Of a stretch of 64,000 nt of DNA, positions 1-64,000 are shown piece after piece. Location of the stretch: NCBI GenBank assembly GCA_963845145.1, contig CAWJQU010000005.1, positions 394,256 through 458,255 on the forward strand, written 5' to 3'. The translations under genes were made by a program, and so were the position numbers. The notes beneath the pieces were generated by a model. That model saw only the letters and a list, made by a program, of their open reading frames with translations, made no database searches and was not told the origin of the DNA. This DNA comes from an uncultured delta proteobacterium (GTDB lineage Bacteria > Desulfobacterota > Desulfobacteria > Desulfobacterales > QNYZ01). Position 1 is the first letter of the stretch, and each line of letters opens with the position of its first letter.

Positions 1-73
1 TGATAGATATTCAGTTAGTTGGTTGATCTATTTTTTGTAAAATAGTCTTTCTATGACAAATATGTTACTTCCC

Positions 74-112
74 AAAATGGTGAGGGACGATTGGCTTATC
101 CTTCACCATTTT
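74..112. terminator. Terminator-like hairpin (imperfect 14-bp stem) preceded by an A-run and followed by a T-rich run
   Basis: Arms aaaatggtgaggga (74..87) and tccttcaccatttt (99..112) read directly, with one mismatch. Followed by tttctattct. Confidence 0.3.
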
Positions 113-331
113 TCTATTCTGTGAAGACTCCCAGCTGAGTTTTTGTCTTATCCGTATCTCGGTACCGACATGATGGATGAGCCCCTCCTCTTTCTCGGCC
201 GCTTTGGGATAGTGAATACGCGGGCCATTAGAAACATCGTTGATGGCAACGGGCTTTCTTTTTGTGAGTCGACGATTGATTCCAAGGCGCTCACCGACCC
301 CTTGTCGAAGTCAAGCCGCAAACGTCTAAAA

Positions 332-443
332 AAAATCAATGCCTTTAAAGCTGCATTGGATATTAACACCTGGGTCGAAGAGAATTCGGTATCGGTTTTA
401 AATGTCGCAGGATCATGGGCAAGCGAAGATCCAAAGATATATG
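332..443 (+). repeat. 112-bp near-identical duplicate of an internal segment of the SLOG/YpsA-like gene (partner copy 4935..5046)
   Basis: By-eye alignment gives about 6 mismatches in 112 nt. Both copies encode KINAFKAALDIN.W.EENSVSVLNVAGS.ASEDPKIY. A further 21-nt exact match (308..328 = 4411..4431) lies just upstream. Confidence 0.9.
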
Positions 444-650
444 CATGGGCGCTTATAACTAATCATACGCATATTTTACTGCGTAGCAGTGCCGTCAGGC
501 TGCCTACGTTCATGCGCCGGTTTCTTTAGGGCTGCGCCATATCGTACAACCGCACCCAACGCCAACGGCGGGGAAGTCTCTTTTTCCCGATAAAATGGAT
601 CGCCGCACAACAAATCGATGCTCGCCCTCTGCATGATTGGCGTCGCCGTT
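444..650 (+). pseudogene. Fragment of a REP-associated tyrosine transposase (IS200/IS605 Y1-type, RAYT-like) with an in-frame stop at 527..529
   Basis: AWALITNHTHILLRSS...LPTFMRRFL matches the HxH-hydrophobic core and following helix of Y1 transposases. After the stop the frame continues as GCAISYNRTQRQRRGSLF (the usual YA.yfNrrh.R.GhLFQ region) and then degenerates. Confidence 0.5.
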
Positions 651-1718
651 TCATTGAATATCACCGAATCCATCCACGCATGCAATCCATTGGCCGCCAT
701 CAATCCTGTGTGGGTCGATATGATGCATTCCGAGCCTGTTCCATCCATCCCCGCTGGCCCTGATGACTGGCGTTTCCCGGTGAAGAACTTCCATATAGTC
801 GTCTTGCGTCAGCTTTGTAATTTTAAAAGCCCATACTTGGTAGCCATAAACAGGATAGCAATCCTGGGTGAATCTAAAAATTTCGTTTTCAAACGAAACG
901 ATCCTTCCACCCGGTCTGGCGATATTCGGATCACCCTCAACCACGGGACTTTTTGGATGCTCCTTCCAGGGACCTATCAGATTGTCCGCGAAATAGAGCC
1001 GTAGCGTTCCGTTGTCGTGCGGCCTTGAACTGGTCTCCGAAAAAAGCCACCATTTACCATTATACTGGACGATTGAATTATCCGAAAACCGCTCCCCCAT
1101 TAATAAAGTACCAGTGAATTCCCATTTTTCCGGAAAATTCGACGCCTTATAAAGCCGAACCGATGAAACCGCATTGCTTTCGGGAATCATGTAATAATGA
1201 CCGCCATGCTCAAAAACATACGGGTAAGATAGATGAAACGGCTCGTTTAGAACGATTTTCCCATATGTCCAGTGAAGACCGTCCTCACTTTTCGCATATC
1301 CGATGTCGCCTTGATGGTTTGTCGCGTTCTCAACTTCAAAAAACATGTACCATATATCATCGCGTTGGATCATGAACGGATCTGCAACAAGCGTTGCACG
1401 TGTGTCCGTCACGTCTTCCGGACGAAGAACGGGGTTGGCGGCACCAAAAGAATATTCGAAAGGAGAATTACCCTTGTAAACACCGATAGTGAATGTCGCG
1501 GGATATTCGATGGATTGAATTTTCCAGCCCGCCTTGAACGCGTTTTTTCCGTTCGGATACGAATTGAGATACGCGCGGTAAGCTTCCGCTGTTTTTCTTT
1601 TTTCCGCGTACCAGAAGCTCAAGTTATCTTGAGAAATATATACGCAAGCAGCAAGGCAGGCAATTGTAATTGCGAAACATCCTGATATACGGAGGACAAG
1701 TTTTCGGCTTACCGCCAT
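651..1718 (-). CDS. N-terminally membrane-anchored beta-propeller protein (GH43/GH32-superfamily-like fold); function unknown
   Basis: 355-aa ORF. Hydrophobic N-terminus ISGCFAITIACLAACVYI. Repeated W/Y-rich blade-like segments (DDIWYMFFEV, GHYYMIPES, NGKWWLFSE) typical of five-bladed propeller glycosidase-like proteins. Confidence 0.45.
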   Translation of the reverse strand: MAVSRKLVLRISGCFAITIACLAACVYISQDNLSFWYAEKRKTAEAYRAYLNSYPNGKNAFKAGWKIQSIEYPATFTIGVYKGNSPFEYSFGAANPVLRPEDVTDTRATLVADPFMIQRDDIWYMFFEVENATNHQGDIGYAKSEDGLHWTYGKIVLNEPFHLSYPYVFEHGGHYYMIPESNAVSSVRLYKASNFPEKWEFTGTLLMGERFSDNSIVQYNGKWWLFSETSSRPHDNGTLRLYFADNLIGPWKEHPKSPVVEGDPNIARPGGRIVSFENEIFRFTQDCYPVYGYQVWAFKITKLTQDDYMEVLHRETPVIRASGDGWNRLGMHHIDPHRIDGGQWIACVDGFGDIQ

Positions 1719-2178
1719 ATTAGCCGCCTTTCAATTCGGAACGCAGGTCCGGGGCAGAACGAACGTGAACGACCAAGAGAGAAAACGTCCTTGTCGGTGG
1801 GAATGCTGACCCTGTTGCTGGCACGCTCCCTGCGTCAGTGAAATTCATTTGCAGTCTTCGTTACAGACCATTCGTAAACTTCGGTGTCCACAAGTTCGCT
1901 GACGACTTAGGCCACGAAGGGCTCGTTCACGATTCTCCAGTCTGGCGCGAGCACGGCGGACTATTCTTTGCCCGGCCCCCAAGACGGATCGTTTGGCTTC
2001 ATTGCGCAAACCATGAGATATCCGGGGCCGTAAACAGCTTGATTCCGCTCTCGGCCAGAATCAGTGTCGATGATAGGAAAACGTTTTCTGTACGAAGGTT
2101 TATATCAATTGGCGATTTGTATGTCAATTGACCGCTCAATACCATATGCTGTATAGGTAGTTTTTTTGTTATTGTTCA

Positions 2179-2416
2179 ATGCAATGGTTCGGGACAGCGT
2201 ATGCGGTCGGTTTTCATATGAGTAACGGAACCGGACGGCATCTATTTCAAGGGCAATATAAAAGTATTTTAGTGGAAAATGAAACTTATCTAATGAGGCC
2301 ATCTTTATATATTCATCGGAATGACTTAAGGGCTGGAATGGTCGAGCGGCTTATGGATTACAATACCGTCAGACCAACCAGTAGCCTTGATTTTAAACCA
2401 CCGGCACCTGAGACTG
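2179..2416 (+). pseudogene. Composite transposase debris: a second RAYT-like fragment fused to the C-terminal tail of an IS3/IS481-type integrase
   Basis: GRHLFQGQYKSILVENETYLMRPSLYIHRNDLRAGMV matches the RAYT core motif. It is followed directly by YNTVRPTSSLDFKPPAPE, the canonical end of the rve integrase domain. No intact catalytic domain is present. Confidence 0.5.
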
Positions 2417-2572
2417 TTTATCCTTTGATCTTTAATCCTTTTCTGTTTACATCTGGTGGAAAAAATACTCCGGGTTCTAACTTAACAAATGGGACTAAAA
2501 TTGGGGGCAGTTCAGTGAGCTACGCTGCGCCATTGCAAGTCAAGCAATAACTAATAAAAATGGAATTTGACC

Positions 2573-2848
2573 ATGTTCTCAAACCTGAAATGCCCGAAAT
2601 GCCATAATCAGCGGGAGCCAGACGCTATTGAATGTCCATTCTGCGGAATTTTCTACAAAAAATTCAAGGTTAAAGACTCCAATCTGCAAGAAAAAGTAAT
2701 TAAAAACGTACAAAAGAAAAAAAAGTTACAAAAATTTGTAAGGCACACTATACTAGGAATATTTTTGTTTCTCATATTCGCAATTTCAGTACCCCTGCTA
2801 TTATTCCGGCAATTAAATAGGAGAACTAAGTCGCATAAGCAAATATAG
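2573..2848 (+). CDS. Small zinc-ribbon protein with a C-terminal transmembrane helix
   Basis: CPKC...CPFC double CxxC, then a Lys-rich linker and the hydrophobic stretch ILGIFLFLIFAISVPLLLF. ATG at 2573 lies inside the listed ORF 2567..2848. Confidence 0.4.
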   Translation: MFSNLKCPKCHNQREPDAIECPFCGIFYKKFKVKDSNLQEKVIKNVQKKKKLQKFVRHTILGIFLFLIFAISVPLLLFRQLNRRTKSHKQI

Positions 2849-3288
2849 GCTGTTTAAAATTCTTTTAGCGCCATTCCAACCTCGTATTCCCACCATCCCA
2901 CGATTTAATAGAAATTGCATAAAACTTGCTGAACGGTCCTCAATATTTATTTTTCACCCCTTATCATTTACAGAATAATGCCGATAGTATGATCAGAAAC
3001 ATAAAATTTAAACGGGAATATATTTTATGAAAAACGCACAAACCTATGCTATAGGAGAGCCAACAGAGGCATCCCACCATCCTTTATTATGGATAAAGGA
3101 ATGCTCGAATTGCTTTTTGTTATTGAGAATGAAAAAGACATCAAAAAAGTCTTACAGAAAGCGCAGTTGACTCCTTTAGTTTTTAAAACAAAAGACAGCG
3201 CAACCGTCCCGCCTTTTATTCGCTTGGCTGGACAGAAATAAAACTGTCAAAAGCGAACACTTAAATTGACAAGGAGATAATCCATAAC

Positions 3289-3675
3289 ATGGCTCCAACT
3301 ATTGGGAAGAGAAATAAAGACAGATTTCAAGTGATGAATTGCAATGTCCGATTAGAATCAAAAGGGTTTTTGGGATTTTTCGGAAATCAGATGCATTGTG
3401 CCGCACTCATCAATTCAAGTGCTACCGGTATACAGATAGTCTCTTACGATATGCTGAAAAACAAAAAACAATACGATATTGTCATATACTCACCGGCATT
3501 TAGTAACCCGATTTCAACTAAAGGCCGGATTGTTTGGCAAAAACCTTATGCTGGAAACGATCGGAAGCAATACTACCGAATTGGTTTTGAGTTTACCTAT
3601 TTTAAAGGTCCCTCCATGGAGCAAATCCAAAAACTTGAAGATGATCCTAACTTACGGGAGTTAAAAAGGGATTAG
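3289..3675 (+). CDS. Stand-alone PilZ-domain protein (divergent fifth member)
   Basis: RNKDR (RxxxR) near the N-terminus and NSSATG (NxSxxG) about 30 residues later. Size is typical of single-domain PilZ. Confidence 0.55.
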   Translation: MAPTIGKRNKDRFQVMNCNVRLESKGFLGFFGNQMHCAALINSSATGIQIVSYDMLKNKKQYDIVIYSPAFSNPISTKGRIVWQKPYAGNDRKQYYRIGFEFTYFKGPSMEQIQKLEDDPNLRELKRD

Positions 3676-4607
3676 CTTGAAACCGCCTTTCATTCAGTCC
3701 CAAGTACAATTTAATTTTACCCACCACCAATTTTATTCATACCACCAGGGAGGGTCTACCATGAGGATCAAAACCATTTTTGTTATGCCCCTTGTATTAT
3801 TATCTATTTTGGTGTCGATTATTCCCTGATTATGAATATGCATTGTAATGGGAGCGGATTTGGCGGGATCGGCCGCGCTCTGTTGATCGCTGCACATGAA
3901 GATGTCTCAGATTCCTGGGAAGATATCCTTGCAATGCATAATGACCAGGGCTGGGGCTTGATCTTAAAGCTATATGATATTTCTCCCAGTGAGCTTGCAC
4001 CTGGCCAAGTTATTTCCAGGCATGGAAATAAACCGGATAGGCCGAGAAATCCGGATAAACCTTAGTAGGATTTCATCATCTGCTGATATTTATTTTTCCT
4101 GGGAGGATATATGGGACGGACTGTTTGGGCCGACTGTTTCGATGTTCCCGGGCATGTATGTAAAGATGCCCGGTTGAAGGGAACACAATTAAAATATCCA
4201 AAGGGGACTCCCAAAGGACCGGCAGATTGGGAAGCAGGCATAAATTTTAGAAGCTTATCTGACCTGGCCAATAAACTTGAAAAGGCGTTCGTGCCAACAA
4301 GTTATTAAAAGCGCCACCCGAAGTGGCACCCAAACCGCCTCGTAAGAAAGTACCGATATGGATTTACAAAGAGCTTAGCGAGCTTCTACAAAAAATCAAA
4401 AAATTGAATCAAGTCAAGCCGCAAACGTCTATAATAAAGAAAGAACGCGCCAGGTTGATAGGTCAGTACATGAGCCGAAAAAGGGCTATTGAAGACAGAA
4501 ATCACATTGAAATCGTTGACAAAGTTAAAGGATGGCTTTAGAGAAAAAAGAGACTTTCGACCCGTGGAAAAGATACTATAGGTGATCGTATTTCAACCTT
4601 GAAATAA

Positions 4608-5453
4608 ATGGAGTTTGATACCATAGTGATTGAAAAAATAATAACCGGTGGCCAAACGGGAGCCGACCAAGCTGGGCTCGATGTCGCGATAAAACTGGAT
4701 ATCCCCCATGGCGGATGGGTTCCAAGAGGCCGCAAGACCGAAGACGGGATATTGCCAAAGAAATATACATTAAAAGAGATGGCCACCGGCAGCTACCCTG
4801 CCCGTACAGAAAAGAATGTGCTTGATTCTGATGGTACCCTTATTTTCACCCATGGGGTCCTCTCCGGTGGTTCTGCCTTAACGCAAAGAATGACCAATCA
4901 ACATGGCCGTCCATGCCTTCACATAGACATTAATAAAATCAACGCCTTTAAAGCTGCATTGGATATTAACGCCTGGATCGAAGAGAATTCGGTATCGGTT
5001 TTAAATGTCGCAGGGTCACGGGCAAGCGAAGACCCAAAGATATATGATGCTGTCATGGGCATTCTCGAAAGCGCCTACATCCTCGGCCTATCCAAAGGCC
5101 CTGAACCGGAAGCAGTTCGAACACTGTTCTCAAGTAAAGAAAGGGCCCAGGAGCGGTCATTCAAGCCCCGTACCGTCAAGGAAGCGGTCGAAAACCTTAT
5201 CATTAAATTATCTTTGAAGGATAAAGCATCTATTGCCAATATGGCTGAGCAAGAGCTTTCATCCCTTCATATTTCATTGGGGAATTATATACGAAACAAT
5301 TATGATCTTTTGGGTGGAAACAATGAGCTTTTATCATCATGTCGATTCTTGCTGAAAAAGGATGATGTTCATGAGGATGAGGCTTCGACCTTTATCATAA
5401 GGAAATTATGGGAGGCGCTCAGAAAGACCCATCGATTGAAGGTTGTTAAGTGA
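4608..5453 (+). CDS. SLOG-superfamily protein of the YpsA / putative molybdenum-carrier type, with an extra C-terminal domain
   Basis: IITGGQTGADQAGLDVA...IPHGGWVPRGR...DGTLIF...LNVAGSRASE is the signature layout of the YpsA/MoCo-carrier SLOG family. About 110 C-terminal residues are of unknown function. Confidence 0.65.
   Translation: MEFDTIVIEKIITGGQTGADQAGLDVAIKLDIPHGGWVPRGRKTEDGILPKKYTLKEMATGSYPARTEKNVLDSDGTLIFTHGVLSGGSALTQRMTNQHGRPCLHIDINKINAFKAALDINAWIEENSVSVLNVAGSRASEDPKIYDAVMGILESAYILGLSKGPEPEAVRTLFSSKERAQERSFKPRTVKEAVENLIIKLSLKDKASIANMAEQELSSLHISLGNYIRNNYDLLGGNNELLSSCRFLLKKDDVHEDEASTFIIRKLWEALRKTHRLKVVK
4935..5046 (+). repeat. Parental (in-gene) copy of the 112-bp repeat also present at 332..443
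   Basis: See 332..443. This copy sits in frame inside the intact SLOG gene. Confidence 0.9.
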
Positions 5454-5631
5454 ATATACACCAACCTATCAGATATCTGTCGTAATAGCTGAAGTTACAT
5501 AACCAATGCGGCTCAATCTTCGCTTCGGCCAGCCTAGCATAACACAGACTACAAGAAATACTGCTACAGTGAATCTGCAAAAAAAGACCCTATGGAATTA
5601 AAATGGGGGCAAATTGGCCCCCTGCTTCTAA

Positions 5632-7324
5632 CTAGTGTCCATCCAAAGCTATAACTATCTGAAACTCATAAAAAAAGCGCATTTTGCGGTAGCAATTCTT
5701 TTCGTTTTGTGGTATATTGAAAGTTACTAAACACTCAATAATACTACAAAAACAGAAAAGGAGCTGGTCGCAAAATGCGCGAAAAATGGCCCAAACAAAT
5801 GCCCCTGATGGCTCACATCCTCGATCATCCCCAAAGCAAGGAACTGGAAGTGATCAGTGGGATTATCGATGCAAAACCTACCATCTGTGAGTATATTCTG
5901 CAAGATCTAAACAGAGGCAAGTCCAAGACCCAGCGCGCCGGCGCCAAAGGTATGAGCGCCGAACAAGTGCTACGCTTTATCATCGTCAAAGTCCTTTTCG
6001 GTTTCACTTATGAAGAATTGGCCTTCCACATCGTCGACTCGCAAAGCCTGCGCTGGTTTTGCCGCATCGGCATGGCCGAAGAAGGGTTTAAAAAATCTGC
6101 CTTGAACCGCAATATCAAAGCCATCAGTGATCAGACCTGGGAGATGGTCAACCGCGATATTCTGGAATATGCCAAAAAAGAGGGCATCGAAAAGGGCCGT
6201 AAAGTGCGCACGGACTGTACCTGCGTTGAGTCCAACATTCACCAGCCATGGGATTCGACCCTGTTGGGCGACTGTGTACGGGTATTGACGCGGCTTATTG
6301 TGCGCAGCCGGGATGAGTTCGGGCTCAAGGTGCCGCAATTTAGCAACCATAACCGACGGGCCAAACGTCGGATGCTGGCGGTTATGAATGCCAAGGGTAA
6401 AAAGCCACGCAAGGCGGCCTATGTCGACTTGCTCAAAATTACCGGCAAGGTGCGCGGTTATGCCCACACGGCGGCACAGATGATCAAAAAGAGTGCGCTC
6501 GCACCCAGCGCGATTGCTCTTTTTGCCCAAATCAATCACTATGCCGAGCTTACCGAAAAGGTCATCGACCAGACCCATCGCAGGGTTGTTCTGGGCCAGA
6601 GCGTTGCTGCCGCTGACAAGGTGGTATCGATCTTCGAACCTCACACCGACGTTATTGTCAAGGATCGCCGGGATGTGATTTTCGGCCACAAGATCTGCCT
6701 GACCGGCGGAGCCTCCAATTTGATTCTGGATTGCCTGATTGTCGAAGGCAATCCAGCCGATGTAGATTTGGCCATCCCGATGTTAGACCGGCAAAAAGAA
6801 ATCTATGGCCGATACCCGCTCAAAGTCTGCTTTGACGGCGGCTTTGCATCTAAAGACAATCTGAAACAGGCCAAGGCGGCCTCGCGCAAGATAAAGGATG
6901 TCTGCTTTGCCAAAAAGCGCGGTCTGAAAGAAACAGATATGTGCCGCAGTGAATATGTGTATCATAGGCTTCGCCGGTTCAGGGCCGGGATTGAGTCGGG
7001 CATTTCCTGGCTCAAACGTTCCATGGGGCTGGCTCGATGTATGTGGAAAGGCTGGCACGGCTTTAAGTCATATGTCTGGTCATCGATTGTCGCGGCCAAT
7101 TTATTGACCATTGCAAGGACCAAGCTGGCGTCAACTTAAAAATTGCGGCCTTTATCCATTGTTGGTTCGCGCGCAGCAGCAGAGGTGCGCTCAAAATACG
7201 AAGAAAACGAAAAATATCTATGCTATCAAAATATTTGTAGCAGATTATCATAGAACAATTCTTTTGGAACCATCGCTGTAGTAAATGGACTGCTTAAAAC
7301 TACCGATTATTGGATGGACACTAA
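5632..7324 (+). mobile_element. Insertion sequence, IS5-family-like, about 1.69 kb, single DDE transposase gene
   Basis: Perfect 14-bp terminal inverted repeat tagtgtccatccaa at 5633..5646 and its reverse complement at 7310..7323. CTAA lies immediately outside both ends (5628..5631 and 7325..7328), consistent with a 4-bp target duplication. Confidence 0.7.
5775..7139 (+). CDS. DDE transposase (IS5/IS1182-like, InsH-type N-terminal domain)
   Basis: 454-aa intact ORF. SLRWFCRIG (InsH-N-like), VRTDCTCVESNIHQPWDSTLL (D..T..a.i..P.Ds.LL block), FDGGFAS and IESGISWLKR blocks typical of DDE_Tnp_1 transposases. Confidence 0.75.
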   Translation: MREKWPKQMPLMAHILDHPQSKELEVISGIIDAKPTICEYILQDLNRGKSKTQRAGAKGMSAEQVLRFIIVKVLFGFTYEELAFHIVDSQSLRWFCRIGMAEEGFKKSALNRNIKAISDQTWEMVNRDILEYAKKEGIEKGRKVRTDCTCVESNIHQPWDSTLLGDCVRVLTRLIVRSRDEFGLKVPQFSNHNRRAKRRMLAVMNAKGKKPRKAAYVDLLKITGKVRGYAHTAAQMIKKSALAPSAIALFAQINHYAELTEKVIDQTHRRVVLGQSVAAADKVVSIFEPHTDVIVKDRRDVIFGHKICLTGGASNLILDCLIVEGNPADVDLAIPMLDRQKEIYGRYPLKVCFDGGFASKDNLKQAKAASRKIKDVCFAKKRGLKETDMCRSEYVYHRLRRFRAGIESGISWLKRSMGLARCMWKGWHGFKSYVWSSIVAANLLTIARTKLAST

Positions 7325-7566
7325 CTAAAGCCATAGAAAAATTTGATATGTGGCCCTATGTGGCTGATCCAATAATATTTTGTCCTGTCGATTGGTGGGA
7401 TTGGAAACAATTCCTAAGTGAATCGCCTGATAATGATGTGCCAACCAACTCTCAAGCGGTTCACTTGTGGAATGAGATGTGGCGTCGGGATAAAGTTGAT
7501 AAGTCCAGCAACTTCTTTGAAAATTGCATTTACGAACAACTTAAGAAGCTTTATCTAAATAATTAG
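7325..7566 (+). pseudogene. C-terminal fragment of a GT32-type (DXD sugar-binding / alpha-1,4-glycosyltransferase-like) glycosyltransferase
   Basis: FCPVDWWDWKQF...AVHLWNEMW is the conserved C-terminal region of that family. No N-terminal catalytic part exists on either side of the IS. The listed ATG at 7285 lies inside the IS end. Confidence 0.45.
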
Positions 7567-7698
7567 AAAAATTGCATTAAATAGACATGCGTAAATTTAT
7601 TTGCTATACTAAATAAACCCTAACACGGTATTGGCCTTGCAAGGGGGGAAACGTATCCCATCGGGTAACTTTATTGTGCTTTTGAATGACATATATCT

Positions 7699-8043
7699 AT
7701 GAAAAACGGAATCGAAAGACGCCGACATATTCGAGCCCCTTTACATGTGCCCTTTACTTTAATAACTGCCCAAGGCCACATCAAAGAAAAGACTCGTGAC
7801 ATTAGTGTTAGCGGATTTTCCGCTATCTTGCCTTTTGAAGCATCTGAAATAGAAGATGAATTTCAAAGCATCCTCGGATCGACTGAGGAACGGTTGATGT
7901 TGGTGGATTGTAAAAAGATATGGTCGGATAGTATTACTGTTCATGATACCATCCTTATCGGAATTGGTGTTCAATTTACCAAAATATCATCCAAAGACCA
8001 CAAAATCATAGCTTCATTGGTTGAAGATTTCTATAGGGCTTAG
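7699..8043 (+). CDS. Stand-alone PilZ-domain protein, paralogue 1 of 4
   Basis: MKNGIERRRHIRAP (RxxxR) and DISVSGFS (DxSxxG). 114 aa. N- and C-termini are shared with 8176, 10270 and 12789. Confidence 0.8.
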   Translation: MKNGIERRRHIRAPLHVPFTLITAQGHIKEKTRDISVSGFSAILPFEASEIEDEFQSILGSTEERLMLVDCKKIWSDSITVHDTILIGIGVQFTKISSKDHKIIASLVEDFYRA

Positions 8044-8175
8044 TACACTTTAATGAAGAGGCTGTAATTGCACTCAAGAAAAAGAATATAGACAATAAAC
8101 CCTTTAGAAGGTGGTGGCCCAAGACCGAAAAATAAAAAGCGTAGGCCCTATCCATCTTATAGCTGTTGCCGAAAT

Positions 8176-8565
8176 ATGAAAAACGGAATTGAAAGACGTC
8201 GTTATATTCGGGCGCCATTAAAATTAGACCTGTTTATAGAGACCCCCAAAGGTAGAATCAATGGCATGACTGCTGATATTAGTATCCGTGGGCTTTCCAT
8301 TATGCTTTTCTTAAAAGCGCCTGAAATCGATCAAAAATTTGAAATAATGCTTAAATCGCCATATGGCCATGAAATGTCAATCACTTGTGAAAAGGCGTGG
8401 TCGGGTAAACATATTTCAAATAAAATTGTCTACGATGCAATTGGCGTACATTTTACACACATATCACTATCCGACCAAAAAATTTTAACAACAATGATTG
8501 AAGATCATTACCTGGTCTTAGCTTTTAAAGAGAGTATCACTTTGGATGATGATAATAAATTATAG
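8176..8565 (+). CDS. Stand-alone PilZ-domain protein, paralogue 2 of 4 (15-aa longer C-terminus)
   Basis: MKNGIERRRYIRAP and DISIRGLS motifs, then ...CEKAWSGK...IGVHFTHIS. Confidence 0.8.
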   Translation: MKNGIERRRYIRAPLKLDLFIETPKGRINGMTADISIRGLSIMLFLKAPEIDQKFEIMLKSPYGHEMSITCEKAWSGKHISNKIVYDAIGVHFTHISLSDQKILTTMIEDHYLVLAFKESITLDDDNKL

Positions 8566-8696
8566 CTTCAATGGTTATGTGATTTTATCTACCATTTCCC
8601 ATCTGGCAGGTTTCTCCAGTTTTTTGTTGAGATGATAAGTTAAAGCTAACACAATGCATCTTTTTAGCTCCTTTACGGGAACTTCATCCGGCGTTC

Positions 8697-10079
8697 TTAC
8701 TTTTTGGTTCGCAACTCCCCACGCGTGAAAGAGAAAAAGATGCCGATCACACACAGAATCGTAAAAAGTACGAATGAAACTTTTACGCTTTTCAAAAATA
8801 AATCATAGTTTAAAGCAGTGATCTGCTCCCGCCCGATAAAGACTGCAAAAATGACCATGGCGATGGCCATGCTGATCATCTGACCCAACAACCGCATGGT
8901 TGCAACCGTTCCTGAGGCGATGCCGAAAAATTTCTTATCCACCGACCCCATGATGGCATTCATGTTGGGTGAAGAAAACAGAGCAAAACCCAAGCCGAGC
9001 ATCACCAGTGTAAAAAGAATATAAATGGTTCCGGTGTCGGTTCCAAGCAGTGAAAATAGAAGTAACCCCATAGCCGTCAGTGTCATGCCGGCCGAAGAAA
9101 TCAAACGTGGTTCTATCCGATCCGACAAGCGTCCCGCCAGCGGCGATAAAAGGGCCATGACAATCGGTTGGGCAACCAGGACAGCGCCGGCGGTTCGCGG
9201 TTCGAGCCCTTTGATGTACTGCAAATAAAGGCTGAGCAGAAAAGTGACCGCGAAGGTGGCGGCATAGTTAATCATTGCAGCCAAGCTTGAAAATGCAAAC
9301 AACCTATTCTCGCTAAACAGGCGCACGTCGAATACCGGTTGTTGCGTGTTTAACTCGAACCGAATAAACACCGTCATTGTTGCAGCGCCGGCCAGAATAA
9401 AATAGACAGCCTGCAATTGCGGGAGCAAAGAAGCACCATACACTAATAAAAGAATTGATGCGGCATACAGCAGACTTCCGGTGATATCGAGCTTTTCACC
9501 CCTAGCGTCAGCCCATTCGTCTTTTAAATATTTTAAAGTGACCCAAATCGAGGCCACACCGAAAGGAACAACAACGCCGAAAATACTCCGCCAACCGATG
9601 TACTGGGTCAAAAAACCGCCGGCAAACGGTCCAACGGATAAGCCGATATATACAGCGGCCACATAGATCCCAATGGCACGCCCCCGCCTTTTAGGTGGAA
9701 ACACAGAGGTCAAAATAGCCATGCCGGTAGTAATAAACATGGCTGCACCTAATCCCTGAAAAACCCGCACCGCAATAAGCATCGCCAGGGATGTGGTAAA
9801 TGCCCCTGTCAATGAAGCCAGTGTGTATACCGCCAAACCCCATGTGAAGATTTTTTTCCGGCCGTATATGTCGCCAATTTTACCCATGGGGATCAAAAAG
9901 ACGGCGATCGCCAGCAGTAAGGCGGTGGCAACCCAGCTCAACGCCACGGCATCGGCTGAAAACTCCTTTTGAATCGCTGGAAGCGCCACATTCACCGATG
10001 AAATGATAAACGGTCCCATAAAAGAAGAGAGCGTCGCGACGAAAAGCGCCGATTTTTCTTGTGTTTCATATTCGGTCAC
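8697..10079 (-). CDS. MFS transporter, 14-TMS DHA2 (EmrB/QacA-like) type
   Basis: 460 aa, about 14 hydrophobic segments. GKIGDIYGRKK (MFS motif A region) and LFQGLGAA-type motif (VFQGLGAAMF). Confidence 0.8.
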   Translation of the reverse strand: MTEYETQEKSALFVATLSSFMGPFIISSVNVALPAIQKEFSADAVALSWVATALLLAIAVFLIPMGKIGDIYGRKKIFTWGLAVYTLASLTGAFTTSLAMLIAVRVFQGLGAAMFITTGMAILTSVFPPKRRGRAIGIYVAAVYIGLSVGPFAGGFLTQYIGWRSIFGVVVPFGVASIWVTLKYLKDEWADARGEKLDITGSLLYAASILLLVYGASLLPQLQAVYFILAGAATMTVFIRFELNTQQPVFDVRLFSENRLFAFSSLAAMINYAATFAVTFLLSLYLQYIKGLEPRTAGAVLVAQPIVMALLSPLAGRLSDRIEPRLISSAGMTLTAMGLLLFSLLGTDTGTIYILFTLVMLGLGFALFSSPNMNAIMGSVDKKFFGIASGTVATMRLLGQMISMAIAMVIFAVFIGREQITALNYDLFLKSVKVSFVLFTILCVIGIFFSFTRGELRTKK

Positions 10080-10269
10080 TGTTTTTACCCCTGGTCTTTT
10101 TTTCCCAGAGAGGCAGAAATTAAAGCCCCCCTTTCAACCTTCAACCGGAGAAAAATTAATTGTATCTTGATTAAAAAATAAAATCATGAAAACACAATAT
10201 ATAATCACTCGGTTCATTTTTTAACAGACTTCTCAGGAAGCTGATGTACAAAACAGGTGATCCTCGTTT

Positions 10270-10614
10270 ATGAAAAACGGAATTGAAAGGCGTCGACATC
10301 TTCGGGCTCCTATTGCTTTAGATGTTGTTATCGTGACGCCCCGGGGCTCCTTTAAGGGCAAAACGGCGAATATCAGCATCGGCGGTCTTGCCCTTCTCCT
10401 GTTTTTAGAACCACCTGAAGTTGGCGATACATTTCAAGCCACGCTCAGCCCGACAAAAGGCCATGAAATGTCAGTGACCTGTGAGAAAATATGGTCAGGT
10501 AAGGTCGTTGCGGATGATTCCGTATACATAGGAATAGGCATCCGTTTTGTCAAAATATCCTCAGAAGACCGCAAAATCATCGCTTCATTGGTGAAACAAT
10601 ACTATCTAGTTTAA
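10270..10614 (+). CDS. Stand-alone PilZ-domain protein, paralogue 3 of 4
   Basis: MKNGIERRRHLRAP and NISIGGLA motifs. C-terminus KISSEDRKIIASLVKQYYLV. Confidence 0.8.
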   Translation: MKNGIERRRHLRAPIALDVVIVTPRGSFKGKTANISIGGLALLLFLEPPEVGDTFQATLSPTKGHEMSVTCEKIWSGKVVADDSVYIGIGIRFVKISSEDRKIIASLVKQYYLV

Positions 10615-10703
10615 TATGACCAACCACTTGGGTGACAGCATCATTGGATGGTAGCTAAAAACCCCATTATTTACAAAATCCCACAGTTTTAAAAAGTGAT
10701 GAT

Positions 10704-11804
10704 TCAGTGCTCAATCGTCGAATTCACCACAATGGGGTCACCCCGGCCTAGATAGAAAATGCCGGGATAGCCTTGTGTTTCAAAGCCATCGCTTGGGTTT
10801 TGGGACAGGCGGGAATCCGTGATACGTAGCGTACCGCTACGATCATTGCTGACAAAGAAGATGGCACCGCCGCCTTCGTTGGCCGTGTTGTTTTTAATTG
10901 TGGTCCCACAGATATCTAATGTGAAAGTATTTCCGTCATTATAAATCGCACCGCCACTGCCCCCACCAGGCGTGCCTGATCTTGCGGGGTTAGCACCATA
11001 ACCAATCGCTTTATTGTGGCTAAATAGGGAATTGATAACCGTAAACGATACACCAATACTGCTCAGACCGCCGCCATTTGAACAGATGTTCCCTTTACCC
11101 GGGCTGCCACCAAAGGTACTGTTCACAACAAATACAGGCCGTCCTTGATATTGGCTAAAAACCCGCACGGCAGCACCGCCAACATCCGGGCCGGTATCAT
11201 CGCAAATATTATTTTCGAAGTGTGAGTTGACGATTTTAAATCGCCCGCCTCTTACCCAAATCGCACCGCCGCCGTCGTAAGTGGGTTCCCCCTTGCTGTT
11301 CCCATTTTTAAAGGTCAGATTTTGTACGGTGAGTTGCGGGTGATCTTGGTTTTGACAATGCGAGGTCGTCCAGTTCTGGTTTGGGTCGCAAGTGTTCATA
11401 TATAAAATTCTTCTCGCACCGGCGCCACTGAGCGTCACCTTGTTGCCGCCGTCAATGACGATCTTTGGTCCGGTATCGTTAAATATTTTAGCGGTCTGTT
11501 GCATGATGATCTCAACCGGTGCCGGGCCGCAATTGAAGGTGATAATGCCGCCCTGAGCGACGGCTGCAACGACCGCTGTGCTGGTACAGCTTAGAGGGGT
11601 GCCATCGCCAATGACATGATCAGGGTTGCTGGTGTTCTCTGCGCGCCCTTGTGTCGGCACAGGGCATTTCGGTGTGGCGTTTTTGGCACCGGCAAGAATA
11701 CCGGGTAGCGTCATTAGCAGGAAATCGTCGTCGCTTTGAGCCCAAACAAATTCGATTGGAATCAAAAAGCACGCTATCAGGAAAAACGATATAAGATTAA
11801 TCAT
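10704..11804 (-). CDS. Secreted right-handed beta-helix protein with polymorphic-membrane-protein (PMP, GGAI/FxxN) repeats
   Basis: Signal-like N-terminus MINLISFFLIACFLIPIEFVWAQS. Repeated GGGAIW..., GGAAV..., GGGL..., GGAIYN..., GGGAIFF... units, each followed by (F/I)xxN. Confidence 0.65.
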   Translation of the reverse strand: MINLISFFLIACFLIPIEFVWAQSDDDFLLMTLPGILAGAKNATPKCPVPTQGRAENTSNPDHVIGDGTPLSCTSTAVVAAVAQGGIITFNCGPAPVEIIMQQTAKIFNDTGPKIVIDGGNKVTLSGAGARRILYMNTCDPNQNWTTSHCQNQDHPQLTVQNLTFKNGNSKGEPTYDGGGAIWVRGGRFKIVNSHFENNICDDTGPDVGGAAVRVFSQYQGRPVFVVNSTFGGSPGKGNICSNGGGLSSIGVSFTVINSLFSHNKAIGYGANPARSGTPGGGSGGAIYNDGNTFTLDICGTTIKNNTANEGGGAIFFVSNDRSGTLRITDSRLSQNPSDGFETQGYPGIFYLGRGDPIVVNSTIEH

Positions 11805-12297
11805 TGGTGCTGTTCAAATGAGATTTATTACGGCCTCTCCAACAGGCCGGCGGCGAGAATAGCGCCCAGACAGCCAATCGCAATTTTGCTTTTTTTCTTG
11901 GCATAATAATAATTCGTTAAAGTAATACCTAAGTTGAGCGATTTTTTGCGAAGCTATGTGCCAAGATATTGAGATGATAAGGATTTCAAAAAACGGGGAC
12001 ATACCCGTTGGATATGTCGAGTATTTTTGAAAGCCTTAGCGCTCAATAGATTTGGTGCAGAGCGAGTAAAAAATCGCTCAATTTGGGTAAATGGAGCGTT
12101 ACAGGTCTTAATTATCTTTTCCGTGTTATTTAATCAACCTTTAGAGCGCGATGATATCTTCCGCCTTGAAGCGCATTTTATTCGATGTTTTCGCACCTTC
12201 CCGACCGTTTCGGGTAGCGCCTGCAAATATCAGGAATAAAATTGACAGGTCCGTCAAAAACGCCTAAACAATAGGGAAAATGTAAAAGGGGGAGAAT

Positions 12298-12666
12298 ATG
12301 GAATCAGAATCAGCAAACGATAAAAATACCCACACAACGACCAGTGAGCCTCGGCAACACACCGAAAAAAAACAAATACCCGATGTTTCCAGGAAACAAA
12401 TCGGTATTCGATTGCTTTATACCATTCTGTTTCTTTTCATTCTCGGTATCGTTATCGTCATGATTAAATTGGTGGTATTTTTTCAATTTATTTATTGTTT
12501 TGGCACCCGGAAGCCCAATGAATCGGTTCGGCAGTTTTCCAATAAATTATCCAGCTATGGATATCGGATATTCAGATATATCACTTTAAACGAAAACAAG
12601 CGGCCCTTTCCATTCAACGATTTTCCTTCAGAATTGGACCCCTCAGAAGAACAAATGATATTTTGA
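12298..12666 (+). CDS. Small two-TMS membrane protein (DUF4389-like)
   Basis: Polar N-terminus, then RLLYTILFLFILGIVIVMIKLVVFFQFIYCF and the ...YRIFRYITLNENKRPFPF tail, resembling that family. Family assignment is from memory. Confidence 0.4.
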   Translation: MESESANDKNTHTTTSEPRQHTEKKQIPDVSRKQIGIRLLYTILFLFILGIVIVMIKLVVFFQFIYCFGTRKPNESVRQFSNKLSSYGYRIFRYITLNENKRPFPFNDFPSELDPSEEQMIF

Positions 12667-12788
12667 TATCAGTATTTCAGGTACGCCAGAGGAATATGGT
12701 ATCAGCCGGCACAAGATGCGGACAAAAGCGCAGAATATTTTCAGGTTAATTGCTTAAAAAAAATTTATAAAAAGAGCGCCATACATAT

Positions 12789-13133
12789 ATGAAAAACGGA
12801 ATTGACCGACGCCGCGATCCACGTGCTCCTTTAACCTTGCCTGTATATTTGAAGACCACTCAAGGCACTATTGAAGGAAAGACGGCTAATATCAGCGTCA
12901 GCGGCCTTGCCCTTATCCTTTTTTTTGAAAAGTCCTCAGTTGGTGATGAATTTCAAATATCCGTTACATTATCTGATTACCATGAGGCAAAATTGACCTG
13001 TGCCAAGAGATGGTCGGGCGACATGGTTGTGGATGGGACGGTCTACAATGCCGTTGGCGTCCGTATTACCAAAATATCCCCAGAGGACCGCGAAATCATC
13101 GCTTCACTGGTTCAAAAATACTATCTGGGGTAA
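12789..13133 (+). CDS. Stand-alone PilZ-domain protein, paralogue 4 of 4
   Basis: MKNGIDRRRDPRAP and NISVSGLA motifs. C-terminus KISPEDREIIASLVQKYYLG. Confidence 0.8.
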   Translation: MKNGIDRRRDPRAPLTLPVYLKTTQGTIEGKTANISVSGLALILFFEKSSVGDEFQISVTLSDYHEAKLTCAKRWSGDMVVDGTVYNAVGVRITKISPEDREIIASLVQKYYLG

Positions 13134-13306
13134 TACTTCCCTTTTTCTTTTTTTGCTCACCGTAACCAGTTTCGTTTAGGTTCCCTTCCCGGCAACAACA
13201 ACAGCCGCTAAAGTTTCCAAATAAAAAACCGATAACGACTTTAAAGCCTTTGGGTTTTTAGGGCAGCTGATTTCAGCCGTCCTTCGTCAATGGAGGGCAC
13301 ATCGAC

Positions 13307-14332
13307 ATGTTGAATATTGAATGTAAAGTATGCAACACCCATTATCGTCTGCCGGAAAAAAGGGCGAATGACAAAGGAAGATTTCAGGCCAAATGCAATA
13401 AATGCAACAACCTGATCGTCATCGATTTTGCAAACCGCAAGTCATTGCCAAAATCTTCGTTGGAAGACCTGTTGCCTAAAAATGTACTTTATGGAAAACC
13501 CCTTCATAAAGAGGTCCTCGGAAATTTTAAAAAATTATATCCAATGCCCCATGTCGCATTGAAGGCACGCCAATTAATTTTAAATGACGACTTCGATTTC
13601 AATAAGATTGGTCAATTATTGAAAACCGACCCGGCGCTGGCCGGCCGGATTCTTAAAGCGGCCAATTCGGCCTATTTTGGTTTGAGCGGCAAAGTTGCCT
13701 CTATTCAGCATGCCTCGGCCTTACTTGGGACAAGGCTTCTGGTGCAAATCATCAATATGGTGAGTCACTCGAAAATGCTGGGTGGAACCATGCCCGGATA
13801 TGAGGCCGATTCGGGATTGATGTGGCGACATTCATTGGCCGTAGCTGTAGGGTCTGATTTTATTGCAAAAAAAATGGCCCCGGAGTACAGTGGCGAAGCC
13901 TTTTTGGCAGGCCTGCTGCATGATGCCGGAAAGATCATTTTAGACCATTACATTCTTGAGAGACAGGCTTCTTTTAAGATCCTGCAAAAAGAGTCCGAAC
14001 GGTCGGCTCTCGAAGCGGAGAAATTAGTGCTTGGTTTCGACCATGCCGAAATCAGTGGCGATCTTTGTGGTCATTGGGGCCTGCCGGATTTTGTGGCGGA
14101 AGCTGTTTGTTTCCACCATTTTCCATCGAAATCTCGCGCCAACATGCTAGCCTATATTGTGCACGCCGCCAATACCATCGCTAATCATACGAAATCGACA
14201 ATTACTGATATCGATCTGGAAGACCTCGATAGTAATACGTTAAATTTTTTACAGCTTGGGGGGAAGAAACTCCAAGATGTCGCCCACCAAATCCTCGAAG
14301 CCGTCGAGACCCTGGAGGATGACACCTATTGA
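13307..14332 (+). CDS. HDOD-domain signalling protein with an N-terminal MJ0042-type zinc ribbon
   Basis: CKVCNTHYRLP...KCNKCNN ribbon. HDOD core PMPHVALKARQLI...LLKTDPALAGRILKAANSAYFG...SIQHASALLG and the LLHDAGK / GFDHAE HD-like residues. Confidence 0.8.
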   Translation: MLNIECKVCNTHYRLPEKRANDKGRFQAKCNKCNNLIVIDFANRKSLPKSSLEDLLPKNVLYGKPLHKEVLGNFKKLYPMPHVALKARQLILNDDFDFNKIGQLLKTDPALAGRILKAANSAYFGLSGKVASIQHASALLGTRLLVQIINMVSHSKMLGGTMPGYEADSGLMWRHSLAVAVGSDFIAKKMAPEYSGEAFLAGLLHDAGKIILDHYILERQASFKILQKESERSALEAEKLVLGFDHAEISGDLCGHWGLPDFVAEAVCFHHFPSKSRANMLAYIVHAANTIANHTKSTITDIDLEDLDSNTLNFLQLGGKKLQDVAHQILEAVETLEDDTY

Positions 14333-14338
14333 TACCCC

Positions 14339-15646
14339 TTACATTTTTTTATGTTCATTTTTCTGTTGATCGATCAACTTGACAATGACCTGATTTACAC
14401 GGATATGGTCATCGGAACCCAACGGAAAAGAGGGGCTTTTGTTCTCGACGGTTTGGCCGTTATATTCCATTTCAACCTTAACAACCGGGTGATAACGATC
14501 AACCCATTCTTCCAACCCGATGGATACTTTGTATGCAGCTCCGGGGGGGTGCGGTGGGCTGGCTGGAACCCGTTCTGAAAATTGGGGAAAGAACGTAACG
14601 ACTTCCTTTTTCAGTGGTACGCAGGAGATTCCCCTGCCATGCTGGGCTTGCTCGATACAGTTGTTGCAGGAGATACAGGCCGCTTTTTGGCCATGGCCGG
14701 CTTCCCAGCGATTGATCAAGTCAGGTTCACAAATCAGCGGCCGGCACATGGAAACATAATCGGCAACGCCCTCTTTCACCAATTGTTGGGCGACCGTAAA
14801 TGACCGTATCCCACCCACCAGAATCAGCGGTACGCGAATTTTCTTTTTAAACTTTCCGGCTGCATCCTGGAAAAACGCCTCGTCTCTTTCCGAATCGATT
14901 CTATTTTCCATCAGATTGGCAATGTTCAGCAATCCGCCACTTAACTCGATGGCATCGATCCCCCCTTCTTCGAGCATTTGCCCAACGCGGATGGCTTCTT
15001 CAAGCGTAAGGCCGTTTTCAACAAAATCCCGGCAATTGAGCTTAACCAAGACCGGATAATCCCGGCCCACGGCCTTACGCACCTCGTGAAGCACTTCAAG
15101 TAAAGCCCTTGCCCGATTTTCAATAGGCCCGCCATATTCATCTTCACGATCGTTATAGCGGGGGCAGAGCAGCTGGCTGAGAAGAAAACCATGCGCAGCG
15201 AAAATTTGAACGGCGTCAAATCCGGATATTTTTGCCCTGACGGCCGCCTGGCCGAAAGATTCAACAATTTCTCCAATGTCTCGTATGGATAACCGCCTCA
15301 CCCGCGCTTTAGACAAATAGGCGCCCCCGTAACCGAGCTGCAGAACGATTTTAGAGCCTTCCTCGTGAACCGCCCGAGTCATGCGCTGTAAACCTGGAAT
15401 CAGATCATCCTTATCGATACCCAGTTGCCACGGCTGATGCCACCCCTTTTGGTGAACGTAGGCGTGGCCGGTAATGATCAGGCCTACCCCCCCTTTCGCC
15501 AGATCGGTCATCAAATCGATCATCTGGGAAGTACAGGCGCCATCATCGGTGGCCATTCCCGTCCATGTGGCCGAACGGACAAACCGGTTCGCCACTGTCA
15601 TACAATTGATTTTACCGGGTTCAAATAACGGGGCCATCATTCTCAT
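14339..15646 (-). CDS. Old-yellow-enzyme family NADH:flavin oxidoreductase (2,4-dienoyl-CoA-reductase-like N-terminal module) with a Cys cluster and a unique C-terminal extension
   Basis: LFEPGKI..MTVANRFVRSA...GGVGLIITGH..., AHGFLLSQLL.PRYNDREDEYGG, then CRPLICEPDL...CISCNNC. About 90 extra C-terminal residues. Confidence 0.75.
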   Translation of the reverse strand: MRMMAPLFEPGKINCMTVANRFVRSATWTGMATDDGACTSQMIDLMTDLAKGGVGLIITGHAYVHQKGWHQPWQLGIDKDDLIPGLQRMTRAVHEEGSKIVLQLGYGGAYLSKARVRRLSIRDIGEIVESFGQAAVRAKISGFDAVQIFAAHGFLLSQLLCPRYNDREDEYGGPIENRARALLEVLHEVRKAVGRDYPVLVKLNCRDFVENGLTLEEAIRVGQMLEEGGIDAIELSGGLLNIANLMENRIDSERDEAFFQDAAGKFKKKIRVPLILVGGIRSFTVAQQLVKEGVADYVSMCRPLICEPDLINRWEAGHGQKAACISCNNCIEQAQHGRGISCVPLKKEVVTFFPQFSERVPASPPHPPGAAYKVSIGLEEWVDRYHPVVKVEMEYNGQTVENKSPSFPLGSDDHIRVNQVIVKLIDQQKNEHKKM

Positions 15647-15812
15647 TTTCTCACTTCTCCACGGGCACCCATTGACCAGGGATTGTTGGCCCGGCCGGTT
15701 CGGTTGGAATCGATCATTGCAGCCGGAGAACGATTGATTGTTTCAAAGATCAAAATGTTTGCCCCCCATATCAAGCCGGCAGGTACTTTGAAACGGTTTA
15801 TCGGGATTATTA

Positions 15813-17465
15813 TCAATTTTTTGAAAGCGCTACCGGCTCGCGTCCGGGAGCGGAAATACGACGGCGCTCGAGTAGGGATCCATCCTGTCGATAGATATCA
15901 ATCCGTGCCTTGAGATGGTTGGCAAGAGCCTGAACTTCGGCGATCCGGCTGGCCAGTAAGTCTCGCTGGGCCTGGGCCACCAGGATACTGGTTGATTTTC
16001 CCACTCGAAATTTTTCCGTCTCGGTTCGAAGCTTTTCCTCATTGAACCGACGGGTCACCGATGAAGCGGCGATCTGCTTTTGCGTCCGGATAACTTCAAT
16101 GTAGGCCGTGCGAACATCCACTTCGACAAGTTGCGACAAGTTTTGCAGTACTTTCCAAGTCTGTTCTTTCGTGAGCAGAGCCCGGCGGTGGCGCGCTTTT
16201 TCATCCCGATTAAAAACGGGCAGATTAAATCGAACACCGGCCCGGACATCATATCCATCTTCGTTCGCAATAGCATCGGCGGCGCGACCGAATGAATCGG
16301 CATAACCGCTCTTGCCGAGTCCGATGAAAAGATCCATTAAGGGAAGCAAGCCGTTGCGAGTCTTTACAAGCTCCAGATCTCCCCGGACGATCTTAAGCCG
16401 GGCCTCATTTAATATTGGAGACATGCGCATAGAAACGGCCACGTGTTGCGCGACATCTTCGGTTTTAATATTCGGCAAAGTGGGCTGGTGGATCAAATCG
16501 ATCTCCCGTTGCCAGATATCGGGTCCCGAAGGGTTCAACAGTCTCAACATTTTCAGGCGAATGGATTCCTCACCGGCCTGCGCTTCGATGAGGGCTTGCT
16601 CCTGGGCAGCGAGTTCGGCCTGAACGGCAGCCAGTTCGGACCGGGCCAATCTGCCGACGGCAATGAGTTCCTCGGTTTCATTGAGCTGCTGACGTGCAAG
16701 CTTCAACGACTCTTCAACAATTTCGATTCGCCGCCGAGCCAGAGCGTAATCCCAATAACTGGTTTCAACTTCCGCCACCAGTGTTTCGGTAAAACCCCGC
16801 AGCTCATATTCCGACATCCGCGTATCCAGGCGGGCCTGTCGCAAACGAACCAGATTGGTGTTGACGCCAAACCCCTTAAGCAATGCCTGGTTCACCGTCA
16901 TTCCCAAACGGGTCGTATACCATTTGTCATCGTAAAGGAAATTGTCTTCCATCAGTAGGTCGGCACCCAGGCCGACCGTCGTGCCGGTCGGAAAATATTG
17001 TTCCAAAGAAATGACGCTTTCCACGGAATCGGTCGTGCCATCCTTCGATTCAGGTCCGGATCCGGCGGACTGTTCGCCTTTTATCCTCCCGACGGTGAGA
17101 ACCGCAGATGCCGTCGGATCAAATACGGCTCTTTCCTGGTTTTGAGCCGTTTCCTGAATCGAGGGGGTCAGTCTCTCAACACTCAACGCACGATTGTTTT
17201 CAAGGCAGAGCAAAATGGCCTCAGTGACCGTAATTTTCAAAGGCCCGGGGGATACAGTCAGCTTTCCAACCGCTTTTGATTGCGCATTGGAATCCGGATC
17301 TAAATACACATCCGTATCAGCGACGATCATCGGTCCACCCGCCATTCTATCGACCCGCTTCTCGATTAATGCACAGGAAGTCGCCATAAGAAAAAACCCA
17401 CACACGACGATAAAATTCGCCGGGTAGTTGACGCGTTCAATCCACCGCATATCCAGTCCCCACAT
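15813..17465 (-). CDS. TolC-family outer-membrane efflux channel
   Basis: 550 aa with the duplicated OEP-repeat architecture. Long Ala/Gln/Leu-rich coiled segments (LAAVQAELAAQEQALIEAQ) alternate with beta-strand-like stretches. Divergent from the MFP/RND genes. Confidence 0.75.
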   Translation of the reverse strand: MWGLDMRWIERVNYPANFIVVCGFFLMATSCALIEKRVDRMAGGPMIVADTDVYLDPDSNAQSKAVGKLTVSPGPLKITVTEAILLCLENNRALSVERLTPSIQETAQNQERAVFDPTASAVLTVGRIKGEQSAGSGPESKDGTTDSVESVISLEQYFPTGTTVGLGADLLMEDNFLYDDKWYTTRLGMTVNQALLKGFGVNTNLVRLRQARLDTRMSEYELRGFTETLVAEVETSYWDYALARRRIEIVEESLKLARQQLNETEELIAVGRLARSELAAVQAELAAQEQALIEAQAGEESIRLKMLRLLNPSGPDIWQREIDLIHQPTLPNIKTEDVAQHVAVSMRMSPILNEARLKIVRGDLELVKTRNGLLPLMDLFIGLGKSGYADSFGRAADAIANEDGYDVRAGVRFNLPVFNRDEKARHRRALLTKEQTWKVLQNLSQLVEVDVRTAYIEVIRTQKQIAASSVTRRFNEEKLRTETEKFRVGKSTSILVAQAQRDLLASRIAEVQALANHLKARIDIYRQDGSLLERRRISAPGREPVALSKN

Positions 17466-17782
17466 GTTTCGAATTCCAATCGGGGCAATTGTTCAGACCC
17501 GACAGCGTCCTTTTTTTAAAGACTTAAATTGGAACATAGCGGTTTATGCTTCGATCTCGCAACCGAAAAAAATAGTGGCGCCAAAAAGCAACATTCACTA
17601 TCTGCAGATCCTATCTGCCGGCAAGGTAATTCGATCCATGTAAACCACCAGGCTAGGCCATAACCAACTTTTTTTAATTGCAAAATCGGGAATGAAAGGG
17701 CAAAGTCCATAAAGTTTCGCCGGCCGACACCAACTGTTTATGAAAAGTGAATCCCGAATCAAAATAAGCCGTAAATTACATT

Positions 17783-18994
17783 ATGAAATCAGCATCTTAT
17801 AGATCTATTGGTTTAGTATTGATATTATTGGGAGCAACTGTTCTGGGTGGGTTTATCTATAACCGGTTCCAAAGCCGCACCGAACCGGGAAAAGCAGGCC
17901 GGGAATCACGACCCATCCCTGTCGAGGTGGCTGAAATTGAATATGGCACGATGGCATTGAAGCGGACATTCAGCGGTGAGCTGGAAGCCTTGTCGGAGTT
18001 TGTGGTTGCGCCGAAGGTAAACGGACGCGTAAAGCGGATGCGGGTTAATATCGCCGACACGGTTAAACGGGGCCAGATTGTCGCCGAACTCGACAACGAC
18101 GAATATATCCAGACCGTGGCCCAGGCGCGTGCCGATGTGGCCGTAGCCGGGGCCAACCTGTCCTCCGCCGGCAGTGCTTTGGAAATCGCCAAGCGAGAAT
18201 ATAAACGCACAGAATCATTACTTAAACGCGGAATAGCCTCCGATTCTGAATTTGATGCCGCCCATCAGGACCAAATGGCCAAGCAGGCGCAACTCAAAGT
18301 CGCCCAGGCCTATGTGGCCAAAGCCGAATCGTCGCTGGAAATCGCCAACATACGCCTCGGATATACAAAAGTGACCGCCGGCTGGACCGATGGTAGCGAG
18401 CAGCGTGTCGTTGGTGAGCGCTATGTAGACGAAGGCCAGACAGTGTCGGCCAACACGCCGCTGCTTCTGATCGTCGAACTTAATCCCATTATCGTGGTCG
18501 TTTATGTGACCGAAAAAGACTATGCCTATCTAAAACCGGGGCAGCCCGTATCGCTGACAACGGATGCGTATCCGAATCGGGAGTATCCGGGCCGCATTGA
18601 ACGCATTGCCCCTGTGTTTCAGAAATCGAGTCGCCAGGCACGTGTCGAAATGCGCATCGACAATCCCCAATTTGAACTCAAACCCGGCATGTTCGCCAGA
18701 GCCACGGTCGAATTAGCCGAGATCCAGGACGCCACAATTGTCCCCGAACAGGCCCTGACCATTCGCGACGACAAAAGTGGCGTTTTTATCGTCCGTGAAG
18801 ACGGAAAATCAGTTGTCTGGCGTGAAGTAACCGTCGGGATCCGCCAAGGCGATCAAGTGCAAATAACAACCGAGGGGCTGTCCGGCCGGGTCATCGTCTT
18901 GGGACAGCAGATGATCAACGATGGTTCCCTGATTACCATTCCCGCCGGACAGGTCAAAAACGATGCCGGCAGCGATAAGGCCAACGCTCAATGA
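17783..18994 (+). CDS. RND efflux periplasmic adaptor (membrane fusion protein, HlyD_D23 type)
   Basis: N-terminal anchor, lipoyl-like [26 protein letters not shown], coiled-coil hairpin, then the beta-barrel region. The stop overlaps the RND start (ATGA at 18991..18994). Confidence 0.85.
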
Positions 18995-21900
18995 ATCTGC
19001 CGCGCTTCAGTGTCAATCGCCCCATTTTCACCGTGATGGTGACGCTGGTCTTTGTCATCCTGGGCGCCTTTTCCCTGAACAGATTACAAATCGACATGCT
19101 ACCCGACATCGAGCTGCCCACCCTGAATATCAGAACGAACTACGAGGGGGCCAGCCCCGAGGTGATGGAGCGTTTGATCACGCAAATTGTCGAGGAGATC
19201 GTGGCCACGGTGCCGGGCGTCAAGGAGATCACATCCTCATCTTCGGAAGGTCGCAGCAACGTTCAGGTCAATTTTGTATGGGGCACCAAAATCGACACGG
19301 CGGCCATTGATGTGCAGGGCAAGCTCGAAGATGAGATCAATGAGCTACCGGATGATGTTGTCCGGCCACGCATTCGAAAATTCGATATCGCCAGTTTTCC
19401 GGTCGTCTTGCTTGGAATTTCCAGCAATTTAGATCCGGTGGAGCTCACGGAATTGATTGAAGTCCAGATCCGTTACCGGTTTGCCCGCATCCCGGATGTC
19501 GCTCAGGTCGATGTGTGGGGCGGCTTCCATCGAGAGGTCCGCATTGAGCTGGATCCCGACCGGATAAAGGCCGTCGGCTTGCCGCTGAACAGGCTGCTTG
19601 CATCCATTCGCGACGCCAACCTCGATTTGCCGACGGGCAAAATTGAACGGGGACGTTACGAGGTCACCCTACGCGCACCCGCCGAGTTTATCAGCCTTGA
19701 TCAGATTCGGGACACAGTGGTCGCCCGTAAGGAAGGAGCCGTCATCACCCTGGGCCAAATCGCCACGGTCAAAGACACATACGAAAAATTAACCCGAATT
19801 ATCCGTGTCAACGGAGGGCGGGGCGTGCGCGTAGCGATCCGTAAGCAAGCCAATGCCAACACGGTGGAAGTATCCAAGCGTATTCTGGCTGAAATTGACG
19901 CAGTCAACCGGGCCTTTCCCCAGATAAAGGTCGTCCCGGTTATCAACCAGGGCAACTTCATCGAGCGTTCCATTACCAATGTCGCCCGCTCGGTACTATA
20001 CGGGGGTGGCCTGGCGATTGTCGTTTTACTATTTTTTCTGCGCAACATTCGCAGCACACTGGTCATTTCCCTATCCATCCCGATCTCGGTCATTACCACC
20101 TTCGCCTTGATATTCTCCGGCGGCTTTACCCTCAACTTGATGACCCTGGGCGGTTTGGCTTTGGGGGTGGGCATGATGGTCGACAACTCCATCGTCGTGC
20201 TCGAGAACATATTTCGACGACGCAGTGAAATGGGCGAGTCCCCGCAACAAGCGTCGGTGGAAGGTGCCCGGGAGGTCGGTACGGCGATCATTGCCAGTAC
20301 GATTACCACCCTGGTCATTTTTCTGCCGTTGATTTTTGTGCGCGGCGTCTCCGGGATACTCTTCCAGGAATTGGCCTATGTGATCATATTTTCGCTGATT
20401 TGTTCGCTGGTGGTCGCCATGAGCCTCGTTCCCATGCTCGCATCGCGGTTGTTATCTTCGAAGCGGCGTTCTCCCGAAAAATCGGCGGTACGATCAAACC
20501 GTTTGGCTGTCGTCGCCGGAAACTTTTTTTCCGGTCTGGAAAAAATGTATCTCGATTTGCTCCGTTGGGCATTGACCCATCGCGCATTCACCGCACTTGC
20601 CTCCGCGGCCCTACTCGGCGCGAGTTTCTTTCTGTTACCCCTTATCGGCAGTGAATTCCTACCCCCCAGCGATGAGGGCGAGGTTCGCGTGAGCGGTCAG
20701 ATGGAGATCGGCACGAGGCTCGATTTGGTCGATCGGCAAACCCGCGTCATGGAACAAATTATTCACCCGGTTGTGCCCGAAGCTGTGGCGTCGGTGGTCA
20801 GCATCGGCGCTTCCGGCTGGCGGGCGGATGCAGGCGCGGAAGGTGAAATCAGGATGTCTTTAACCCCTGCCATTGAGCGCGGACGGTCCAATGTTGAAAT
20901 CGCCCGGGATCTGCGGCATCGTTTGGAGGGAAAGGTACCCGGCATGAAAATCCGCGTGCGGGCGCCTCAGGGTCAGTTTTTACTGGAACGGGTTCTAGGG
21001 GGAGAGGAGGGTTTGACCGTTGAGATTCGCGGTTACGATCTTGCAACAATGGACATGCTGGCCGGAAAGGTTGAAGAGCTGATTGAGGATGTGCCGGGAA
21101 TCACCGACGTACAGACCAGCCTTAAAGCCGGTGTTCCCCAACAGGAAATCCGGGTGAACCGCGATAGAGTCGCTGATCTCGGCTTAAGCCCGCGGGATGT
21201 CGCACAACTTTTGCAAACCGCCGTGGCCGGAACCAAAGCCGGCGAGTACCGGACCGGGGGAAACGCCTATCGCATCCTGGTTCAGCTCAAGGATGCCGAG
21301 AAACGTTCGCTGGACGAAATTCTCGACCTTACGCTGGCTTCGGCATCCGGTGAAAAAGTGGCGCTGCGCAGCCTGGTGACAACCCATTCGAGTCGCGGTC
21401 CGGTTCTCATCGACCGAAAAAACCAGCAGAGAAGGGTGACCGTCCGCGCCAATGTCGCGGGACGTGATCTGGGATCCGTGGCCAAAGATGTAGATTTATT
21501 ACTGGACCGGATTCCACGACCGGTTGGATATGATCTGATGGTGGCCGGCAATTTCGAAGAGCAGCAAAAGGCATCCCGAGAGTTGATCATCTCGCTCGGA
21601 CTGGCGTTGCTCCTTGTATACATGGTATTGGCCTGTCAATATGAGTCCTTTCGGGATCCGCTGGTCGTCATGTTCTCCGTCCCCCTGGCAGCGGTGGGCG
21701 TTTTGACGACCTTGTTTATTACAAATACGACCCTTAATGTGCAATCCTACATTGGTTGCATCATGCTTGGCGGGATCGTCGTGAACAATGCCATTCTGCT
21801 AGTAGATCAAGCCGGACGATTGATCCGGGACAACATGCGCTCCCTCGAAGCCCTGATTGAAGCCGGCCGCCGCCGACTCCGGCCGATCCTTATGACAACC

Positions 21901-22080
21901 TTGACAACCATCCTGGGCCTGTTGCCGCTGGCTTTGGGTGTCGGCGAAGGCTCCGAGGCCCAGGCGCCGCTGGCGAGAACCGTTATCGGCGGTCTGGCGG
22001 GGTCGACATTGATCACATTGGTCCTGATCCCCGTGGTTTATTCGTTGTTTCATCCCGATTCGAGGACCGATAACGAATAA
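18991..22080 (+). CDS. RND inner-membrane efflux transporter (AcrB/HAE1-like, 12 TMS)
   Basis: 1029 aa. [17 protein letters not shown] start, conserved [20 protein letters not shown] and [18 protein letters not shown]4/TM10 blocks. Confidence 0.9.
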
Positions 22081-22324
22081 AAATGGATATCTCCATCTTC
22101 CGACGGTTTGACCTGCCTGAATAGCGTTATCTCTTCTCATTTTGATAAAATAGATCAATGGATCGTCGTGAACTATTTGCTCAACCCAATGAGTGCCTGT
22201 GGAAAATGCGGATAAATTATTTTGACTTTCTAAAGATTCAATACTATTTCGATTCAAACTCATATACCATTTGAATTAATGAGCCATTTTGGCATTGGCC
22301 CAAATATAACATCTTTTATCGACC

Positions 22325-22732
22325 ATGACCCGAAGCATCGAAATAAAAATAAAAATTCCATTTCATGATCTAGACCCCATGCATGTCGTCTGGCATGGTA
22401 ACTATATGAAATATTTCGATATTGCCCGGTTTGAATTGTTTAGCCGCGCGGGTGTTGATTTATATGGTTTTTCAGTTAAACATAAGATCATGTTTCCTGT
22501 TACACGGACCAACACCAAACACATCTTCCCCCTAAGGCACCAAGACGAAATAATTTGCAAGGCGACCATTTCGGAAGCCCAATACAAAATCGGCATCGAC
22601 TTTGATATACGAAGGGTTGAAGACGGGCAGATTTGTACCCGTGGCCGGGGCGAACAGGTGGCTGTTAAGGTACCGGAAATGGAACTATTGTTTGAAATAC
22701 CGAAGGAAATTCGAACCGCACTGGGATTTTAA
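22325..22732 (+). CDS. Hot-dog (4HBT/YbgC-type) acyl thioesterase
   Basis: 135 aa. FHDLDPMHVVWHGNYMKYFDIAR carries the catalytic Asp context of 4HBT thioesterases. First gene of a co-directional run. Confidence 0.7.
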   Translation: MTRSIEIKIKIPFHDLDPMHVVWHGNYMKYFDIARFELFSRAGVDLYGFSVKHKIMFPVTRTNTKHIFPLRHQDEIICKATISEAQYKIGIDFDIRRVEDGQICTRGRGEQVAVKVPEMELLFEIPKEIRTALGF

Positions 22733-22734
22733 AA

Positions 22735-24459
22735 ATGACAGCACAAATGAGTACTGCATTTTCGGCTGGATATGAGCGGCTTTCCGCCTGGGCCGAACTT
22801 CTGGATCAAATCAATGTCTATCCGGTGGCCGATGCGGATACGGGCCGCAATCTGATGATCAGCCTGGCACCGTTGCGCGATATGAAGGGTGACGACAAAA
22901 CGACCCCCCATCGACTACTCATGTCCGCCACCGGCAACTCCGGTAATATCGCCAACTGTTTTTTTTCCGAATTTATTGCCAATAATCCCGCCGAGAACAT
23001 CCCTCAAGCAGCCAAAGCGGGAAGAGACCGGGCCTGGCAGGCCATTCTCGACCCTCAACCCGGCACCATGCTGACCGTCCTGGATTCCCTGACGGAACAA
23101 CTTGAGAATACGCTTGTAAAAAACCTTACGGATATTTTTCCGACGCTGATCGAAACCTTACAAGCCAGTGTGCATGCCACGGCACAAGGTCTTCCCGTGC
23201 TTCAGGCGGCCGGTGTGGTGGATTCCGGTGCCTTGGGGATCTATATCTTTATGGAGGGATTTTTTGCCCAACTGACCAATCGGCAGGGCGGACTACGCCC
23301 CATCACCGAGACATTTGATGGAAAGTTATCCATATCCACCACTTTTCAGGCCAATGCCGAGGCCGGCTTTTGTGTGGATACGGTCATTAAAACCGATGCA
23401 GGACAAAATCCGGCCTTGGATGTGTTGTCCCAAGTCGGGGAAAGCATCGTCGTGACCCGTGATGATGCGGCACTTAAAATTCACTTGCACACCCGCAGTC
23501 GGGCGGAGGCACGAAAGGCCCTGGAGACATTGGGTGATGTCGTTCAATGGTCGGATGAAATGCTCGAATCCACGCATAGCGCGGAAAAGCATCTATCCAC
23601 CGAGCCGCTAGTCCGCATCGTGACCGATGCCGCCGGCTCGGTCACGCGCAAACAGGCCCAGGAGCTCGGCATCACCCTGTTGGATAGTTATATCGTTGAA
23701 GAGAACCAAAGCCTGCCGGAAACCCTCGTTTCGCCGGAGGCACTATATCGTTCCATGCAAAAGGGCATCCGCATCACGACGGCCCAGGCGTCTGTGTTTG
23801 AACGCCAGCAACGCTACCAAAGCATCATCAGTCGATTTCGATATGCCCTCTATCTATGCGTTGGCTCCGTTTACACGGGCAATTACGATGCGGCCATGGC
23901 CTGGCGGGAGAAAAACGACCCGGAAAGCCGTTTGGAAGTGATGGATACCGGCGCTGCGTCAGGCCGATTGGGAATTATTGCCCGGGCTGTGGCCGAATAT
24001 GCCAATCAGGGCCATACAGTAGCCCAGGTTATTAATTTTGCTAAATCGGCTGAAGAACAGAGTGAAGAATACCTCTTTTTGGATCGTTTGAAATATCTGG
24101 CCGCCGGTGGCCGCATATCCAAAAGCAAGGGTTTTATGGGCGACCTTTTGCATATGAAGCCGATCATCAGCCCCACCCGGGACGGCGCCGCCAAGGCGGG
24201 AACCGTTCGAAACCGGGAACAACAGGTCGATTTTGCCATGGATAAAATCAAGGCCCTCTCCCAGCGGGCGGACTGTTTTTCTATTTTGTTGGAATATTCC
24301 GATAACCGGCAGTGGGTTGAAGAGACGGTATTGAAAAAAATAGAGGAGCGCTATCCCGCAGCCCGGATAATGATAACGCCGTTGTCGCTGACTTCCGGGG
24401 TGCATATGGGGCCGGGTACCTGGGGCGTGGCCCTGTTGCCTTCGATTCAAACCGAATGA
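22735..24459 (+). CDS. Fusion protein: Dak2 (FakA/DhaL-type kinase) domain fused to a DegV (FakB-type fatty-acid-binding) domain
   Basis: N-terminal half: NVYPVADADTGRNL, GNSGNIA, FCVDTVI...GESIVVTRDD..LKIHLHT (Dak2/YloV layout). C-terminal half: RIVTDAAGSVT...GITLLDSYIV..., a DegV-type EDD fold. Confidence 0.7.
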   Translation: MTAQMSTAFSAGYERLSAWAELLDQINVYPVADADTGRNLMISLAPLRDMKGDDKTTPHRLLMSATGNSGNIANCFFSEFIANNPAENIPQAAKAGRDRAWQAILDPQPGTMLTVLDSLTEQLENTLVKNLTDIFPTLIETLQASVHATAQGLPVLQAAGVVDSGALGIYIFMEGFFAQLTNRQGGLRPITETFDGKLSISTTFQANAEAGFCVDTVIKTDAGQNPALDVLSQVGESIVVTRDDAALKIHLHTRSRAEARKALETLGDVVQWSDEMLESTHSAEKHLSTEPLVRIVTDAAGSVTRKQAQELGITLLDSYIVEENQSLPETLVSPEALYRSMQKGIRITTAQASVFERQQRYQSIISRFRYALYLCVGSVYTGNYDAAMAWREKNDPESRLEVMDTGAASGRLGIIARAVAEYANQGHTVAQVINFAKSAEEQSEEYLFLDRLKYLAAGGRISKSKGFMGDLLHMKPIISPTRDGAAKAGTVRNREQQVDFAMDKIKALSQRADCFSILLEYSDNRQWVEETVLKKIEERYPAARIMITPLSLTSGVHMGPGTWGVALLPSIQTE

Positions 24460-25199
24460 CACACATTCCGCCCAATGATGACACATCCGGCCGCTTTGCC
24501 GTTATCATTCCAGTCTACAATCACGAATTGACCGTCGCCACCGTGGTCCGAAAAGCACAGGCGCTCGGATTTCCGGTCTGGGTGGTGGATGACGGCTCAA
24601 CCGATTCAACGTACAATCAAGTGAAAACCATCGAAGGGGTGCGCATTTTGCACCATGACGTTAACCGGGGTAAAGGGGCCGCGCTCGCGACCGGTATGTT
24701 GGCCGCATCAAAAACGGCAGACTGGGCCATCACCCTTGATGCCGATGGGCAGCATCGACCCGGTGATGCAAAGAACCTGATTGATGCCATACAAAACGGC
24801 CAAAGACCGATAGTCATCGGCTGCCGGCAAGGAATGCAACAGGCCCGAGCCCCCTGGACGAGCCGGTTCGGACGTAAATTTTCAAACTTCTGGGTCATGG
24901 CCTCGGGCGGGCCCGACGTTGCCGATTCCCAAAGCGGATTTCGAATCTATCCACTACCCGAAAGTCTTGATCTGAAGGTTAAATCCGGACGGTTTCAGTT
25001 TGAGATCGAAATCCTGGTTAAAGCTTTTTGGCGAGGATGGGCGGTGGCGGAAGCACCGGTCAGCGTTTCTTACCATCCGGGGACGCCACGTATTTCCCAT
25101 TTTCACCCCTGGCTCGACTTTTTTCGAAATTCCGGCCTTTTCACCCGGCTTATATTCTATCGCATCTTTATGCTATGGCATCGCAACAACCCAAAATAA
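24456..25199 (+). CDS. Family-2 glycosyltransferase (DPM1/ApeJ-like)
   Basis: VIIPVYNHE...VVDDGSTDST...NRGKGAAL...LDADGQH. Start overlaps the previous stop. Confidence 0.8.
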   Translation: MTHIPPNDDTSGRFAVIIPVYNHELTVATVVRKAQALGFPVWVVDDGSTDSTYNQVKTIEGVRILHHDVNRGKGAALATGMLAASKTADWAITLDADGQHRPGDAKNLIDAIQNGQRPIVIGCRQGMQQARAPWTSRFGRKFSNFWVMASGGPDVADSQSGFRIYPLPESLDLKVKSGRFQFEIEILVKAFWRGWAVAEAPVSVSYHPGTPRISHFHPWLDFFRNSGLFTRLIFYRIFMLWHRNNPK

Positions 25200-25209
25200 C
25201 CGGGAATTC

Positions 25210-26088
25210 ATGAAACGCGGTTTTTATTTCTTACTCATACGGATCACACGGTTGTGCGGTGCCTGGGTATTTCATTTGATCGCCGGGGGCGTCGCCGCCG
25301 GTTATTTTCTTTTTAGGCCACATCAGACCGCGATAAGCATTCGGTTTTATCGTGCCCTCTACCCTGAAAAAAAAAGCCGCTTCCACATTGGGTGCGCCTG
25401 GCGGCAATATCTAAATTTTACAACGGTTTATCTGGATCGGTTCGTTTTAGAAGCACGAGATGATGTCGAAACCACCCATGAAGGCTGGGAACACATCGAA
25501 GCCTGTCTGGCCCGCCGAACCGGTGCGATTATCCTCATGTCCCATTTGGGCAACTGGGAATTGGCGGCCCATTTGATGAAACGAAAGGAAAAACGCATTC
25601 GACTGCTTTTGTACATGGGGCGACGCGCAAAGGAACAAATCGAATCGATTCAAAAAACAGATTTGAGCACCCGGGGCGTCCGCATTATCGCCGTGGATGA
25701 AGACCAGGGCTCCCCTTTTGATATTCTCGAAGGGGTCCGCTTTTTGCAAACTGGTGGTATCGTCTCCATGACGGGGGATCGTTTGTGGCACCCGGACCAG
25801 CGGTTTGTTGAGGCGGCATTTTTAAATCATACCATTCGCCTACCGGAAACGCCCCATGTGATGGCCATGTTATCGGGCGCCCCGCTACTGATATTTTTCT
25901 CATTTCGTATAGGCAAAAACCGCTATCACTTAAGCTTGAGCGAACCGTTAAAGATCGAACATACGCCGCGTCGACAACGGGCGGCCGTTATTGAGCAAAG
26001 CGCTCAGCGTTATGCCGATCTTCTGGAACAAGCCTTGCGAAAAAATCCGCACCAATGGTATCACTTCGAGCCATTTCTTGAAAAATGA
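25210..26088 (+). CDS. LpxL/HtrB-type lysophospholipid/lipid A acyltransferase family protein
   Basis: MSHLGNWELAA (HX4E motif), N-terminal TM helix, about 292 aa from the ATG at 25210. The listed ORF start 25000 overlaps the GT2 gene and is rejected. Confidence 0.7.
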   Translation: MKRGFYFLLIRITRLCGAWVFHLIAGGVAAGYFLFRPHQTAISIRFYRALYPEKKSRFHIGCAWRQYLNFTTVYLDRFVLEARDDVETTHEGWEHIEACLARRTGAIILMSHLGNWELAAHLMKRKEKRIRLLLYMGRRAKEQIESIQKTDLSTRGVRIIAVDEDQGSPFDILEGVRFLQTGGIVSMTGDRLWHPDQRFVEAAFLNHTIRLPETPHVMAMLSGAPLLIFFSFRIGKNRYHLSLSEPLKIEHTPRRQRAAVIEQSAQRYADLLEQALRKNPHQWYHFEPFLEK

Positions 26089-26202
26089 GCGACCCTATTC
26101 TACCGGTGGTCGTTTTGCTTTGAAATAATAACCCATTTAATGTAAAAGAAATATTTCTGATATTAAAATATCTTCTGATTTTAAACATGAGCGCATGGAT
26201 TT

Positions 26203-26478
26203 ATGACCAAAGACGAAATTATAATCGCCCTTAACCGTATTTTTTTAGAACGATTTGAAATTGAAAATCCGGGTTTGGATGAAAATTTACGAGAAACTTA
26301 TGAGTTCGACAGTATTGATGCCATCGAACTGCTGCAAGAGATCGAGGTGCTACTGGACCGCACCCTGGAACGTGACGAGAAAAAAATGGCCATGGAAATC
26401 CGCACTCTTGGCCAAGTTGTTGATTACATTTATGATCTATTCGGATCGCAAAGCTCAAACGAATCCCAAGCCACCTGA
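26203..26478 (+). CDS. Acyl carrier protein
   Basis: 91 aa, acidic. YEFDSIDAIELL phosphopantetheine Ser motif. Confidence 0.85.
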   Translation: MTKDEIIIALNRIFLERFEIENPGLDENLRETYEFDSIDAIELLQEIEVLLDRTLERDEKKMAMEIRTLGQVVDYIYDLFGSQSSNESQAT

Positions 26479-26496
26479 TATTACCCGTTATTTAAT

Positions 26497-27732
26497 ATGA
26501 CACGAAGAGTCGTCATTACCGCCGGCAGCGCCATTACACCCATCGGTCGAACCCGTCGGGAGATCATCGATCACCTGGTCAATGGTAAATCCGGGGTCAA
26601 ACCGCTGCGCGATGACGGCCTTTTGTCCCAGCGTGTTCACTCCGGTGTGTTCGGAACCGTAGACTATCCTATTGAATACGACTTTAAGCGCAGCCATCGC
26701 AAAACCATGGGGCCGGTCAGCTATTATGCCTGCCAGGTGGCCAAGGAAACCCTGGAACAATCGGGATTGGACGAAGCCTTCATCACTTCCGGTCGCCTGG
26801 GGGTTGCTTTCGGCTCCACCCATGGCAGCCCCACGGTTCAACGACATATCTTCAAAACCTTTTTCAATCCGGATAAGTCGATCTACAACAGCATCGGCGC
26901 GGTGGATTATTTAAAATCCATGGTCCACACCACCGCGGTTAATATTACCCGAATGTTCGGAATCACCGGCCGCATTATTTCGTCGTCCACCGCTTGTACC
27001 ACAAGCAGCCAGTCCATCGGGTTCGGCTACGAAACGGTTAAATTCGGCATCCAGGATGCCATGCTCTGCGGCGGTGCCGACGAGTACGATACAACCACGG
27101 TGGCGGTTTTCGATAACCTGTTGGCCTGCTCTTCGGATTTCAACGATACACCCCATCGAACGCCACGCCCCTTCGACAAACGCCGAGACGGCCTGGTGGT
27201 GGGCGAAGGCGCAGGTGCAGTGATGCTGGAAGCCTACGATTTTGCGCGAAAAAGAGGCGCGAATATTATCGGTGAGGTCATTGGATTTTCCTGCAACAAC
27301 AATGGCGGTGATCTGATTTTACCCAAGCTCGACGGCATCGCCGAGACCATCCGCCTGGCGCTTAAAGACGCCGACATCAGTCCGGACAACGTGGACTTTG
27401 TCAGCGCCCATGCTACAGCCACCAAAATGGGCGATGTTATTGAGGCCCAGGCCATCGACCGCGCCTATGGACGCGGACCGGCGGTGACCGGCTTGAAAAG
27501 CTACATGGGCCACACCATGGGCTCTTGCGGCGTCATCGAATCTATCATCACCCTATATTTGATGGCTGAAGGTTTCATCCCGGCCACCTTGAATCTGGAA
27601 GAGATCGATAAGCGCTGCGCCATGATTCGGCATATGACAGCCTTAGAAGAACATCCACTTAAGATAGGGGTCATTCAAAACTTTGCTTTCGGTGGCGTCA
27701 ATACCTGCCTGGTTCTGAAAAAATTTTCCTAA
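26497..27732 (+). CDS. Beta-ketoacyl-ACP synthase (KAS I/II type, Cys-His-His)
   Basis: SSSTACTTSSQS (Cys), VSAHATATKMGD (His), YMGHTMGSCG (His), C-terminal FAFGGVNTCLVL. Confidence 0.9.
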   Translation: MTRRVVITAGSAITPIGRTRREIIDHLVNGKSGVKPLRDDGLLSQRVHSGVFGTVDYPIEYDFKRSHRKTMGPVSYYACQVAKETLEQSGLDEAFITSGRLGVAFGSTHGSPTVQRHIFKTFFNPDKSIYNSIGAVDYLKSMVHTTAVNITRMFGITGRIISSSTACTTSSQSIGFGYETVKFGIQDAMLCGGADEYDTTTVAVFDNLLACSSDFNDTPHRTPRPFDKRRDGLVVGEGAGAVMLEAYDFARKRGANIIGEVIGFSCNNNGGDLILPKLDGIAETIRLALKDADISPDNVDFVSAHATATKMGDVIEAQAIDRAYGRGPAVTGLKSYMGHTMGSCGVIESIITLYLMAEGFIPATLNLEEIDKRCAMIRHMTALEEHPLKIGVIQNFAFGGVNTCLVLKKFS

Positions 27733-27754
27733 TGCGCCTCTTTGACAAACCCCT

Positions 27755-28558
27755 ATGAAACCCATGACGAAGAAACCGCCCACCCAACCTTTGCGGGTCG
27801 TCTGGGATGTGGTCGTGACCTTGGTCTTATGGACCTATTTTACGTTGGGGTTCATCATTTTTTTTGCCCCTTTTTATGCCATTGCCGCTTTTTTTAAAAA
27901 CCGGCGGGAATTGGCCTATCAGCGACTCAACCATCTATTTTTCAGAGGTTTCATCTTCCTGGTGCGCACCCTCCTTCCCGGCCACCGCTGGCGTATCGAC
28001 GAAACAGCCAAAAATATACGCTCCTCGGTCGTCGTGTGCAATCATCGCTCATACCTGGACCCGTTGATCCTCATTTCACTTTACGGCCGACAAAAGACCA
28101 TCGTTAAAAGCGATTTGTTCGCACTTCCATTGTTTGGTCGATTAATGCAGTGGTCCGGATTTATACCGTCGCGTTCCCGGGGCCCGATGGCCGAGTTGAT
28201 GCTTGAGCAGATGGAATCACTGGATGACTTTATGGTCGCCGGGGGCAACCTTTTTATTTTTCCCGAAGGCACCCGCAGTCGGGATGGTCGTATCGGCCGA
28301 CTCAACCCCAGCGCCTTTAAAATTGCCCGACGTTGCGGCGCGCCCATACGGGTGTTATTTATTAATAACACGGAAAAAACGTTTCCCCCTGAACGTTTTT
28401 GGTTTAACACCCAAGGCCCAAACACCATATCCGTACAATGGGTGGGCAGTATCGAAGCCAACGAATGGGCGCTAACCGATTCAACGGGAGCCGTCAGTGA
28501 ACGGGTACAAGAAATGTTGGAAAGGCACAACCGATTGGCTTCGGCCAATCCCGAGTAA
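27755..28558 (+). CDS. PlsC-family 1-acyl-glycerol-3-phosphate-type acyltransferase
   Basis: N-terminal TM helix. NHRSYLDP (HX4D), FPEGTRS block. Confidence 0.8.
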   Translation: MKPMTKKPPTQPLRVVWDVVVTLVLWTYFTLGFIIFFAPFYAIAAFFKNRRELAYQRLNHLFFRGFIFLVRTLLPGHRWRIDETAKNIRSSVVVCNHRSYLDPLILISLYGRQKTIVKSDLFALPLFGRLMQWSGFIPSRSRGPMAELMLEQMESLDDFMVAGGNLFIFPEGTRSRDGRIGRLNPSAFKIARRCGAPIRVLFINNTEKTFPPERFWFNTQGPNTISVQWVGSIEANEWALTDSTGAVSERVQEMLERHNRLASANPE

Positions 28559-28600
28559 CCGATTTCTTGATCATCTCTAAAATAATGCCGGGTATTAGCC

Positions 28601-30088
28601 ATGAAAATCGTATTGATGTCCATGCCCGACGTGGCGCCGGTAATCATGCACACCAGTGCCTTTCACATGGCCAACAACGGCCTTGCTAACATCGCCGCCA
28701 ACCTCGATGGTGAACATGATGTCTATATTATTGACCTGATCCGCAAAAGACGCCGGGTTGTCAACTATGTGACCCAAACGCTGCTTAAATATCGTCCGGA
28801 TATGGTCGGTTTGTCATCCATGACTTGGCAATACGCCACCTGCACGAAACTGCTCAAGCTGATAAAACGCCTGCTGCCGGATGTCAAAACGGTGATCGGC
28901 GGTTATCATGCCACACTGATGTACAAAGAGATCGCAGACTCCAAAGAGGCGGACTGGATCGATTTTATAATTCGCGGCGAAGGAGAAGTGGCCTTTAGCG
29001 CCCTGATCAATGCGGTAGGTGGGCATGGCCGATACAAGGGAATTCCCTCACTCTCCTTTAAAGATGACGCCGGGTTTTGCCACAACCCCAAAGGGGAACC
29101 ACTGGATCTGGCCCAGATCAAGCTTCCCGTCCGGGATAAACGGCGCACGACCAGCGGATACCATGTCATGAACCGCAAGGTCGAGGTGATGGAGACCTCA
29201 CGAGGTTGCACCCGCTCCTGTCATTTTTGCAGCATGCATCACATGTACGGGCGGATCTATCGAACCTTTCCTATCGACCGGATTCTGGCCGATATCGATA
29301 CCATCTACCACCAACGCCATACCCGCCGTATATTTATAACCGATGACAACATGGTTCTGGCGCCAAATCGAGTGATCGAGTTGTGTGAGGCCATTATCGC
29401 CCGGAAATATCGCCGCCTCCAATTCAGCGTCCAAGCGGATTGCATCACCATCTCCAAAAATGAGACCATGGTGCGCAAAATGGCCCAAGCCGGATTTAAG
29501 CTGATATTTTTAGGAATTGAGAACGTCTCTTCCAAAAACTTGAAAACCGCCGGTAAAGGCAATATTGTCAATGCGTCGCGGCAGGCCGTGGCAATATGCC
29601 ACAAATATGGCATCATGGTCCTGGGGGGGATGATATTCGGATTTCCCGATGATGAAGAGGCGGACATTATTGCCAACTATCGATTCCTTAAGGAGATCGA
29701 AGCAGATTCCGCCTACTGCCAGATACTCACACCCTACCCAAAAACCGATTTGCGCCGCACATTGATGGCGGAGGGCCTTGTGACCAACCCAGATAATTTT
29801 ACAAAGTATAACGGCATGTGGGCCAACATTAAAACCCGTCATTTAGATGCCCAACGGCTCCAATACCTCTTTTGGCTGCATCGGCGGAAAGTGTTGGGAT
29901 GGTGGGAACCGTCCAAGCAGGTCCGGGAGCAGGGGAGACTTGCGACATCCATCTGGGTTTATGCATTACGACCGCTACTCAAATTTATCGAGGCCCGAAC
30001 CCAAAAGCGATCAAGCTTGGATGGTCGCTATCAGCAGGACATGCTAAGGTTGGCTGAGATCAACCAATTTAAGGATTTGGAGGCCTAA
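28601..30088 (+). CDS. B12-binding-domain radical SAM enzyme (class B type) no. 1
   Basis: N-terminal Rossmann-like B12-binding module (MKIVLMSMPD...DVYIIDL...PDMVGLSS), then SRGCTRSCHFCS (CX3CX2C). Confidence 0.85.
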   Translation: MKIVLMSMPDVAPVIMHTSAFHMANNGLANIAANLDGEHDVYIIDLIRKRRRVVNYVTQTLLKYRPDMVGLSSMTWQYATCTKLLKLIKRLLPDVKTVIGGYHATLMYKEIADSKEADWIDFIIRGEGEVAFSALINAVGGHGRYKGIPSLSFKDDAGFCHNPKGEPLDLAQIKLPVRDKRRTTSGYHVMNRKVEVMETSRGCTRSCHFCSMHHMYGRIYRTFPIDRILADIDTIYHQRHTRRIFITDDNMVLAPNRVIELCEAIIARKYRRLQFSVQADCITISKNETMVRKMAQAGFKLIFLGIENVSSKNLKTAGKGNIVNASRQAVAICHKYGIMVLGGMIFGFPDDEEADIIANYRFLKEIEADSAYCQILTPYPKTDLRRTLMAEGLVTNPDNFTKYNGMWANIKTRHLDAQRLQYLFWLHRRKVLGWWEPSKQVREQGRLATSIWVYALRPLLKFIEARTQKRSSLDGRYQQDMLRLAEINQFKDLEA

Positions 30089-30140
30089 GGCCAGTCTTGG
30101 GAACAGTTTTGGAAACAAGCTTGAAAAACGATATTTCGAA

Positions 30141-31286
30141 ATGGTCATGAAAAAAGTCTATATCGCCAAAACCGCTATCGCCACTGGATTGGGAGACACC
30201 CTGGAGGACAATTGGCGCCGGCTGAACCAGGGTCAAAGCGCCATCGACATCATTTTGCATTTCAATACCGACCGGCTGCCCTATCACTATGGGGCGTGCC
30301 GGCCGGATCTACGGCAAACGAACGATGTCAATTTTACCTGCGCTTTGATGCAACGTGTCTTGGACCGCATTAAACCGATCTCAACAAACACAGACATTAT
30401 CTGGACGGGCATCAAAGGCAATGCCCAAGCTATTGAGCATGGAAAGAAAAATGCCCATTACTACCTGCCGACCCACTACCGGCAATGGGTGGCGGACACT
30501 ATGGGTATAACCGGACAGGGGATGGAGATCAATGCGGCCTGCGCGGCCGCCACGGTCGGCCTGGCCATTGGAGCTCAAAAAATTGCCCTGGGGAACGTGG
30601 ATCAAGTTCTGGTTTGTGGTGCGGACTTGGTGAGCCGATTTGTCCATACGGGATTTTCTGCATTAAAGGCCCTGACGAAGACCGCTTGTCGGCCATTTGA
30701 TCGCCAGCGTGACGGGATGTGCCTGGGGGATGGGGCTTTTGCTATACTGCTTACCAGTGAAAAAACCTTCAAAAAAGAGACTCGGGCACCCCACGTGCGA
30801 TTGGCCGGATGGGGTATCTCCAACGATGCCGTCCATATCACCGGCCCGGCCCGAGACGGTCGTGGATTGACCTCAGCCGTTCGGGCTGCCCTGGACATGG
30901 CTGCCACACCTCCCGACGAGGTTGAGGCCTTTTGCGTTCACGGCACCGGAACCGTATTTAATGACGCCATGGAACTGGCGGCGATCAAAACCCTATTCGG
31001 CGACCGCCGCTTTCCGGCTTTCTCCATCAAGGGGGCCATCGGACACACTTTGGGCGCGGCGGGTGGAATCGAAACGGCCCTCTGCTGCCAGGCATTAGCA
31101 AATCAGTGCGTACCGCCCACAATCGGCTTGAAAGATCCTGAAGAGAGGGCGATGGGTCTCGTAGCAAACACCGCTCAACCGTTTGGGGGCCAAAACATTT
31201 TGACCACCAATTCCGGTTTTGGCGGAGTGAACGGTGCTCTTATGCTTCAGATGGACGTTCAAAGGGATAAGCGAGAAATCAAATAA
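30141..31286 (+). CDS. Beta-ketoacyl-ACP synthase (Cys-His-His), short form
   Basis: EINAACAAATVG (Cys), VHGTGTVFND (His), IGHTLGAAG (His). Confidence 0.85.
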   Translation: MVMKKVYIAKTAIATGLGDTLEDNWRRLNQGQSAIDIILHFNTDRLPYHYGACRPDLRQTNDVNFTCALMQRVLDRIKPISTNTDIIWTGIKGNAQAIEHGKKNAHYYLPTHYRQWVADTMGITGQGMEINAACAAATVGLAIGAQKIALGNVDQVLVCGADLVSRFVHTGFSALKALTKTACRPFDRQRDGMCLGDGAFAILLTSEKTFKKETRAPHVRLAGWGISNDAVHITGPARDGRGLTSAVRAALDMAATPPDEVEAFCVHGTGTVFNDAMELAAIKTLFGDRRFPAFSIKGAIGHTLGAAGGIETALCCQALANQCVPPTIGLKDPEERAMGLVANTAQPFGGQNILTTNSGFGGVNGALMLQMDVQRDKREIK

Positions 31287-31295
31287 CAGGACAAC

Positions 31296-31988
31296 ATGTT
31301 AATTAATAATATCGGTGGCGGTTGGGTCACAGCAGAAAATTACGGTCAGATGAGAAACGGTACCCGGCCGGTGCTTCATCCCGGTACGCCTAAGCTGCCT
31401 CCAGCCCAAGATCTGTTTTCTCCCCTCCCCGCCCGGTTCCGTCGCTTTGACCTTTTTACCCAGCTGGGATTAAGCGCCATCGCCTTGGCGTTAAAGGATG
31501 CGGGCATCGCCGAAAGTGAACATTCGCGCTCCATCGGCATTGTGATCTCCAGCGTTTACGAATGCTTCGAAGTCGACCTGGCCTATTACCAGACCACGCT
31601 AGACGAAGATGGCCTGTTTGCCAGCCCCAACCTGTTTTCCTACACGTTGCCGGGCATCGTCACCGGTGAGGCTGCGATTTATTTCAAATTAACCGGTCCG
31701 ACATTTACGATGGGTGATGACACTACCTCCCGAGGGATGCCAGCCCTTTTGGCCGGTGTGGATATGATTCGATCCGGTATGTGTAAAACCGTGATATGCG
31801 GTTGGTTGGATAGTCCGGGTGAAATGCTTGAAACCAAGCTCAAAGATGTCGACCCAGTTTGTGGGGCCGTATTTGTCGTCTTGTCCGCCGAATATCAACA
31901 GCGTGTGCTGGCACAACTTCGAATCGAGAATTCAGCCCTTCTCACTGCATCCGGAGCCAAACTTGAATCAATCCAGGACCTTTGCTGA
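31296..31988 (+). CDS. KS-N-terminal-like partner protein lacking the active-site Cys (chain-length-factor-like)
   Basis: 230 aa. FRRFDLFTQLGLSAIALAL, ASPNLFSYTLPGIVTGEAAIYFKLTGP align by eye with 48463..49572 and with the 57.0-58.1 kb partner. No Cys at the nucleophile position. Confidence 0.65.
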   Translation: MLINNIGGGWVTAENYGQMRNGTRPVLHPGTPKLPPAQDLFSPLPARFRRFDLFTQLGLSAIALALKDAGIAESEHSRSIGIVISSVYECFEVDLAYYQTTLDEDGLFASPNLFSYTLPGIVTGEAAIYFKLTGPTFTMGDDTTSRGMPALLAGVDMIRSGMCKTVICGWLDSPGEMLETKLKDVDPVCGAVFVVLSAEYQQRVLAQLRIENSALLTASGAKLESIQDLC

Positions 31989-32146
31989 CCCATCGGCTTA
32001 TCACTAGTTCAAGGCGGGTCGACCCAGCGCCCTTTGGTCAATCGTATGATTGTGGGGCCTGAATGGTTCGAACCTTATCTCCTTTCGAATCACTTCTTGA
32101 AATGGCTTGAACATCTACATATGTAATTGAGAGGATACAATATCAA

Positions 32147-32689
32147 ATGGACACAAAGGATAAGCACTTGCTTTACGGTCTAGCTGCTGTCTTTTTCTAT
32201 ATCATTCATGCTGGGTATCTGATTATAGTTGGAGAACATTATCATTGTATTTGGTCCTGTCATCTGGGGTGCCTATTGGTAGGTGCAGGCCTTGTTTTAA
32301 AATCACCACATATTTTTTCGATGGGATTTTTCTGGCTTTTTTTGGGTGTACCTCTCTGGATATTAAATGTGATCACAAGCCGGGAATTCATGGTGACATC
32401 CACCCTTAGCCATTTAGGCGGGCTGACCATTGGCCTATGCAGTCTGAGTTTCATGAAGGTGCCGAGATATTTCTGGATCATGGCAACAGCCGGGCTTCTC
32501 ATCCTCGGTCTGTTCAGCAGGCTGGTCACTCCGGAACATGCTAATGTTAATCTTGCCTTCCGGGTGTGGGCAGGGTGGGAAAATCTGTTCCCTTCCTATT
32601 TCTGGTATGTGGTTATGCTTGTTGCTATTTCTGCGAGCGTATTTTTTTTGCTGGAACGCACCATCGAGAAACTGGCCTCACCCACATGA
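32147..32689 (+). CDS. Polytopic membrane protein (about 6 TMS), unknown function
   Basis: 180 aa, almost entirely hydrophobic helices. Last gene of the + strand run. Confidence 0.5.
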   Translation: MDTKDKHLLYGLAAVFFYIIHAGYLIIVGEHYHCIWSCHLGCLLVGAGLVLKSPHIFSMGFFWLFLGVPLWILNVITSREFMVTSTLSHLGGLTIGLCSLSFMKVPRYFWIMATAGLLILGLFSRLVTPEHANVNLAFRVWAGWENLFPSYFWYVVMLVAISASVFFLLERTIEKLASPT

Positions 32690-32706
32690 TGAATCTCTGG
32701 TATTTT

Positions 32707-33993
32707 TCAAAAGGTCTTTGTTTTCCAAAAAACCTGCGGAATTTTCAATTTAAGTTGTTTGGCAAAGCGAATCAGTAGCAAAAAGACCATCATAATCATG
32801 ACCAGTTCAGTCGATTCCTCCCACCAGTCAGCCCAGCCCTGATTTTCTCTAAAGGGCAGCATTAGGCTAAATCTGAAAAAGGCATAGCTTGAAAATCCGA
32901 GGCCGATAAAAAACGGTAACTCTGCTTTTTGCACGCCTGTTTTGCCTCTCCGAAGCCAAATAAAAGATGCCATAAAAGCAATGGCTCCCAAGATCGGATA
33001 AATCCGGAATTCAAAAAAGAGGTTCCAGAAATCCTTATCCCAGAGCACGTTAGATGCGAATACGGGCATAATAATCTTAAATGGCCTTAAGGGCATCGTT
33101 ACAGGGATCAAGGCAACAAAGGCAAGGGCAGGGACCATGAAAAGCGCCAACCGATGGAGACCGCAATTCCCGGAATTATTTTTCCAACACGTCTTACAGA
33201 GTCTTTGGAGCAGGCAAGGGCGATCTTGGTCCCTATAGTGGACAATCCGTTCATCAAAGAAGAGAAACAACCCCCACTCGAGGAGAAAGAACATCAACAC
33301 CATGCCTAAACCATGGATGAATTCGAGCTCCGGGCTACTATTTGAGGCAATCAGGTAATTAAGGGTGCAGGCATTTTCCCCTATAAAAAAGAAAACCATT
33401 GCGTTGCGGATCAAAACAAGATCCCTTTCCTTTCTTCTCCATAAGATGAGGGCGATCACGAAGCTCAAAAGCACATAGATAGGCTTGATCACAAAAGCGG
33501 CCGCCGTAACGGCTAACTGGGTAAGTAAGGATATCTCAACAATGGGCGGTTCAAGCGCGTTTGCGATAGAACCACTTCCCGTTGAGGGCGAAGAGGGGTA
33601 GCCCAAGCGCTGCCATGCCTGCATCCCTTCTCTGAGATTATAGACATTAGGATATCCATGGGACATGATTGTGGCCGCCGCAATCTGGGATTTCCAGCCC
33701 GAATAGCAGACCGTGACGATCTGCCTACCCTTGGCCTGCGGATGTTTCTCAAGAAAGCCATCAATATTGGCTGGATCCAACAAGATAGCCCCGTCAATGC
33801 GGCCTTTCTCAAAGGCAGAGTGCTCGCGGATATCCAGAACAAGGGGATTTGATCCACTGGATAACGCATTTTTCAACTGCTCCGACCCAATGGATTGGAT
33901 CCCTATGAATCGGGCCGACATATCCTGACAGCCGACTAATAAGAGTGTAATGAGTAGGAAAAAGGTCCATTTTATACGAATTGATATATCCAT
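32707..33993 (-). CDS. Lipoprotein-type rhodanese domain fused to a polytopic membrane domain with a Cys cluster
   Basis: LLLVGCQD lipobox-like, rhodanese active-site loop VTVCYSGWKSQ, then about 8 TMS and CLLQRLCKTCWKNNSGNCGLH. Confidence 0.65.
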   Translation of the reverse strand: MDISIRIKWTFFLLITLLLVGCQDMSARFIGIQSIGSEQLKNALSSGSNPLVLDIREHSAFEKGRIDGAILLDPANIDGFLEKHPQAKGRQIVTVCYSGWKSQIAAATIMSHGYPNVYNLREGMQAWQRLGYPSSPSTGSGSIANALEPPIVEISLLTQLAVTAAAFVIKPIYVLLSFVIALILWRRKERDLVLIRNAMVFFFIGENACTLNYLIASNSSPELEFIHGLGMVLMFFLLEWGLFLFFDERIVHYRDQDRPCLLQRLCKTCWKNNSGNCGLHRLALFMVPALAFVALIPVTMPLRPFKIIMPVFASNVLWDKDFWNLFFEFRIYPILGAIAFMASFIWLRRGKTGVQKAELPFFIGLGFSSYAFFRFSLMLPFRENQGWADWWEESTELVMIMMVFLLLIRFAKQLKLKIPQVFWKTKTF

Positions 33994-34256
33994 ACACGAT
34001 CAAACCTAAAGTGCGCTTATACCGCTTCACAATTTGGCCCGGTACACCCCTTGATCACCTGCCGTAGGGTGAATGCGATAATGAATGTGAGGTGAAATAT
34101 ATCTCCATAGAACGCCTGCGGCTCCATGAGGTCATGACACTCTCTTTCAGAATTTGCAAACTTTCCGCCACTTGCGCTACGGATAGTTAAACAGTTCCAA
34201 CATTTACGATAGGTGACGGCATCCGACATTTCCCCGCAATCGGTTCTTGATCTTTT

Positions 34257-35630
34257 TTAACCGATCCTTAATAAGCCTAGCGGCAGGGGCAAGGCTGGGA
34301 TGTCGTGGATGGTGGTTTTCCGTTTTGACCGGGTCAAAATCAATCCATTGGCATATTTCTTAATTTGAGATAGTTGTTTGGGCCGAACCTGGTTTGTCCA
34401 TTTCACTTCTACCGGCCAAAAACGGTTTTTTTGTACATAGGCAATGTCAACTTCACCTTTGGCTTTGATATAGAATGTCGGAAAACGCCTTTGATAGTGC
34501 GTTACGGCGCATGCCTCTACCAACGTACCCATCTGTTCCGAATCATGAAACAGCTGTTTGACCTGATCTTTAAAAGGATCTTCACAGGGCCACAACCACG
34601 ACTTGACGGCATGATAAATGAATGGGTCTGTAAAAAATACTTTTTTAGCCTTCTTCGGTGCTGCGATTAATTTATCCTCAATTAGGGCCGATTGGACAAA
34701 CACCGCATCCATGGACTCCAGCAATGCCATGTAATCCGCGATGGTTTTGGGGTGATCGATGGATAGATCTTTTGAAAGGGCATTCCAGGTGACCTGGCTT
34801 CCGTACCTTTTGATTATGGCCTGTAATATTTCTATAAGAAAGTGTTCCTTTTTATGCCGCTTGAGCACATCTCCCCTGATCCAATCGCTATAAGTCGAAA
34901 ATGTGCCGGGTAATATTTTCCCATAGGCGGCCATATCGTTGATGGCGGTTAAAAAACCGCCATGTGATAAGTATAAATCAAATTCAGTATAAAGCTGGTC
35001 CAAAAGGGAATCGGGAACATGCGCATCGTCATGCATAAGTCGGTTGATGTTATCAGCCGAAATGATCTTGTGAAGGGCTACAAATTCCATGAAGCTGAGT
35101 GGAAGTAGATGAAAATCCACCACTCCCGATTTCCCCCGTCTTCCCGGAAACCGCATCCTAGCCTCTTTGATAATTCCCACATCAGAACCGGTTACGACCA
35201 TGACGGTCTGCTCAAGCATACCGGCGTCTGCAAGATATTTAATTCCTTTGTCCCAATCTCGGATGTAGGTAACTTCGTCGAGTATCAGGTAGTTCGTCGA
35301 TGAAGTAGGGATCGTTTTTATTATGTCTCCAATGAGCCTGACAAGAGAGTGATGATCATCAATCAATTCACCGGTTAAATAGGTGACGCATCGAGGCTGG
35401 GTGCCAAGATCGAGTAACTGGGCCATCCACTGTTTAATAAGGGTCGTTTTTCCAATCTGTCTGCCACCGCTCAAGCTATAAATACCCGGATCGGCAGTTG
35501 GCAATCGGTCGAGAGTGGAAGACCGGTGGATCAATGGCTGCCTGGCGAGTAGCCTCAAGTGTGGATCGAGGTCTTCAAAACCTTCACGGCTTTCCAGATG
35601 GGTATTGTGAGGCAAGAATCTTGGGTCCAT
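34257..35630 (-). CDS. COG1373-type AAA ATPase (AAA_14 + DUF4143)
   Basis: GGRQIGKTTLIKQW Walker A, LILDEV Walker B. C-terminal ...EVDIAYV....WPVEVKW is restriction-endonuclease-like, typical of DUF4143. Confidence 0.75.
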   Translation of the reverse strand: MDPRFLPHNTHLESREGFEDLDPHLRLLARQPLIHRSSTLDRLPTADPGIYSLSGGRQIGKTTLIKQWMAQLLDLGTQPRCVTYLTGELIDDHHSLVRLIGDIIKTIPTSSTNYLILDEVTYIRDWDKGIKYLADAGMLEQTVMVVTGSDVGIIKEARMRFPGRRGKSGVVDFHLLPLSFMEFVALHKIISADNINRLMHDDAHVPDSLLDQLYTEFDLYLSHGGFLTAINDMAAYGKILPGTFSTYSDWIRGDVLKRHKKEHFLIEILQAIIKRYGSQVTWNALSKDLSIDHPKTIADYMALLESMDAVFVQSALIEDKLIAAPKKAKKVFFTDPFIYHAVKSWLWPCEDPFKDQVKQLFHDSEQMGTLVEACAVTHYQRRFPTFYIKAKGEVDIAYVQKNRFWPVEVKWTNQVRPKQLSQIKKYANGLILTRSKRKTTIHDIPALPLPLGLLRIG

Positions 35631-35648
35631 TCTTAAAACCTTCTGTAG

Positions 35649-35696
35649 TTTTGTATATTAGTCAATGAATAAATTTATTCATTGACTAATATACAA
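35649..35696. promoter_or_regulatory. Perfect 48-bp palindrome (24+24) 19 bp upstream of the ATPase start codon
   Basis: tttgtatattagtcaatgaataaa / tttattcattgactaatatacaaa verified base by base. Contains TTGACT on both strands. Confidence 0.9.
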
Positions 35697-35787
35697 ATAA
35701 ATGTGCCCTGTCAATTCGCTTTATAAAATTCTCTCGCTGCACATATTGCTTGGCGACCGTAACCCCGTGGGTTACATTCAGTTAATC

Positions 35788-35856
35788 ATGATAAAATCCT
35801 TTAAACATAAGGACTTGGACAAAAATATTTTTCCACGGAAAGCAAGAAAGGTATAA
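35788..35856 (+). pseudogene. higB: Truncated HigB (RelE-superfamily killer) toxin remnant, 22 codons
   Basis: MIKSFKHKDLDK matches the conserved HigB N-terminus (MIKSF.HKgL), then a premature stop. A 7-bp-stem palindrome gtaaccc-cgt-gggttac lies at 35759..35775 just upstream. Confidence 0.5.
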
Positions 35857-35859
35857 AAA

Positions 35860-35982
35860 ATGCGAAGAATGATTAGGCGCCCAACACATCCGGGCAATAT
35901 AATTAAAGAAGACTATCTTTTGCCTCTATCCATTACAATTAAAAATATGGCTGCAACGCCCGGTAACAAGTACGTCACTTAA
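35860..35982 (+). pseudogene. higA: Truncated HigA antitoxin remnant, 40 codons
   Basis: RRPTHPGNIIKEDYLLPLSITIKNMA matches the HigA N-terminus (P.HPGeiL.Ee.L.Plg.s...lA) but stops before the HTH is complete. Confidence 0.5.
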
Positions 35983-36593
35983 AAGAACTTGTGAAGCTTC
36001 AGCCAACACACTGGTATTGAGTTGAACCGACGTTACTATAGATGGTAAGGTGAAAAGAGAGGATTGTTGGACACAGAGCATTGCCACCAGAACCCTGGCG
36101 TTCGTCGAGGCAGTTAGAATGCAGACGCGCAGCTTAGCAATCAGTATTTCAAAATCTTTGAAATTTTGAACGATATTCGGAAGGTAACAGTCTTGTGTTT
36201 TTTACGAAAATTTTTCGAAATGACCGCTGTTTTGATAACCAATTGATAGGTTATTTCATCAAAGGACAACATTGTATTTTCGAGTAGGGATTTAGCCTTT
36301 TGAACTTTCAGGAAGCTTTAAGCTACGGAACCGATATGATAGGCCCCGGCATTATGATGAAAGCGCTGAAAATGGATTAAAGAAAATCCCACGGATATCA
36401 AAGAAGAGGGTGAAATATTCGACAGGAAAAAATAGGGACGTCTATGATTATTTGCCTTTTAAAATACCTCAAATCAATTCAATCTTCTAACGGAAAGCGA
36501 AACATTCCCCTTGACCTCGACCACTGGTCCAGCATAGCCCTACAAATAATATCCTACTGGCTTGCCCAAACATCAAACACCGGACCCAATCCA

Positions 36594-37589
36594 TTATGGC
36601 CTTATCTCAACAAGTGTACCATTGGGCACTAGCCGTTCAATCTCCTCCATCTCTTCGTCCGTAACGGCAATACACCCTTTGGTCCAATCGGTTTGTGCAT
36701 GAAAAGAACCCGCCCAGGAAAAGCCATTTTTAATACCATGAATCATGATATCTCCACCTGGGGAAACACCCAGATTTTTGGCTCGCTTTTTGTCTGTCTC
36801 GTTGGGATAGGAAATACGAAGCGATAAGTGGTAGGCACTACCCCTGTTTCTCGATTCGATGGTGTAGGTTCCCTCCGGGGTTTTGTTATCGCCCTGCCTT
36901 TCTTTCGGGCCAACCGGGTTTCCCCCCAGGGCTATTCTATAGGTTTTAATCACCTCGCCCCTTGAGAACAGCGTCAACTGTCGCGCTTTCTTTTCTATCA
37001 GAATTTTATCTGCCGGTCCCGTCCTCAGTTCGAAAAGCTTTTGCTCTATCGTTTCAATCTTTTCTATGAGTGCGATATTCTCATTCTCTTTGTCTTTAAC
37101 CTCTTGGCGGGAAATCTCGATCTGTGTCCGCTGCGCGGCAATAGTTTTATCTTTGAAGATAACATTTTGGATTTGATGTATCATCACCTGGCTGTCTTGC
37201 CTGTATTCGCTAACCGGATAATCCTTTACGATTTTCTGAAAGCACGCCAGCGCTTTCTGATAGTCTTTTTGTTCGTTCCCAGGATGGGCATGAATAATGC
37301 CCATCTCAAAAAGAACCCTGTCTGCGGTCTCAGGATCTTTTTGAATGAGTTGCTCGTATTTTCTAAGCGAAGCATCGTATTCTCCCTGGTTGAAAAAATC
37401 GTTTGCCTCTTTGGAGATCAACCGGGCCTGATGCCCGTCATCAATGGAACGGCATCCGAATATCAAAATAGTTGTCAGTAGGGTGATGTAAACGAAGAAA
37501 AGGCGAAGATTCTTAACCAAACATCCCCGCCTTTTGCCTACATCTGTCTTGGTGCTTGTTGTTGACGTACCTGATGATTGCAAAACCAA
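36594..37589 (-). CDS. L,D-transpeptidase (YkuD fold) lipoprotein with an N-terminal TPR/coiled-coil region
   Basis: ILIFGCRS lipobox-like. C-terminal IMIHGIKNG...DWTKGCIAVTDEEM catalytic His/Cys motif. Confidence 0.75.
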   Translation of the reverse strand: MVLQSSGTSTTSTKTDVGKRRGCLVKNLRLFFVYITLLTTILIFGCRSIDDGHQARLISKEANDFFNQGEYDASLRKYEQLIQKDPETADRVLFEMGIIHAHPGNEQKDYQKALACFQKIVKDYPVSEYRQDSQVMIHQIQNVIFKDKTIAAQRTQIEISRQEVKDKENENIALIEKIETIEQKLFELRTGPADKILIEKKARQLTLFSRGEVIKTYRIALGGNPVGPKERQGDNKTPEGTYTIESRNRGSAYHLSLRISYPNETDKKRAKNLGVSPGGDIMIHGIKNGFSWAGSFHAQTDWTKGCIAVTDEEMEEIERLVPNGTLVEIRP

Positions 37590-37639
37590 TCCTCTTACGG
37601 CTCTATTCGCAATGCATTCAATACAGAATGGTGAAAATA

Positions 37640-37678
37640 AAAGGAAGTGGCAGCGCTTTAAGTCCTCCCACTTCCTTT
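37640..37678 (-). terminator. Rho-independent terminator of the Lpp-like gene
   Basis: 11-bp stem aaaggaagtgg / ccacttccttt. On the minus strand it is followed by tattttcac, 6 nt after the stop codon. Confidence 0.6.
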
Positions 37679-37683
37679 CCGGT

Positions 37684-38010
37684 TTACTTCTTCATTGATT
37701 TCTTGAACACAGCTTCAGCCTGTTTTGCTTTTTCCTCCGCGATTCGCTCCTTTTCAGCGGCAATTTTCTCTCTTTCTTCCGCCCTTTTTTCAGCGGCCTC
37801 AGCGCGAACCGTCGCGTCATTTGCTTTCATCAAGGCTTCATCGGCTGCGGCCTTGGCAGCCTGGGCATCCATAGCTGCCTGATCCGCTTTGGCGCTGATT
37901 GCCTTTTCACGGGCCTGCATCTGTTCAAGATCGCCTTTAGTTGCACAACCCCCAAGGGCAAAAGCGAGAGCAAGCATCACTGTGATCATCAAAAGACTTT
38001 TTTTCATCAT
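37684..38010 (-). CDS. Small Ala/Glu/Lys-rich coiled-coil lipoprotein ending in Lys-Lys (Braun Lpp-like)
   Basis: MMKKSLLMITVMLALAFALGGC lipobox. Mature part is heptad-like (AKADQAAMDAQAAKAAADEALMKAN...). C-terminus ...FKKSMKK. Start taken at the internal Met (38010) rather than 38046. Confidence 0.65.
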   Translation of the reverse strand: MMKKSLLMITVMLALAFALGGCATKGDLEQMQAREKAISAKADQAAMDAQAAKAAADEALMKANDATVRAEAAEKRAEEREKIAAEKERIAEEKAKQAEAVFKKSMKK

Positions 38011-38113
38011 GTAAACAACTCCTTTCTCTTCGGTTTGTATTACCATAACAACGGCTTAAGAAGCGCCGCGTTACATCATAAGAAATAACCCCGTTGGCAA
38101 ACTGTTGGCCGGG

Positions 38114-39508
38114 CTATTTCTTCTCTACAGGTTCGACCAATATTCCGTCTATTTCCAAGTCTATTTTGAGGCGTTTCACTGCGTCTTCGGCCTCGCTTAT
38201 ATTATTGAAAGGGCCGGCGAGAACGCGGTGTTTGCCGATAGCCGACAACACCCTCGCGGGGATTTGTGGGCCCTGATGGTTAATCATTGCGGTTAGTCTT
38301 TGAGCCTCAACCTTGTCTGGAATAACAGCGGCCATAACATACCACGCATCTGTTTTGAGCTCCGGTACTTCCGGTTTGCCGTACAGCTTGTCCGGGTGCC
38401 TTAGTCTTATAGGCTCCGCAACACCCGTTGCACCTCCATGGCGGATCTCTGATAGAGGAACCGGGATGCCGCGAACTTCGGACACGATTTTCTTGACCTT
38501 ATTCCAGTCAAACGTGCTTCCCAACCTCTTTTCGATCTTTTTCAATTTCGCATAGGCCTTCTTCAACTCAGCGTTGCCTGATGCTGCAGGGGGCGTATGC
38601 GCTTCCATGTAAACCACCCCATCCCGTTGACCTATGAGATATGGCTGGTTGACAATTCTCACAGGTGTTTTTACCGGGGTGCTTTCGAAAAGCCGCTTAA
38701 TGTCTTCCGGATAGAGTCTTATGCAGCCGTTGGTTGACCTGAGGCCGACGCTGGCCGGTTTATTTGTACCATGGACCAAATAACTTGGCTTGCTTAAATA
38801 GAGAGCGTGTTCTCCCAATGGGTTCAGAGGTCCCGGCAGAATTTTGTCCGGCAGGGGATCTCCCTTTTTCCGGTGATCTTTAGCGATCGAGGCAGGCACA
38901 TACCAGGTCGGCCGGAACTTCTTGCGCCGTATAGCCATTCGACCCATGGGGGTGGGCCGCTCCGGGGTACCGACACCGATCGGGTAGGTCGATACGGCCA
39001 ACTGGTTGCTATCTCTTTTAAAAAAGAAGATCCTCATAGCAGCCAAGTTAATCACGATACCTTTTCTGCGGGTGTCCGGCAAAATAAAGCTCAGAGGCAA
39101 AAGGACACGTTCTCCGGCTTTGGGCACCCATACATCAACCCCCGGATTGGCTGAACTGACTGTATTGACTCCCAAGCTGTAGTGTCTCGCAATATCCGGC
39201 AGCGTATCCCCCTTTTTGAGCCTGACGACCGCCAGCCGGCCAATGACGTCCTCCCCTTTTTCAACAATAAAATCATTTCGTTCGATCTCATTCTCCAGAT
39301 GGCGTGAGACCCGCAGGTCCACCAGTCCTTCCCTCATAACCGCACAACCAGGGAGAAATAAGATACACATCAATAAAATTGCAGGATGAAGCCTGTTTAA
39401 TATGGGCGACAACCTAATAATTCGGCGCAGGGTCATGTAAACTATCTCGTTTAATGAAGAAAATTTAAAAACCATCTTACGGCAAAACCGGATTGTATTG
39501 ACGCGCAA
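38114..39508 (-). CDS. L,D-transpeptidase with LysM and C-terminal SPOR domains
   Basis: LysM: LKKGDTLPDIARHYSLGVNTVSSANPG. YkuD: YLVHGTNKPASVGLRSTNGCIRLYPEDI. SPOR-like: WYVMAAVIPDKVEAQRL...VLAGPFNNISEAEDAVKRL. The true start may be the Met at 39436. Confidence 0.8.
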   Translation of the reverse strand: MRVNTIRFCRKMVFKFSSLNEIVYMTLRRIIRLSPILNRLHPAILLMCILFLPGCAVMREGLVDLRVSRHLENEIERNDFIVEKGEDVIGRLAVVRLKKGDTLPDIARHYSLGVNTVSSANPGVDVWVPKAGERVLLPLSFILPDTRRKGIVINLAAMRIFFFKRDSNQLAVSTYPIGVGTPERPTPMGRMAIRRKKFRPTWYVPASIAKDHRKKGDPLPDKILPGPLNPLGEHALYLSKPSYLVHGTNKPASVGLRSTNGCIRLYPEDIKRLFESTPVKTPVRIVNQPYLIGQRDGVVYMEAHTPPAASGNAELKKAYAKLKKIEKRLGSTFDWNKVKKIVSEVRGIPVPLSEIRHGGATGVAEPIRLRHPDKLYGKPEVPELKTDAWYVMAAVIPDKVEAQRLTAMINHQGPQIPARVLSAIGKHRVLAGPFNNISEAEDAVKRLKIDLEIDGILVEPVEKK

Positions 39509-39727
39509 GGATCAATTCCAACGCAAGAACAGTATTACATATCAAGATTCGCCGATATATTCAAAATTAAGCTTTTATAAAGAAAAATAGAGATCACTGT
39601 CAATCCGCTTTATATCAAATGATGGGATACCAATGTTGAAAATAACATTGTATGTCCAGAGGAAAGCATAAATCCTAACGTCACATAAATGCTTGGACGC
39701 CCCAATTTTTTCTCAATTTTTTCCAAC

Positions 39728-40114
39728 TTATTTGTAGGCCTGTTCGATCGCTTTTTGCGCCGCATTCATGATTACGACACTGCTGTTCGTCGCACCGGAC
39801 ACTACGTCCACCCGAGTTGACTGTTGCGCCTTGATTCTTTGAGGGATGACGGTGTTGGCCCTGGCACCTTTCCAGGACGAAAAATGCCTGACCAGTTCCA
39901 CATTTTCGATACGACTTTCGACAATGGTGACTTTTACCACAGCGCTGTTGGGCCCATTGCGGTAATGGCCTTTATAAACACCATCTTTTAATGGATGTCC
40001 TTCAAAATCGGCGCCAATCATCAACGCTGTCTGGCAGCCGGCCAGCAGCAGAACAATGGCAAGCAAACTAAATCGGATGTATTGCATATTTCTACCTTGA
40101 TTGGGTTTTGGCAT
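39728..40114 (-). CDS. FMN-binding-domain lipoprotein
   Basis: LLLAGCQ lipobox. VDVVSGATNSS (FMN_bind SGAT motif). Confidence 0.7.
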   Translation of the reverse strand: MPKPNQGRNMQYIRFSLLAIVLLLAGCQTALMIGADFEGHPLKDGVYKGHYRNGPNSAVVKVTIVESRIENVELVRHFSSWKGARANTVIPQRIKAQQSTRVDVVSGATNSSVVIMNAAQKAIEQAYK

Positions 40115-40165
40115 ATGGTGTCTGTTTATAACCTTTTGAATTTTCTGAATAGTGCTGATCTGAGA

Positions 40166-40363
40166 TTAGTCGTGAATATTTTTGACTCTCCCCACGAGCC
40201 CGTTTTCCAAGCGAACCTTGATCCCGTGTGGATGGGTGGCAGACTTTGTCAGGAGGTCCCGGACAATGCCTTCGGTGAGCTTTCCGGTTCTCTGATCTTT
40301 TTTTAACACAATGGAAACTTTCAGGCCGGCAACAATATCGACTCTTTTGGTTCCGTCAGTCAT
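40166..40363 (-). CDS. ywbE: YwbE-family small protein (DUF2196)
   Basis: MTDGTKRVDIVAGLKVSIVLKKDQRTGKLTEGIVRDLLT.S..HPHGIKVRL.NG.VGRV is the conserved YwbE sequence. The listed N-terminal extension to 40429 runs into a repeat element and is rejected. Confidence 0.75.
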   Translation of the reverse strand: MTDGTKRVDIVAGLKVSIVLKKDQRTGKLTEGIVRDLLTKSATHPHGIKVRLENGLVGRVKNIHD

Positions 40364-40388
40364 ATGGCAATTCCTTTTTTTAAACCCT

Positions 40389-40542
40389 GATGGCTTCGTA
40401 AAAAGCCCAATTACTGCGTTGCGCTTCATCCCGTCGTGATTGCGGCGTACGAAAAGTACGCCTCATCACACGGGATTCGCGACGCCTTGAACTTGGCCTT
40501 TTTTCTTTGCCATCCCTTTTGATGACTTTTTACGTTTTCATC
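40389..40542. mobile_element. MITE-like 154-bp element: imperfect 17-bp terminal inverted repeats, long central hairpin, flanked by a 6-bp direct repeat
   Basis: Ends are gatggcttcgtaaaaag (40389..40405) and ctttttacgttttcatc (40526..40542). AACCCT is present at 40383..40388 and 40543..40548. Central hairpin 40428..40476 has the inner stem ggcgtac-gaaaa-gtacgcc. Confidence 0.6.
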
Positions 40543-40567
40543 AACCCTAGCGATGCGCATTATTTTG

Positions 40568-40777
40568 TTAATAGTGGGGTGGCTTTTCATTAGTCGGCGC
40601 ATTGATTTCCGGAATAAATTTCGAGAGCTCTCTCACGCGTTTTACCAAAGCATCACAGGTGGCACCCAGCTTTTGTATCTCCTGCACCTGTTCATACAAA
40701 ACATCATTAAGGTCCCTGACGGTCTTTTCCTGAAAAGCGATTTTGGTCTCAATTTCCACCAGACGTTTTTCACTCAT
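40568..40777 (-). CDS. slyX: SlyX-family coiled-coil protein
   Basis: 69 aa. RLVEIETKIAFQEKTVRDLNDVLYEQ is the SlyX signature. Confidence 0.75.
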   Translation of the reverse strand: MSEKRLVEIETKIAFQEKTVRDLNDVLYEQVQEIQKLGATCDALVKRVRELSKFIPEINAPTNEKPPHY

Positions 40778-40831
40778 TTTATTGTCTATCCTCCAGAGCC
40801 ATGTATCGAGATTAAATAAAGTATATGGCGG

Positions 40832-41506
40832 TCAAGGTCTTTCCGCAAGCCAGATAATCCGCTTGCCGCCTTTTCCGGATTTGCGCGCACGAACAGTCAC
40901 GCTTTCCGTCTGGAATCCGCACTGTACAAGGCGACGCGTAAAGGCCTCATCGGCCTCGGATGACCAGACAGCTAAAATCCCTCCGGGGCAAAGGGCGGAA
41001 AAGGATGTTCTCAAACCGGATCTGGTGTAGAGGCGGTCGTTATCTTTCCGAGTAAGCCCTTCAGGACCGTTGTCGACATCAAGGAGTATCGCATCCCATA
41101 TGGATTTGCTTTTCCTGATGGTTTGGCCCACATCTTCTACTATAACAGATACCCGATTGTCATTTAGTGGTTCTCCTGCGAGGTGCCCTAAATGTTCCCG
41201 GTTCCATCTAACGACTGCCGGTATCAGCTCGGATACGGTGATGCGTGTATCCGACGCAGAATATTCAAGCGCCGCCGCCAGGGTATAGCCCATGCCAAGC
41301 CCGCCTATGAGAATACGACAGCCGGTTTTTCGTTTAATACGATTGCATGTGAGCTCCGCCAGTGCACCTTCGGATCCTTTAAGACCGCTGTTCATCAACT
41401 CAACCCCCGAGGTTCGGATCGAAAACGCCTTACCTCGCCTCAGCAGTGTGATTTCTCCTTTCTGGCCGGGTATTTTAGACCGATCTAGTTTTTCCCAGGG
41501 GATCAC
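40832..41506 (-). CDS. Spermidine-synthase-like class I methyltransferase-fold protein
   Basis: ILIGGLGMGYTLAAAL (SAM/dcSAM glycine loop), WDAILLDVDNGP block. Confidence 0.6.
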   Translation of the reverse strand: MIPWEKLDRSKIPGQKGEITLLRRGKAFSIRTSGVELMNSGLKGSEGALAELTCNRIKRKTGCRILIGGLGMGYTLAAALEYSASDTRITVSELIPAVVRWNREHLGHLAGEPLNDNRVSVIVEDVGQTIRKSKSIWDAILLDVDNGPEGLTRKDNDRLYTRSGLRTSFSALCPGGILAVWSSEADEAFTRRLVQCGFQTESVTVRARKSGKGGKRIIWLAERP

Positions 41507-41562
41507 CTTCTTCTCCTCACCTGATATTCAAACAACATATTCTGCATTTTCCCTTTTCATCT

Positions 41563-42219
41563 TTAATGTATCTTCTGGAGCAATATGACATCATTTGAAA
41601 TTAAGTATAGCTTAGCATTATACCGCTGGGCGATGTATTCAAACGTGGCCCGACGATAAAAGCACACATGGGTCATATCCCGAATATAATGCCATCGACT
41701 GAAAGCGTTTAGGTCAATCACCCGCTTAGTCATAATACCCAGCCAACCGCCCGGTTTTAACATTTTAAATAAGTCTGTGAAATCTTTATAGGGAGTGTGC
41801 AAATGCTCTACGACTTCAGTGGCACAGATGAAATCATATTTTTTAAAAAACACAGACGGGTGATCGAAGTAAAAGGGGTCGTAGAGATCCACCTGGTGAC
41901 CTTGTTTTTCTAATATAATCGAGATGGTTGGGCCTGGGCCGCAACCAAAATCCAACCCCTTTTGTTTTGGCGCCAGCTTATCCAAAAGGGGGTTACTTAA
42001 TCGAGACAGAAAATGACGATAGCCTTCATCCTCGGGATTATTTCTATGTAAATCATACGTTGCCTTTTCATCCTCGGCACTTAGCCGGAATTGCGTGGGG
42101 ACAAAGATCAGCATGCAATGAAAACAACGTAAGTAATTCCTTCTTTCATCCATAAAAAATAAACCTACGTCTTCACTTCTACACAAAGGACAATAGGACT
42201 TATCGCGTTTGATTTTCAC
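41563..42219 (-). CDS. Class I SAM-dependent methyltransferase with an N-terminal Cys4 ribbon
   Basis: CPLC...CFHC, then GLDFGCGPGP (motif I) and the GGWLGI post-motif. Confidence 0.7.
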   Translation of the reverse strand: MKIKRDKSYCPLCRSEDVGLFFMDERRNYLRCFHCMLIFVPTQFRLSAEDEKATYDLHRNNPEDEGYRHFLSRLSNPLLDKLAPKQKGLDFGCGPGPTISIILEKQGHQVDLYDPFYFDHPSVFFKKYDFICATEVVEHLHTPYKDFTDLFKMLKPGGWLGIMTKRVIDLNAFSRWHYIRDMTHVCFYRRATFEYIAQRYNAKLYLISNDVILLQKIH

Positions 42220-42466
42220 TGATCTTGGGTAATTAATTTTGGTATAGAGGTTATTGTGTTTCCAAATATATGCAGAGATGGTGGAAACCCAGATATTGCC
42301 AGCCTTGATATGAGCTTCCGGGATTTTGTGGACCGACTAAGAAATGCGCAAACAGCCATCATGCCTGAGTTTAAGGAAGATAGGGTCTCTAAACAGCATG
42401 CCGCGGATATTCTTGTTTTTTTACAAACCCTTAAATAAAAAAGATTTAAAGGCCATCATGTTTGAT

Positions 42467-43735
42467 TCAGGGCGCTGAAGCCGAACGTCCAAACGCTTTT
42501 TTCGCCAGTGTCCGGTTTCGGGGCCGGAAGGTATCGTCCGCCATCTCTTTTCGAATCACCTGTTGAAACAACTTGAACATTTTTACTTCCTGGGATTCAT
42601 CGGTATAGAAAGTATCCCAGGCGTATTGGAGCAATTCTTGTAATTTTTCCGGCGTCATCTGTTTGGGTTGGTAAACGACCTTGTCGGCGGAGTAGTCGTT
42701 CCAATCAAAGGAGAAAATCCGATTCGCCTTTTTATAGTCTTCGTATACCCGTGTGTGTGGAAAAGGTGTCAGGACAGTGAACTCGGCCAGATCCAGGTCG
42801 ATTTCCAATAAAAAATCAATCAAACGACGAATGTCGTCCTCGGTGTGCTCATCCAGGCCCAATAAAATTGTGCCCTCCACGGCGATACCGTGGTCATGGT
42901 AACGCTTGATTCGCTCCCGAATATAGTCCGAGGTGTCAAAGACGGCCTGATAAACATACCAGGCCCCTGCCTGGGCCGCCAGATCAAGCACTTCGGGATC
43001 ATCTTCAATGGGGTGGCTGCACCATTTCTTTTTAAGGGGAATCATCTCCCGAAACAGATCCTTTTCCCATTGGGTATCCTGGGCCAGGGAGTTGTCGACA
43101 ACAAAGAGACGATTGTTGTCGATGCCGGCCATTTCTGCGACGGCTTTGTCGATGGGGCGCGGTCGAAATTGGCGACCACCCAGATAGGAAACAGCGCACG
43201 GGTAACAATTGTACCGGCAGCCCCGGGAGGCGTGAACCAAGTCCACCATCTGGACGCCTCGATAATTGTACAGATCGCGATTGAGAATCTCCCGGCGGGC
43301 CGCTCCCACGGTTTCAATGGGAGGGCGGTCTTCCATATAATCGTAAACTTTTTTGAGTTCCCCATTAGCAAAATCGGCCAATATACGACCCATACGCCCT
43401 TCGGCCTCTCCCAGAAAAACCGCATCCGCATGGGTCGCCGTCTCTTCGGCATGCAACATGGTGGCAATGCCGCCGAAAATAACCTGGACGCCCTTTTTGC
43501 GGTATTTATCGGCAATCTCCCAGCCCCGTTTCACCTGCACGGTCAGCATCATGGAAATCCCAACCAAATCCACGGGATCATCAAAATCGATGGATTCCAC
43601 GTTTTCATCGATGAAAGTCACCGCCACCTCATCAGGAAGGGCTGCAGCGAATACCACGGGGCCGTGGGGCGGTAAATGAAACTCGGTCTGACGGTCGAGT
43701 TTGGGCCATTTGGGATATATAAGTTTAAATTTCAT
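42467..43735 (-). CDS. B12-binding-domain radical SAM enzyme no. 2
   Basis: N-terminal B12-binding-like module (VTFIDENV...DLVGISMM), ASRGCRYNCYPCA (CX3CX2C). Confidence 0.85.
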   Translation of the reverse strand: MKFKLIYPKWPKLDRQTEFHLPPHGPVVFAAALPDEVAVTFIDENVESIDFDDPVDLVGISMMLTVQVKRGWEIADKYRKKGVQVIFGGIATMLHAEETATHADAVFLGEAEGRMGRILADFANGELKKVYDYMEDRPPIETVGAARREILNRDLYNYRGVQMVDLVHASRGCRYNCYPCAVSYLGGRQFRPRPIDKAVAEMAGIDNNRLFVVDNSLAQDTQWEKDLFREMIPLKKKWCSHPIEDDPEVLDLAAQAGAWYVYQAVFDTSDYIRERIKRYHDHGIAVEGTILLGLDEHTEDDIRRLIDFLLEIDLDLAEFTVLTPFPHTRVYEDYKKANRIFSFDWNDYSADKVVYQPKQMTPEKLQELLQYAWDTFYTDESQEVKMFKLFQQVIRKEMADDTFRPRNRTLAKKAFGRSASAP

Positions 43736-44036
43736 TGTAAATCAGTCGCCTCGTTGTGAAAGATTTAACCGCGAAAATCGAGCGGTTGGCGGGTTTGCCT
43801 TGGCTCATTAATACGAATGATAGCCGGCCGGGTCAAGCCATTTAGTCGGTTTACCCGTTGGCCTGAGTCACACCCCGCTTGGCGCGGCAGGAACCGGCAA
43901 ACCGGCTATCCGGCCAACCAGACCAATCTCAAGCATTGATTTTTTCCAAGAATTCTGATCTATATACTCACTTTTCATTTCGTTGGTACGATACAAAACG
44001 CATGCGAAAACTCAAATTAAACGCATCGAAAACATC

Positions 44037-44960
44037 ATGAAAAATATTCTGGTCATTTACTATTCACAATCGGGCCAGCTAAAAGAGATTCTGGACTCGC
44101 TTTTGGCCCCGATCATAAAAAATGACGGAATTGAAATCACTTTTGAAGAGATTTTACCCGACCCGCCCTACCCGTTTCCGTGGACCTCCCGAACTTTTTG
44201 TGACGCATTTCCGGAATCTTTTCAGGAAATCCCATGTGATATTAAGCCCTTGAAAGCGGATCCGGATAAACCGTACGACCTGGTGATCTTGGCCTACACG
44301 GTCTGGTATCTGGCACCGGCCATACCGATCAGCGCTTTTTTGCAATCAGATGATGCCCGCCACCTGATTAAGGATCGACCCGTCGTGACGGTGATTGGAT
44401 GCCGCAATATGTGGCTTTTGACTCAGGAAAAAATAAAAAAACGGATATTCACCTTGGGCGGGCGATTGGCGGGAAATATCGTTTTTACCGATCGCACCCC
44501 CAACCTGATCGGGGTCGCTACCATCGCACACTGGATGTTCAGCGGTCGCAAGGACCGGTTATGGAAAATCATGCCCAAGCCCGGCGTCTCAACCAAAGAT
44601 ATTCGCAATGCCGGCCGGTTCGGCCTGTTTCTTAAAGAGGCGATCGCCAACGTGCCCTTTCAATTGGATCAAACACAGTTGAATCAACTGGGTGCCACGC
44701 GCGTCGTCCCTGCTTATATTCTTTTTGAACAACGCATTCAGAAAATTTTTAGCATCTGGTCTAAATTTATTCGTCAGAAAGGTGGCCCCGGCAGCCCGTT
44801 GCGGAAAAAACGGGTTCGGGCATTTTACTACTATCTTTGGGTCGCGATATTTGTTCTGGCCCCGCTGGCCACGGTGCTGTCATTTGCCGTTCGGCTGCTA
44901 AAAAAAGATAAAATCCAAAGCGCTGTCGATTATTATTCACAAAATAAGCTCAAAGCCTGA
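44037..44960 (+). CDS. Flavodoxin-fold protein with a C-terminal TM helix; candidate DarA-like (dialkylresorcinol pathway) protein
   Basis: MKNILVIYYSQSGQLKEIL flavodoxin-like start, C-terminal helix YYYLWVAIFVLAPLATVLSFAV. Sits immediately upstream of a FabH-type KS, as in darAB pairs. The DarA assignment is from memory of the family. Confidence 0.5.
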   Translation: MKNILVIYYSQSGQLKEILDSLLAPIIKNDGIEITFEEILPDPPYPFPWTSRTFCDAFPESFQEIPCDIKPLKADPDKPYDLVILAYTVWYLAPAIPISAFLQSDDARHLIKDRPVVTVIGCRNMWLLTQEKIKKRIFTLGGRLAGNIVFTDRTPNLIGVATIAHWMFSGRKDRLWKIMPKPGVSTKDIRNAGRFGLFLKEAIANVPFQLDQTQLNQLGATRVVPAYILFEQRIQKIFSIWSKFIRQKGGPGSPLRKKRVRAFYYYLWVAIFVLAPLATVLSFAVRLLKKDKIQSAVDYYSQNKLKA

Positions 44961-45053
44961 CCCATGGTGCAAAGGCCCCGGGAAAGAACCAGGAAAAAAC
45001 CATATAATTCAACTTATTAATCCACTTTTAAACCGCAATGGACAAAATAAATA

Positions 45054-46217
45054 ATGAGTAAAAGCGTTTACATCAACGATTTAGCGGCCTTCCTGCCCAA
45101 CGCGCCGGTCACCAATGAGACCATTGAAGAGGTGCTGGGAAAGGCCAACGATCTCCCTTCGCGAACCAAAAGGGTCATGCTTCGCAACAATAAAATCAAA
45201 ACCCGCCACTATGCCATTGACCTGGATACCGGCCGATTAACACACACCAATGCCCAGATGAGCGCCGAGGCCATCCGGGGCCTTTCACCTTACGAATCAT
45301 TTAAGCTCAATGATATCCAGTGCTTAAGTTGTGGCACCACCACACCGGACCTGTTGATGCCCGGACATGCCCTGATGGTATTGGGTGAGCTGGGCATCCC
45401 CGAATGCGAAGCCGTGACGACCTCCGGGATCTGTATATCGGGAATGACGGCCTTTAAATTTGCCTATTTAAATATTGCGGCCGGGTGCTCTCAAAACGCC
45501 GTTGCCTGCGGATCGGATTCGGCTTCATCCTATTTACGCGCACGTTTTTTTTCATCAGCACAAACCAAGAGTATCGGTAAGGATATCGATTTGGAAAAAA
45601 AACCGATCCGTGCCTTTGATGCCGAATTTTTAAGATGGATGCTATCAGACGGCGCCGGGGCCGCTTTTCTCTCCAGCCAAAAAAACAAAAAAGGCCCATC
45701 CCTTCGTATCGACTGGGTCGAGAACACTTCTTATGCCGGACAATTTGAGACCTGCATGTATGCCGGTGGCTTTAAACAACCGGACGGCCGCATGGTGGGA
45801 TGGCGGGAAGTGGAAGATTACGACCCGGCCAAAGAAGCGTCCAGGTTTCTAATTCGGCAGGATACCAAACTGCTGGAAAAAGAGATTGTTCGCACGGCCA
45901 TCGATTTCGCCCTGGCTTCGGCCATCAAAAAACATGGACTAACGCCAGATGATTTCGACTGGTATTTACCACATTACTCTTCCAACTTTTTCCGCGATAA
46001 ATTCTACCAGGCCATGAAGCGAATCGGGTTTGAAATTCCCTATGACAAATGGTTTACCAACTTGCCCGAAAAAGGCAATACCGGAAGCGCCTCCATCTAC
46101 ATTATCATGGAACAATTGTTCAAGTCCGGAGAATTGAAAACAGGCCAAAAGCTTCTCTGCTTTATTCCCGAAAGCGGCCGGTTTTCCCATGTGTTCATGC
46201 AGCTGACCGTGGTATAG
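45054..46217 (+). CDS. FabH-type (KAS III, Cys-His-Asn) ketosynthase; DarB-like
   Basis: TSGICISGMTAF (Cys), LPHYSSNFF (His), GNTGSASIYI (Asn). N-terminus VYINDLAAFLPNAPVTNE..., as in DarB-type enzymes. Confidence 0.75.
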   Translation: MSKSVYINDLAAFLPNAPVTNETIEEVLGKANDLPSRTKRVMLRNNKIKTRHYAIDLDTGRLTHTNAQMSAEAIRGLSPYESFKLNDIQCLSCGTTTPDLLMPGHALMVLGELGIPECEAVTTSGICISGMTAFKFAYLNIAAGCSQNAVACGSDSASSYLRARFFSSAQTKSIGKDIDLEKKPIRAFDAEFLRWMLSDGAGAAFLSSQKNKKGPSLRIDWVENTSYAGQFETCMYAGGFKQPDGRMVGWREVEDYDPAKEASRFLIRQDTKLLEKEIVRTAIDFALASAIKKHGLTPDDFDWYLPHYSSNFFRDKFYQAMKRIGFEIPYDKWFTNLPEKGNTGSASIYIIMEQLFKSGELKTGQKLLCFIPESGRFSHVFMQLTVV

Positions 46218-46274
46218 CCCGACTGAAGTAAGGCTGGCTATGGTCCAGTGATGCGTATCGCCGGCCCGAAGGAA

Positions 46275-47627
46275 TCAATTCCCGCTGGATTCCAAACGAC
46301 GAAAGAAAAACAGCCAGGAAACAACCAGGCAGGTAGCACAAAAAACCAATAAAAAAAACGCCCAGGGCAGGACGACGCGGGCGCTCCCCTCACGAACAAA
46401 CAGATCCAAAAATCCATTGAGTCCCCAGGCCAAAGGCGACAAATGACTCAATGCCTGCATAAAGGTCGGCATGGCATAAACCGGCACCATGATGCCACCG
46501 ATGGCCGCGGCAATAACAATCGTGATTGGCCCCAGCATGGACACCTGCTCATAAGTGCTGCCCAATGTCCCCAATAAAACGCCATAACCGGCCGCGGCCA
46601 GAATCGAGCTGAATGCCATCAATAATATGCCGACCGGACTTGCGCCCATGTCCAAAACCGGTGTTCCCAAAATGGGCAGGACAAACCGGCCAATCAAACC
46701 AATTAACACCAATTGCGCCAGGCCCACCACCATATAAGCGGTCATTTTCCCCGCCAAAAGCGCCATCGGCGAGACCGGGAATGAAAGCAGGCGCCGATAG
46801 GTGCCGTTTTTGCGTTCCTTGATTAATGACCCGGCGATGGGCACGGCAATAAAAAAAATACCGAAAAGCGCCCAGGCCGGAACGTTTTGCTGAACCGAAG
46901 TGGGCCGCACGTGCAATCCGGATTCGGCCGGGTTGATTTCCGTGACCTCCAGGAGTCGGGTATCGCTCAATTTGAAATCAAAGGCCGGCAGTTCGTCGAT
47001 CAATCCCTCGCTTACCATGGCGCCCAATTGCGCCTCGATATGCTTTTCGAGATGATGGGGCAGTTGATCTGAAAGGGCTTTTAGCTGCGCTTTAATTTCG
47101 ATACCCAAAAGAACGGCGTTTAGCGCATTACCAATGGCCGACCGAACCCCGCCCATGACGGTGGGGTCAAAATAGATCTCAATCGGCGGCGAGGGGTTGG
47201 GTTCATTTTGATCAACCCGGTCACTTTCACTTTCCATCAGGCGCTTGATCGACTGGCCGGCCCGCCGTTGGAGGGAATCGGTCAGGCCTGCCGGAATAAT
47301 GATCCCCACCTGAAAATCGCCCCGAAGAACCAGCGATCGGACGCCGGTTGAATCCACAGGCTGCCCCACTTCGACCGTGGCCAGGGTTAATGCCCCGGTA
47401 TCACCCAGTTTATTTTTCACCTCTTTACCGACCATTTGCCGATCATGGTCGACATATAAAACAGAGATCTCGCTCTCACCGACCGTTTTTAGGACATTCT
47501 CCTGAACCAGCGTGATCACCAGCACCAGGGCCGCGGGCATCACAAACAAAACGAGAAGGCCGGATTTGTCGCGCCAAAGCAGTGTCAATTCATTGATGAT
47601 AACGGCAATTAATTTAAACATGGGCAT
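46275..47627 (-). CDS. ABC-2-type exporter permease with a large extracytoplasmic loop
   Basis: 450 aa. One N-terminal TMS, a loop of about 200 aa, then 5 C-terminal TMS. Abuts the ATPase gene. Confidence 0.75.
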   Translation of the reverse strand: MPMFKLIAVIINELTLLWRDKSGLLVLFVMPAALVLVITLVQENVLKTVGESEISVLYVDHDRQMVGKEVKNKLGDTGALTLATVEVGQPVDSTGVRSLVLRGDFQVGIIIPAGLTDSLQRRAGQSIKRLMESESDRVDQNEPNPSPPIEIYFDPTVMGGVRSAIGNALNAVLLGIEIKAQLKALSDQLPHHLEKHIEAQLGAMVSEGLIDELPAFDFKLSDTRLLEVTEINPAESGLHVRPTSVQQNVPAWALFGIFFIAVPIAGSLIKERKNGTYRRLLSFPVSPMALLAGKMTAYMVVGLAQLVLIGLIGRFVLPILGTPVLDMGASPVGILLMAFSSILAAAGYGVLLGTLGSTYEQVSMLGPITIVIAAAIGGIMVPVYAMPTFMQALSHLSPLAWGLNGFLDLFVREGSARVVLPWAFFLLVFCATCLVVSWLFFFRRLESSGN

Positions 47628-48452
47628 CTAGTCACGTAGCTGTTTACCCGTCAGTTTTAGGAACAATCCTTCCAGGTTATCACAGTCTGTGGTTTGCTTT
47701 ATCAGGTCGGCCGGTGCCCCCACGGCAATAACCCGACCCGCATCGATGATGGCAACCCTGTCACAGATGAGTTCGGCCTCCTCCATATAGTGGGTCGTAT
47801 AAAGCATGGTCGTCTTTTTTTGCTTTAATACCTGTAACTGCTCCATGATTAAATTGCGCGACTGCGCATCGATTCCCACGGTGGGTTCATCCAGAAAGAG
47901 AAGGCGCGGTTGGTGCAATATACCCACGGCCAGATTTAACCGCCTTTTCATGCCACCGGAGAAGGTATGCACCAGTTGCGTCACCTGATCCGATAAGCCT
48001 ACCATCCGCAATGCCCGATCCATTCTTTTTTGCAGCACCCCTCCCCGCAGTGCATGCAACCGGCCGAAATAGATCAGATTCTCCCGGGCTGTGAGTGGTT
48101 CATACAAGGCGATATCCTGGGGAACCAGCCCAATGATTTTTCTTACGCGCCGGGCGGATTCAAATGCATCGATGGAATCAATGACAACGCTCCCGCGGGA
48201 TGGCGATAGAATCGTGCTCAAAATCGAAATGCACGTTGTTTTCCCGGCGCCGTTGGGGCCCAGCAAACCGAAAATTTCACCTTCATAAATCGTGATGTCG
48301 ACATCGGTGAGCGCCGCCACGCGGCTATCGGCGTAGGTTTTACACAAACCTTTGGCGATCAGGAGCGGCGTATGGGCCCCAGCATCAAAATTGGCATCAA
48401 AATCGGTATCAGAAGATGTCGTTGCGTTGACGATTGGTGGTCCGGAAGACAT
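47628..48452 (-). CDS. ABC transporter ATP-binding protein
   Basis: GLLGPNGAGKTT (Walker A), FSGGMKRRL (signature), LLFLDEPT (Walker B). Confidence 0.9.
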   Translation of the reverse strand: MSSGPPIVNATTSSDTDFDANFDAGAHTPLLIAKGLCKTYADSRVAALTDVDITIYEGEIFGLLGPNGAGKTTCISILSTILSPSRGSVVIDSIDAFESARRVRKIIGLVPQDIALYEPLTARENLIYFGRLHALRGGVLQKRMDRALRMVGLSDQVTQLVHTFSGGMKRRLNLAVGILHQPRLLFLDEPTVGIDAQSRNLIMEQLQVLKQKKTTMLYTTHYMEEAELICDRVAIIDAGRVIAVGAPADLIKQTTDCDNLEGLFLKLTGKQLRD

Positions 48453-48462
48453 GAGGCTCCCT

Positions 48463-49572
48463 TTATTCGGGATGAAGAATCATCCAACCGTAGGCCTTCC
48501 CGGCCCCAAGCTTCAAACAGCCGATCGGCACCGGTGCTGCTAATAACGGGCCGGACTCAATTTCAGAATGCGCTTCGGGCCGGATTAAGGATAACCCGTT
48601 TATTCGATGCGTATCAATAGCCGCTGAACCAAATATTTTTCCGGTTTTATGACTTAAAGCAGCGATGGCGACTTCAAAACCGATACCAATGGGCACACCG
48701 CCAAAGATATGGCTATGAATGGATACCTTTGCATCCGGCGGCAGATAATCGACATACATTGGATCACACTCACTATAGCTGTCCGTGCCGAGAAAGAAAA
48801 CGGCTTCTGCGGGAAGCGCCACATTCAATGCCGGCCCATGGCCCAATCGAACCGTCTTAAGAACACCGTAGGGGGTCGCCGGTTTTTCCTCGCGACTCAA
48901 TACAAAAAAGCAAGCCCCTTCGCCAATGACATCGGTTTCCGCGGCGGGTTGATTTTTTTCATTCTGCTGCCGGCAATGCCAATAATAACCGAGGACTTTG
49001 CAGTACTCATCCACACCACCCACCAGAACGGTATCCACCCGATCTTCTTCCAACCACTGAACCGCCGTGGCAAAGGCAGAAGGGATCGACATATCGTAAT
49101 GGCTCAGGGACAGATTGGGGCCCATTTTTTTAAGCGAAATGGAAAGATGCGACGCGGCGGCGTTATGGACCGAATTGGCAAAGACCGTGGGGGAGCCACA
49201 CGGATCCGAAGCGTTGATTACCGAGTGCTGAAAGTCAAAGGTATTGCAGGTGGCACCATAACCGGTGGCCACGATTATCCCCGTTCTCCCGCTGTCGGAC
49301 GTCTGAAAACCGGCATCTTCAAGGGCCGCATGGGCTGCCAGAAGGGCCATACGAATATAGTGCCCGGTCCGTCGAAGCTCCCGTTTGGGGACAAAATCTT
49401 CCAGATGGGTCGTCTCGGCCAATAGGGCCGGTACTTCGATGGGGCCGTTGGAAGTTTCCAGGGTGATGGCCTGAGGTGTCGGTGGGCAGTGGCACAAGGC
49501 GTTTTCCAGATCGGTCAAGCCATAGCCGAATCCCCCCACAACGCCGATACCCTTTATGGATACATTCATCAT
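48463..49572 (-). CDS. KS-N-like partner protein (no canonical nucleophile context), chain-length-factor-like
   Basis: 369 aa. PKRELRRTGHYIRMALLAAHAAL, SPTVFANSVHNAAASHLSI. Lacks the His-His motifs. Start overlaps the stop of the KS gene (49569..49572). Confidence 0.65.
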   Translation of the reverse strand: MMNVSIKGIGVVGGFGYGLTDLENALCHCPPTPQAITLETSNGPIEVPALLAETTHLEDFVPKRELRRTGHYIRMALLAAHAALEDAGFQTSDSGRTGIIVATGYGATCNTFDFQHSVINASDPCGSPTVFANSVHNAAASHLSISLKKMGPNLSLSHYDMSIPSAFATAVQWLEEDRVDTVLVGGVDEYCKVLGYYWHCRQQNEKNQPAAETDVIGEGACFFVLSREEKPATPYGVLKTVRLGHGPALNVALPAEAVFFLGTDSYSECDPMYVDYLPPDAKVSIHSHIFGGVPIGIGFEVAIAALSHKTGKIFGSAAIDTHRINGLSLIRPEAHSEIESGPLLAAPVPIGCLKLGAGKAYGWMILHPE

Positions 49573-50771
49573 AGCGATGGACGGGTCCCCAGTATTAAAG
49601 CGGCGTTGTTGCCACCGAATGCCAGCGTTTGAGAAATGGCAATATCCCCGCCGATAGCTGTATTTTCAGACACCGGTTGGGCGGGCAACTGGGTGTCAGG
49701 GGTATCATAACCGATGCTGGCCGGTAACATCCCTTTTTCCAGGCATCCCAGTGAAAAAGCGGCTTCGATGGCACCCGAAGCCCCCAGAGTGTGCCCGGTA
49801 ACACCCTTTGTCGATAAAAACGGAACGCCGGGGAGCAGGCTGTTTAAAACCGTGCTTTCGATTAAATCGTTGTCCATGGTACCCGTGCCGTGGGCATTGA
49901 TAAACGCCACGTTCGTCCGGTCGACGCCGGCAGTTGCCATCGCTTCATCCAATGCGGCTTTCAAACCCAGGCCGTCCGGTCTTGGCTTGGTGAAATGATA
50001 CGCATCGGCCGCCGAACCGTAACCCAGAATATATCCCCTGGGCGCCTTTTTATGCTGTTTCATCAATGCGTTGGACATCAAAACGAAAATGGCGGCCCCC
50101 TCACCGAGGTTGAGTCCCCGCCGATTTGCATCAAAGGGTTTACACGGCGTCGTATCGTAAATCATCAGTGCTTTGAATCCGGCACAGGTCACCTGGTAAA
50201 GTTCGTCAGCGCCGCCGCAGATGGCGATATCGCATTCTCCCGAACGAATCCATCCTGCGGCCAGGCCCAATGCATCGCACCCCGCGGAGCAGGCGTTAAC
50301 CACAGTCTGGCTCGGCCCCGTGGTACCGTATTCCGCCACAATGCCGATCGTCGGGTTGCTGGTTATAAATCGCTGAATGGGCGGTAAGTATGGATCGCAG
50401 CCTTCGGTATTGTCCCGATAAAAAGCCTCGTTATTCATGGAGCTGCCCACGTTGGTGCCGATGCAGACGCCTACACGAAGGCGGCTTAGCTGATCGGTTG
50501 CAAACTCGGCATCACCCAGGGCCTGATGCGTGGCCGTCAATGCCAGTTGGCAGGTTCGCATGAGATGCTGTCGTTTAAAGGCTCCGGATGGAAAAAAATC
50601 ATCGGTAATCTCAAACACCGGAAACCCGTAGTGCGCGTCAGCCCCAAACCGCTGCGGTGGTGCCGGGGCGCGCTTTCCTTCATAGAGCGATTGAAGGGAG
50701 TGCTCCAGATTCAGGCCGGCAGCGGACAGACAACCTATACCCGCAATGGCCACCGGTGCGACCACTTTCAT
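49569..50771 (-). CDS. Beta-ketoacyl-ACP synthase (Cys-His-His)
   Basis: VVNACSAGCDALG, INAHGTGTMDND, TGHTLGASG. Confidence 0.9.
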   Translation of the reverse strand: MKVVAPVAIAGIGCLSAAGLNLEHSLQSLYEGKRAPAPPQRFGADAHYGFPVFEITDDFFPSGAFKRQHLMRTCQLALTATHQALGDAEFATDQLSRLRVGVCIGTNVGSSMNNEAFYRDNTEGCDPYLPPIQRFITSNPTIGIVAEYGTTGPSQTVVNACSAGCDALGLAAGWIRSGECDIAICGGADELYQVTCAGFKALMIYDTTPCKPFDANRRGLNLGEGAAIFVLMSNALMKQHKKAPRGYILGYGSAADAYHFTKPRPDGLGLKAALDEAMATAGVDRTNVAFINAHGTGTMDNDLIESTVLNSLLPGVPFLSTKGVTGHTLGASGAIEAAFSLGCLEKGMLPASIGYDTPDTQLPAQPVSENTAIGGDIAISQTLAFGGNNAALILGTRPSL

Positions 50772-51034
50772 GGTTTCCGCCGCGCTTCGATAAATGACGC
50801 CAGCGTGTTAATCGATTCCAATGCGGGGCGCCCCTCTTTCATATCCTTGATTTTAACGTCGAATTGTTTTTCAAGCTGAAACACCACTTCCACGGCGTCA
50901 ATGGAATCCAAACCGAACTGGTCTCCAAATAAAAGATCGTCATCACCGATATCCGCCGGCGTCAGATCTTCCAGGTGCAGTTCATCAATGATCATTCGCT
51001 TCAATTGTTCTTTTAACACTTTCATCCGCTGCAA
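50768..51034 (-). CDS. Acyl carrier protein
   Basis: FGLDSIDAVEVV motif. 88 aa. Stop overlaps the KS start. Confidence 0.85.
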   Translation of the reverse strand: MQRMKVLKEQLKRMIIDELHLEDLTPADIGDDDLLFGDQFGLDSIDAVEVVFQLEKQFDVKIKDMKEGRPALESINTLASFIEARRKP

Positions 51035-51215
51035 CCGCCGCTTTCCATCGTTTTATCCAGACGAGCCAGTTTCAAAACGTCCCATTTTGTCCAATCTCTG
51101 CGTCAGGCTCAAATTTTAATCCTCGAAATACCCAATGTATTCCTGTGGTTAAAATTTTCGCCTTCCTTGACCTTGAACAAACTGAAACGTTTTGAAATTG
51201 GCTCAGGACGAATAG

Positions 51216-52217
51216 TCAGTGAGCCGCCTTCAACAATTGTTTGTAAATATCTTTTTCACGCCGGGCGCACACACGCAACATGTCGGCCATGGCTTGAAAC
51301 GTATCGGTGGCCGAGGCTCGATTTTTACAGTTACGCGCGCCGATGACGGCAAATTCCCGCCACTGATCACCGATAGCGGTCATTTCGCTGGACAGTTCCT
51401 TCAGACGGGGCCTCTCCAATAGGTCGGCCGCTTCCTGAAGGAAGGCCGCATACATGAAACGAAATCCGCCGCCGCCGGTACCGATCTCTTCCTGCATGCG
51501 AACAATTTGGCCCAGATACAGAATCGACCGACGCTTGCCGAGTTTGACCGGCCATTTTTCGATCTGGTTAGCCAGATACCGGATACCACTCACACCGATC
51601 AAAGGGCCCGGCGTATGTAACATTCGATGGCAGACCTGCTTGATGCCTTTTTTAATGGCCGGCTTAAAATCAACGGCTTCGGGAATCTGCGTCAGGTAAT
51701 ACATGGTTCCCTTGGGGGCCAAAGCGCCTTTGGAGAAACGTGCCTTGATCAGGTCATTTTTCGGACATCTAACCGTTTCAGGAAAGACCGGGTCACTAAT
51801 GAGATAATCGTTACCCTCTTTTCCGATGACCACCAGATTGTGCATATTGAAATGAAACCGAAAGGCCGCTGGAAAGTAAGGCAGCCAGTATCCCCCGGTG
51901 CGACAGGCGACAGGAACGCCCTCTTTGATTTTATCGTCCAACGCTTGCATGGCGGCATCCGGATGGCGAAATTTTTGCCAGTGATACCCCACGCCCAGTT
52001 TACGTGTCGCCTTCTTGAATATACCGCCCAATTCGCTTCGATAGGTGGCCAGGGGCAAATTGTTGACTTTTATGAAAGGAATATATCCAAAAAAAAGGCC
52101 CGCCCCAATACCGAAAGCCATGGCTTCGCTGATGTCAATACCGTTATGCTGCAATAGGTTGGCGGAAACACCGCTTTCACAATGCGCCGATTGTCGGTGA
52201 ACAAAATCAATTTTCAT
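51216..52217 (-). CDS. BtrH-N-like / DUF4872 protein (papain-fold, ACP-dependent acyltransferase-like)
   Basis: HRQSAHCESGVSANLLQHNGI at the N-terminus matches the BtrH_N Cys context. The length and C-terminal half fit DUF4872. Confidence 0.55.
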   Translation of the reverse strand: MKIDFVHRQSAHCESGVSANLLQHNGIDISEAMAFGIGAGLFFGYIPFIKVNNLPLATYRSELGGIFKKATRKLGVGYHWQKFRHPDAAMQALDDKIKEGVPVACRTGGYWLPYFPAAFRFHFNMHNLVVIGKEGNDYLISDPVFPETVRCPKNDLIKARFSKGALAPKGTMYYLTQIPEAVDFKPAIKKGIKQVCHRMLHTPGPLIGVSGIRYLANQIEKWPVKLGKRRSILYLGQIVRMQEEIGTGGGGFRFMYAAFLQEAADLLERPRLKELSSEMTAIGDQWREFAVIGARNCKNRASATDTFQAMADMLRVCARREKDIYKQLLKAAH

Positions 52218-52225
52218 TTAAGTTA

Positions 52226-52660
52226 TCAATCATTTTGGCTTTCCGGTTCATCCGGCATTGATTGTCGCGGAACCCTCCCCACCTGATCAACGGACAGTCC
52301 CAGAATATCTGCATACTGTTTGCGTATAGCCGGCTTGAGTTTATTAAATACGGCCGGTTTCAAGTGACGCCGAACCCGCCAGCGACTCATTCCCATATAT
52401 TTGGCCAGAAGGCCGACGTTCATTTGATTGTTGACCATGTGAAAAGCCAACGGGCTCAACCGGCCTTGATCAATCTTTTTTAAGACATCATGCACTTGCC
52501 CATGAATAATTTCCCATGCTTGATCATTGGTTATATTTTTTGGTTCCCAACCGATACTGGGGGTCAGTTGATAGCGGCCTTTTTTATCCACTGCATAACA
52601 GACTTCATAAACCTCATCACCCATCATGCCGCGATCCTGGGGAACGTCTTCAACTTTCAT
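52226..52660 (-). CDS. Small protein with a C-terminal XRE-like helix-turn-helix; possible cluster regulator
   Basis: NVGLLAKYMGMSRWRVRRHLKP...LKPAIRKQYADILGLSVDQ resembles an HTH_XRE layout. The N-terminal half is unknown. Confidence 0.35.
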   Translation of the reverse strand: MKVEDVPQDRGMMGDEVYEVCYAVDKKGRYQLTPSIGWEPKNITNDQAWEIIHGQVHDVLKKIDQGRLSPLAFHMVNNQMNVGLLAKYMGMSRWRVRRHLKPAVFNKLKPAIRKQYADILGLSVDQVGRVPRQSMPDEPESQND

Positions 52661-52820
52661 GGCTATTCGTCCCTTTTTAACGTTTCCTTAAACCATCGCC
52701 CAAAACCCTGAAAACGGCGCACAAGGCCGTTTATTAAAAAGTTCAACACGTTTTTTGGGTAATTATTAAAAATACATGAATCATTTTTAAAAGGCAATAA
52801 ACGTTATGAACCAAAACAGT

Positions 52821-53477
52821 CTATCGAATGCGGGTGGCTTTAACCAGGGTCATTTTCAGGCGGTATGCGCGCATTCCGTGGGAAGTCAACTCTAACACAG
52901 GCGGCAATGACGCGGCCGACCGCTCGAAAGGCAGGGATCGAACCCGTCGGCTGAGTCGGTGGTGCCGATCATAAAGACGCAGCTCCCACGATCCGGCGGT
53001 GTTGATGACCGTATCGATCATTCGGCCGCCCTCATCTTCGTGCCGACAGACCATCGCACCGGTTTGCAACCGACCCACACCGGTCCGTTTGCCCTGAGGC
53101 CGGAAAAAAATCAGACGTATGTCGTCCACCAGGCCCCGGGCGAATTCATGCGAATCAAACGGCGAAATACCCCGATGAACCACCAGCTCACGGTCATATT
53201 CGGCCTCGAACAAAACCAGTCCTTCCACCGTCATGATGGCAATGTGCACCTTCTTCGATTGAGGAAAGATATCGGTTATGCCCATCAGGACGCTTTTTTT
53301 TCCACCGCTAAACTGTGCCTCCACTTTATGGAGTAATTGCCAATTCCCGACTGGAAAGGGTGTCTCGCACGTGGCAGAAGATGCACCTGAAGCATCGACC
53401 AAGGGGTGGATAGCCGGCAAGCGGGCGCAGGCCGTCAGGACCCAAAGCGCAATCATTAAAAGCAGAAATCGTTTCAT
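52821..53477 (-). CDS. DUF3261-like lipoprotein (ApeN-like)
   Basis: ALWVLTACARL lipobox. Size and position next to the LolA-like gene match aryl-polyene-type clusters. Overlaps the LolA-like stop. Confidence 0.5.
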   Translation of the reverse strand: MKRFLLLMIALWVLTACARLPAIHPLVDASGASSATCETPFPVGNWQLLHKVEAQFSGGKKSVLMGITDIFPQSKKVHIAIMTVEGLVLFEAEYDRELVVHRGISPFDSHEFARGLVDDIRLIFFRPQGKRTGVGRLQTGAMVCRHEDEGGRMIDTVINTAGSWELRLYDRHHRLSRRVRSLPFERSAASLPPVLELTSHGMRAYRLKMTLVKATRIR

Positions 53478-54121
53478 TGGATTTTGTAAAAAACAGACGG
53501 GGCGATCAATTCGTTGACGATGGGATCAATGAAAACGAGTTTTGTAAATGAATCACTGTTTTCGTAGATCATCACCGCTTCCATGACACCGGGTTTTGAA
53601 GATAGCAGCAATTCCACCCGCTCAATCATTCCGGCGACAGCCGCTTCTTTGGGGCTGAGTACAATCCGACGGCCCGATTCCCCGGAGCCCGGCTCAAGCG
53701 TGGCCGCAAAAAGCGGGTGATCATCAAATCGGCCGCCAAACCATTGGATAATCTGCTCCATGACCACCTGCATGCCCTGAAGGTCGGCACCGGCATCCTT
53801 GATCCATTCCCCATCGGACTTGACAAAGCGTTGGGTTTTTTCCGCATCCACCATCAATATATTTTCAATGGGGCTGTGGTATTCCCAGCGTAGCGAACCT
53901 GGTGCCGCGTAAATCAAGTGCCCGGTAGAAATCAATGGCTGAACAAGCATCTTCATGTGCTTCTCCTGCCTGAAATCCGACTGAATCGATTGAATTTTCG
54001 TAGCGGCCGTACGAATACCCTCCCAGGTGTCCCCCCAGCCAAAACAGGGCGGTACCCAAAAAAGAGATAACCACATCATCATCCCTATGACCCATTTTCT
54101 CATTTCCAACCAAGGTGTCAT
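53474..54121 (-). CDS. LolA-like outer-membrane lipoprotein-carrier family protein
   Basis: Signal-like N-terminus. FRQEKHMKMLVQPLISTGHLIYAAPGSLRWEYHSP is the LolA-family core. Confidence 0.7.
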   Translation of the reverse strand: MTPWLEMRKWVIGMMMWLSLFWVPPCFGWGDTWEGIRTAATKIQSIQSDFRQEKHMKMLVQPLISTGHLIYAAPGSLRWEYHSPIENILMVDAEKTQRFVKSDGEWIKDAGADLQGMQVVMEQIIQWFGGRFDDHPLFAATLEPGSGESGRRIVLSPKEAAVAGMIERVELLLSSKPGVMEAVMIYENSDSFTKLVFIDPIVNELIAPSVFYKIQ

Positions 54122-54180
54122 TTTAAATGAATTCCAAAAAGTTTAAACACCAAAAAATTTAAACAATGGTTTTGTCAAAA

Positions 54181-54915
54181 TTAAAACATACCGCCGTTTA
54201 CCGACAACACCTGCCCGGTAATATAAGAGGAGGCATCCGAACAGAAAAAACGCACCGCCTGGGCCACTTCCGCGGGCTGGCCGATACGGGCCATGGGAAT
54301 CATGGACTTGATATTTTTTAGAGGCAAGTCGCCGATCATGTCGGTGGCGATCAGACCCGGGGCCACCACATTGACACGAACGCCCAAACGGGCCACCTCG
54401 GCCGCCAGGCTCCGGCTGGCTGAGATCAGGCCCCCCTTGGCGGCGGAATAGTTGGCTTGGCCCCGGTTGCCCACCAAAGCGGAGGCTGAGGCAATGGAGA
54501 CGATGGCACCCCTTTTGTTTTTAAGCATTTTTTCCACCACGGGACGCGTGACATTGAAAAACCCGTGCAATCCGGTATCGATTACCGAGTGCCAATCCTC
54601 CCGGGGCATCATGACGAAAAGCCCGTCCGCAATTATACCGGCATTGTTCACCAGCACATCGATTTGCGGATATCGGTCCAAAAGGTCGTCCATGGCCGCC
54701 TGAACGGCCACGTGATCGGACACGTCAAAACCCGCAATCTCACCATCGCTTCCCTCAGCCCGCACCTGGGTAAGGGTTTCATTCGCGCCGGGTTCATCGG
54801 ACCGAAAATTTATGATCAGAAAATAGCCGGCACGCGCCAGCTCCAGACAAACAGCCCGGCCAATCCCTTTGCTGGCGCCGGTAACAATGGCCGTTTTTTT
54901 AGGGGCTTGGGTCAT
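54181..54915 (-). CDS. SDR 3-oxoacyl-ACP reductase (FabG family)
   Basis: [18 protein letters not shown] catalytic tetrad context. 244 aa. Confidence 0.9.
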
Positions 54916-54954
54916 GGTTTACCTTTTTTACCTTATTTTAAGTGGGTTACCTTT

Positions 54955-55428
54955 TTAAGAAGATTCAGATCTCAATAGTTGAAGGATGATCTCCGCAATC
55001 ACCCCCCCGTTCATTTCAACGGTGCCGTGGACTTCGCGAAACCCTTCGAATTCAAAGCGGTTTTTCGAACTTGTGATCAAGCGGGTGCCTAGGGCAACCC
55101 CCTGGGTAGGCAGGTCAGCCTGCTTGATGCCGACAATCCACCCTTTTTTGTCCACATCGGGCCCTTCTTCTTTTTCCCGCTTCCATCCATTGTGGATACC
55201 GGCGGTCTGGGCCACCAGTTCGATAAGCACAAGGGGGTCGACCCGGTCGCTATGACAGAGCGGCCAGGACTTATCCGCAACAGCGCCCGTAACGGCCTGG
55301 TGTTCATCCACACAAACAATGTCGGTCACCAGAAGCATGGGTTCCCGGTGCGGTAACAGGTCTTTAATGTCGTGATCAGCCGGTGTCATCACCTTAATCC
55401 GTTTTGCATCATGTGATCGCATGGGCAC
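54955..55428 (-). CDS. Hot-dog-fold dehydratase (FabZ/ApeP-like)
   Basis: LLPHREPMLLVTDI...AQTAG... layout of the 3-hydroxyacyl-ACP dehydratase-like proteins in APE-type clusters. Confidence 0.6.
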   Translation of the reverse strand: MPMRSHDAKRIKVMTPADHDIKDLLPHREPMLLVTDIVCVDEHQAVTGAVADKSWPLCHSDRVDPLVLIELVAQTAGIHNGWKREKEEGPDVDKKGWIVGIKQADLPTQGVALGTRLITSSKNRFEFEGFREVHGTVEMNGGVIAEIILQLLRSESS

Positions 55429-55626
55429 ACCCAGTCAAAGTTCAAGAAAACAATTGAAAAGAAACCCCGAAACAAGTAAACTGGGTAATTTTTTTATCTA
55501 CAATCATCATGCATTAAACTAAAAATACATAATAACGACCCTGAAGTAAAGATTACGCTGGATATTGCAAATCCACAGCAGCTAACTACCTTACGAGTGG
55601 CTACGAATCAAACGGGATAAATATAA
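55429..55626. promoter_or_regulatory. AT-rich divergent intergenic region between the minus-strand (DH...ABC) and plus-strand (ACP...KS) operons
   Basis: 198 bp, no ORF. It separates two gene runs transcribed outward. No specific promoter boxes are asserted. Confidence 0.35.
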
Positions 55627-55893
55627 ATGGAACAACTGGTTGAAAAATTAAGAATAAAAATTGTCGATATTTTAGATTTGGTGGATGTTCGACCGGAAGA
55701 TATCGATCCTGACGGCCCTTTGGTGGGCGGCGATCTTGAAATTGATTCTATCGATGTCCTGGAATTGGTTATGATGATCGAAAAAGATTACGGAATTCGC
55801 ATCGATAACCGCGACCTTGGGGCCGAAGTATTTTCCAGCCTGCGATCGCTAGCTGCGTATATCCATAAAAATACAGCGGAAATGCCGGGATGA
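55627..55893 (+). CDS. Acyl carrier protein
   Basis: LEIDSIDVLELV motif. 88 aa. Stop overlaps the KS start. Confidence 0.85.
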   Translation: MEQLVEKLRIKIVDILDLVDVRPEDIDPDGPLVGGDLEIDSIDVLELVMMIEKDYGIRIDNRDLGAEVFSSLRSLAAYIHKNTAEMPG

Positions 55894-57365
55894 GTGCCGT
55901 ACGGGCCATCATATCCGGGACAGGGATCATCAGCGCCCTGGGATCCGGATGGGTTGCCACCCGTAACGCATTGGAAGCACAACGGGTGGCGATTGGGCCG
56001 CTGAGCCTTTTCCCCACCCCGCATGACCCGCCCCTTCCGGCCGGGGAAGTACGCAACCGGTTGGAACAAAACGCGCTGCCGCGCACCCACCAGCTGGCCC
56101 AAATCGCCGCCGCTCAGGCGTTTACAGGGAGACTCGCTCCAGATGCCATCGTCGTAGGGACCACTACCGGTGGATTGCTGACCACCGAAGCGCTGTTGAA
56201 ACAAAATGTGGCCGACCCTTCGGCGTATTGTTTTCATTCGCCGGCCACGGTGGCGGAAACCATCGCCAAACAATATGGATGCCGAGGGCCGGTCCTGACC
56301 GTATCCACTGCGTGTTCGTCCGGAGCCGTCGCCTTAAAAATCGCCCTTGAACTCATTCGAAACGGCCGCGCCCGCCGGGTTCTGGCCGGAGGTGCCGACA
56401 ATTTGTGCCGCCTGATCTATCACGGTTTTAACGCCCTCCAACTCATCGATCCCAAAGGTGCCCGTCCCCTGGACCGGGACCGCCGGGGCATGTCCGTGGC
56501 CGAAGGTGCCGCTTTTTTGATGCTCGAAGCAGACGATGGGCATCCGAACGCCGTAGCACTCCTTGGCGCAGGGCTTTCATGTGATGCCTTTCATCCAACA
56601 GCTCCCCATCCCGACGGCAAAGGCGCTATGGCGGCCATGACAGCCGCTATAGAGGATGCCGGACTCAACCCTGAAACCATCGACTACATCAATCTTCACG
56701 GCACCGGCACCTTGGATAACGATCTATCCGAAGCCCGGGCTGTTCGCACCCTTTTTAAAAACAAGACACCGATGCTTTCATCGGTTAAGGGGGCCATGGG
56801 CCACTCATTGGGTGCGGCAGGGGCCATGGAAGCGGTCATTGCGACAAACTGTGTGCATGATCAATGGATTCCCGGAAATGTGGGCCTGAGCACACCTGAC
56901 CCAGCCTTAAACCTGACACCGATCATGCGATCCAAAGCCACACCTGTTCGAACCGTCCTCTCCAATTCCCTCGGGTTCGGGGGCAATAATGCCGCGGTCG
57001 TCATCGGGGACTCCCGCATTGGCGACCGTTCACCTGCAATGAACACCGGATCGCGATCCGGGCCGTTGACCATTCTGGGTAGCGCATGCATCACCGGAGC
57101 CGGCCATACCGATGAAACCTTAAAGCGTTTCACAAAAGGCCGGACCTGCAACGGCAAACTTGCTTTAGATCTTATGACCCGTTTTTTATCACCCAAACGC
57201 GTCAGGCGACTTAAACGCCTTCCCCGGTTGACATTGGCCCTGGCCGAGCAAGCCCATAGCCATGCGGACCAATCCCCCCCCCGTAGAATCGATTTTTATG
57301 GGCACCGGCTGGGGCGCCCTGTCCGAAACCTATCGTTTTTTGACCCGACTTTTCGAAACCGATGA
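55890..57365 (+). CDS. Beta-ketoacyl-ACP synthase (Cys-His-His) reading without a stop into the N-terminus of a KS-N-like partner; the frame is lost at the C9 tract
   Basis: VSTACSSGAVAL, NLHGTGTLDND, MGHSLGAAG, FGGNNAAVVIG end the KS. LTILGSACITGAG...PKRVRRLKRLPRLTLALAEQAH is the partner N-terminus. Residues after the C9 tract (57274..57282) are out-of-frame nonsense. Confidence 0.8.
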   Translation: MSAVRAIISGTGIISALGSGWVATRNALEAQRVAIGPLSLFPTPHDPPLPAGEVRNRLEQNALPRTHQLAQIAAAQAFTGRLAPDAIVVGTTTGGLLTTEALLKQNVADPSAYCFHSPATVAETIAKQYGCRGPVLTVSTACSSGAVALKIALELIRNGRARRVLAGGADNLCRLIYHGFNALQLIDPKGARPLDRDRRGMSVAEGAAFLMLEADDGHPNAVALLGAGLSCDAFHPTAPHPDGKGAMAAMTAAIEDAGLNPETIDYINLHGTGTLDNDLSEARAVRTLFKNKTPMLSSVKGAMGHSLGAAGAMEAVIATNCVHDQWIPGNVGLSTPDPALNLTPIMRSKATPVRTVLSNSLGFGGNNAAVVIGDSRIGDRSPAMNTGSRSGPLTILGSACITGAGHTDETLKRFTKGRTCNGKLALDLMTRFLSPKRVRRLKRLPRLTLALAEQAHSHADQSPPRRIDFYGHRLGRPVRNLSFFDPTFRNR

Positions 57366-58086
57366 ACAATTCCCCAGCCCGACCGATTTTATCGGCTCGG
57401 TACACAATGCACCCGCCGGCCAGGCGGCCATGATGTTTAACGCCACCGGTGCCAACGTTACCACCACGGGAGGTGACGTATCGTTTGAACAGGCGCTCAT
57501 GGCAGCGGAACTTGTGTGTGGCGGCGATACGGCCCTGGTAATAGGTGCGGATGAAGCCCATGACAAATTTTCGCCACTGCTGGATCCATCGGTTGGCGAA
57601 AACGGCCATTTATCGGATGGCGGCGGGGCACTGCTGGTTAAGCCGGGATCAAAGCCCGGTGGTGTTTCCATCCATCTGGCCCATTATGAACCTGCCGATG
57701 ACCCGGCTGATGACATTGCTCATGGCCTGGCCGTGACAATCGACGGGGTTATCGATTCACTGGGCTCGGCAGATCGGTTGCATTCGCGTATCGGTTTTAT
57801 TTTAGCCGGGATTCCCGCAGCGCAAAGAACGCAAGGCGACCGGCAATTGGATCAATTCAGGGAACGCACCCGCTTTACAGGCCCCGTAATCGACTATCGC
57901 CCGATTATCGGCGAATTTGCCTCTGCTTCAGCTGTTGCCGCTGTTCTGTCCGCCCGGTTCACAGCTGAAGGGGTGATACCCGGCGGCCTTAGTTCCGATG
58001 ACCAAACGCTTCCATTAAACGGCAAGGGCGGCTTGGTCCTGGGGCTGGGACGATGGGTCACGGCCATGGAGGTGGTGCTGCAATGA
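57262..58086 (+). CDS. Remainder of the KS-N-like partner domain (frame shifted by one relative to its own N-terminus)
   Basis: PPVESIFMGTGWGALSETYRFL...SPTDFIGSVHNAPAGQAAMMF aligns by eye with 48463..49572 (GIIVATGYGATCNTFDF...SPTVFANSVHNAAASHLSI). Confidence 0.75.
   Translation: MRTNPPPVESIFMGTGWGALSETYRFLTRLFETDEQFPSPTDFIGSVHNAPAGQAAMMFNATGANVTTTGGDVSFEQALMAAELVCGGDTALVIGADEAHDKFSPLLDPSVGENGHLSDGGGALLVKPGSKPGGVSIHLAHYEPADDPADDIAHGLAVTIDGVIDSLGSADRLHSRIGFILAGIPAAQRTQGDRQLDQFRERTRFTGPVIDYRPIIGEFASASAVAAVLSARFTAEGVIPGGLSSDDQTLPLNGKGGLVLGLGRWVTAMEVVLQ
57274..57282 (+). repeat. Homopolymeric C9 tract at the frame break
   Basis: aat ccccccccc gta counted directly. Confidence 0.95.
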
Positions 58087-59507
58087 AGGTATTGTTGATC
58101 TCTGCCAATCAATACACCCAACCGCATCCGGTTTACCCTCTGGGCCTTGATTATGTGGCCGGCGCCATTGGCCCGGACCATGTGGTTGAAATCCTGGATT
58201 TAAACGCCCTCAACCCGTCAGAGGCGCTTTTTGAAGCGATCGACGATTTTTCGCCGGATATCATCGGGCTGTCCATTCGAAATATCGACAACACGGACGT
58301 CTCTTCGCCCCAGGGATTCATTGCCGCCTATCGCCATCTTGCCGATACCATTCGAACCCAATCCCGTAAAATTATACCTGATAAAAATAGGCCCGATCAA
58401 AACAGACCCGGTCAAAATAAAACTGGTCAAAATGGGGATAAGGTCCCACTGGTTCTGGGAGGGAGCGGCTTCACCCTGTTTCCCCGGGAACTGATGGCAA
58501 GCCTTGGCGCCGACTATGGCATTATCGGCGAAGGTGAACGGTTTGGCCTTCTATTGGATTGTTTAACCAAAGGCAAGGACCCGTCGATGCTGCCCGGCAT
58601 CATTACCGCCAAAAACGGGGGAACAGTGCCCATTCCCTGGCAGGGGCGCATCGCCGATCGTTTTAATCCCAACCGTCCTCACCTTTCCTATTACCTGAAA
58701 AACGGGGGAATATTAAACCTTCAAACCAAACGCGGATGTCGATACCGATGTATTTATTGTACCTACCCGTATATCGAAGGCGGCAGCCCCAGGTTGTTTG
58801 ACCCCGATGATATCGCCGGTACCGCGCGACAACTGCAGACGGCCGGAGCAAAGTATCTGTTTATCACGGATTCAACCTTCAACTCGGAGATGGACCATAC
58901 CCTGGCCGTGGCAGAGGCGTTTAAACAAGCGGCCGTCACCATTCCCTGGGGGGCCTTTTTTGCACCCATGGTTCCTGCTGGCGATTATTTCAAACAGCTG
59001 GCCGATGCCGGGCTCACCCATGTTGAATTTGGAACGGAATCATTAAGTGACCCGGTATTGAAAACCTATCGAAAACCGTTTAAACAACGCCATGTTTTAG
59101 AGGCCCACCAAGCGGCTCTGGACGCCGGATTGCATGTGGCCCACTATTTTTTATTGGGCGGTCCGGGTGAAACCCCGGATACGGTGGCAGAAACCCTGGA
59201 TCGCGCGGATCGGCTGGAAAAATGTGCCCTATTTGTCTTTTGCGGGATGCGCATTTACCCCCATACGGAGTTACACCGGATAGCCACCGCTGAAGGCCGG
59301 ATTTGTCCCAGTGACAATTTGATGGCGCCGGTATTTTATCAGAATCCGGCGATCTCGGAGCACGCATTGATGCAACGGGTAAATAAATGGGCCGATGGGC
59401 ATGGCAACCGAATCGTTGGGGCCGGTGGTGAAGAGACGGCCCGGATTATTTCAAGGCTCTACAGCCGCGGATTTTCCGGTCCACTCTGGGAATATTTGAT
59501 CCGGTGA
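58083..59507 (+). CDS. B12-binding-domain radical SAM enzyme no. 3
   Basis: MKVLLISANQ...VEILDL...PDIIGLSIRN B12-binding-like module, TKRGCRYRCIYCT (CX3CX2C). ATG at 58083 overlaps the previous stop (ATGA). Confidence 0.85.
   Translation: MKVLLISANQYTQPHPVYPLGLDYVAGAIGPDHVVEILDLNALNPSEALFEAIDDFSPDIIGLSIRNIDNTDVSSPQGFIAAYRHLADTIRTQSRKIIPDKNRPDQNRPGQNKTGQNGDKVPLVLGGSGFTLFPRELMASLGADYGIIGEGERFGLLLDCLTKGKDPSMLPGIITAKNGGTVPIPWQGRIADRFNPNRPHLSYYLKNGGILNLQTKRGCRYRCIYCTYPYIEGGSPRLFDPDDIAGTARQLQTAGAKYLFITDSTFNSEMDHTLAVAEAFKQAAVTIPWGAFFAPMVPAGDYFKQLADAGLTHVEFGTESLSDPVLKTYRKPFKQRHVLEAHQAALDAGLHVAHYFLLGGPGETPDTVAETLDRADRLEKCALFVFCGMRIYPHTELHRIATAEGRICPSDNLMAPVFYQNPAISEHALMQRVNKWADGHGNRIVGAGGEETARIISRLYSRGFSGPLWEYLIR
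58377..58436 (+). repeat. Four imperfect in-frame tandem copies of a 15-bp unit inside the radical SAM gene
   Basis: cctgataaaaatagg / cccgatcaaaacaga / cccggtcaaaataaa / actggtcaaaatggg encode PDKNR PDQNR PGQNK TGQNG. Confidence 0.9.
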
Positions 59508-59588
59508 AAGGCGTTTTTTGGAAAATCGACACGCTTTGGGGTTAATGCTTGAACATCTTTTTGTTTTAATTTATGAGTTTAGGCGCTC

Positions 59589-59984
59589 ATGTGGCACCGA
59601 ATAGACCAAATAACACGCACACCGTCGGGTGAAATATCGGCCGAATGCCACATCTCGGTGGAATCACAATGGTTTTTGGGACATTTTCCCGGAAAACCAA
59701 TATTGCCTGCAATCGCCCAGTTGGCGATGGTGCGTGAAACAATCAGCCGTGGAAGCCATCAGGCTGGCGATGTTAACCATGACAATAACCGTGATGGCCA
59801 CCATGATAGCCGGCCGGCTGATTGCCGGTTCAGTCGCGTAAAATTTAAAAAGATGATCACACCCGGCGAGTGCTTGATAATTCTGGCCTCTCCGAAGAAA
59901 ACCCCCGGCACTTATACATTCCGTATAACGGTCGAAAAGTCCATTGTATGCAGTGGTAACTTGACAATTAAAACAGACTCTTGA
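59589..59984 (+). CDS. Hot-dog-fold dehydratase (FabA/FabZ-like) with a His/Asp/Asn-rich insertion
   Basis: WFLGHFPGKPILPAIAQLAMV is the catalytic His motif region. Insert GDVNHDNNRDGHHDSRPAD. Confidence 0.65.
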   Translation: MWHRIDQITRTPSGEISAECHISVESQWFLGHFPGKPILPAIAQLAMVRETISRGSHQAGDVNHDNNRDGHHDSRPADCRFSRVKFKKMITPGECLIILASPKKTPGTYTFRITVEKSIVCSGNLTIKTDS

Positions 59985-60039
59985 GGAGTTCAAGGGTGTC
60001 ATTAAATATATTAACTTAAAAAGGGAGTCAATTCTACAT

Positions 60040-60321
60040 ATGGCAATTGAAACCGGCATTGAAAAGATCACGTTACGTGTAGCGGAAATGATGATCAGCG
60101 AACTCAAGCTCGAAGATATTACCCCTGAGACATTTGATCCGAAAATTGATTTGGTCGACGAGGTGGGTATTGACAGCATGGATCTGGCCACCTTGGCGCT
60201 GGTCATTCGAGATGAATACGCGATTCGTATCGATGAGGACGACTACCCCAAATTAACCAATCTTCGATTAATCGCCGAGTATGTCTCTAAAAAACTCGAT
60301 GAGAAAAAATCGGACGCATAG
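60040..60321 (+). CDS. Acyl carrier protein
   Basis: VGIDSMDLATLA motif. 93 aa. Confidence 0.85.
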   Translation: MAIETGIEKITLRVAEMMISELKLEDITPETFDPKIDLVDEVGIDSMDLATLALVIRDEYAIRIDEDDYPKLTNLRLIAEYVSKKLDEKKSDA

Positions 60322-60342
60322 GGATGATGAAAGAGAAGGCAA

Positions 60343-61440
60343 TTGGCCGTGGTGAGTGAACCCAATCGTAAAACCGAAAGTACCGACAACTCGGAAGAAG
60401 CAAAATTTTCCGACATATTAGCCGACCCACAGGTGCGTGCCCGCTGGGAAAAAGTTCGGAAATGGTTTTTCTTGAGGGAGTCGACCTATGACATGACCAA
60501 CCGCTGCAATATCCGCTGCGAAGGGTGTTATTTCTATGAGGGCGACAAACAATTCGCCCAGCTCAATACGGATCCTCAAGCCTGGCGCCGGTTGATGAAA
60601 GCGGAAAAAGAGCGTGGTATCACTTTTGTGGTCCTGGCCGGCGCAGAACCGTCGCTGGTTCCCCAGTTATGCGAAGCCTGCTATGACGAGATACCGCTGG
60701 GAGCCATTGCCACCAACGGCATAAATCGGTTCCCGGCATCCATTGAATATAAAATTCACATTTCCGTATGGGGCAATGACGACACCAGTTTGAAAATTCG
60801 AGGTGCCAAGAATATGTTGCGGCGACAGATCGACAACTATCGCCATGATCCCCGAGCCGCCTTTGTCTATACCTTCACGCGCGACAATATCGAGCAGGCC
60901 TTTGAGGTCGGGGACGTATTGGCCGACAACGATTGCCAAATGACTTTCAATATGTTTTCCGCCCCGGTAGGGTACAGTGGCGATTTGCGGCACACGGCAG
61001 CGTCGCTTAAACAAACCCGACAGGCAATGATGGCGCTTTTGAAAACATATCCCCATAATGTGCTTTTCTCCCCTTACAGTACGGTTGCGCACACCCACCA
61101 CCTGGGTCTGCACGACCTGTATGCGTGTCCGTATCCACGCCGCAATCCGTCCACGGCCATCGGCCTCGGTCGGTCTTTCCGCCAGTATCGGACCGATCTG
61201 ACCTGGGATCGTCAAGCCGCCTGCTGTGTTCCTGACACGGATTGTGACGACTGCCGCCACTACGCCGCCGGTAGTGCCGTGGTCACAGCGCGCATGTTTC
61301 GCCATGCCGTCAAACGGGAAACATTTTGCGCCTGGCTCGATTATGCCGACACCTATCTGGCCGTCTGGGTAAAGGGGTATGAAAAAAGTACCAACTTGTT
61401 AAGCACCTTGAGCCCGCCACCGGGCAACAGCATCTTTTAA
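60343..61440 (+). CDS. Radical SAM enzyme with a C-terminal Cys cluster (paralogue A)
   Basis: TNRCNIRCEGCY (CX3CX2C). C-terminal AACCVPDTDCDDCRHY. Non-ATG start, so the exact start is uncertain. Confidence 0.8.
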   Translation: MAVVSEPNRKTESTDNSEEAKFSDILADPQVRARWEKVRKWFFLRESTYDMTNRCNIRCEGCYFYEGDKQFAQLNTDPQAWRRLMKAEKERGITFVVLAGAEPSLVPQLCEACYDEIPLGAIATNGINRFPASIEYKIHISVWGNDDTSLKIRGAKNMLRRQIDNYRHDPRAAFVYTFTRDNIEQAFEVGDVLADNDCQMTFNMFSAPVGYSGDLRHTAASLKQTRQAMMALLKTYPHNVLFSPYSTVAHTHHLGLHDLYACPYPRRNPSTAIGLGRSFRQYRTDLTWDRQAACCVPDTDCDDCRHYAAGSAVVTARMFRHAVKRETFCAWLDYADTYLAVWVKGYEKSTNLLSTLSPPPGNSIF

Positions 61441-61469
61441 GGTGAAAGAATCGTGAGGACATTGTATCA

Positions 61470-62468
61470 ATGAAAACCGTCAGCCAGCTACTGGATGACC
61501 ACTGGTATAAACGCTACCAGCGGATCTCCAAACTCAATATTCGAAGCTCCATTTACGATGTAACCAACCGATGTAACCTGCGTTGCAAGGGATGTTTTTT
61601 TTTCTCATCCGACGAGCATAAAGCCGCACCGGAAGAGATGGATCTTAGCAAATGGGAAACCTTTATCGATCGGGAAAAAGCGCGCGGGGTCAATCTGGCC
61701 ATTCTGATTGGTGGCGAGCCGACCTTGTGCCTGGATCGGGTCGAAGCATTTTATCGGCGTCTGCCAACCTTTTGCGCCACCAATGGGTTGATTAAAATCC
61801 CGCGCGAACAGTTTCCACACATGATGTTAGGCATATCCCTCTGGGGCGACAAGGCCGACGAGAATGTGCTGCGGGGTAAAGATACCTTCAGCATTTCCAG
61901 TAAAAACTATGCCGGCGACCCGCATGTGTATTATCTTTATACCATCACCCCGCGACAGATCGGACACACCGAAAAGATCATACAAAAAGTCGCCGATGTG
62001 GGCCTAAAGGTCCATATGCAGCTGCTGTCCAATGATGAAGGCGTGGATGGTTTTTCATGGACAGCAGAACAATTGAATGCCATCCGGGTGGAAATGGACC
62101 AGATGCTGGATACCTATCCGGAAACCGTTATTTCGTGTAAATACTATCATGAAATCATCACCACCGGCCAAATGCTGGGCCGCCGTTTCGGATGGAACGA
62201 GTGCCCGTCGGTCACCTTGCCTTTGGATACCCGCGAGCCCCAGCCGAAACGGCTGATCGAGTTTATCCGATGGGCATCGGACTTAAACACTATGCACCGT
62301 TGCTGTACGTCCGAAACCCGGGATTGTTCCACTTGTAAAGATGGTGCTGCCCACATGAGCTGGGTTATGGTTAATAAACGCGCCCACATCAAAACGACCC
62401 AAGATCTGCAAAACTGGATCGAAGTGTACGAAATGTTTGCCAAGCTCTATCAGTTCATTCCCTGGTAA
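61470..62468 (+). CDS. Radical SAM enzyme with a C-terminal Cys cluster (paralogue B)
   Basis: TNRCNLRCKGCF. C-terminal HRCCTSETRDCSTCKDG. Collinear with 60343..61440. Confidence 0.8.
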   Translation: MKTVSQLLDDHWYKRYQRISKLNIRSSIYDVTNRCNLRCKGCFFFSSDEHKAAPEEMDLSKWETFIDREKARGVNLAILIGGEPTLCLDRVEAFYRRLPTFCATNGLIKIPREQFPHMMLGISLWGDKADENVLRGKDTFSISSKNYAGDPHVYYLYTITPRQIGHTEKIIQKVADVGLKVHMQLLSNDEGVDGFSWTAEQLNAIRVEMDQMLDTYPETVISCKYYHEIITTGQMLGRRFGWNECPSVTLPLDTREPQPKRLIEFIRWASDLNTMHRCCTSETRDCSTCKDGAAHMSWVMVNKRAHIKTTQDLQNWIEVYEMFAKLYQFIPW

Positions 62469-62474
62469 AAGCGG

Positions 62475-63725
62475 ATGCCTTCAAAAAAAGCCGTCGTTGT
62501 CGGATACGATTCGGTCTCACCACTGGGAACGGACACCAACGCCCAGTGGGCACGGGCCGCGAAGGGCGAAAGTGGTCTTGGAGCGCTCACCCGTTTTGAG
62601 CTGACGCCTGAGTTTCCTGTTCGAATCGCCGGTGAAGTGGCCCCTATCGATACCGGGCCCTATCCCTTTCTTTCCCCCCGAAAACTAGCCCTCTGGCCGT
62701 CACCATTGTTCAAATATGCCCTCTTGGTCGTTCACCGGGCTTTGTTAAAAAGCGGTATTGAGATCACACCGAGTCTGGCCCCCCGCGTGGCGGTTACTTT
62801 CAGCTCGGCCGTGGGCGGTCTGGACGCGATTCTCAATGCCGATCGGCGCTTGATTGCTCACGATAAGCTACCCCTTCCATACGCGAACCCCAATGGTTGC
62901 ATCAATATGGTGGGTGGGAAAGTGTCCATTCTAACCGGCGCCACCGGTCCGATTCTATCCACGGTTACGGCGTGTGCCACCGGCGCCACCTCAGTGGTGA
63001 TCGGTGCCATGCTGCTTGAATCGGGACAAGCCGATGTGGCCATCTGCGGGGCAGCGGATTTTGCCATAGTCGAACCCATTGTGGCCGGATTTGCCACCAT
63101 GAACGCCGCCGTTCAGATGAAACCGGGTGAAGCGGAAATTCCGGCTGAAAAAGCCAGCCGCCCCTTTTCCATAGACCGACGCGGGTTCGTTATTTCCGAA
63201 GGGGCCGGTGCGATTATTCTGACGACGCGCGAATTTGCCCTTGCGCAAGGCCTCGATTACGCCATCGAGATCGCCGGGTGGGAGATGACATCCGACGCCC
63301 ATCACTTCGTAGCGCCGCATCTGCCAACAGTCACAAGTTGCATTGCCGGTAGTATTGACAGGGCCGGCGTGTCCATGCATGATATCGCCTCCGTAAACGC
63401 CCATGCCACCGCAACCAAGGTTGGCGACCAGGTGGAATACCAGGCCCTGCGGGCCGTGTTCGGGGATCGCCTGCCGCCGGTGACGGCCAATAAATCCCTG
63501 ATCGGACATGCCATGGGAGCGTCCAGCGCCATTGAGTCGATTATGGCCATGCAAGGCATGCTAAACGATACGATACTTCCGACGGTTAACTACACCCCGG
63601 ACCCGGCGCTCACTTTTGATCATATCCCGACCACCGCGCGTCGGTTGAACCAGGAATTCGTATTGAAAAACGCTTTTGGTTTCGGCGGCTGCAATACGTG
63701 TATTATTTTTCGAAGGATGAGATGA
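62475..63725 (+). CDS. Beta-ketoacyl-ACP synthase (Cys-His-His)
   Basis: TVTACATGATSVV, VNAHATATKVGD, IGHAMGASS. Confidence 0.9.
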   Translation: MPSKKAVVVGYDSVSPLGTDTNAQWARAAKGESGLGALTRFELTPEFPVRIAGEVAPIDTGPYPFLSPRKLALWPSPLFKYALLVVHRALLKSGIEITPSLAPRVAVTFSSAVGGLDAILNADRRLIAHDKLPLPYANPNGCINMVGGKVSILTGATGPILSTVTACATGATSVVIGAMLLESGQADVAICGAADFAIVEPIVAGFATMNAAVQMKPGEAEIPAEKASRPFSIDRRGFVISEGAGAIILTTREFALAQGLDYAIEIAGWEMTSDAHHFVAPHLPTVTSCIAGSIDRAGVSMHDIASVNAHATATKVGDQVEYQALRAVFGDRLPPVTANKSLIGHAMGASSAIESIMAMQGMLNDTILPTVNYTPDPALTFDHIPTTARRLNQEFVLKNAFGFGGCNTCIIFRRMR

Positions 63726-63733
63726 ATTAGTCG

Positions 63734-64000
63734 ATGAAAGCACCGCTGAACAGACGCGTCTTCGTTGTCGGTTACGGAGCGGCGACGCCATTGGGCAAAA
63801 CGTTTGATCTGACCTGGAAACGGGCCGTGAGGGGCGATGCCGGCTTCAGGCGACTGACCCGCTGCCAAACCGAATCACGGGCCAATGTGGTGGGTGAAAT
63901 CCCCGACTGGGACCCCATGGCCCTAGATTTCATGGATCGCAAAGAGGCCTACAATTGGAATGCGGATTATGTTTTCCTTACCATGGCTGTTTGCAAAGAG
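63734..64000 (+). CDS. Beta-ketoacyl-ACP synthase, N-terminal part only (runs off the window)
   Basis: My own translation from the ATG at 63734 gives MKAPLNRRVFVVGYGAATPLGKTFDLTWKRAVRGDAGFRRL...VVGEIPDWDP, the canonical KS N-terminus. No stop before 64000. Confidence 0.7.
   Translation, partial: MKAPLNRRVFVVGYGAATPLGKTFDLTWKRAVRGDAGFRRLTRCQTESRANVVGEIPDWDPMALDFMDRKEAYNWNADYVFLTMAVCKE

Follow-up and report, generated by a model that had tools for sequence, protein, structure and literature searches.

Radical SAM-containing FASII clusters that are syntenic between Kuenenia and deltaproteobacteria were described by Rattray et al. in 2009 (PMC2649909), and antiSMASH "ladderane" matches are on record for Desulfobacterota (10.1101/2022.12.20.521206). 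A related cluster is also found in Desulfotalea psychrophila, from which no ladderanes but only polyunsaturated, acyclic C31 hydrocarbons were obtained (PMC2649909). Roles of aryl polyene genes are used here as given in PMC8253772. The window analyzed here, a stretch of 64,000 nucleotides from an uncultured deltaproteobacterium of the Desulfobacterales, is one copy of a widespread, uncharacterized gene cluster of sulfate reducers that is predicted to make an unusual lipid of fatty-acid type; five of its enzymes are radical SAM proteins. Its nearest described analogue is the set of candidate ladderane loci, and its B12-binding radical SAM protein at 58083-59507 scores above the cutoff of TIGR04072 (rSAM_ladder_B12). 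The initial annotation had made the same comparison, taking the anammox loci for the only broadly similar combination; the analogy stood, but the combination is not new, deltaproteobacterial clusters having already been reported (PMC2649909). The kind of cluster is therefore a described one, and the variant found here carries a dialkylresorcinol (dar) module and a second insertion. Our main reading, to which we give a probability of roughly 0.6, is that the window holds a lipid cluster of the type II FAS/PKS-like kind, conserved in Desulfobacterota/Syntrophales and marked by the TIGR04072 enzyme, and that in this genome unrelated genes (9.5 kb, at 32.7-42.2 kb) and the 8.7-kb dar module (44.0-52.7 kb) split it.

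Table 1. Features of the lipid gene cluster and of the DNA inserted into it (window coordinates).
Feature	Coordinates	Strand	Basis
4HBT-fold thioesterase, ApeK-like role	22325-22732	+	Pfam 4HBT_2 2.4e-10; YbgC/FadM-like below cutoff
Dak2 + DegV fusion, FakA/FakB-like fatty-acid kinase or binding protein	22735-24459	+	Pfam DegV 1.4e-42, Dak2, FakA-like_M
GT2 glycosyltransferase	24456-25199	+	Pfam Glycos_transf_2 1.6e-24
LpxL-type (lipid A/lysophospholipid family) acyltransferase	25210-26088	+	Pfam Lip_A_acyltrans 7.6e-15; kept in relatives
ACP 1	26203-26478	+	PP-binding; 54-66% identity to relatives
KS, Cys-His-His, PRK09116-like	26497-27732	+	69-79% identity to relatives
PlsC-type acyltransferase	27755-28558	+	Pfam Acyltransferase 4.4e-20
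B12-binding radical SAM A, BchE/HpnR-like class B	28601-30088	+	Pfam B12-binding + Radical_SAM; CTRSCHFC at residue 203
KS, Cys-His-His	30141-31286	+	Variably present; in 12 related loci
Cys-less KS-N partner, CLF-like	31296-31988	+	Pfam ketoacyl-synt N-terminal only; Asp/Thr at Cys position
Lineage-specific insertion, outside the cluster	32707-42219	-	Pfam content, absence from relatives, GC
B12-binding-domain radical SAM protein	42467-43735	-	Weak Pfam B12-binding + Radical_SAM; CRYNCYPC at 173
DarA, dialkylresorcinol aromatase/condensing-enzyme family	44037-44960	+	Homologues at 58-63% identity named DarA by NCBI
DarB, StlD/DarB ketosynthase, forms cyclohexanedione/resorcinol ring	45054-46217	+	NF005293 535.5 bits, cutoff 450
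ABC-2 permease + ATPase, darI/darF equivalents	46275-48452	-	Pfam
CLF-like partner (48463-49572) + KS (49569-50771), dar module	48463-50771	-	4-bp overlap; homologues in L051, L085
ACP 2, DarC-like	50768-51034	-	PP-binding
DarH, BtrH-related acyltransferase	51216-52217	-	NF053550 478 bits, cutoff 300
DarG-family protein	52226-52660	-	NF053536 147 bits, cutoff 70
Lipoprotein of unassigned family, possible LolB/ApeN analogue	52821-53477	-	Lipobox LTAC; 218 aa; beside LolA-like gene in relatives
LolA-like carrier	53474-54121	-	Pfam LolA 3.6e-10; LolA2_flexi 88 bits, cutoff 125
FabG-type ketoreductase, closest to flexirubin FlxB	54181-54915	-	NF004200 290 bits, cutoff 273; FlxB 303 bits, cutoff 340
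Hot-dog dehydratase, ApeP/FabZ-like	54955-55428	-	Pfam ApeP-like 22.8 bits, below cutoff 27; FabZ weak
ACP 3	55627-55893	+	PP-binding 2e-11
KS + Cys-less partner fusion gene, frameshifted	55890-58086	+	tblastn + sequence
Lipid-biosynthesis B12-binding/radical SAM protein, TIGR04072 rSAM_ladder_B12	58083-59507	+	362.3 bits, cutoff 360; CRYRCIYC; homologues so named by NCBI
Hot-dog dehydratase, FabA/FabZ/ApeI-like	59589-59984	+	Pfam FabA 2.3e-9; after TIGR04072 gene in 51/56 loci
ACP 4	60040-60321	+	PP-binding
Radical SAM paralogue 1, C-terminal Cys cluster	60343-61440	+	CNIRCEGC at 55; CCVPDTDCDDC at 294
Radical SAM paralogue 2, C-terminal Cys cluster, extremely conserved	61470-62468	+	CNLRCKGC at 35
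FabF-like KS, Cys-His-His	62475-63725	+	Profile scan + alignment
Further KS, start only, runs off window	63734-64000	+	Translation; 76% identical to KS421 of L001

The gene inventory rests on Pfam and NCBIfam scans, with catalytic triads and cysteine motifs read from alignments (Table 1). Six ketosynthase (KS) genes had been proposed, five with a Cys-His-His triad and one partial, and this was borne out: the triad is intact at 26497-27732, 30141-31286, 49569-50771 (minus strand), 55890-~57287, and 62475-63725, and the sixth KS, at the window's end, matches the conserved second KS of relatives. In the three predicted Cys-less partners (31296-31988, 48463-49572 on the minus strand, and ~57289-58086), Cys is indeed replaced by Asp. 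The scans also recovered the four acyl carrier proteins (ACPs; 26203, 50768 on the minus strand, 55627, and 60040), the two hot-dog dehydratases, and the single FabG-type ketoreductase where they had been placed, and Pfam confirmed the 4HBT thioesterase, the GT2, the LpxL-type and PlsC-type acyltransferases, and the ABC-2 exporter; an aryl-polyene/flexirubin-like accessory set, as first suggested, is supported. All five radical SAM proteins, expected to be three B12-binding and two Cys-cluster enzymes, carry CxxxCxxC, the N-terminal B12-binding domain being found in those at 28601, 42467 (minus strand), and 58083. Five 4-bp start/stop overlaps are seen in the ORF table. From the predicted pair of LolA-like and DUF3261 proteins, the former was retained, while the ORF at 52821-53477 (minus strand) had no DUF3261 match even at an E value of ≤10 and no other Pfam match. 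The Dak2-DegV fusion reaches 158 bits with TIGR00762 (DegV; cutoff, 99.7), the true start of the LpxL-type gene, judged from its translation, is at about 25210, and the GT2 gene adjoins the LpxL gene in related locus L023 too.

In relatives, the presumed ancestral order begins with the LpxL-type acyltransferase, an ACP, a KS, the PlsC-type acyltransferase, and, variably, B12-binding radical SAM A (present in 18 related loci) and a KS with its partner. It continues on the other strand with a B12-binding radical SAM gene, the lipoprotein, the LolA-like protein, the ketoreductase, and a dehydratase, and then with an ACP, the KS-partner fusion, the TIGR04072 radical SAM gene, a dehydratase, an ACP, two radical SAM genes, two KSs, a thioesterase, and PS-DH; in 16 relatives, PlsY lies inside the cluster. 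Dozens of species genomes repeat this order, so chance does not account for it. The co-conservation that the initial annotation proposed to look for was found, the radical SAM genes being syntenic with KS/ACP genes in about 86% of the loci with enough flank. Where the downstream flank reaches 5.5 kb or more (56 loci), the dehydratase is present in 51, and the ACP, both radical SAM paralogues, and the KS are present in 48; with at least 8 kb upstream (48 loci), the ACP is found in 44, the ketoreductase in 37, and the second B12-binding radical SAM gene in 36.

The claim that the two halves form one pathway was also put to the relatives. Because first-half genes abut the homologue of 42467-43735 in 21 of 29 informative species genomes, usually with a gap of under 460 bp, the halves on both sides of 32.7-42.2 kb are, by gene order, one cluster; in related locus L001 they are contiguous. 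The single split locus first drawn at 22325-64000 therefore holds, except that 32.7-42.2 kb is unrelated inserted DNA. This segment encodes a rhodanese protein, an AAA_14/DUF4143 ATPase, two YkuD L,D-transpeptidases, an FMN_bind protein, and two methyltransferases (Pfam), its GC content is 0.44 to 0.48 versus 0.50 to 0.58 in the cluster, and its genes are missing in all 83 related loci, apart from FMN_bind homologues elsewhere in 3. An unlikely alternative is a mosaic of independent pathways lying side by side without a shared product, namely, a lipid-remodelling operon of acyltransferase, GT, and KS genes at 22-32 kb, a dialkylresorcinol cluster complete in itself (44-52.7 kb), and, at 52.8-64 kb, an operon of its own for the radical SAM and KS genes. 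First-half genes do not adjoin the rest in 8 of the 29 genomes, including that of Desulfosarcina widdelii, and neither radical SAM A nor the KS pair (30.1-32.0 kb) is constant among relatives, as such a mosaic would predict; against it stand the adjacency in the other 21 genomes and the fact that the parts jointly give a full aryl-polyene-like set of thioesterase, GT, acyltransferases, KS, CLF, ketoreductase, two dehydratases, and LolA.

The KS-partner fusion is one continuous ORF in 48 of 48 relatives. Here it has a +1 frameshift in a C9 run (57274-57282), tblastn with the 723-aa L001 protein changing frame at about 57288, and the locus may for this reason be partly inactive. Its best PDB matches are two chains of 9s5h (B/C), a putative anammox heterodimer, followed by the aryl-polyene pair 6qsp A/B; KS and partner resemble these KS/CLF heterodimers. 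The first of these matches would also suit a locus whose products are true ladderane lipids with fused cyclobutane rings, the proposal made for the anammox clusters, and so would the TIGR04072 enzyme and the ACP, KS/partner, B12-binding radical SAM, and FabZ-like dehydratase genes, which mirror component types of anammox Cluster I (10.64898/2026.05.19.726425; PMC10139942). Ladderanes have, however, been reported from anammox Planctomycetota only and did not turn up in D. psychrophila, although it has related clusters, while the species genomes outside anammox that encode a relative of the marker enzyme number at least 510, mostly of Desulfobacterales and Syntrophales. Moreover, the window contains no phytoene-dehydrogenase-like gene and the dehydratase has no special match to a solved anammox FabZ, all of which makes a ladderane product highly improbable.

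Identities of 76 to 85% across relatives suggest that the radical SAM genes are under strong purifying selection. The protein at 42467-43735 is among the most conserved of the cluster (76 to 84% identity to relatives), its orthologues forming one or two clusters at 50% identity, with next relatives at ≤38%. Paralogues 1 and 2 are 27% identical to each other; paralogue 1 shares 63 to 73% identity with its relatives, and among the best 120 homologues of paralogue 2, the window's own excluded, 117 of 119 are 332 aa long, at 81 to 91% identity. Foldseek returned only a generic SPASM/twitch-type core for paralogue 2, from a poor structure model (pLDDT, 59).

It is quite unlikely, in our view, that these enzymes are mainly cobalamin-dependent C-methyltransferases and that the pathway ends in an acyl chain with methyl branches, possibly saturated, that is placed in ordinary membrane phospholipids by the thioesterase, the Fak-like kinase, PlsY, and PlsC, with no outer-membrane polyene pigment. 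For the three B12-domain proteins, the highest scores do come from class B methylases and their relatives (BchE, HpnR, RiPP C-methyltransferases, BzaD, and TsrM), and the window's Fak-like fusion and PlsC-type acyltransferase, together with the PlsY of relatives, would provide the route. However, all these class B assignments except TIGR04072 fall far below family cutoffs (for radical SAM A, every NCBIfam score is below cutoff), neither non-B12 paralogue resembles a methylase, and the LolA-like protein, the lipoprotein, the GT2, and the LpxL-type acyltransferase point to export of an envelope lipid. A saturated chain also fits poorly with a cluster lacking an enoyl reductase: as noted initially, no ORF of 22-64 kb matched any enoyl reductase family.

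In the conserved lipid cluster, homology shows that an ACP-bound chain is extended by the KS/CLF-type condensing enzymes, the ACPs, the FabG-type ketoreductase, and the two hot-dog dehydratases. Since a dedicated enoyl reductase is missing, unsaturated intermediates are expected, following aryl polyene logic, though a housekeeping FabI/FabK may reduce the chain. The five radical SAM enzymes (three cobalamin-type, two SPASM/twitch-like) could then act on unactivated or olefinic carbons of the chain, through C-methylation or through the formation or rearrangement of C-C bonds. Going by family roles, the thioesterase, the Fak-like protein, the LpxL- and PlsC-type acyltransferases, the GT2, and, in relatives, PlsY might transfer the acyl chain onto a glycerolipid or glycolipid, with the LolA-like protein, the lipoprotein, and the exporters delivering the product to the outer membrane.

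The segment at 44.0-52.7 kb is, to judge from its genes, a complete dialkylresorcinol pigment module with DarA, DarB, DarG, and DarH, so that a ring-forming enzyme is present. The initial annotation had found no aryl-starter genes; this is correct for ammonia lyase, chorismate lyase, and the ApeH-type enzyme, all absent from the window, but not for these resorcinol-ring genes. Its FabH-type KS is real and proves to be the StlD/DarB ketosynthase, and its BtrH-like protein is DarH; DarA matched no Pfam or NCBIfam model. The module agrees in gene content with the Azoarcus dar cluster, the ABC-2 pair included (PMC3949708), and locus L085 has this pair too. Such modules are free-standing in other Desulfobacterota (L085 and L087) and dar is absent from 81 of the 83 related loci, as expected of a mosaic, whereas the dar genes here lie inside the minus-strand run, in the same direction as the lipoprotein, LolA, ketoreductase, and dehydratase genes and 160 bp from the first of these, and the adjacency is repeated in L051. 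Because dar stands beside the cluster only in L051 and here, and free in L085 and L087, we offer its coupling to the conserved lipid cluster as a proposal. In this genome only, DarA and DarB with their KS/ACP set would make a dialkylresorcinol. The BtrH-like DarH could join this to the acid made by the cluster through an ester bond, and the result would be a hybrid of flexirubin type.

An ORF listing with Pfam/NCBIfam scans of the window bore out almost all of the gene inventory proposed in the initial annotation. Alignment recovered five KS genes with an intact Cys-His-His triad and a sixth, partial one, which shares 76% identity with the second KS conserved in related loci, as well as three Cys-less partners, in which Asp occupies the position of the active-site Cys. 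The four ACPs, two hot-dog dehydratases, single FabG-type reductase (NF004200, 290 bits; cutoff, 273), 4HBT thioesterase, GT2, LpxL- and PlsC-type acyltransferases, BtrH-like and LolA-like proteins and ABC-2 permease/ATPase pair were likewise found. CxxxCxxC was present in all five radical SAM candidates and an N-terminal B12-binding domain in three; the other two are paralogues (27% identity), both with C-terminal Cys clusters. As had been stated, no enoyl reductase family matched inside the cluster in these scans. The exception was the ORF taken for a DUF3261 protein, which has a lipobox and adjoins the LolA-like gene and gave no Pfam DUF3261 match even at an E value of ≤10. The observation is confirmed, and its interpretation as a radical-modified lipid pathway is partly supported.

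Features of the locus and its surroundings, in window positions
Feature	Position	Strand	Remark
Circularly permuted YpsA SLOG-family protein	4608-5453		with DUF6794
DDE transposase	5775-7139		
Old-Yellow-Enzyme-type NADH:flavin oxidoreductase	14339-15646	-	435 aa
OEP	15813-17465	-	RND efflux set
HlyD-type MFP	17783-18994		RND efflux set
AcrB	18991-22080		RND efflux set
KS	26497-27732		intact triad
B12-type radical SAM enzyme A	28601-30088	+	
KS	30141-31286		intact triad
Partner	31296-31988		Cys-less
Multi-pass membrane protein	32147-32689		180 aa
Inserted segment	32.7-42.2 kb		
Palindrome	35650-35697		48 bp
Second B12-type radical SAM enzyme	42467-43735	-	
dar module	44.0-52.7 kb		
Partner	48463-49572	-	Cys-less, in dar module
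KS	49569-50771	-	intact triad, in dar module
Lipoprotein	52821-53477	-	
KS-partner fusion	55890-58086	+	KS (intact triad), 55890-~57287; Cys-less partner, ~57289-58086
C9 run	57274-57282		+1 frameshift
TIGR04072 protein	58083-59507	+	start, Met at 58083
Radical SAM paralogue, first	60343-61440	+	
Radical SAM paralogue, second	61470-62468	+	
KS	62475-63725		intact triad
KS, partial	from 63734		leaves the window

The locus belongs to a cluster family that has been described but not characterised, and within it forms a split variant fused with a dialkylresorcinol (dar) module. Bacteria of anoxic sediments carry this family very commonly: when one genome for each GTDB species was scanned with an alignment of the TIGR04072-type family, relatives of its marker enzyme, the B12-binding/radical SAM TIGR04072 protein, turned up in at least 510 species genomes. 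The loci of the best 80 of these 510 relatives, all at least 50% identical, came nearly all from Desulfobacterales (Desulfosarcinaceae, Desulfococcaceae, and Desulfatitalea) and otherwise from Syntrophales (Smithella), Syntrophobacteraceae, and single Spirochaetota and Leptospirales MAGs; cultured carriers include Desulfosarcina widdelii PP31 and Desulfatitalea alkaliphila.

When 41 window proteins were compared with 83 loci by tblastn, a recurrent gene order emerged. LpxL-type acyltransferase, ACP, KS, and PlsC-type acyltransferase, with B12-type enzyme A and a KS and its partner as variable members, are followed on the opposite strand by a B12-type radical SAM enzyme, lipoprotein, LolA-like protein, KR, and DH, and then by ACP, KS-partner fusion, TIGR04072 protein, DH, ACP, the two radical SAM paralogues, and two KSs. 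Genes of the first half (22.3 to 32.7 kb) adjoined the homologue of the second B12-type enzyme in 21 of 29 informative genomes, mostly at less than 460 bp, as in the contiguous locus L001; the same gap is 10.5 kb in the window. ACP, both radical SAM paralogues, and KS occurred in 48 of the 56 loci with enough downstream flank, and ACP, KR, and the second B12-type enzyme occurred in 36 to 44 of the 48 with enough upstream flank. This synteny argues for a single conserved cluster comprising both halves, evidence that the window adds to what was known of the family. The initial annotation had staked its reading on synteny between the radical SAM and KS/ACP genes in related genomes; since this synteny was high, its own test does not refute it.

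The radical SAM genes were among the most conserved of the cluster. The second B12-type enzyme showed 76 to 84% identity in relatives, its orthologues forming one or two clusters at 50% clustering and the next relatives being at most 38% identical. Among the top 120 homologues of the second paralogue, self-match excluded, identity was 81 to 91%, and 117 of 119 had a length of 332 aa. These genes are thus under very strong constraint, although no product is known for the family.

Two segments interrupt the conserved order in the window. The one between the halves encodes a rhodanese protein, an AAA_14/DUF4143 ATPase, two L,D-transpeptidases, an FMN_bind protein, and two methyltransferases (Pfam) and has a lower GC content. 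None of its genes occurred in the 83 related loci, except for FMN_bind homologues elsewhere in three. We rejected them as pathway members because of this absence and treat the segment as putatively inserted, unrelated DNA. A repeat search found no target-site duplications flanking either this segment or the dar module, and a whole-window tRNA scan returned nothing. Inside the segment, the palindrome, which is perfect (two 24-nt arms, no spacer), lies directly upstream of the ATPase gene. The membrane protein that ends the first gene run had no family match and no counterpart in related loci.

The second segment is a complete dar module. DarB scored 535.5 bits with NF005293 (StlD/DarB ketosynthase; cutoff, 450) and 461 with the narrower resorcinol_DarB model, below its cutoff of 550. 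Its co-directional neighbor, a 307-aa gene, matched no profile model in the Pfam/NCBIfam scans, and its homologues (58 to 63% identity) are named DarA by NCBI. DarH, a BtrH-related acyltransferase (NF053550, 478 bits; cutoff, 300), a DarG-family protein (NF053536, 147 bits; cutoff, 70), an ACP, a KS, a CLF-like partner, and the ABC-2 pair make up the rest. What had been described as a FabH-type KS is DarB, and we rejected it as a FabH initiator. The related claim that aryl-starter genes are missing held for ammonia lyase, chorismate lyase, and ApeH-type enzymes, but with an aryl-forming dar module present it was wrong in substance.

Standalone dar modules were found in other Desulfobacterota (L085 and L087), while among the 83 loci the natural fusion with the radical SAM cluster, the second thing that the window adds, was seen only in the window and L051. 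The module lies 160 bp from the lipoprotein/LolA/KR/DH genes, in the same direction, which permits but does not prove co-expression. In L051, a homologue of the first gene of the window's cluster (4HBT thioesterase, 66% identity; 4-785) sits beside DarG, a hint that this thioesterase travels with dar genes. In the standalone cluster of L085 (8462-20065), an amine-oxidase (phytoene-dehydrogenase-like) gene and an AMP-binding enzyme adjoin DarA; Rattray 2009 lists both gene types for ladderane-like loci, and the window has neither.

The KS-partner fusion gene is divided in the window by a +1 frameshift at the C9 run. KS and partner form one continuous ORF in 48 of 48 relatives with both parts, and the frameshift is either a homopolymer assembly/sequencing error or real slipped-strand/inactivating variation.

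The marker enzyme itself scored 362.3 bits with NCBIfam TIGR04072 (rSAM_ladder_B12; curated cutoff, 360). The match fell in two stretches and barely reached the cutoff because a low-complexity insert of 15 to 25 aa (PDKNRPDQNRPGQNKTGQNGD), absent from homologues, interrupts the B12-binding domain at about residues 100 to 125. The protein matched Pfam PF02310 and PF04055, with CRYRCIYC as its CxxxCxxC core at residue 219. In the window as in relatives, ACP and KS lie upstream and DH and ACP lie downstream of its gene. NCBI names its homologues "lipid biosynthesis B12-binding/radical SAM protein," and a literature search for TIGR04072 found no paper.

The general idea of such clusters dates from 2009, and the present locus does not reveal the product. 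Rattray 2009 (PMC2649909) reported FASII clusters with radical SAM genes in Kuenenia and, in synteny with these, in three deltaproteobacteria, D. psychrophila, Geobacter, and Pelobacter; the candidate ladderane loci of Kuenenia are kuste3603-3608 ("Cluster I") and kuste3335-3352, and ladderanes were not found in D. psychrophila (PMC2649909). The antiSMASH "ladderane" regions of Desulfobacterota and other phyla are reported to be functionally unexplained (10.1101/2022.12.20.521206), and more recent publications continue to regard the biosynthesis of ladderanes as unsolved (PMC10139942, PMC13459092). Our search for characterised KS-plus-radical-SAM lipid clusters in Desulfobacterota returned genome-mining mentions only, and PMC12758564 held nothing relevant.

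Compared by description, the anammox and deltaproteobacterial loci share with the window type II FAS-like genes, several KS paralogues, some of them catalytically dead partners, dedicated ACPs, a FabZ-like DH, FabG, a GT, membrane exporters, and a TIGR04072-family cobalamin-type enzyme with further radical SAM paralogues. The Cys-His-His KS fused to a Cys-less partner may correspond to the KS/dead-FabF heterodimer of Cluster I. In contrast to those loci, the window has no phenylacetyl-CoA-ligase-like and no phytoene-dehydrogenase-like gene (no PF01593 match in any ORF of 22 to 64 kb), and it adds three B12-type radical SAM enzymes, the fused KS-partner gene, the nested dar module, the LolA-like/lipoprotein pair, and the LpxL- and PlsC-type acyltransferases.

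Aryl polyene (APE) clusters (E. coli CFT073 apeA-R, PMC8253772; Xenorhabdus ApeO:ApeC, 6qsp) resemble the locus in their KS and CLF-like partner, extra KS, two ACPs, two hot-dog DHs, FabG-like KR, lack of an ER, thioesterase, GT2, lysophospholipid-type acyltransferase, and LolA-like protein with lipoprotein. However, the window's cluster has no COG4648 protein and no internal RND/MMPL gene, and its five radical SAM genes are absent from APE clusters. An ApeH acyl-ACP synthetase, which would provide the aryl starter, was also missing: no AMP-binding match appeared in the window ORFs scanned or in the annotated downstream flanks of relatives. KS/partner and FabG are present, while the dehydratases scored below their Pfam cutoffs (ApeP-like, 22.8 bits against 27; ApeI-like, 17.4 against 28.5), and of the ApeL/ApeN export pair only the LolA-like member is recognizable, its neighboring lipoprotein being without a DUF3261 match. 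The cutoffs of the equivalog-level flexirubin models were also not reached (FlxB, 303 bits against 340; LolA2_flexi, 88 against 125), and no lyase or ligase was found that would match the tyrosine ammonia lyase and CoA-ligase serving the aryl polyene of flexirubin clusters. Judged by these results, the locus lacks defining features of both APE and flexirubin clusters.

The dar gene content equals that of the Azoarcus BH72 locus, which is responsible for the resorcinol moiety of arcuflavin, a pigment (PMC3949708), with DarA, DarB, DarG-family protein, BtrH-like DarH, ACP, KS with partner, and ABC-2 permease/ATPase in common. Whereas the dar clusters of the flexirubin/arcuflavin producers Chitinophaga and Azoarcus adjoin an aryl-polyene/xanthomonadin cluster with XanB2/TAL and AMP-ligase, that of the window is nested in a radical SAM lipid cluster, and its host is an anaerobic Desulfobacterota-like organism.

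By homology, the type II KS/CLF system with dedicated ACPs, KR, two dehydratases, and no ER is predicted to follow the logic of aryl polyene synthesis, for which we took gene roles from PMC8253772. The best solved-structure matches of KS and partner were chains B and C of 9s5h, followed by the ApeO:ApeC pair 6qsp; dehydratase and ACP searches against PDB sequences gave ordinary FabZ/ACP matches only. 9s5h may be the anammox FabF heterodimer of 10.64898/2026.05.19.726425. The ACP-bound chain would be the substrate that the five radical SAM enzymes modify. The B12-type ones show similarity to class B methylases and to rearranging enzymes, namely, BchE, HpnR, and BzaD (profile) and TsrM and AprD4 (PDB sequence), all far below family cutoffs. 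An AlphaFold2 model of the 332-aa paralogue (pLDDT, 59; poor C-terminal third) matched only generic SPASM/twitch-type cores in Foldseek (SuiB, anSME, MoaA, viperin, and GDGT-MAS; TM, 0.4 to 0.5), and we therefore make no mechanistic assignment for it. Release and installation could involve the thioesterase, a Dak2+DegV Fak-like fusion, the LpxL- and PlsC-type acyltransferases, and GT2, joined in relatives by PlsY, and export could involve the LolA-like protein, the lipoprotein, and a transporter, an AcrAB/OEP set lying just upstream. In this genome, a resorcinol from the dar module may be esterified to the acid by DarH.

To our knowledge, the tailoring of fatty-acid-type (ketoacyl) lipids by radical SAM enzymes has hardly been explored. 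The examples in a 2026 review are limited to ladderanes, which are unproven, and jawsamycin-type polycyclopropanated polyketides, in which the radical SAM enzyme Jaw5 and an iterative PKS provide the only experimentally supported case (PMC13459092). Jaw5 uses an enoyl intermediate of the ketide chain under extension, the point that the window's enzymes would share with it, but it is HemN-like and works with a type I iterative PKS, whereas the window's enzymes are B12-type and SPASM/twitch-like and accompany a type II system; no sequence relationship between them and Jaw5 was found.

At a probability of roughly one in five, the conserved five-enzyme module of sulfate reducers and syntrophs directs the synthesis of envelope lipids of a new class, in which cobalamin-dependent radical chemistry cyclises, C-C couples, or poly-methylates a polyenyl chain; in this genome the lipid would be joined to a dialkylresorcinol, an anaerobe counterpart of flexirubin. 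Were this so, the family would be the first experimentally accessible system for the TIGR04072-type step that ladderane biosynthesis is assumed to include, because cultured carriers exist. The marker family, named after ladderanes, is common to the window's cluster and the anammox loci, and the latter, as far as we know, are not open to genetic study. If the product were found in a cultured sulfate reducer, five orphan radical SAM families would gain a function, and new sediment lipid biomarkers and insight into the ladderane problem could follow. With its cultured hosts and this link, the family is a good, widespread target.

Past the point at which the window ends, 46 related loci carry the second KS, 45 carry a 4HBT thioesterase, and 44 carry a PS-DH dehydratase; relatives there also have a small conserved ORF (30 loci), a GT25-like gene (18), PlsY (16), and an MMPL/methyltransferase gene (11); their annotated downstream stretches contained no starter-unit lyase or adenylating enzyme. 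In D. widdelii (L075), whose first-half genes lie apart from the rest, the conserved B12-type gene has a PNP_UDP_1 phosphorylase and a rubrerythrin at its sides (region 3800-5248), and downstream a PS-DH fused to a PPTase is followed by PlsY (region 17598-19867). The phosphorylase may act as an MTA/5'-deoxyadenosine nucleosidase, an activity from which radical SAM enzymes would benefit.

A whole-window Rfam scan returned nothing, therefore indicating no cobalamin or SAM riboswitch in the window, and promoter/terminator scans stayed at chance level. The RND efflux set lies directly upstream of, and co-directional with, the thioesterase that the initial annotation took as the cluster start; it may represent either the ApeM-like exporter that the cluster is missing or a drug pump with no connection to it. 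At 6.7 kb upstream of the cluster is the gene of the Old-Yellow-Enzyme-type oxidoreductase, the sole nearby gene of ene-reductase-like type. The YpsA SLOG-family protein and the transposase suggest a mobile or defence-type neighborhood in the first part of the window.

Follow-up and report, generated by a model that had tools for sequence, protein, structure and literature searches.

Three dissimilar B12-type radical SAM genes in a conserved ladderane-type, aryl-polyene-like synthase cluster of Desulfobacterota

The window, a stretch of 64,000 nucleotides from an uncultured delta proteobacterium (GCA_963845145.1, CAWJQU010000005.1:394256-458255), carries three genes of the B12-type radical SAM group, here named rS1, rS2 and rS3, among ketosynthase (KS), acyl carrier protein (ACP) and acyltransferase genes. 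The genome is of the sulfate-reducer type. Inactive KS partners are designated CLF. The features, counted from the first letter of the window, are as follows.

22325-22732, plus strand: 4HBT thioesterase, first gene of the anchor-arm head (Pfam, NCBIfam)
22735-24459, plus strand: FakA-FakB fusion, anchor-arm head (Pfam, NCBIfam)
24456-25199, plus strand: GT2 glycosyltransferase, anchor-arm head (Pfam, NCBIfam)
25000-26088, plus strand: ORF of an LpxL-type acyltransferase, anchor-arm head (Pfam, NCBIfam)
26203-26478, plus strand: ACP1 (PP-binding domain)
26497-27732, plus strand: KS_A (KS domain)
27755-28558, plus strand: PlsC-type acyltransferase (Acyltransferase domain), with ACP1 and KS_A directly upstream of rS1
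28601-30088, plus strand: rS1, class-B-type radical SAM protein, 495 aa (Pfam B12-binding 79.2 bits, Radical_SAM 62.7 bits)
30141-31988, plus strand: KS_B, whose triad is active, and CLF_B, its partner without the Cys; the pair comes immediately after rS1 (Pfam, triad analysis)
32707-40429: unrelated block with a rhodanese protein, an AAA_14/DUF4143 ATPase, two L,D-transpeptidases, an FMN-binding protein and DUF2196 (Pfam)
40832-42219, minus strand: two SAM-dependent methyltransferases downstream of rS2, genome-specific (Pfam; present in none of 80 rS2 loci)
42467-43735, minus strand: rS2, compact radical SAM protein with an N-terminal Rossmann module, 422 aa (Pfam sub-threshold, AlphaFold2 model)
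43983-52660: accessory dialkylresorcinol/polyene module between rS2 and hyp218, with DarA-like, DarB, an ABC-2 transporter, CLF_C, KS_C, ACP2 (50768-51034), BtrH_N/DUF4872 and hyp144 (Pfam)
52821-53477, minus strand: hyp218, rS2 partner
53474-54121, minus strand: LolA-like protein, rS2 partner (Pfam)
54181-54915, minus strand: FabG ketoreductase, rS2 partner (Pfam)
54955-55428, minus strand: ApeP-like dehydratase, rS2 partner (Pfam)
55627-55893, plus strand: ACP3 (Pfam)
55890-57365, plus strand: KS_D, active (Pfam, triad analysis)
57262-58086, plus strand: CLF_D, Cys-less (Pfam, triad analysis); its ORF overlaps that of KS_D by ~100 nt
58083-59507, plus strand: rS3, TIGR04072-type B12/radical SAM protein, 474 aa (Pfam, TIGR04072, AF2 model)
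59589-59984, plus strand: FabA/FabZ-like dehydratase (Pfam)
60040-60321, plus strand: ACP4 (Pfam)
60343-61440, plus strand: rS4, radical SAM without a B12 domain (Pfam)
61470-62468, plus strand: rS5, radical SAM without a B12 domain (Pfam)
62475-63725, plus strand: KS_E, downstream of rS5 (Pfam)

The operon continues past the end of the window with KS_F, a second thioesterase, a PKS-type dehydratase and an MMPL-methyltransferase fusion. In total, the cluster comprises three active/inactive KS pairs, three further ketosynthases and four carrier proteins, together with a ketoreductase, three dehydratase types, two acyltransferases, a glycosyltransferase, a fatty-acid kinase fusion, LolA and an MMPL exporter. 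The Cys-His-His triad is present in all six KS, including KS_A, and absent from all three partners. The DarB protein of the accessory module scores 535 bits for the StlD/DarB family. Among the cluster ORFs scanned, there was no member of the enoyl reductase family or the amine-oxidase/phytoene-desaturase family, nor an AMP-dependent ligase, ammonia-lyase or chorismate-lyase, and hyp144, hyp180 and hyp218 had no matches. No Rfam family, the cobalamin riboswitch included, was found in the window at the gathering threshold. Searches of the genome, which is 93% complete, found neither CobS nor CbiB, so that the cofactor would be salvaged unless these genes lie in the unassembled 7%. The genes of rS4 and rS5 and the four ACP genes had escaped the first-pass annotation.

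All three ORFs were confirmed at 28601-30088 (+), 42467-43735 (-) and 58083-59507 (+). In each, an N-terminal Rossmann module precedes a radical SAM core with CX3CX2C, an architecture already recognized in the first-pass annotation and now supported by Pfam, motif checks and, for rS2 and rS3, AF2 models in which the beta/alpha barrel is visible. The core motifs read CTRSCHFC from residue 203 in rS1, CRYNCYPC from 173 in rS2 and CRYRCIYC from 219 in rS3, and 359 of 360 homologues keep the CX3CX2C pattern. With the Pfam Radical_SAM domain, rS1 and rS3 pass the threshold and rS2 stays below it, and the same holds for the B12-binding domain (PF02310, cut-off 32.1), with 79 bits for rS1, 53 for rS3 and 29 for rS2. 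Likewise, the combination of a Rossmann domain with a G-x-S-x-residue motif is found in all three, albeit weaker in rS2, the nearest fold of which is the cobalamin-free AprD4.

The description of the three as paralogues is correct at the superfamily level, but they are not close paralogues: pairwise identity is 22-23%, and in the tree they fall into three separate clades with 100% SH-aLRT support each. The lower-face cobalamin motif differs by clade and is conserved within each family. The nearest in-genome relatives of rS1 (C5:1040341) and rS2 (C5:1075301) both lie outside the window. Eight ORFs with a B12-like domain and CX3CX2C are present in the 5.03-Mb genome, and a placement simulation gave p ~0.006 for finding three of eight within 31 kb. 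The other five class-B-type genes have no neighbours homologous to the cluster genes. Probably, rS1, rS2 and rS3 are three different tailoring enzymes of one cluster and not copies of one enzyme.

Family membership was judged by the curated NCBIfam HMM cut-offs. For BchE (TIGR02026, cut-off 481), rS1 reached 169.8 bits and rS2 43 bits, with rS3 not among the matches listed; for HpnR (TIGR04367, cut-off 650), the scores of rS1, rS2 and rS3 were 124, 31 and 55 bits, and for HpnJ (TIGR03471, cut-off 578) 106, 45 and 77 bits. None of the three was listed for Tes (NF045702, cut-off 450), where only rS5, lacking a B12 domain, appeared with 27 bits, and the AprD4 family model gave 29-72 bits against 500. 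Membership in the BchE, HpnR/HpnJ, Tes, TsrM, AprD4, KedN5, PhpK and RiPP methylase families was rejected on these curated cut-offs. None of the three enzymes scores as a member of a defined non-lipid family, in keeping with the lipid-directed role first proposed for them. MgmA (9ccb) was among the best sequence and fold matches for all three.

The rS1 protein reaches no NCBIfam cut-off at all, BchE being the top match; the JGI labels that name some of its homologues BchE-type cyclases are over-annotations. RiPP methylase models of NCBIfam match it weakly. Its motifs are G70-L-S-S-M-T-W76, similar to TokK (G-L-S-x-M-x-W in the family), and C203-x3-C-x2-C. In an alignment spanning residues 65-266, W76 of rS1 coincides with W76 of TokK, the residue nearest to cobalt (PMC9204698). 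Apart from this tryptophan, TokK/ThnK and CysS offer a precedent for pantetheine-linked substrates, as the PDB entries of TokK and CysS in the fold searches contain pantetheinylated substrates (PDB titles). However, the match to TokK is weak (E 4.6e-14) and partial, and rS1 is ~190 residues shorter. The gene is indeed flanked by PlsC (27755-28558) on one side and by an active ketosynthase (30141-31286) on the other. PlsC adjoins rS1 in 22 of 41 rS1 loci, and the anchor-arm head (22325-26088) is kept upstream of KS_A-PlsC-rS1 in 11-13 of the 41, as well as in many rS2 loci. The order rS1-KS_B-CLF_B is retained in the closest relatives (e.g., loci L066-L070, L074, L075 and L079). The linkage of rS1 is nevertheless the loosest of the three, with a KS or KS partner within 10 kb in 16 of 41 loci and about 15 of 41 loci solitary. 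These solitary loci show no conserved context, and their variable neighbours include adenylate cyclase/AAA/TPR proteins, transporters and a GDSL lipase; yet, 18 of the 20 genomes checked with solitary or PlsC-only rS1 carry rS2 elsewhere.

The rS2 protein carries G-I-S-M-M63-L-T and C173-x3-C-x2-C motifs, and its Pfam scores are just below threshold (28.9 vs. 32.1 and 25.4 vs. 29.5). The AlphaFold2 model (pLDDT 86) shows the Rossmann module followed by a six-unit beta/alpha partial barrel, with AprD4 as the best PDB fold (TM 0.78 over the full length), then MgmA and TsrM. The apramycin 1,2-diol dehydratase AprD4 (PDB 6fd2) resembles rS2 in fold, size and two-domain layout, but identity is only 17%, the NCBIfam AprD4 model gives 29 bits against 500, and aminoglycoside genes are absent near rS2. 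The B12 dependence of rS2 is uncertain because AprD4, its closest fold, groups with class-B enzymes but binds no cobalamin (PMC12931638). Among the three, rS2 is the slowest-evolving, with the shortest tree branches and orthologues 77-86% identical across Desulfobacterota. A KS or KS partner is found within 10 kb in 60 of 80 rS2 loci, and its conserved neighbours are hyp218-LolA-FabG-dehydratase (59-69 of 80 loci) and rS3. The divergent arrangement of rS2 and the DarA-like gene, which the first-pass annotation had considered telling, does exist (247-bp gap), but DarA/DarB adjoin rS2 in only 1 of 80 loci, which makes it a peculiarity of the present genome. As functional partners of rS2, both DarA/DarB and the two methyltransferases downstream were rejected, being absent from 79-80 of the 80 orthologous loci.

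The start of rS3 was placed at 58083 rather than 58053 because all relatives start at this methionine. The ATG overlaps the TGA of the Cys-less KS partner ending at 58086 (ATGA), so the translational coupling arrangement noted earlier is real. In the longer 484-aa ORF from 58053, Pfam detects Radical_SAM with 77.1 bits and B12-binding with 53.5 bits. The motifs are the TsrM-like G62-L-S-I-R66-N-I-D (G-x-S-x-R-N-x-D in the family) and C219-x3-C-x2-C. Against TIGR04072, the "lipid biosynthesis B12-binding/radical SAM protein" (rSAM_ladder_B12), by which NCBI names the rS3 orthologues, rS3 scores 362.3 bits with a cut-off of 360, whereas rS1 (89 bits) and rS2 (42 bits) fall short. The match consists of two stretches divided by an insert, and it is partly because of this insert in the cobalamin domain that the score barely reaches the cut-off. 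The second NCBIfam match is BzaD, with 144 bits (cut-off 450).

The family profile of rS3 matches TsrM with E 2.7e-56, and TsrM is also the best fold for its AF2 model (pLDDT 87; TM 0.84, rmsd 3.8 A). With this thiostrepton tryptophan C2-methyltransferase (PDB 6wte/6wtf), rS3 shares the fold and the G-x-S/T-x-R that places an arginine under cobalt, R66 being invariant in the rS3 family and aligned with Arg69 of TsrM. In contrast, identity is only 21%, the TIGR04428 score is 88.7 bits against 500, and the position of TsrM Glu273 holds Thr in rS3 and T/A/V/I in its family (for the roles of Arg69 and Glu273, see PMC8992657, PMC9204698). Of the features of the TsrM-type non-radical methylase (at least 500 bits for TIGR04428, Glu273), rS3 has neither, the Arg69 feature alone being common. 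In TsrM, Glu273 blocks the binding of SAM to the cluster; the rS3 family lacks this glutamate, and therefore ordinary radical initiation is possible. The contexts differ as well, lipid synthesis for rS3 as opposed to peptide or cofactor synthesis for TsrM and BzaD.

The comparison covered 145 related loci and 221 genomes, and linkage was counted in 80 rS2, 41 rS1 and 23 rS3 loci. All three genes belong to one conserved Desulfobacterota supercluster, and most of the 80 rS2 loci recover its canonical form: a block rS5-rS4-ACP-DH-rS3-CLF_D-KS_D-ACP, followed by DH-FabG-LolA-hyp218-rS2, and after it CLF_B-KS_B-rS1-PlsC-KS_A-ACP-LpxL-GT2-FakAB-4HBT. A KS or KS partner is within 10 kb of rS3 in 18 of 23 loci, KS_D-CLF_D-rS3 are contiguous in 42 of 80 rS2 loci, and the gene order of the 59589-63725 region is conserved in relatives. 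In the present genome, the cluster is split by the 32707-40429 block, whose genes occur in none of the 145 related loci. Co-occurrence was counted in 201 genomes sampled evenly across the phylum: an rS2 orthologue was present in 24 (about one in eight), all nine genomes with rS3 also had rS2, and all seven with rS1 had both rS2 and rS3. Distant clusters contain adjacent rS2-like and rS3-like genes with 30-40% identity, often with overlapping stop and start codons, together with KS/CLF, GT2, LpxL, LolA and MMPL genes; rS2 and rS3 are an ancient gene pair. The KS_C-CLF_C-BtrH-hyp144-ABC segment of the accessory module recurs in the distant clusters L150 and L151. Cultured carriers include Desulfosarcina widdelii PP31, strain NaphS2 and Hydrosulfovibrio ferrireducens. 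With KS, ACP and acyltransferase genes near the orthologues of rS1, rS2 and rS3 elsewhere, the link to fatty-acid-type genes that had been claimed for this locus is real and conserved.

Overall, rS1-rS3 can be considered rather probable tailoring enzymes for the chains made in a conserved ladderane-type, aryl-polyene-like type II synthase cluster, acting probably by C-methylation. The substrates suggested in the first-pass annotation, ACP-bound or glycerolipid-bound chains, are consistent with gene context, and substrates, methylation chemistry and step order are here interpreted from the observed gene content, motifs, folds, linkage and co-occurrence. Since a ketoreductase and dehydratases are present and an enoyl reductase was not found, the synthase would build polyunsaturated chains on carrier proteins. 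Most likely, rS3 and rS2 tailor these carrier-bound chains, and rS1 the lipid-anchor arm. As rS3 would be co-translated with KS_D/CLF_D, with genes for a dehydratase and an ACP next in line, its most likely substrate is the growing chain while this is tethered to ACP. The pocket is of the TsrM type, with Arg under the cobalt, but without the glutamate that prevents radical chemistry in TsrM, and TsrM and BzaD, the characterised enzymes closest to rS3, are methylases of sp2 carbons (PMC12931638); the most likely reaction is therefore cobalamin-dependent C-methylation at an unsaturated carbon. An ancient gene neighbour of rS3, rS2 probably either performs the step before or after it on the same intermediate or forms a complex with it. 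For rS1, with its TokK-type pocket (Trp under the cobalt) and its association with PlsC and KS_A, the most likely reaction is methylation, at an unactivated carbon, of the chain that the anchor arm handles. The anchor arm (thioesterase, single-chain fatty-acid kinase, PlsC, LpxL and GT2) would move the chain onto a glycerolipid or glycolipid, and LolA and MMPL, by analogy with aryl-polyene clusters, might carry the product to the outer membrane. Several observations weigh against this explanation: rS1 is solitary in about a third of its loci, among unrelated neighbours; the best fold of rS2 is AprD4; CobS and CbiB were not found; and the TIGR04072 score of rS3 barely reaches the cut-off.

It also weighs against it that sequence does not separate methylases from such ring-forming or rearranging class-B enzymes as BchE, HpnJ, OxsB and GrsA/B. 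It is possible, if doubtful, that rS2 is an AprD4-like, cobalamin-free enzyme for a redox-neutral elimination or dehydration, for example at a hydroxyl or diol carried by the head group or by a hydroxyacyl chain; only rS1 and rS3 would then use cobalamin. The fold match over the whole protein, the sub-threshold B12-binding score, the cobalamin-free state of AprD4 despite its class-B clustering and the compact 422 aa without a C-terminal extension all point this way; the low identity and the AprD4 model score do not, the next best folds MgmA and TsrM are cobalamin enzymes, and the rS2 family keeps G-x-S-x-M where the cobalamin lower-face motif sits. Rather unlikely, in our opinion, is that one or more of the three form C-C bonds or rings (cyclopropane, cyclobutane, larger carbocycles or chain-to-chain coupling) instead of methylating. 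Such a role has been proposed for the cobalamin radical SAM enzymes among the anammox ladderane candidates and is performed by GrsA/GrsB in archaeal lipids, and non-methylating class-B enzymes do exist (BchE, HpnJ, OxsB and GrsA/B; PMC9204698, PMC13459092). Moreover, the module is built as kuste3603-3608 and kuste2802-2805 (PMC4790861; bioRxiv 10.64898/2026.05.19.726425), the TIGR04072 name refers to the ladderane context, a synthase without enoyl reductase would yield a polyene that radicals can cyclise, and five radical SAM genes exceed the usual need of simple methylation. On the other hand, Desulfotalea psychrophila, with a syntenic cluster, contains no ladderanes but only polyunsaturated hydrocarbons (PMC2649909), a phytoene-desaturase-like gene was not found in the cluster, and the nearest characterised relatives of rS3 (TsrM, BzaD) and rS1 (TokK) are methylases.

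Some class-B enzymes methylate proteins or peptides, such as MgmA/QCMT, Mmp10 and the RiPP methylases. In line with this, MgmA is among the best matches for all three, and rS1 weakly matches RiPP methylases, so rS1-rS3 could modify a pathway protein (ACP, ketosynthase or LolA-like carrier) or make a small cofactor, with co-location serving co-regulation. This is very improbable, considering that no precursor-peptide-like gene or RiPP machinery is conserved beside them, that protein-modifying family scores stay far below the cut-offs, and that every conserved partner is either an acyl-chain enzyme or a lipid transport protein. A chance genome rearrangement with no functional meaning might be read from the ~8 kb of unrelated genes and the inserted DarAB module that break the cluster here, and from the absence of all three genes in the five other sampled families of the same order. 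However, dozens of genomes belonging to several orders keep the genes linked, co-occurrence is strict, and clustering within 31 kb has p ~0.006; because synteny is conserved, chance is for practical purposes refuted.

A broader proposal is no more than tentative: rS1-rS5 and the three KS/CLF pairs might together make an undescribed glycolipid of the outer membrane, derived from a polyene and either methyl-branched or carbocyclic, that would be widespread among sulfate-reducing and syntrophic Desulfobacterota. In this genome it might be esterified with a dialkylresorcinol as in flexirubin, and rS2/rS3 would be the catalytic core that also serves ladderane synthesis in anammox bacteria. If so, cultured sulfate reducers would provide a tractable model for the unsolved ladderane problem. 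Anammox bacteria have no genetic system, experimental approaches have failed (PMC10139942, PMC4790861), and heterologous expression of anammox genes gave nothing (PMC4790861, PMC10139942). The three cobalamin environments, the ancient rS2/rS3 pair and the sp2-methylating relatives of rS3 supply testable hypotheses.

Aryl-polyene and flexirubin clusters share with this one the KS/chain-length-factor pairs, a ketoreductase and dehydratases with no enoyl reductase, ApeP/ApeI-like matches, PlsC- and LpxL-type acyltransferases, GT2, a 4HBT thioesterase, LolA-like and MMPL proteins, the last encoded just past the window, and DarA/DarB occur here as in flexirubin clusters. Genes for the supply or activation of an aromatic starter (AMP-ligase, tyrosine ammonia-lyase), as opposed to those clusters, were not found among the ORFs scanned. 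To our knowledge, classical aryl-polyene and flexirubin clusters have not been described with cobalamin-type radical SAM enzymes, and the five radical SAM genes set this cluster apart from them.

Another counterpart is the ladderane-type extended FAS-II cluster, known from Kuenenia stuttgartiensis (kuste2802-2805, kuste3603-3608 and kuste3335-3352; Rattray 2009, PMC2649909; Javidpour 2016, PMC4790861), with counterparts in Desulfotalea psychrophila, Geobacter and Pelobacter (PMC2649909; PMC4790861). No product is on record for any cluster of this type. Both kuste2802-2805 and kuste3603-3608 encode a KS, an inactive KS and a cobalamin radical SAM enzyme, the latter operon additionally an ACP and FabZ, and ACP3-KS_D-CLF_D-rS3-dehydratase-ACP4 corresponds to such an anammox operon by the published gene lists (PMC4790861; bioRxiv 10.64898/2026.05.19.726425). 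In common are the active KS with its inactive partner, a dedicated ACP, a FabZ-like dehydratase, a cobalamin-type radical SAM enzyme and a pair of radical SAM genes without a B12 domain. Unlike the ladderane-type clusters, the one described here has three class-B-type enzymes, an anchoring and export arm (PlsC, LpxL, GT2, FakAB, LolA and MMPL) and DarAB, and no phytoene-desaturase-like gene was found in it. The cluster type has been known since 2009, and the locus is a new member of it. Its value is that of a well-annotated example and a pointer to tractable hosts rather than of a new kind of system. It shows the anammox-like module, made up of KS with its inactive partner, ACP, dehydratase and cobalamin radical SAM, as one part of a conserved gene set that is far larger.

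The three radical SAM genes with a B12-type domain (rS1, rS2 and rS3) lie in the window as follows.

28601–30088, plus strand: rS1, ORF of 495 aa
42467–43735, minus strand: rS2, ORF of 422 aa
58053/58083–59507, plus strand: rS3, ORF of 484/474 aa (two candidate starts)

Each combines the Pfam domains B12-binding and Radical_SAM, above threshold in rS1 and rS3 and just under it for both domains in rS2. The three CX3CX2C motifs quoted in the first-pass annotation were all found, and 359 of 360 homologues from the database conserve the motif. The AlphaFold2 models of rS2 (pLDDT 86) and rS3 (pLDDT 87) share an N-terminal Rossmann module and a six-unit beta/alpha barrel, with an additional disordered insert at residues 102–117 in rS3. 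The methionine at 58083 is the rS3 start in all relatives, and its ATG shares bases with the stop codon (TGA) of the Cys-less ketosynthase partner just upstream, which bears out the coupling read earlier; the placements of rS1 between a PlsC-type acyltransferase and a ketosynthase and, in the window, of rS2 divergent from a DarA-like gene held as well. The genome (5.03 Mb, 19 contigs, 93% complete) encodes eight ORFs with a B12-like domain plus CX3CX2C, three of which fall within 31 kb (chance probability ~0.006).

The rS3 insert corresponds to a 15-bp tandem repeat (2.9 copies) at 58376–58419 (residues ~98–120), giving the low-complexity stretch DKNRPDQNRPGQNKTGQN inside the cobalamin domain, with pLDDT below 50. 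It is missing from most orthologues (~449 aa), takes a shorter form in P0241 (459 aa), the closest orthologue, and breaks the match of rS3 to the family model TIGR04072 into two stretches. Just upstream, the ORF of the ketosynthase KS_D (region 55890–58086) is 491 aa long, its ketosynthase domains end near residue 374, and its tail overlaps the start of the ORF of the Cys-less partner CLF_D (57262) by ~100 nt in a different frame, a pattern suggestive of a frameshift or homopolymer error where KS and partner meet.

All three genes belong to one lipid locus extending from ~22.3 kb to the window end and onward to ~70 kb (window coordinates), where KS_A–KS_F are ketosynthases, CLF_B–CLF_D their Cys-less partners, ACP1–ACP4 carrier proteins, rS4 and rS5 radical SAM genes without a B12 domain, and hyp218 and hyp144 small ORFs without a family name.

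From ~22.3 kb, plus strand: first operon, with 4HBT thioesterase, FakA-FakB fusion, GT2, LpxL-type acyltransferase, ACP1, KS_A, PlsC, rS1, KS_B, CLF_B
32707–40429 (~8 kb): interruption by genes foreign to the cluster
Minus strand: rS2, then two methyltransferases
DarAB module: DarA-like, DarB, ABC transporter, CLF_C, KS_C, ACP2, BtrH_N/DUF4872 protein, hyp144
Minus strand: rS2 partner genes hyp218, LolA-like, FabG, ApeP-like dehydratase
Plus strand: second operon, with ACP3, KS_D, CLF_D, rS3, FabA/Z-like dehydratase, ACP4, the radical SAM pair rS4 and rS5, KS_E
Past the window end: KS_F, second thioesterase, PKS-type dehydratase, MMPL-methyltransferase fusion

The Cys-His-His triad is present in all six ketosynthases, and all three residues are missing from the three partners. 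No enoyl reductase family was found among the cluster ORFs scanned, and no Rfam family reached its gathering threshold in the window. The interruption (a rhodanese protein, a COG1373-type ATPase, two YkuD L,D-transpeptidases around a small ORF, an FMN-binding protein and DUF2196) splits the cluster between CLF_B and rS2 in this genome only, its genes occurring in none of 145 related loci. The single-chain fusion of Dak2 (FakA-like) and DegV (FakB-like) at 22735–24459 is a conserved member of the anchor arm and adjoins the 4HBT thioesterase in many orthologous loci (42–59% identity), which suggests release of the chain as the free acid, followed by re-activation to an acyl-phosphate. At the cluster end, a 1039-aa MMPL-type membrane transporter carries a C-terminal SAM-dependent methyltransferase domain (contig positions 461129–464248, window-equivalent 66874–69993), with weak homologues (24–51% identity) in the relative loci L089, L102, L148, L150 and L151.

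The first-pass annotation had called the three genes paralogous; as three copies of one gene this was not borne out. Their pairwise identity is 23%, the closest in-genome relatives of rS1 and of rS2 lie elsewhere on the chromosome, and a maximum-likelihood tree of 61 cluster-associated and in-genome sequences placed them in three distinct clades (100% SH-aLRT support each), with further clades formed by extra class-B-type genes from distant clusters. The rS2 branches are by far the shortest, and orthologue identity is 77–86% for rS2 (across Desulfobacterota), ~60–78% for rS1 and 45–66% for rS3. Curated models (NCBIfam) assigned only rS3 to a family, namely TIGR04072, “lipid biosynthesis B12-binding/radical SAM protein” (362.3 bits against a cut-off of 360), with BzaD as the second-best match. 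The best model for rS1, BchE, gave no membership (170 bits against a cut-off of 481), and none scored above 60 bits with rS2.

Mapping all window genes onto loci fetched around relatives of rS3 (24), rS1 (41) and rS2 (80) revealed three canonical blocks, [rS5 rS4 ACP DH rS3 CLF_D KS_D ACP], [DH FabG LolA hyp218 rS2] and [CLF_B KS_B rS1 PlsC KS_A ACP LpxL GT2 FakAB 4HBT], found together, for example, in L067, L069, L075, L079, L105 and L157; rS1, rS2 and rS3 fall within 15–25 kb in relatives with this arrangement. Among the 80 rS2 loci, of which many are truncated at a contig end, the neighbours were LolA in 69, hyp218 in 68, FabG in 64, any ketosynthase or partner in 60, rS3 in 42, rS1 in 25, DarA/DarB in one and the two methyltransferases in none. 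A ketosynthase or partner was present in 18 of 23 rS3 loci, and rS1 adjoined PlsC in 22 of 41 loci and had a ketosynthase in 16, so the linkage to ketosynthase genes proposed for the window recurs elsewhere. About 15 rS1 loci were solitary, with unrelated and variable neighbours; of 20 genomes whose rS1 stands alone or with PlsC only, 18 had an rS2 orthologue elsewhere. None of the remaining five class-B-type genes in the window's genome is flanked by homologues of cluster genes. One of this type, at contig positions 481446–482795 (449 aa, CPYQCTYC), ~23 kb beyond the window end, adjoins an AsnC-type small protein, has no lipid genes next to it and probably does not belong to the cluster. Overall, rS1, rS2 and rS3 are fixed, non-redundant parts of a conserved cluster that combines a type II synthase with anchoring and export genes.

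In a sample of 201 genomes drawn evenly from the phylum, an rS2 orthologue occurred in 24, rS3 in nine (rS2 present in all nine) and rS1 in seven (rS2 and rS3 both present in all seven). No orthologue of any of the three was detected in the five other families sampled from the window's own order (G040, G078, G112, G145, G176), and many genomes of other orders carry them; this makes the distribution patchy, consistent with loss or horizontal transfer. Cultured bacteria with the cluster include Desulfosarcina widdelii PP31, strain NaphS2 and Desulfotalea psychrophila. Moreover, distant clusters have rS2-like and rS3-like genes adjacent at only 30–40% identity, often with overlapping stop and start codons and sometimes in tandem with one or two more class-B-type genes, and also carry KS/CLF, GT2, LpxL, LolA and MMPL genes. 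The adjacency therefore marks rS2 and rS3 as an old gene pair, which in the window's lineage has become separated by KS_D/CLF_D and the LolA block. Two distant clusters (L146 2336–10463, genome G186; L153 8321–16480, genome G053) have four class-B-type radical SAM genes per short operon, three of them in direct tandem with gaps of 3–5 nt and with FabG and a ketosynthase downstream, and represent a still more radical-SAM-dense variant of the same cluster type.

Alignment to solved structures gave three distinct forms of the cobalamin lower-face motif (described in PMC9204698). In the rS3 family, G-x-S-x-R66-N-x-D is invariant and aligns with TsrM Gly65-x-Thr67-x-Arg69; the family profile matches TsrM over near full length (E 2.7e-56), which is also the best fold match of the rS3 model (TM 0.84). 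Glu273 of TsrM ligates the unique iron and blocks radical chemistry (PMC8992657); the rS3 family has Thr, Ala, Val or Ile at this position, so that rS3 may initiate radical chemistry. The rS1 family motif G-L-S-x-M-x-W76 aligns residue for residue with A-x-S-x-Y-x-W76 of TokK, whose Trp76 is the residue closest to cobalt (PMC9204698). The rS2 family keeps G-I-S-M-M63-L-T. The window's 93%-complete genome encodes at least 19 stretches of B12-binding domain, and neither CobS (PF02654) nor CobD/CbiB (PF03186) was detected in it; the organism may rely on corrinoid salvage.

The KS/CLF pairs, ketoreductase and dehydratases, acting without an enoyl reductase, would produce polyunsaturated chains on dedicated ACPs. 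Aryl-polyene and ishigamide-type systems make polyunsaturated chains on ACPs this way, and the anammox amxFabF2/amxFabFmut pair was shown to act as such a KS/CLF heterodimer (bioRxiv 10.64898/2026.05.19.726425). The most likely substrate of rS3, which is co-translated with a KS partner and has a dehydratase and an ACP gene after it, is the chain bound to ACP. The single most likely reaction of rS3 would be C-methylation of an unsaturated carbon, favoured because its cobalamin pocket is TsrM/BzaD-like: TsrM methylates an sp2 carbon, and BzaD is thought to do likewise (PMC12931638). Given its TokK-like pocket and its travelling with PlsC, rS1 would probably add a methyl group to an unactivated carbon of the chain that the anchor arm handles. 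As class-B methylases accepting pantetheine-linked substrates (PDB titles), TokK and CysS provide a precedent for carrier-linked substrates in general. The main rival to methylation is the formation of a ring or C-C bond, which has been proposed for ladderanes.

For rS2, the probable role is on the same intermediate as rS3 or in a complex with it, and the main rival is a cobalamin-free, AprD4-like one. The best fold match of the rS2 model is AprD4 (TM 0.78), whose Rossmann-like domain does not bind cobalamin (PMC12931638), and cobalamin use by rS2 is therefore only putative.

Clusters of this type were first reported in 2009, as extended FAS-II clusters common to Kuenenia and some Deltaproteobacteria (PMC2649909), and genome-mining tools call them “ladderane” in many non-anammox phyla (PMC9902471); the literature names no product for them (PMC2649909, PMC4790861, PMC10139942, PMC9902471, PMC13459092). 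The B12 enzyme of this type is covered by a curated NCBIfam model, and the locus is a further example of the already known cluster type. Three details may be new: the cobalamin environment differs in each of the three enzymes, the genes nest strictly across the sampled genomes (rS1 only where rS3, and rS3 only where rS2), and the rS2/rS3 pair is ancient. Aryl-polyene clusters have an architecture like that of this locus, but no aromatic-starter genes were found among the cluster ORFs scanned here, and flexirubin clusters have a DarAB module like the one in this genome's locus.
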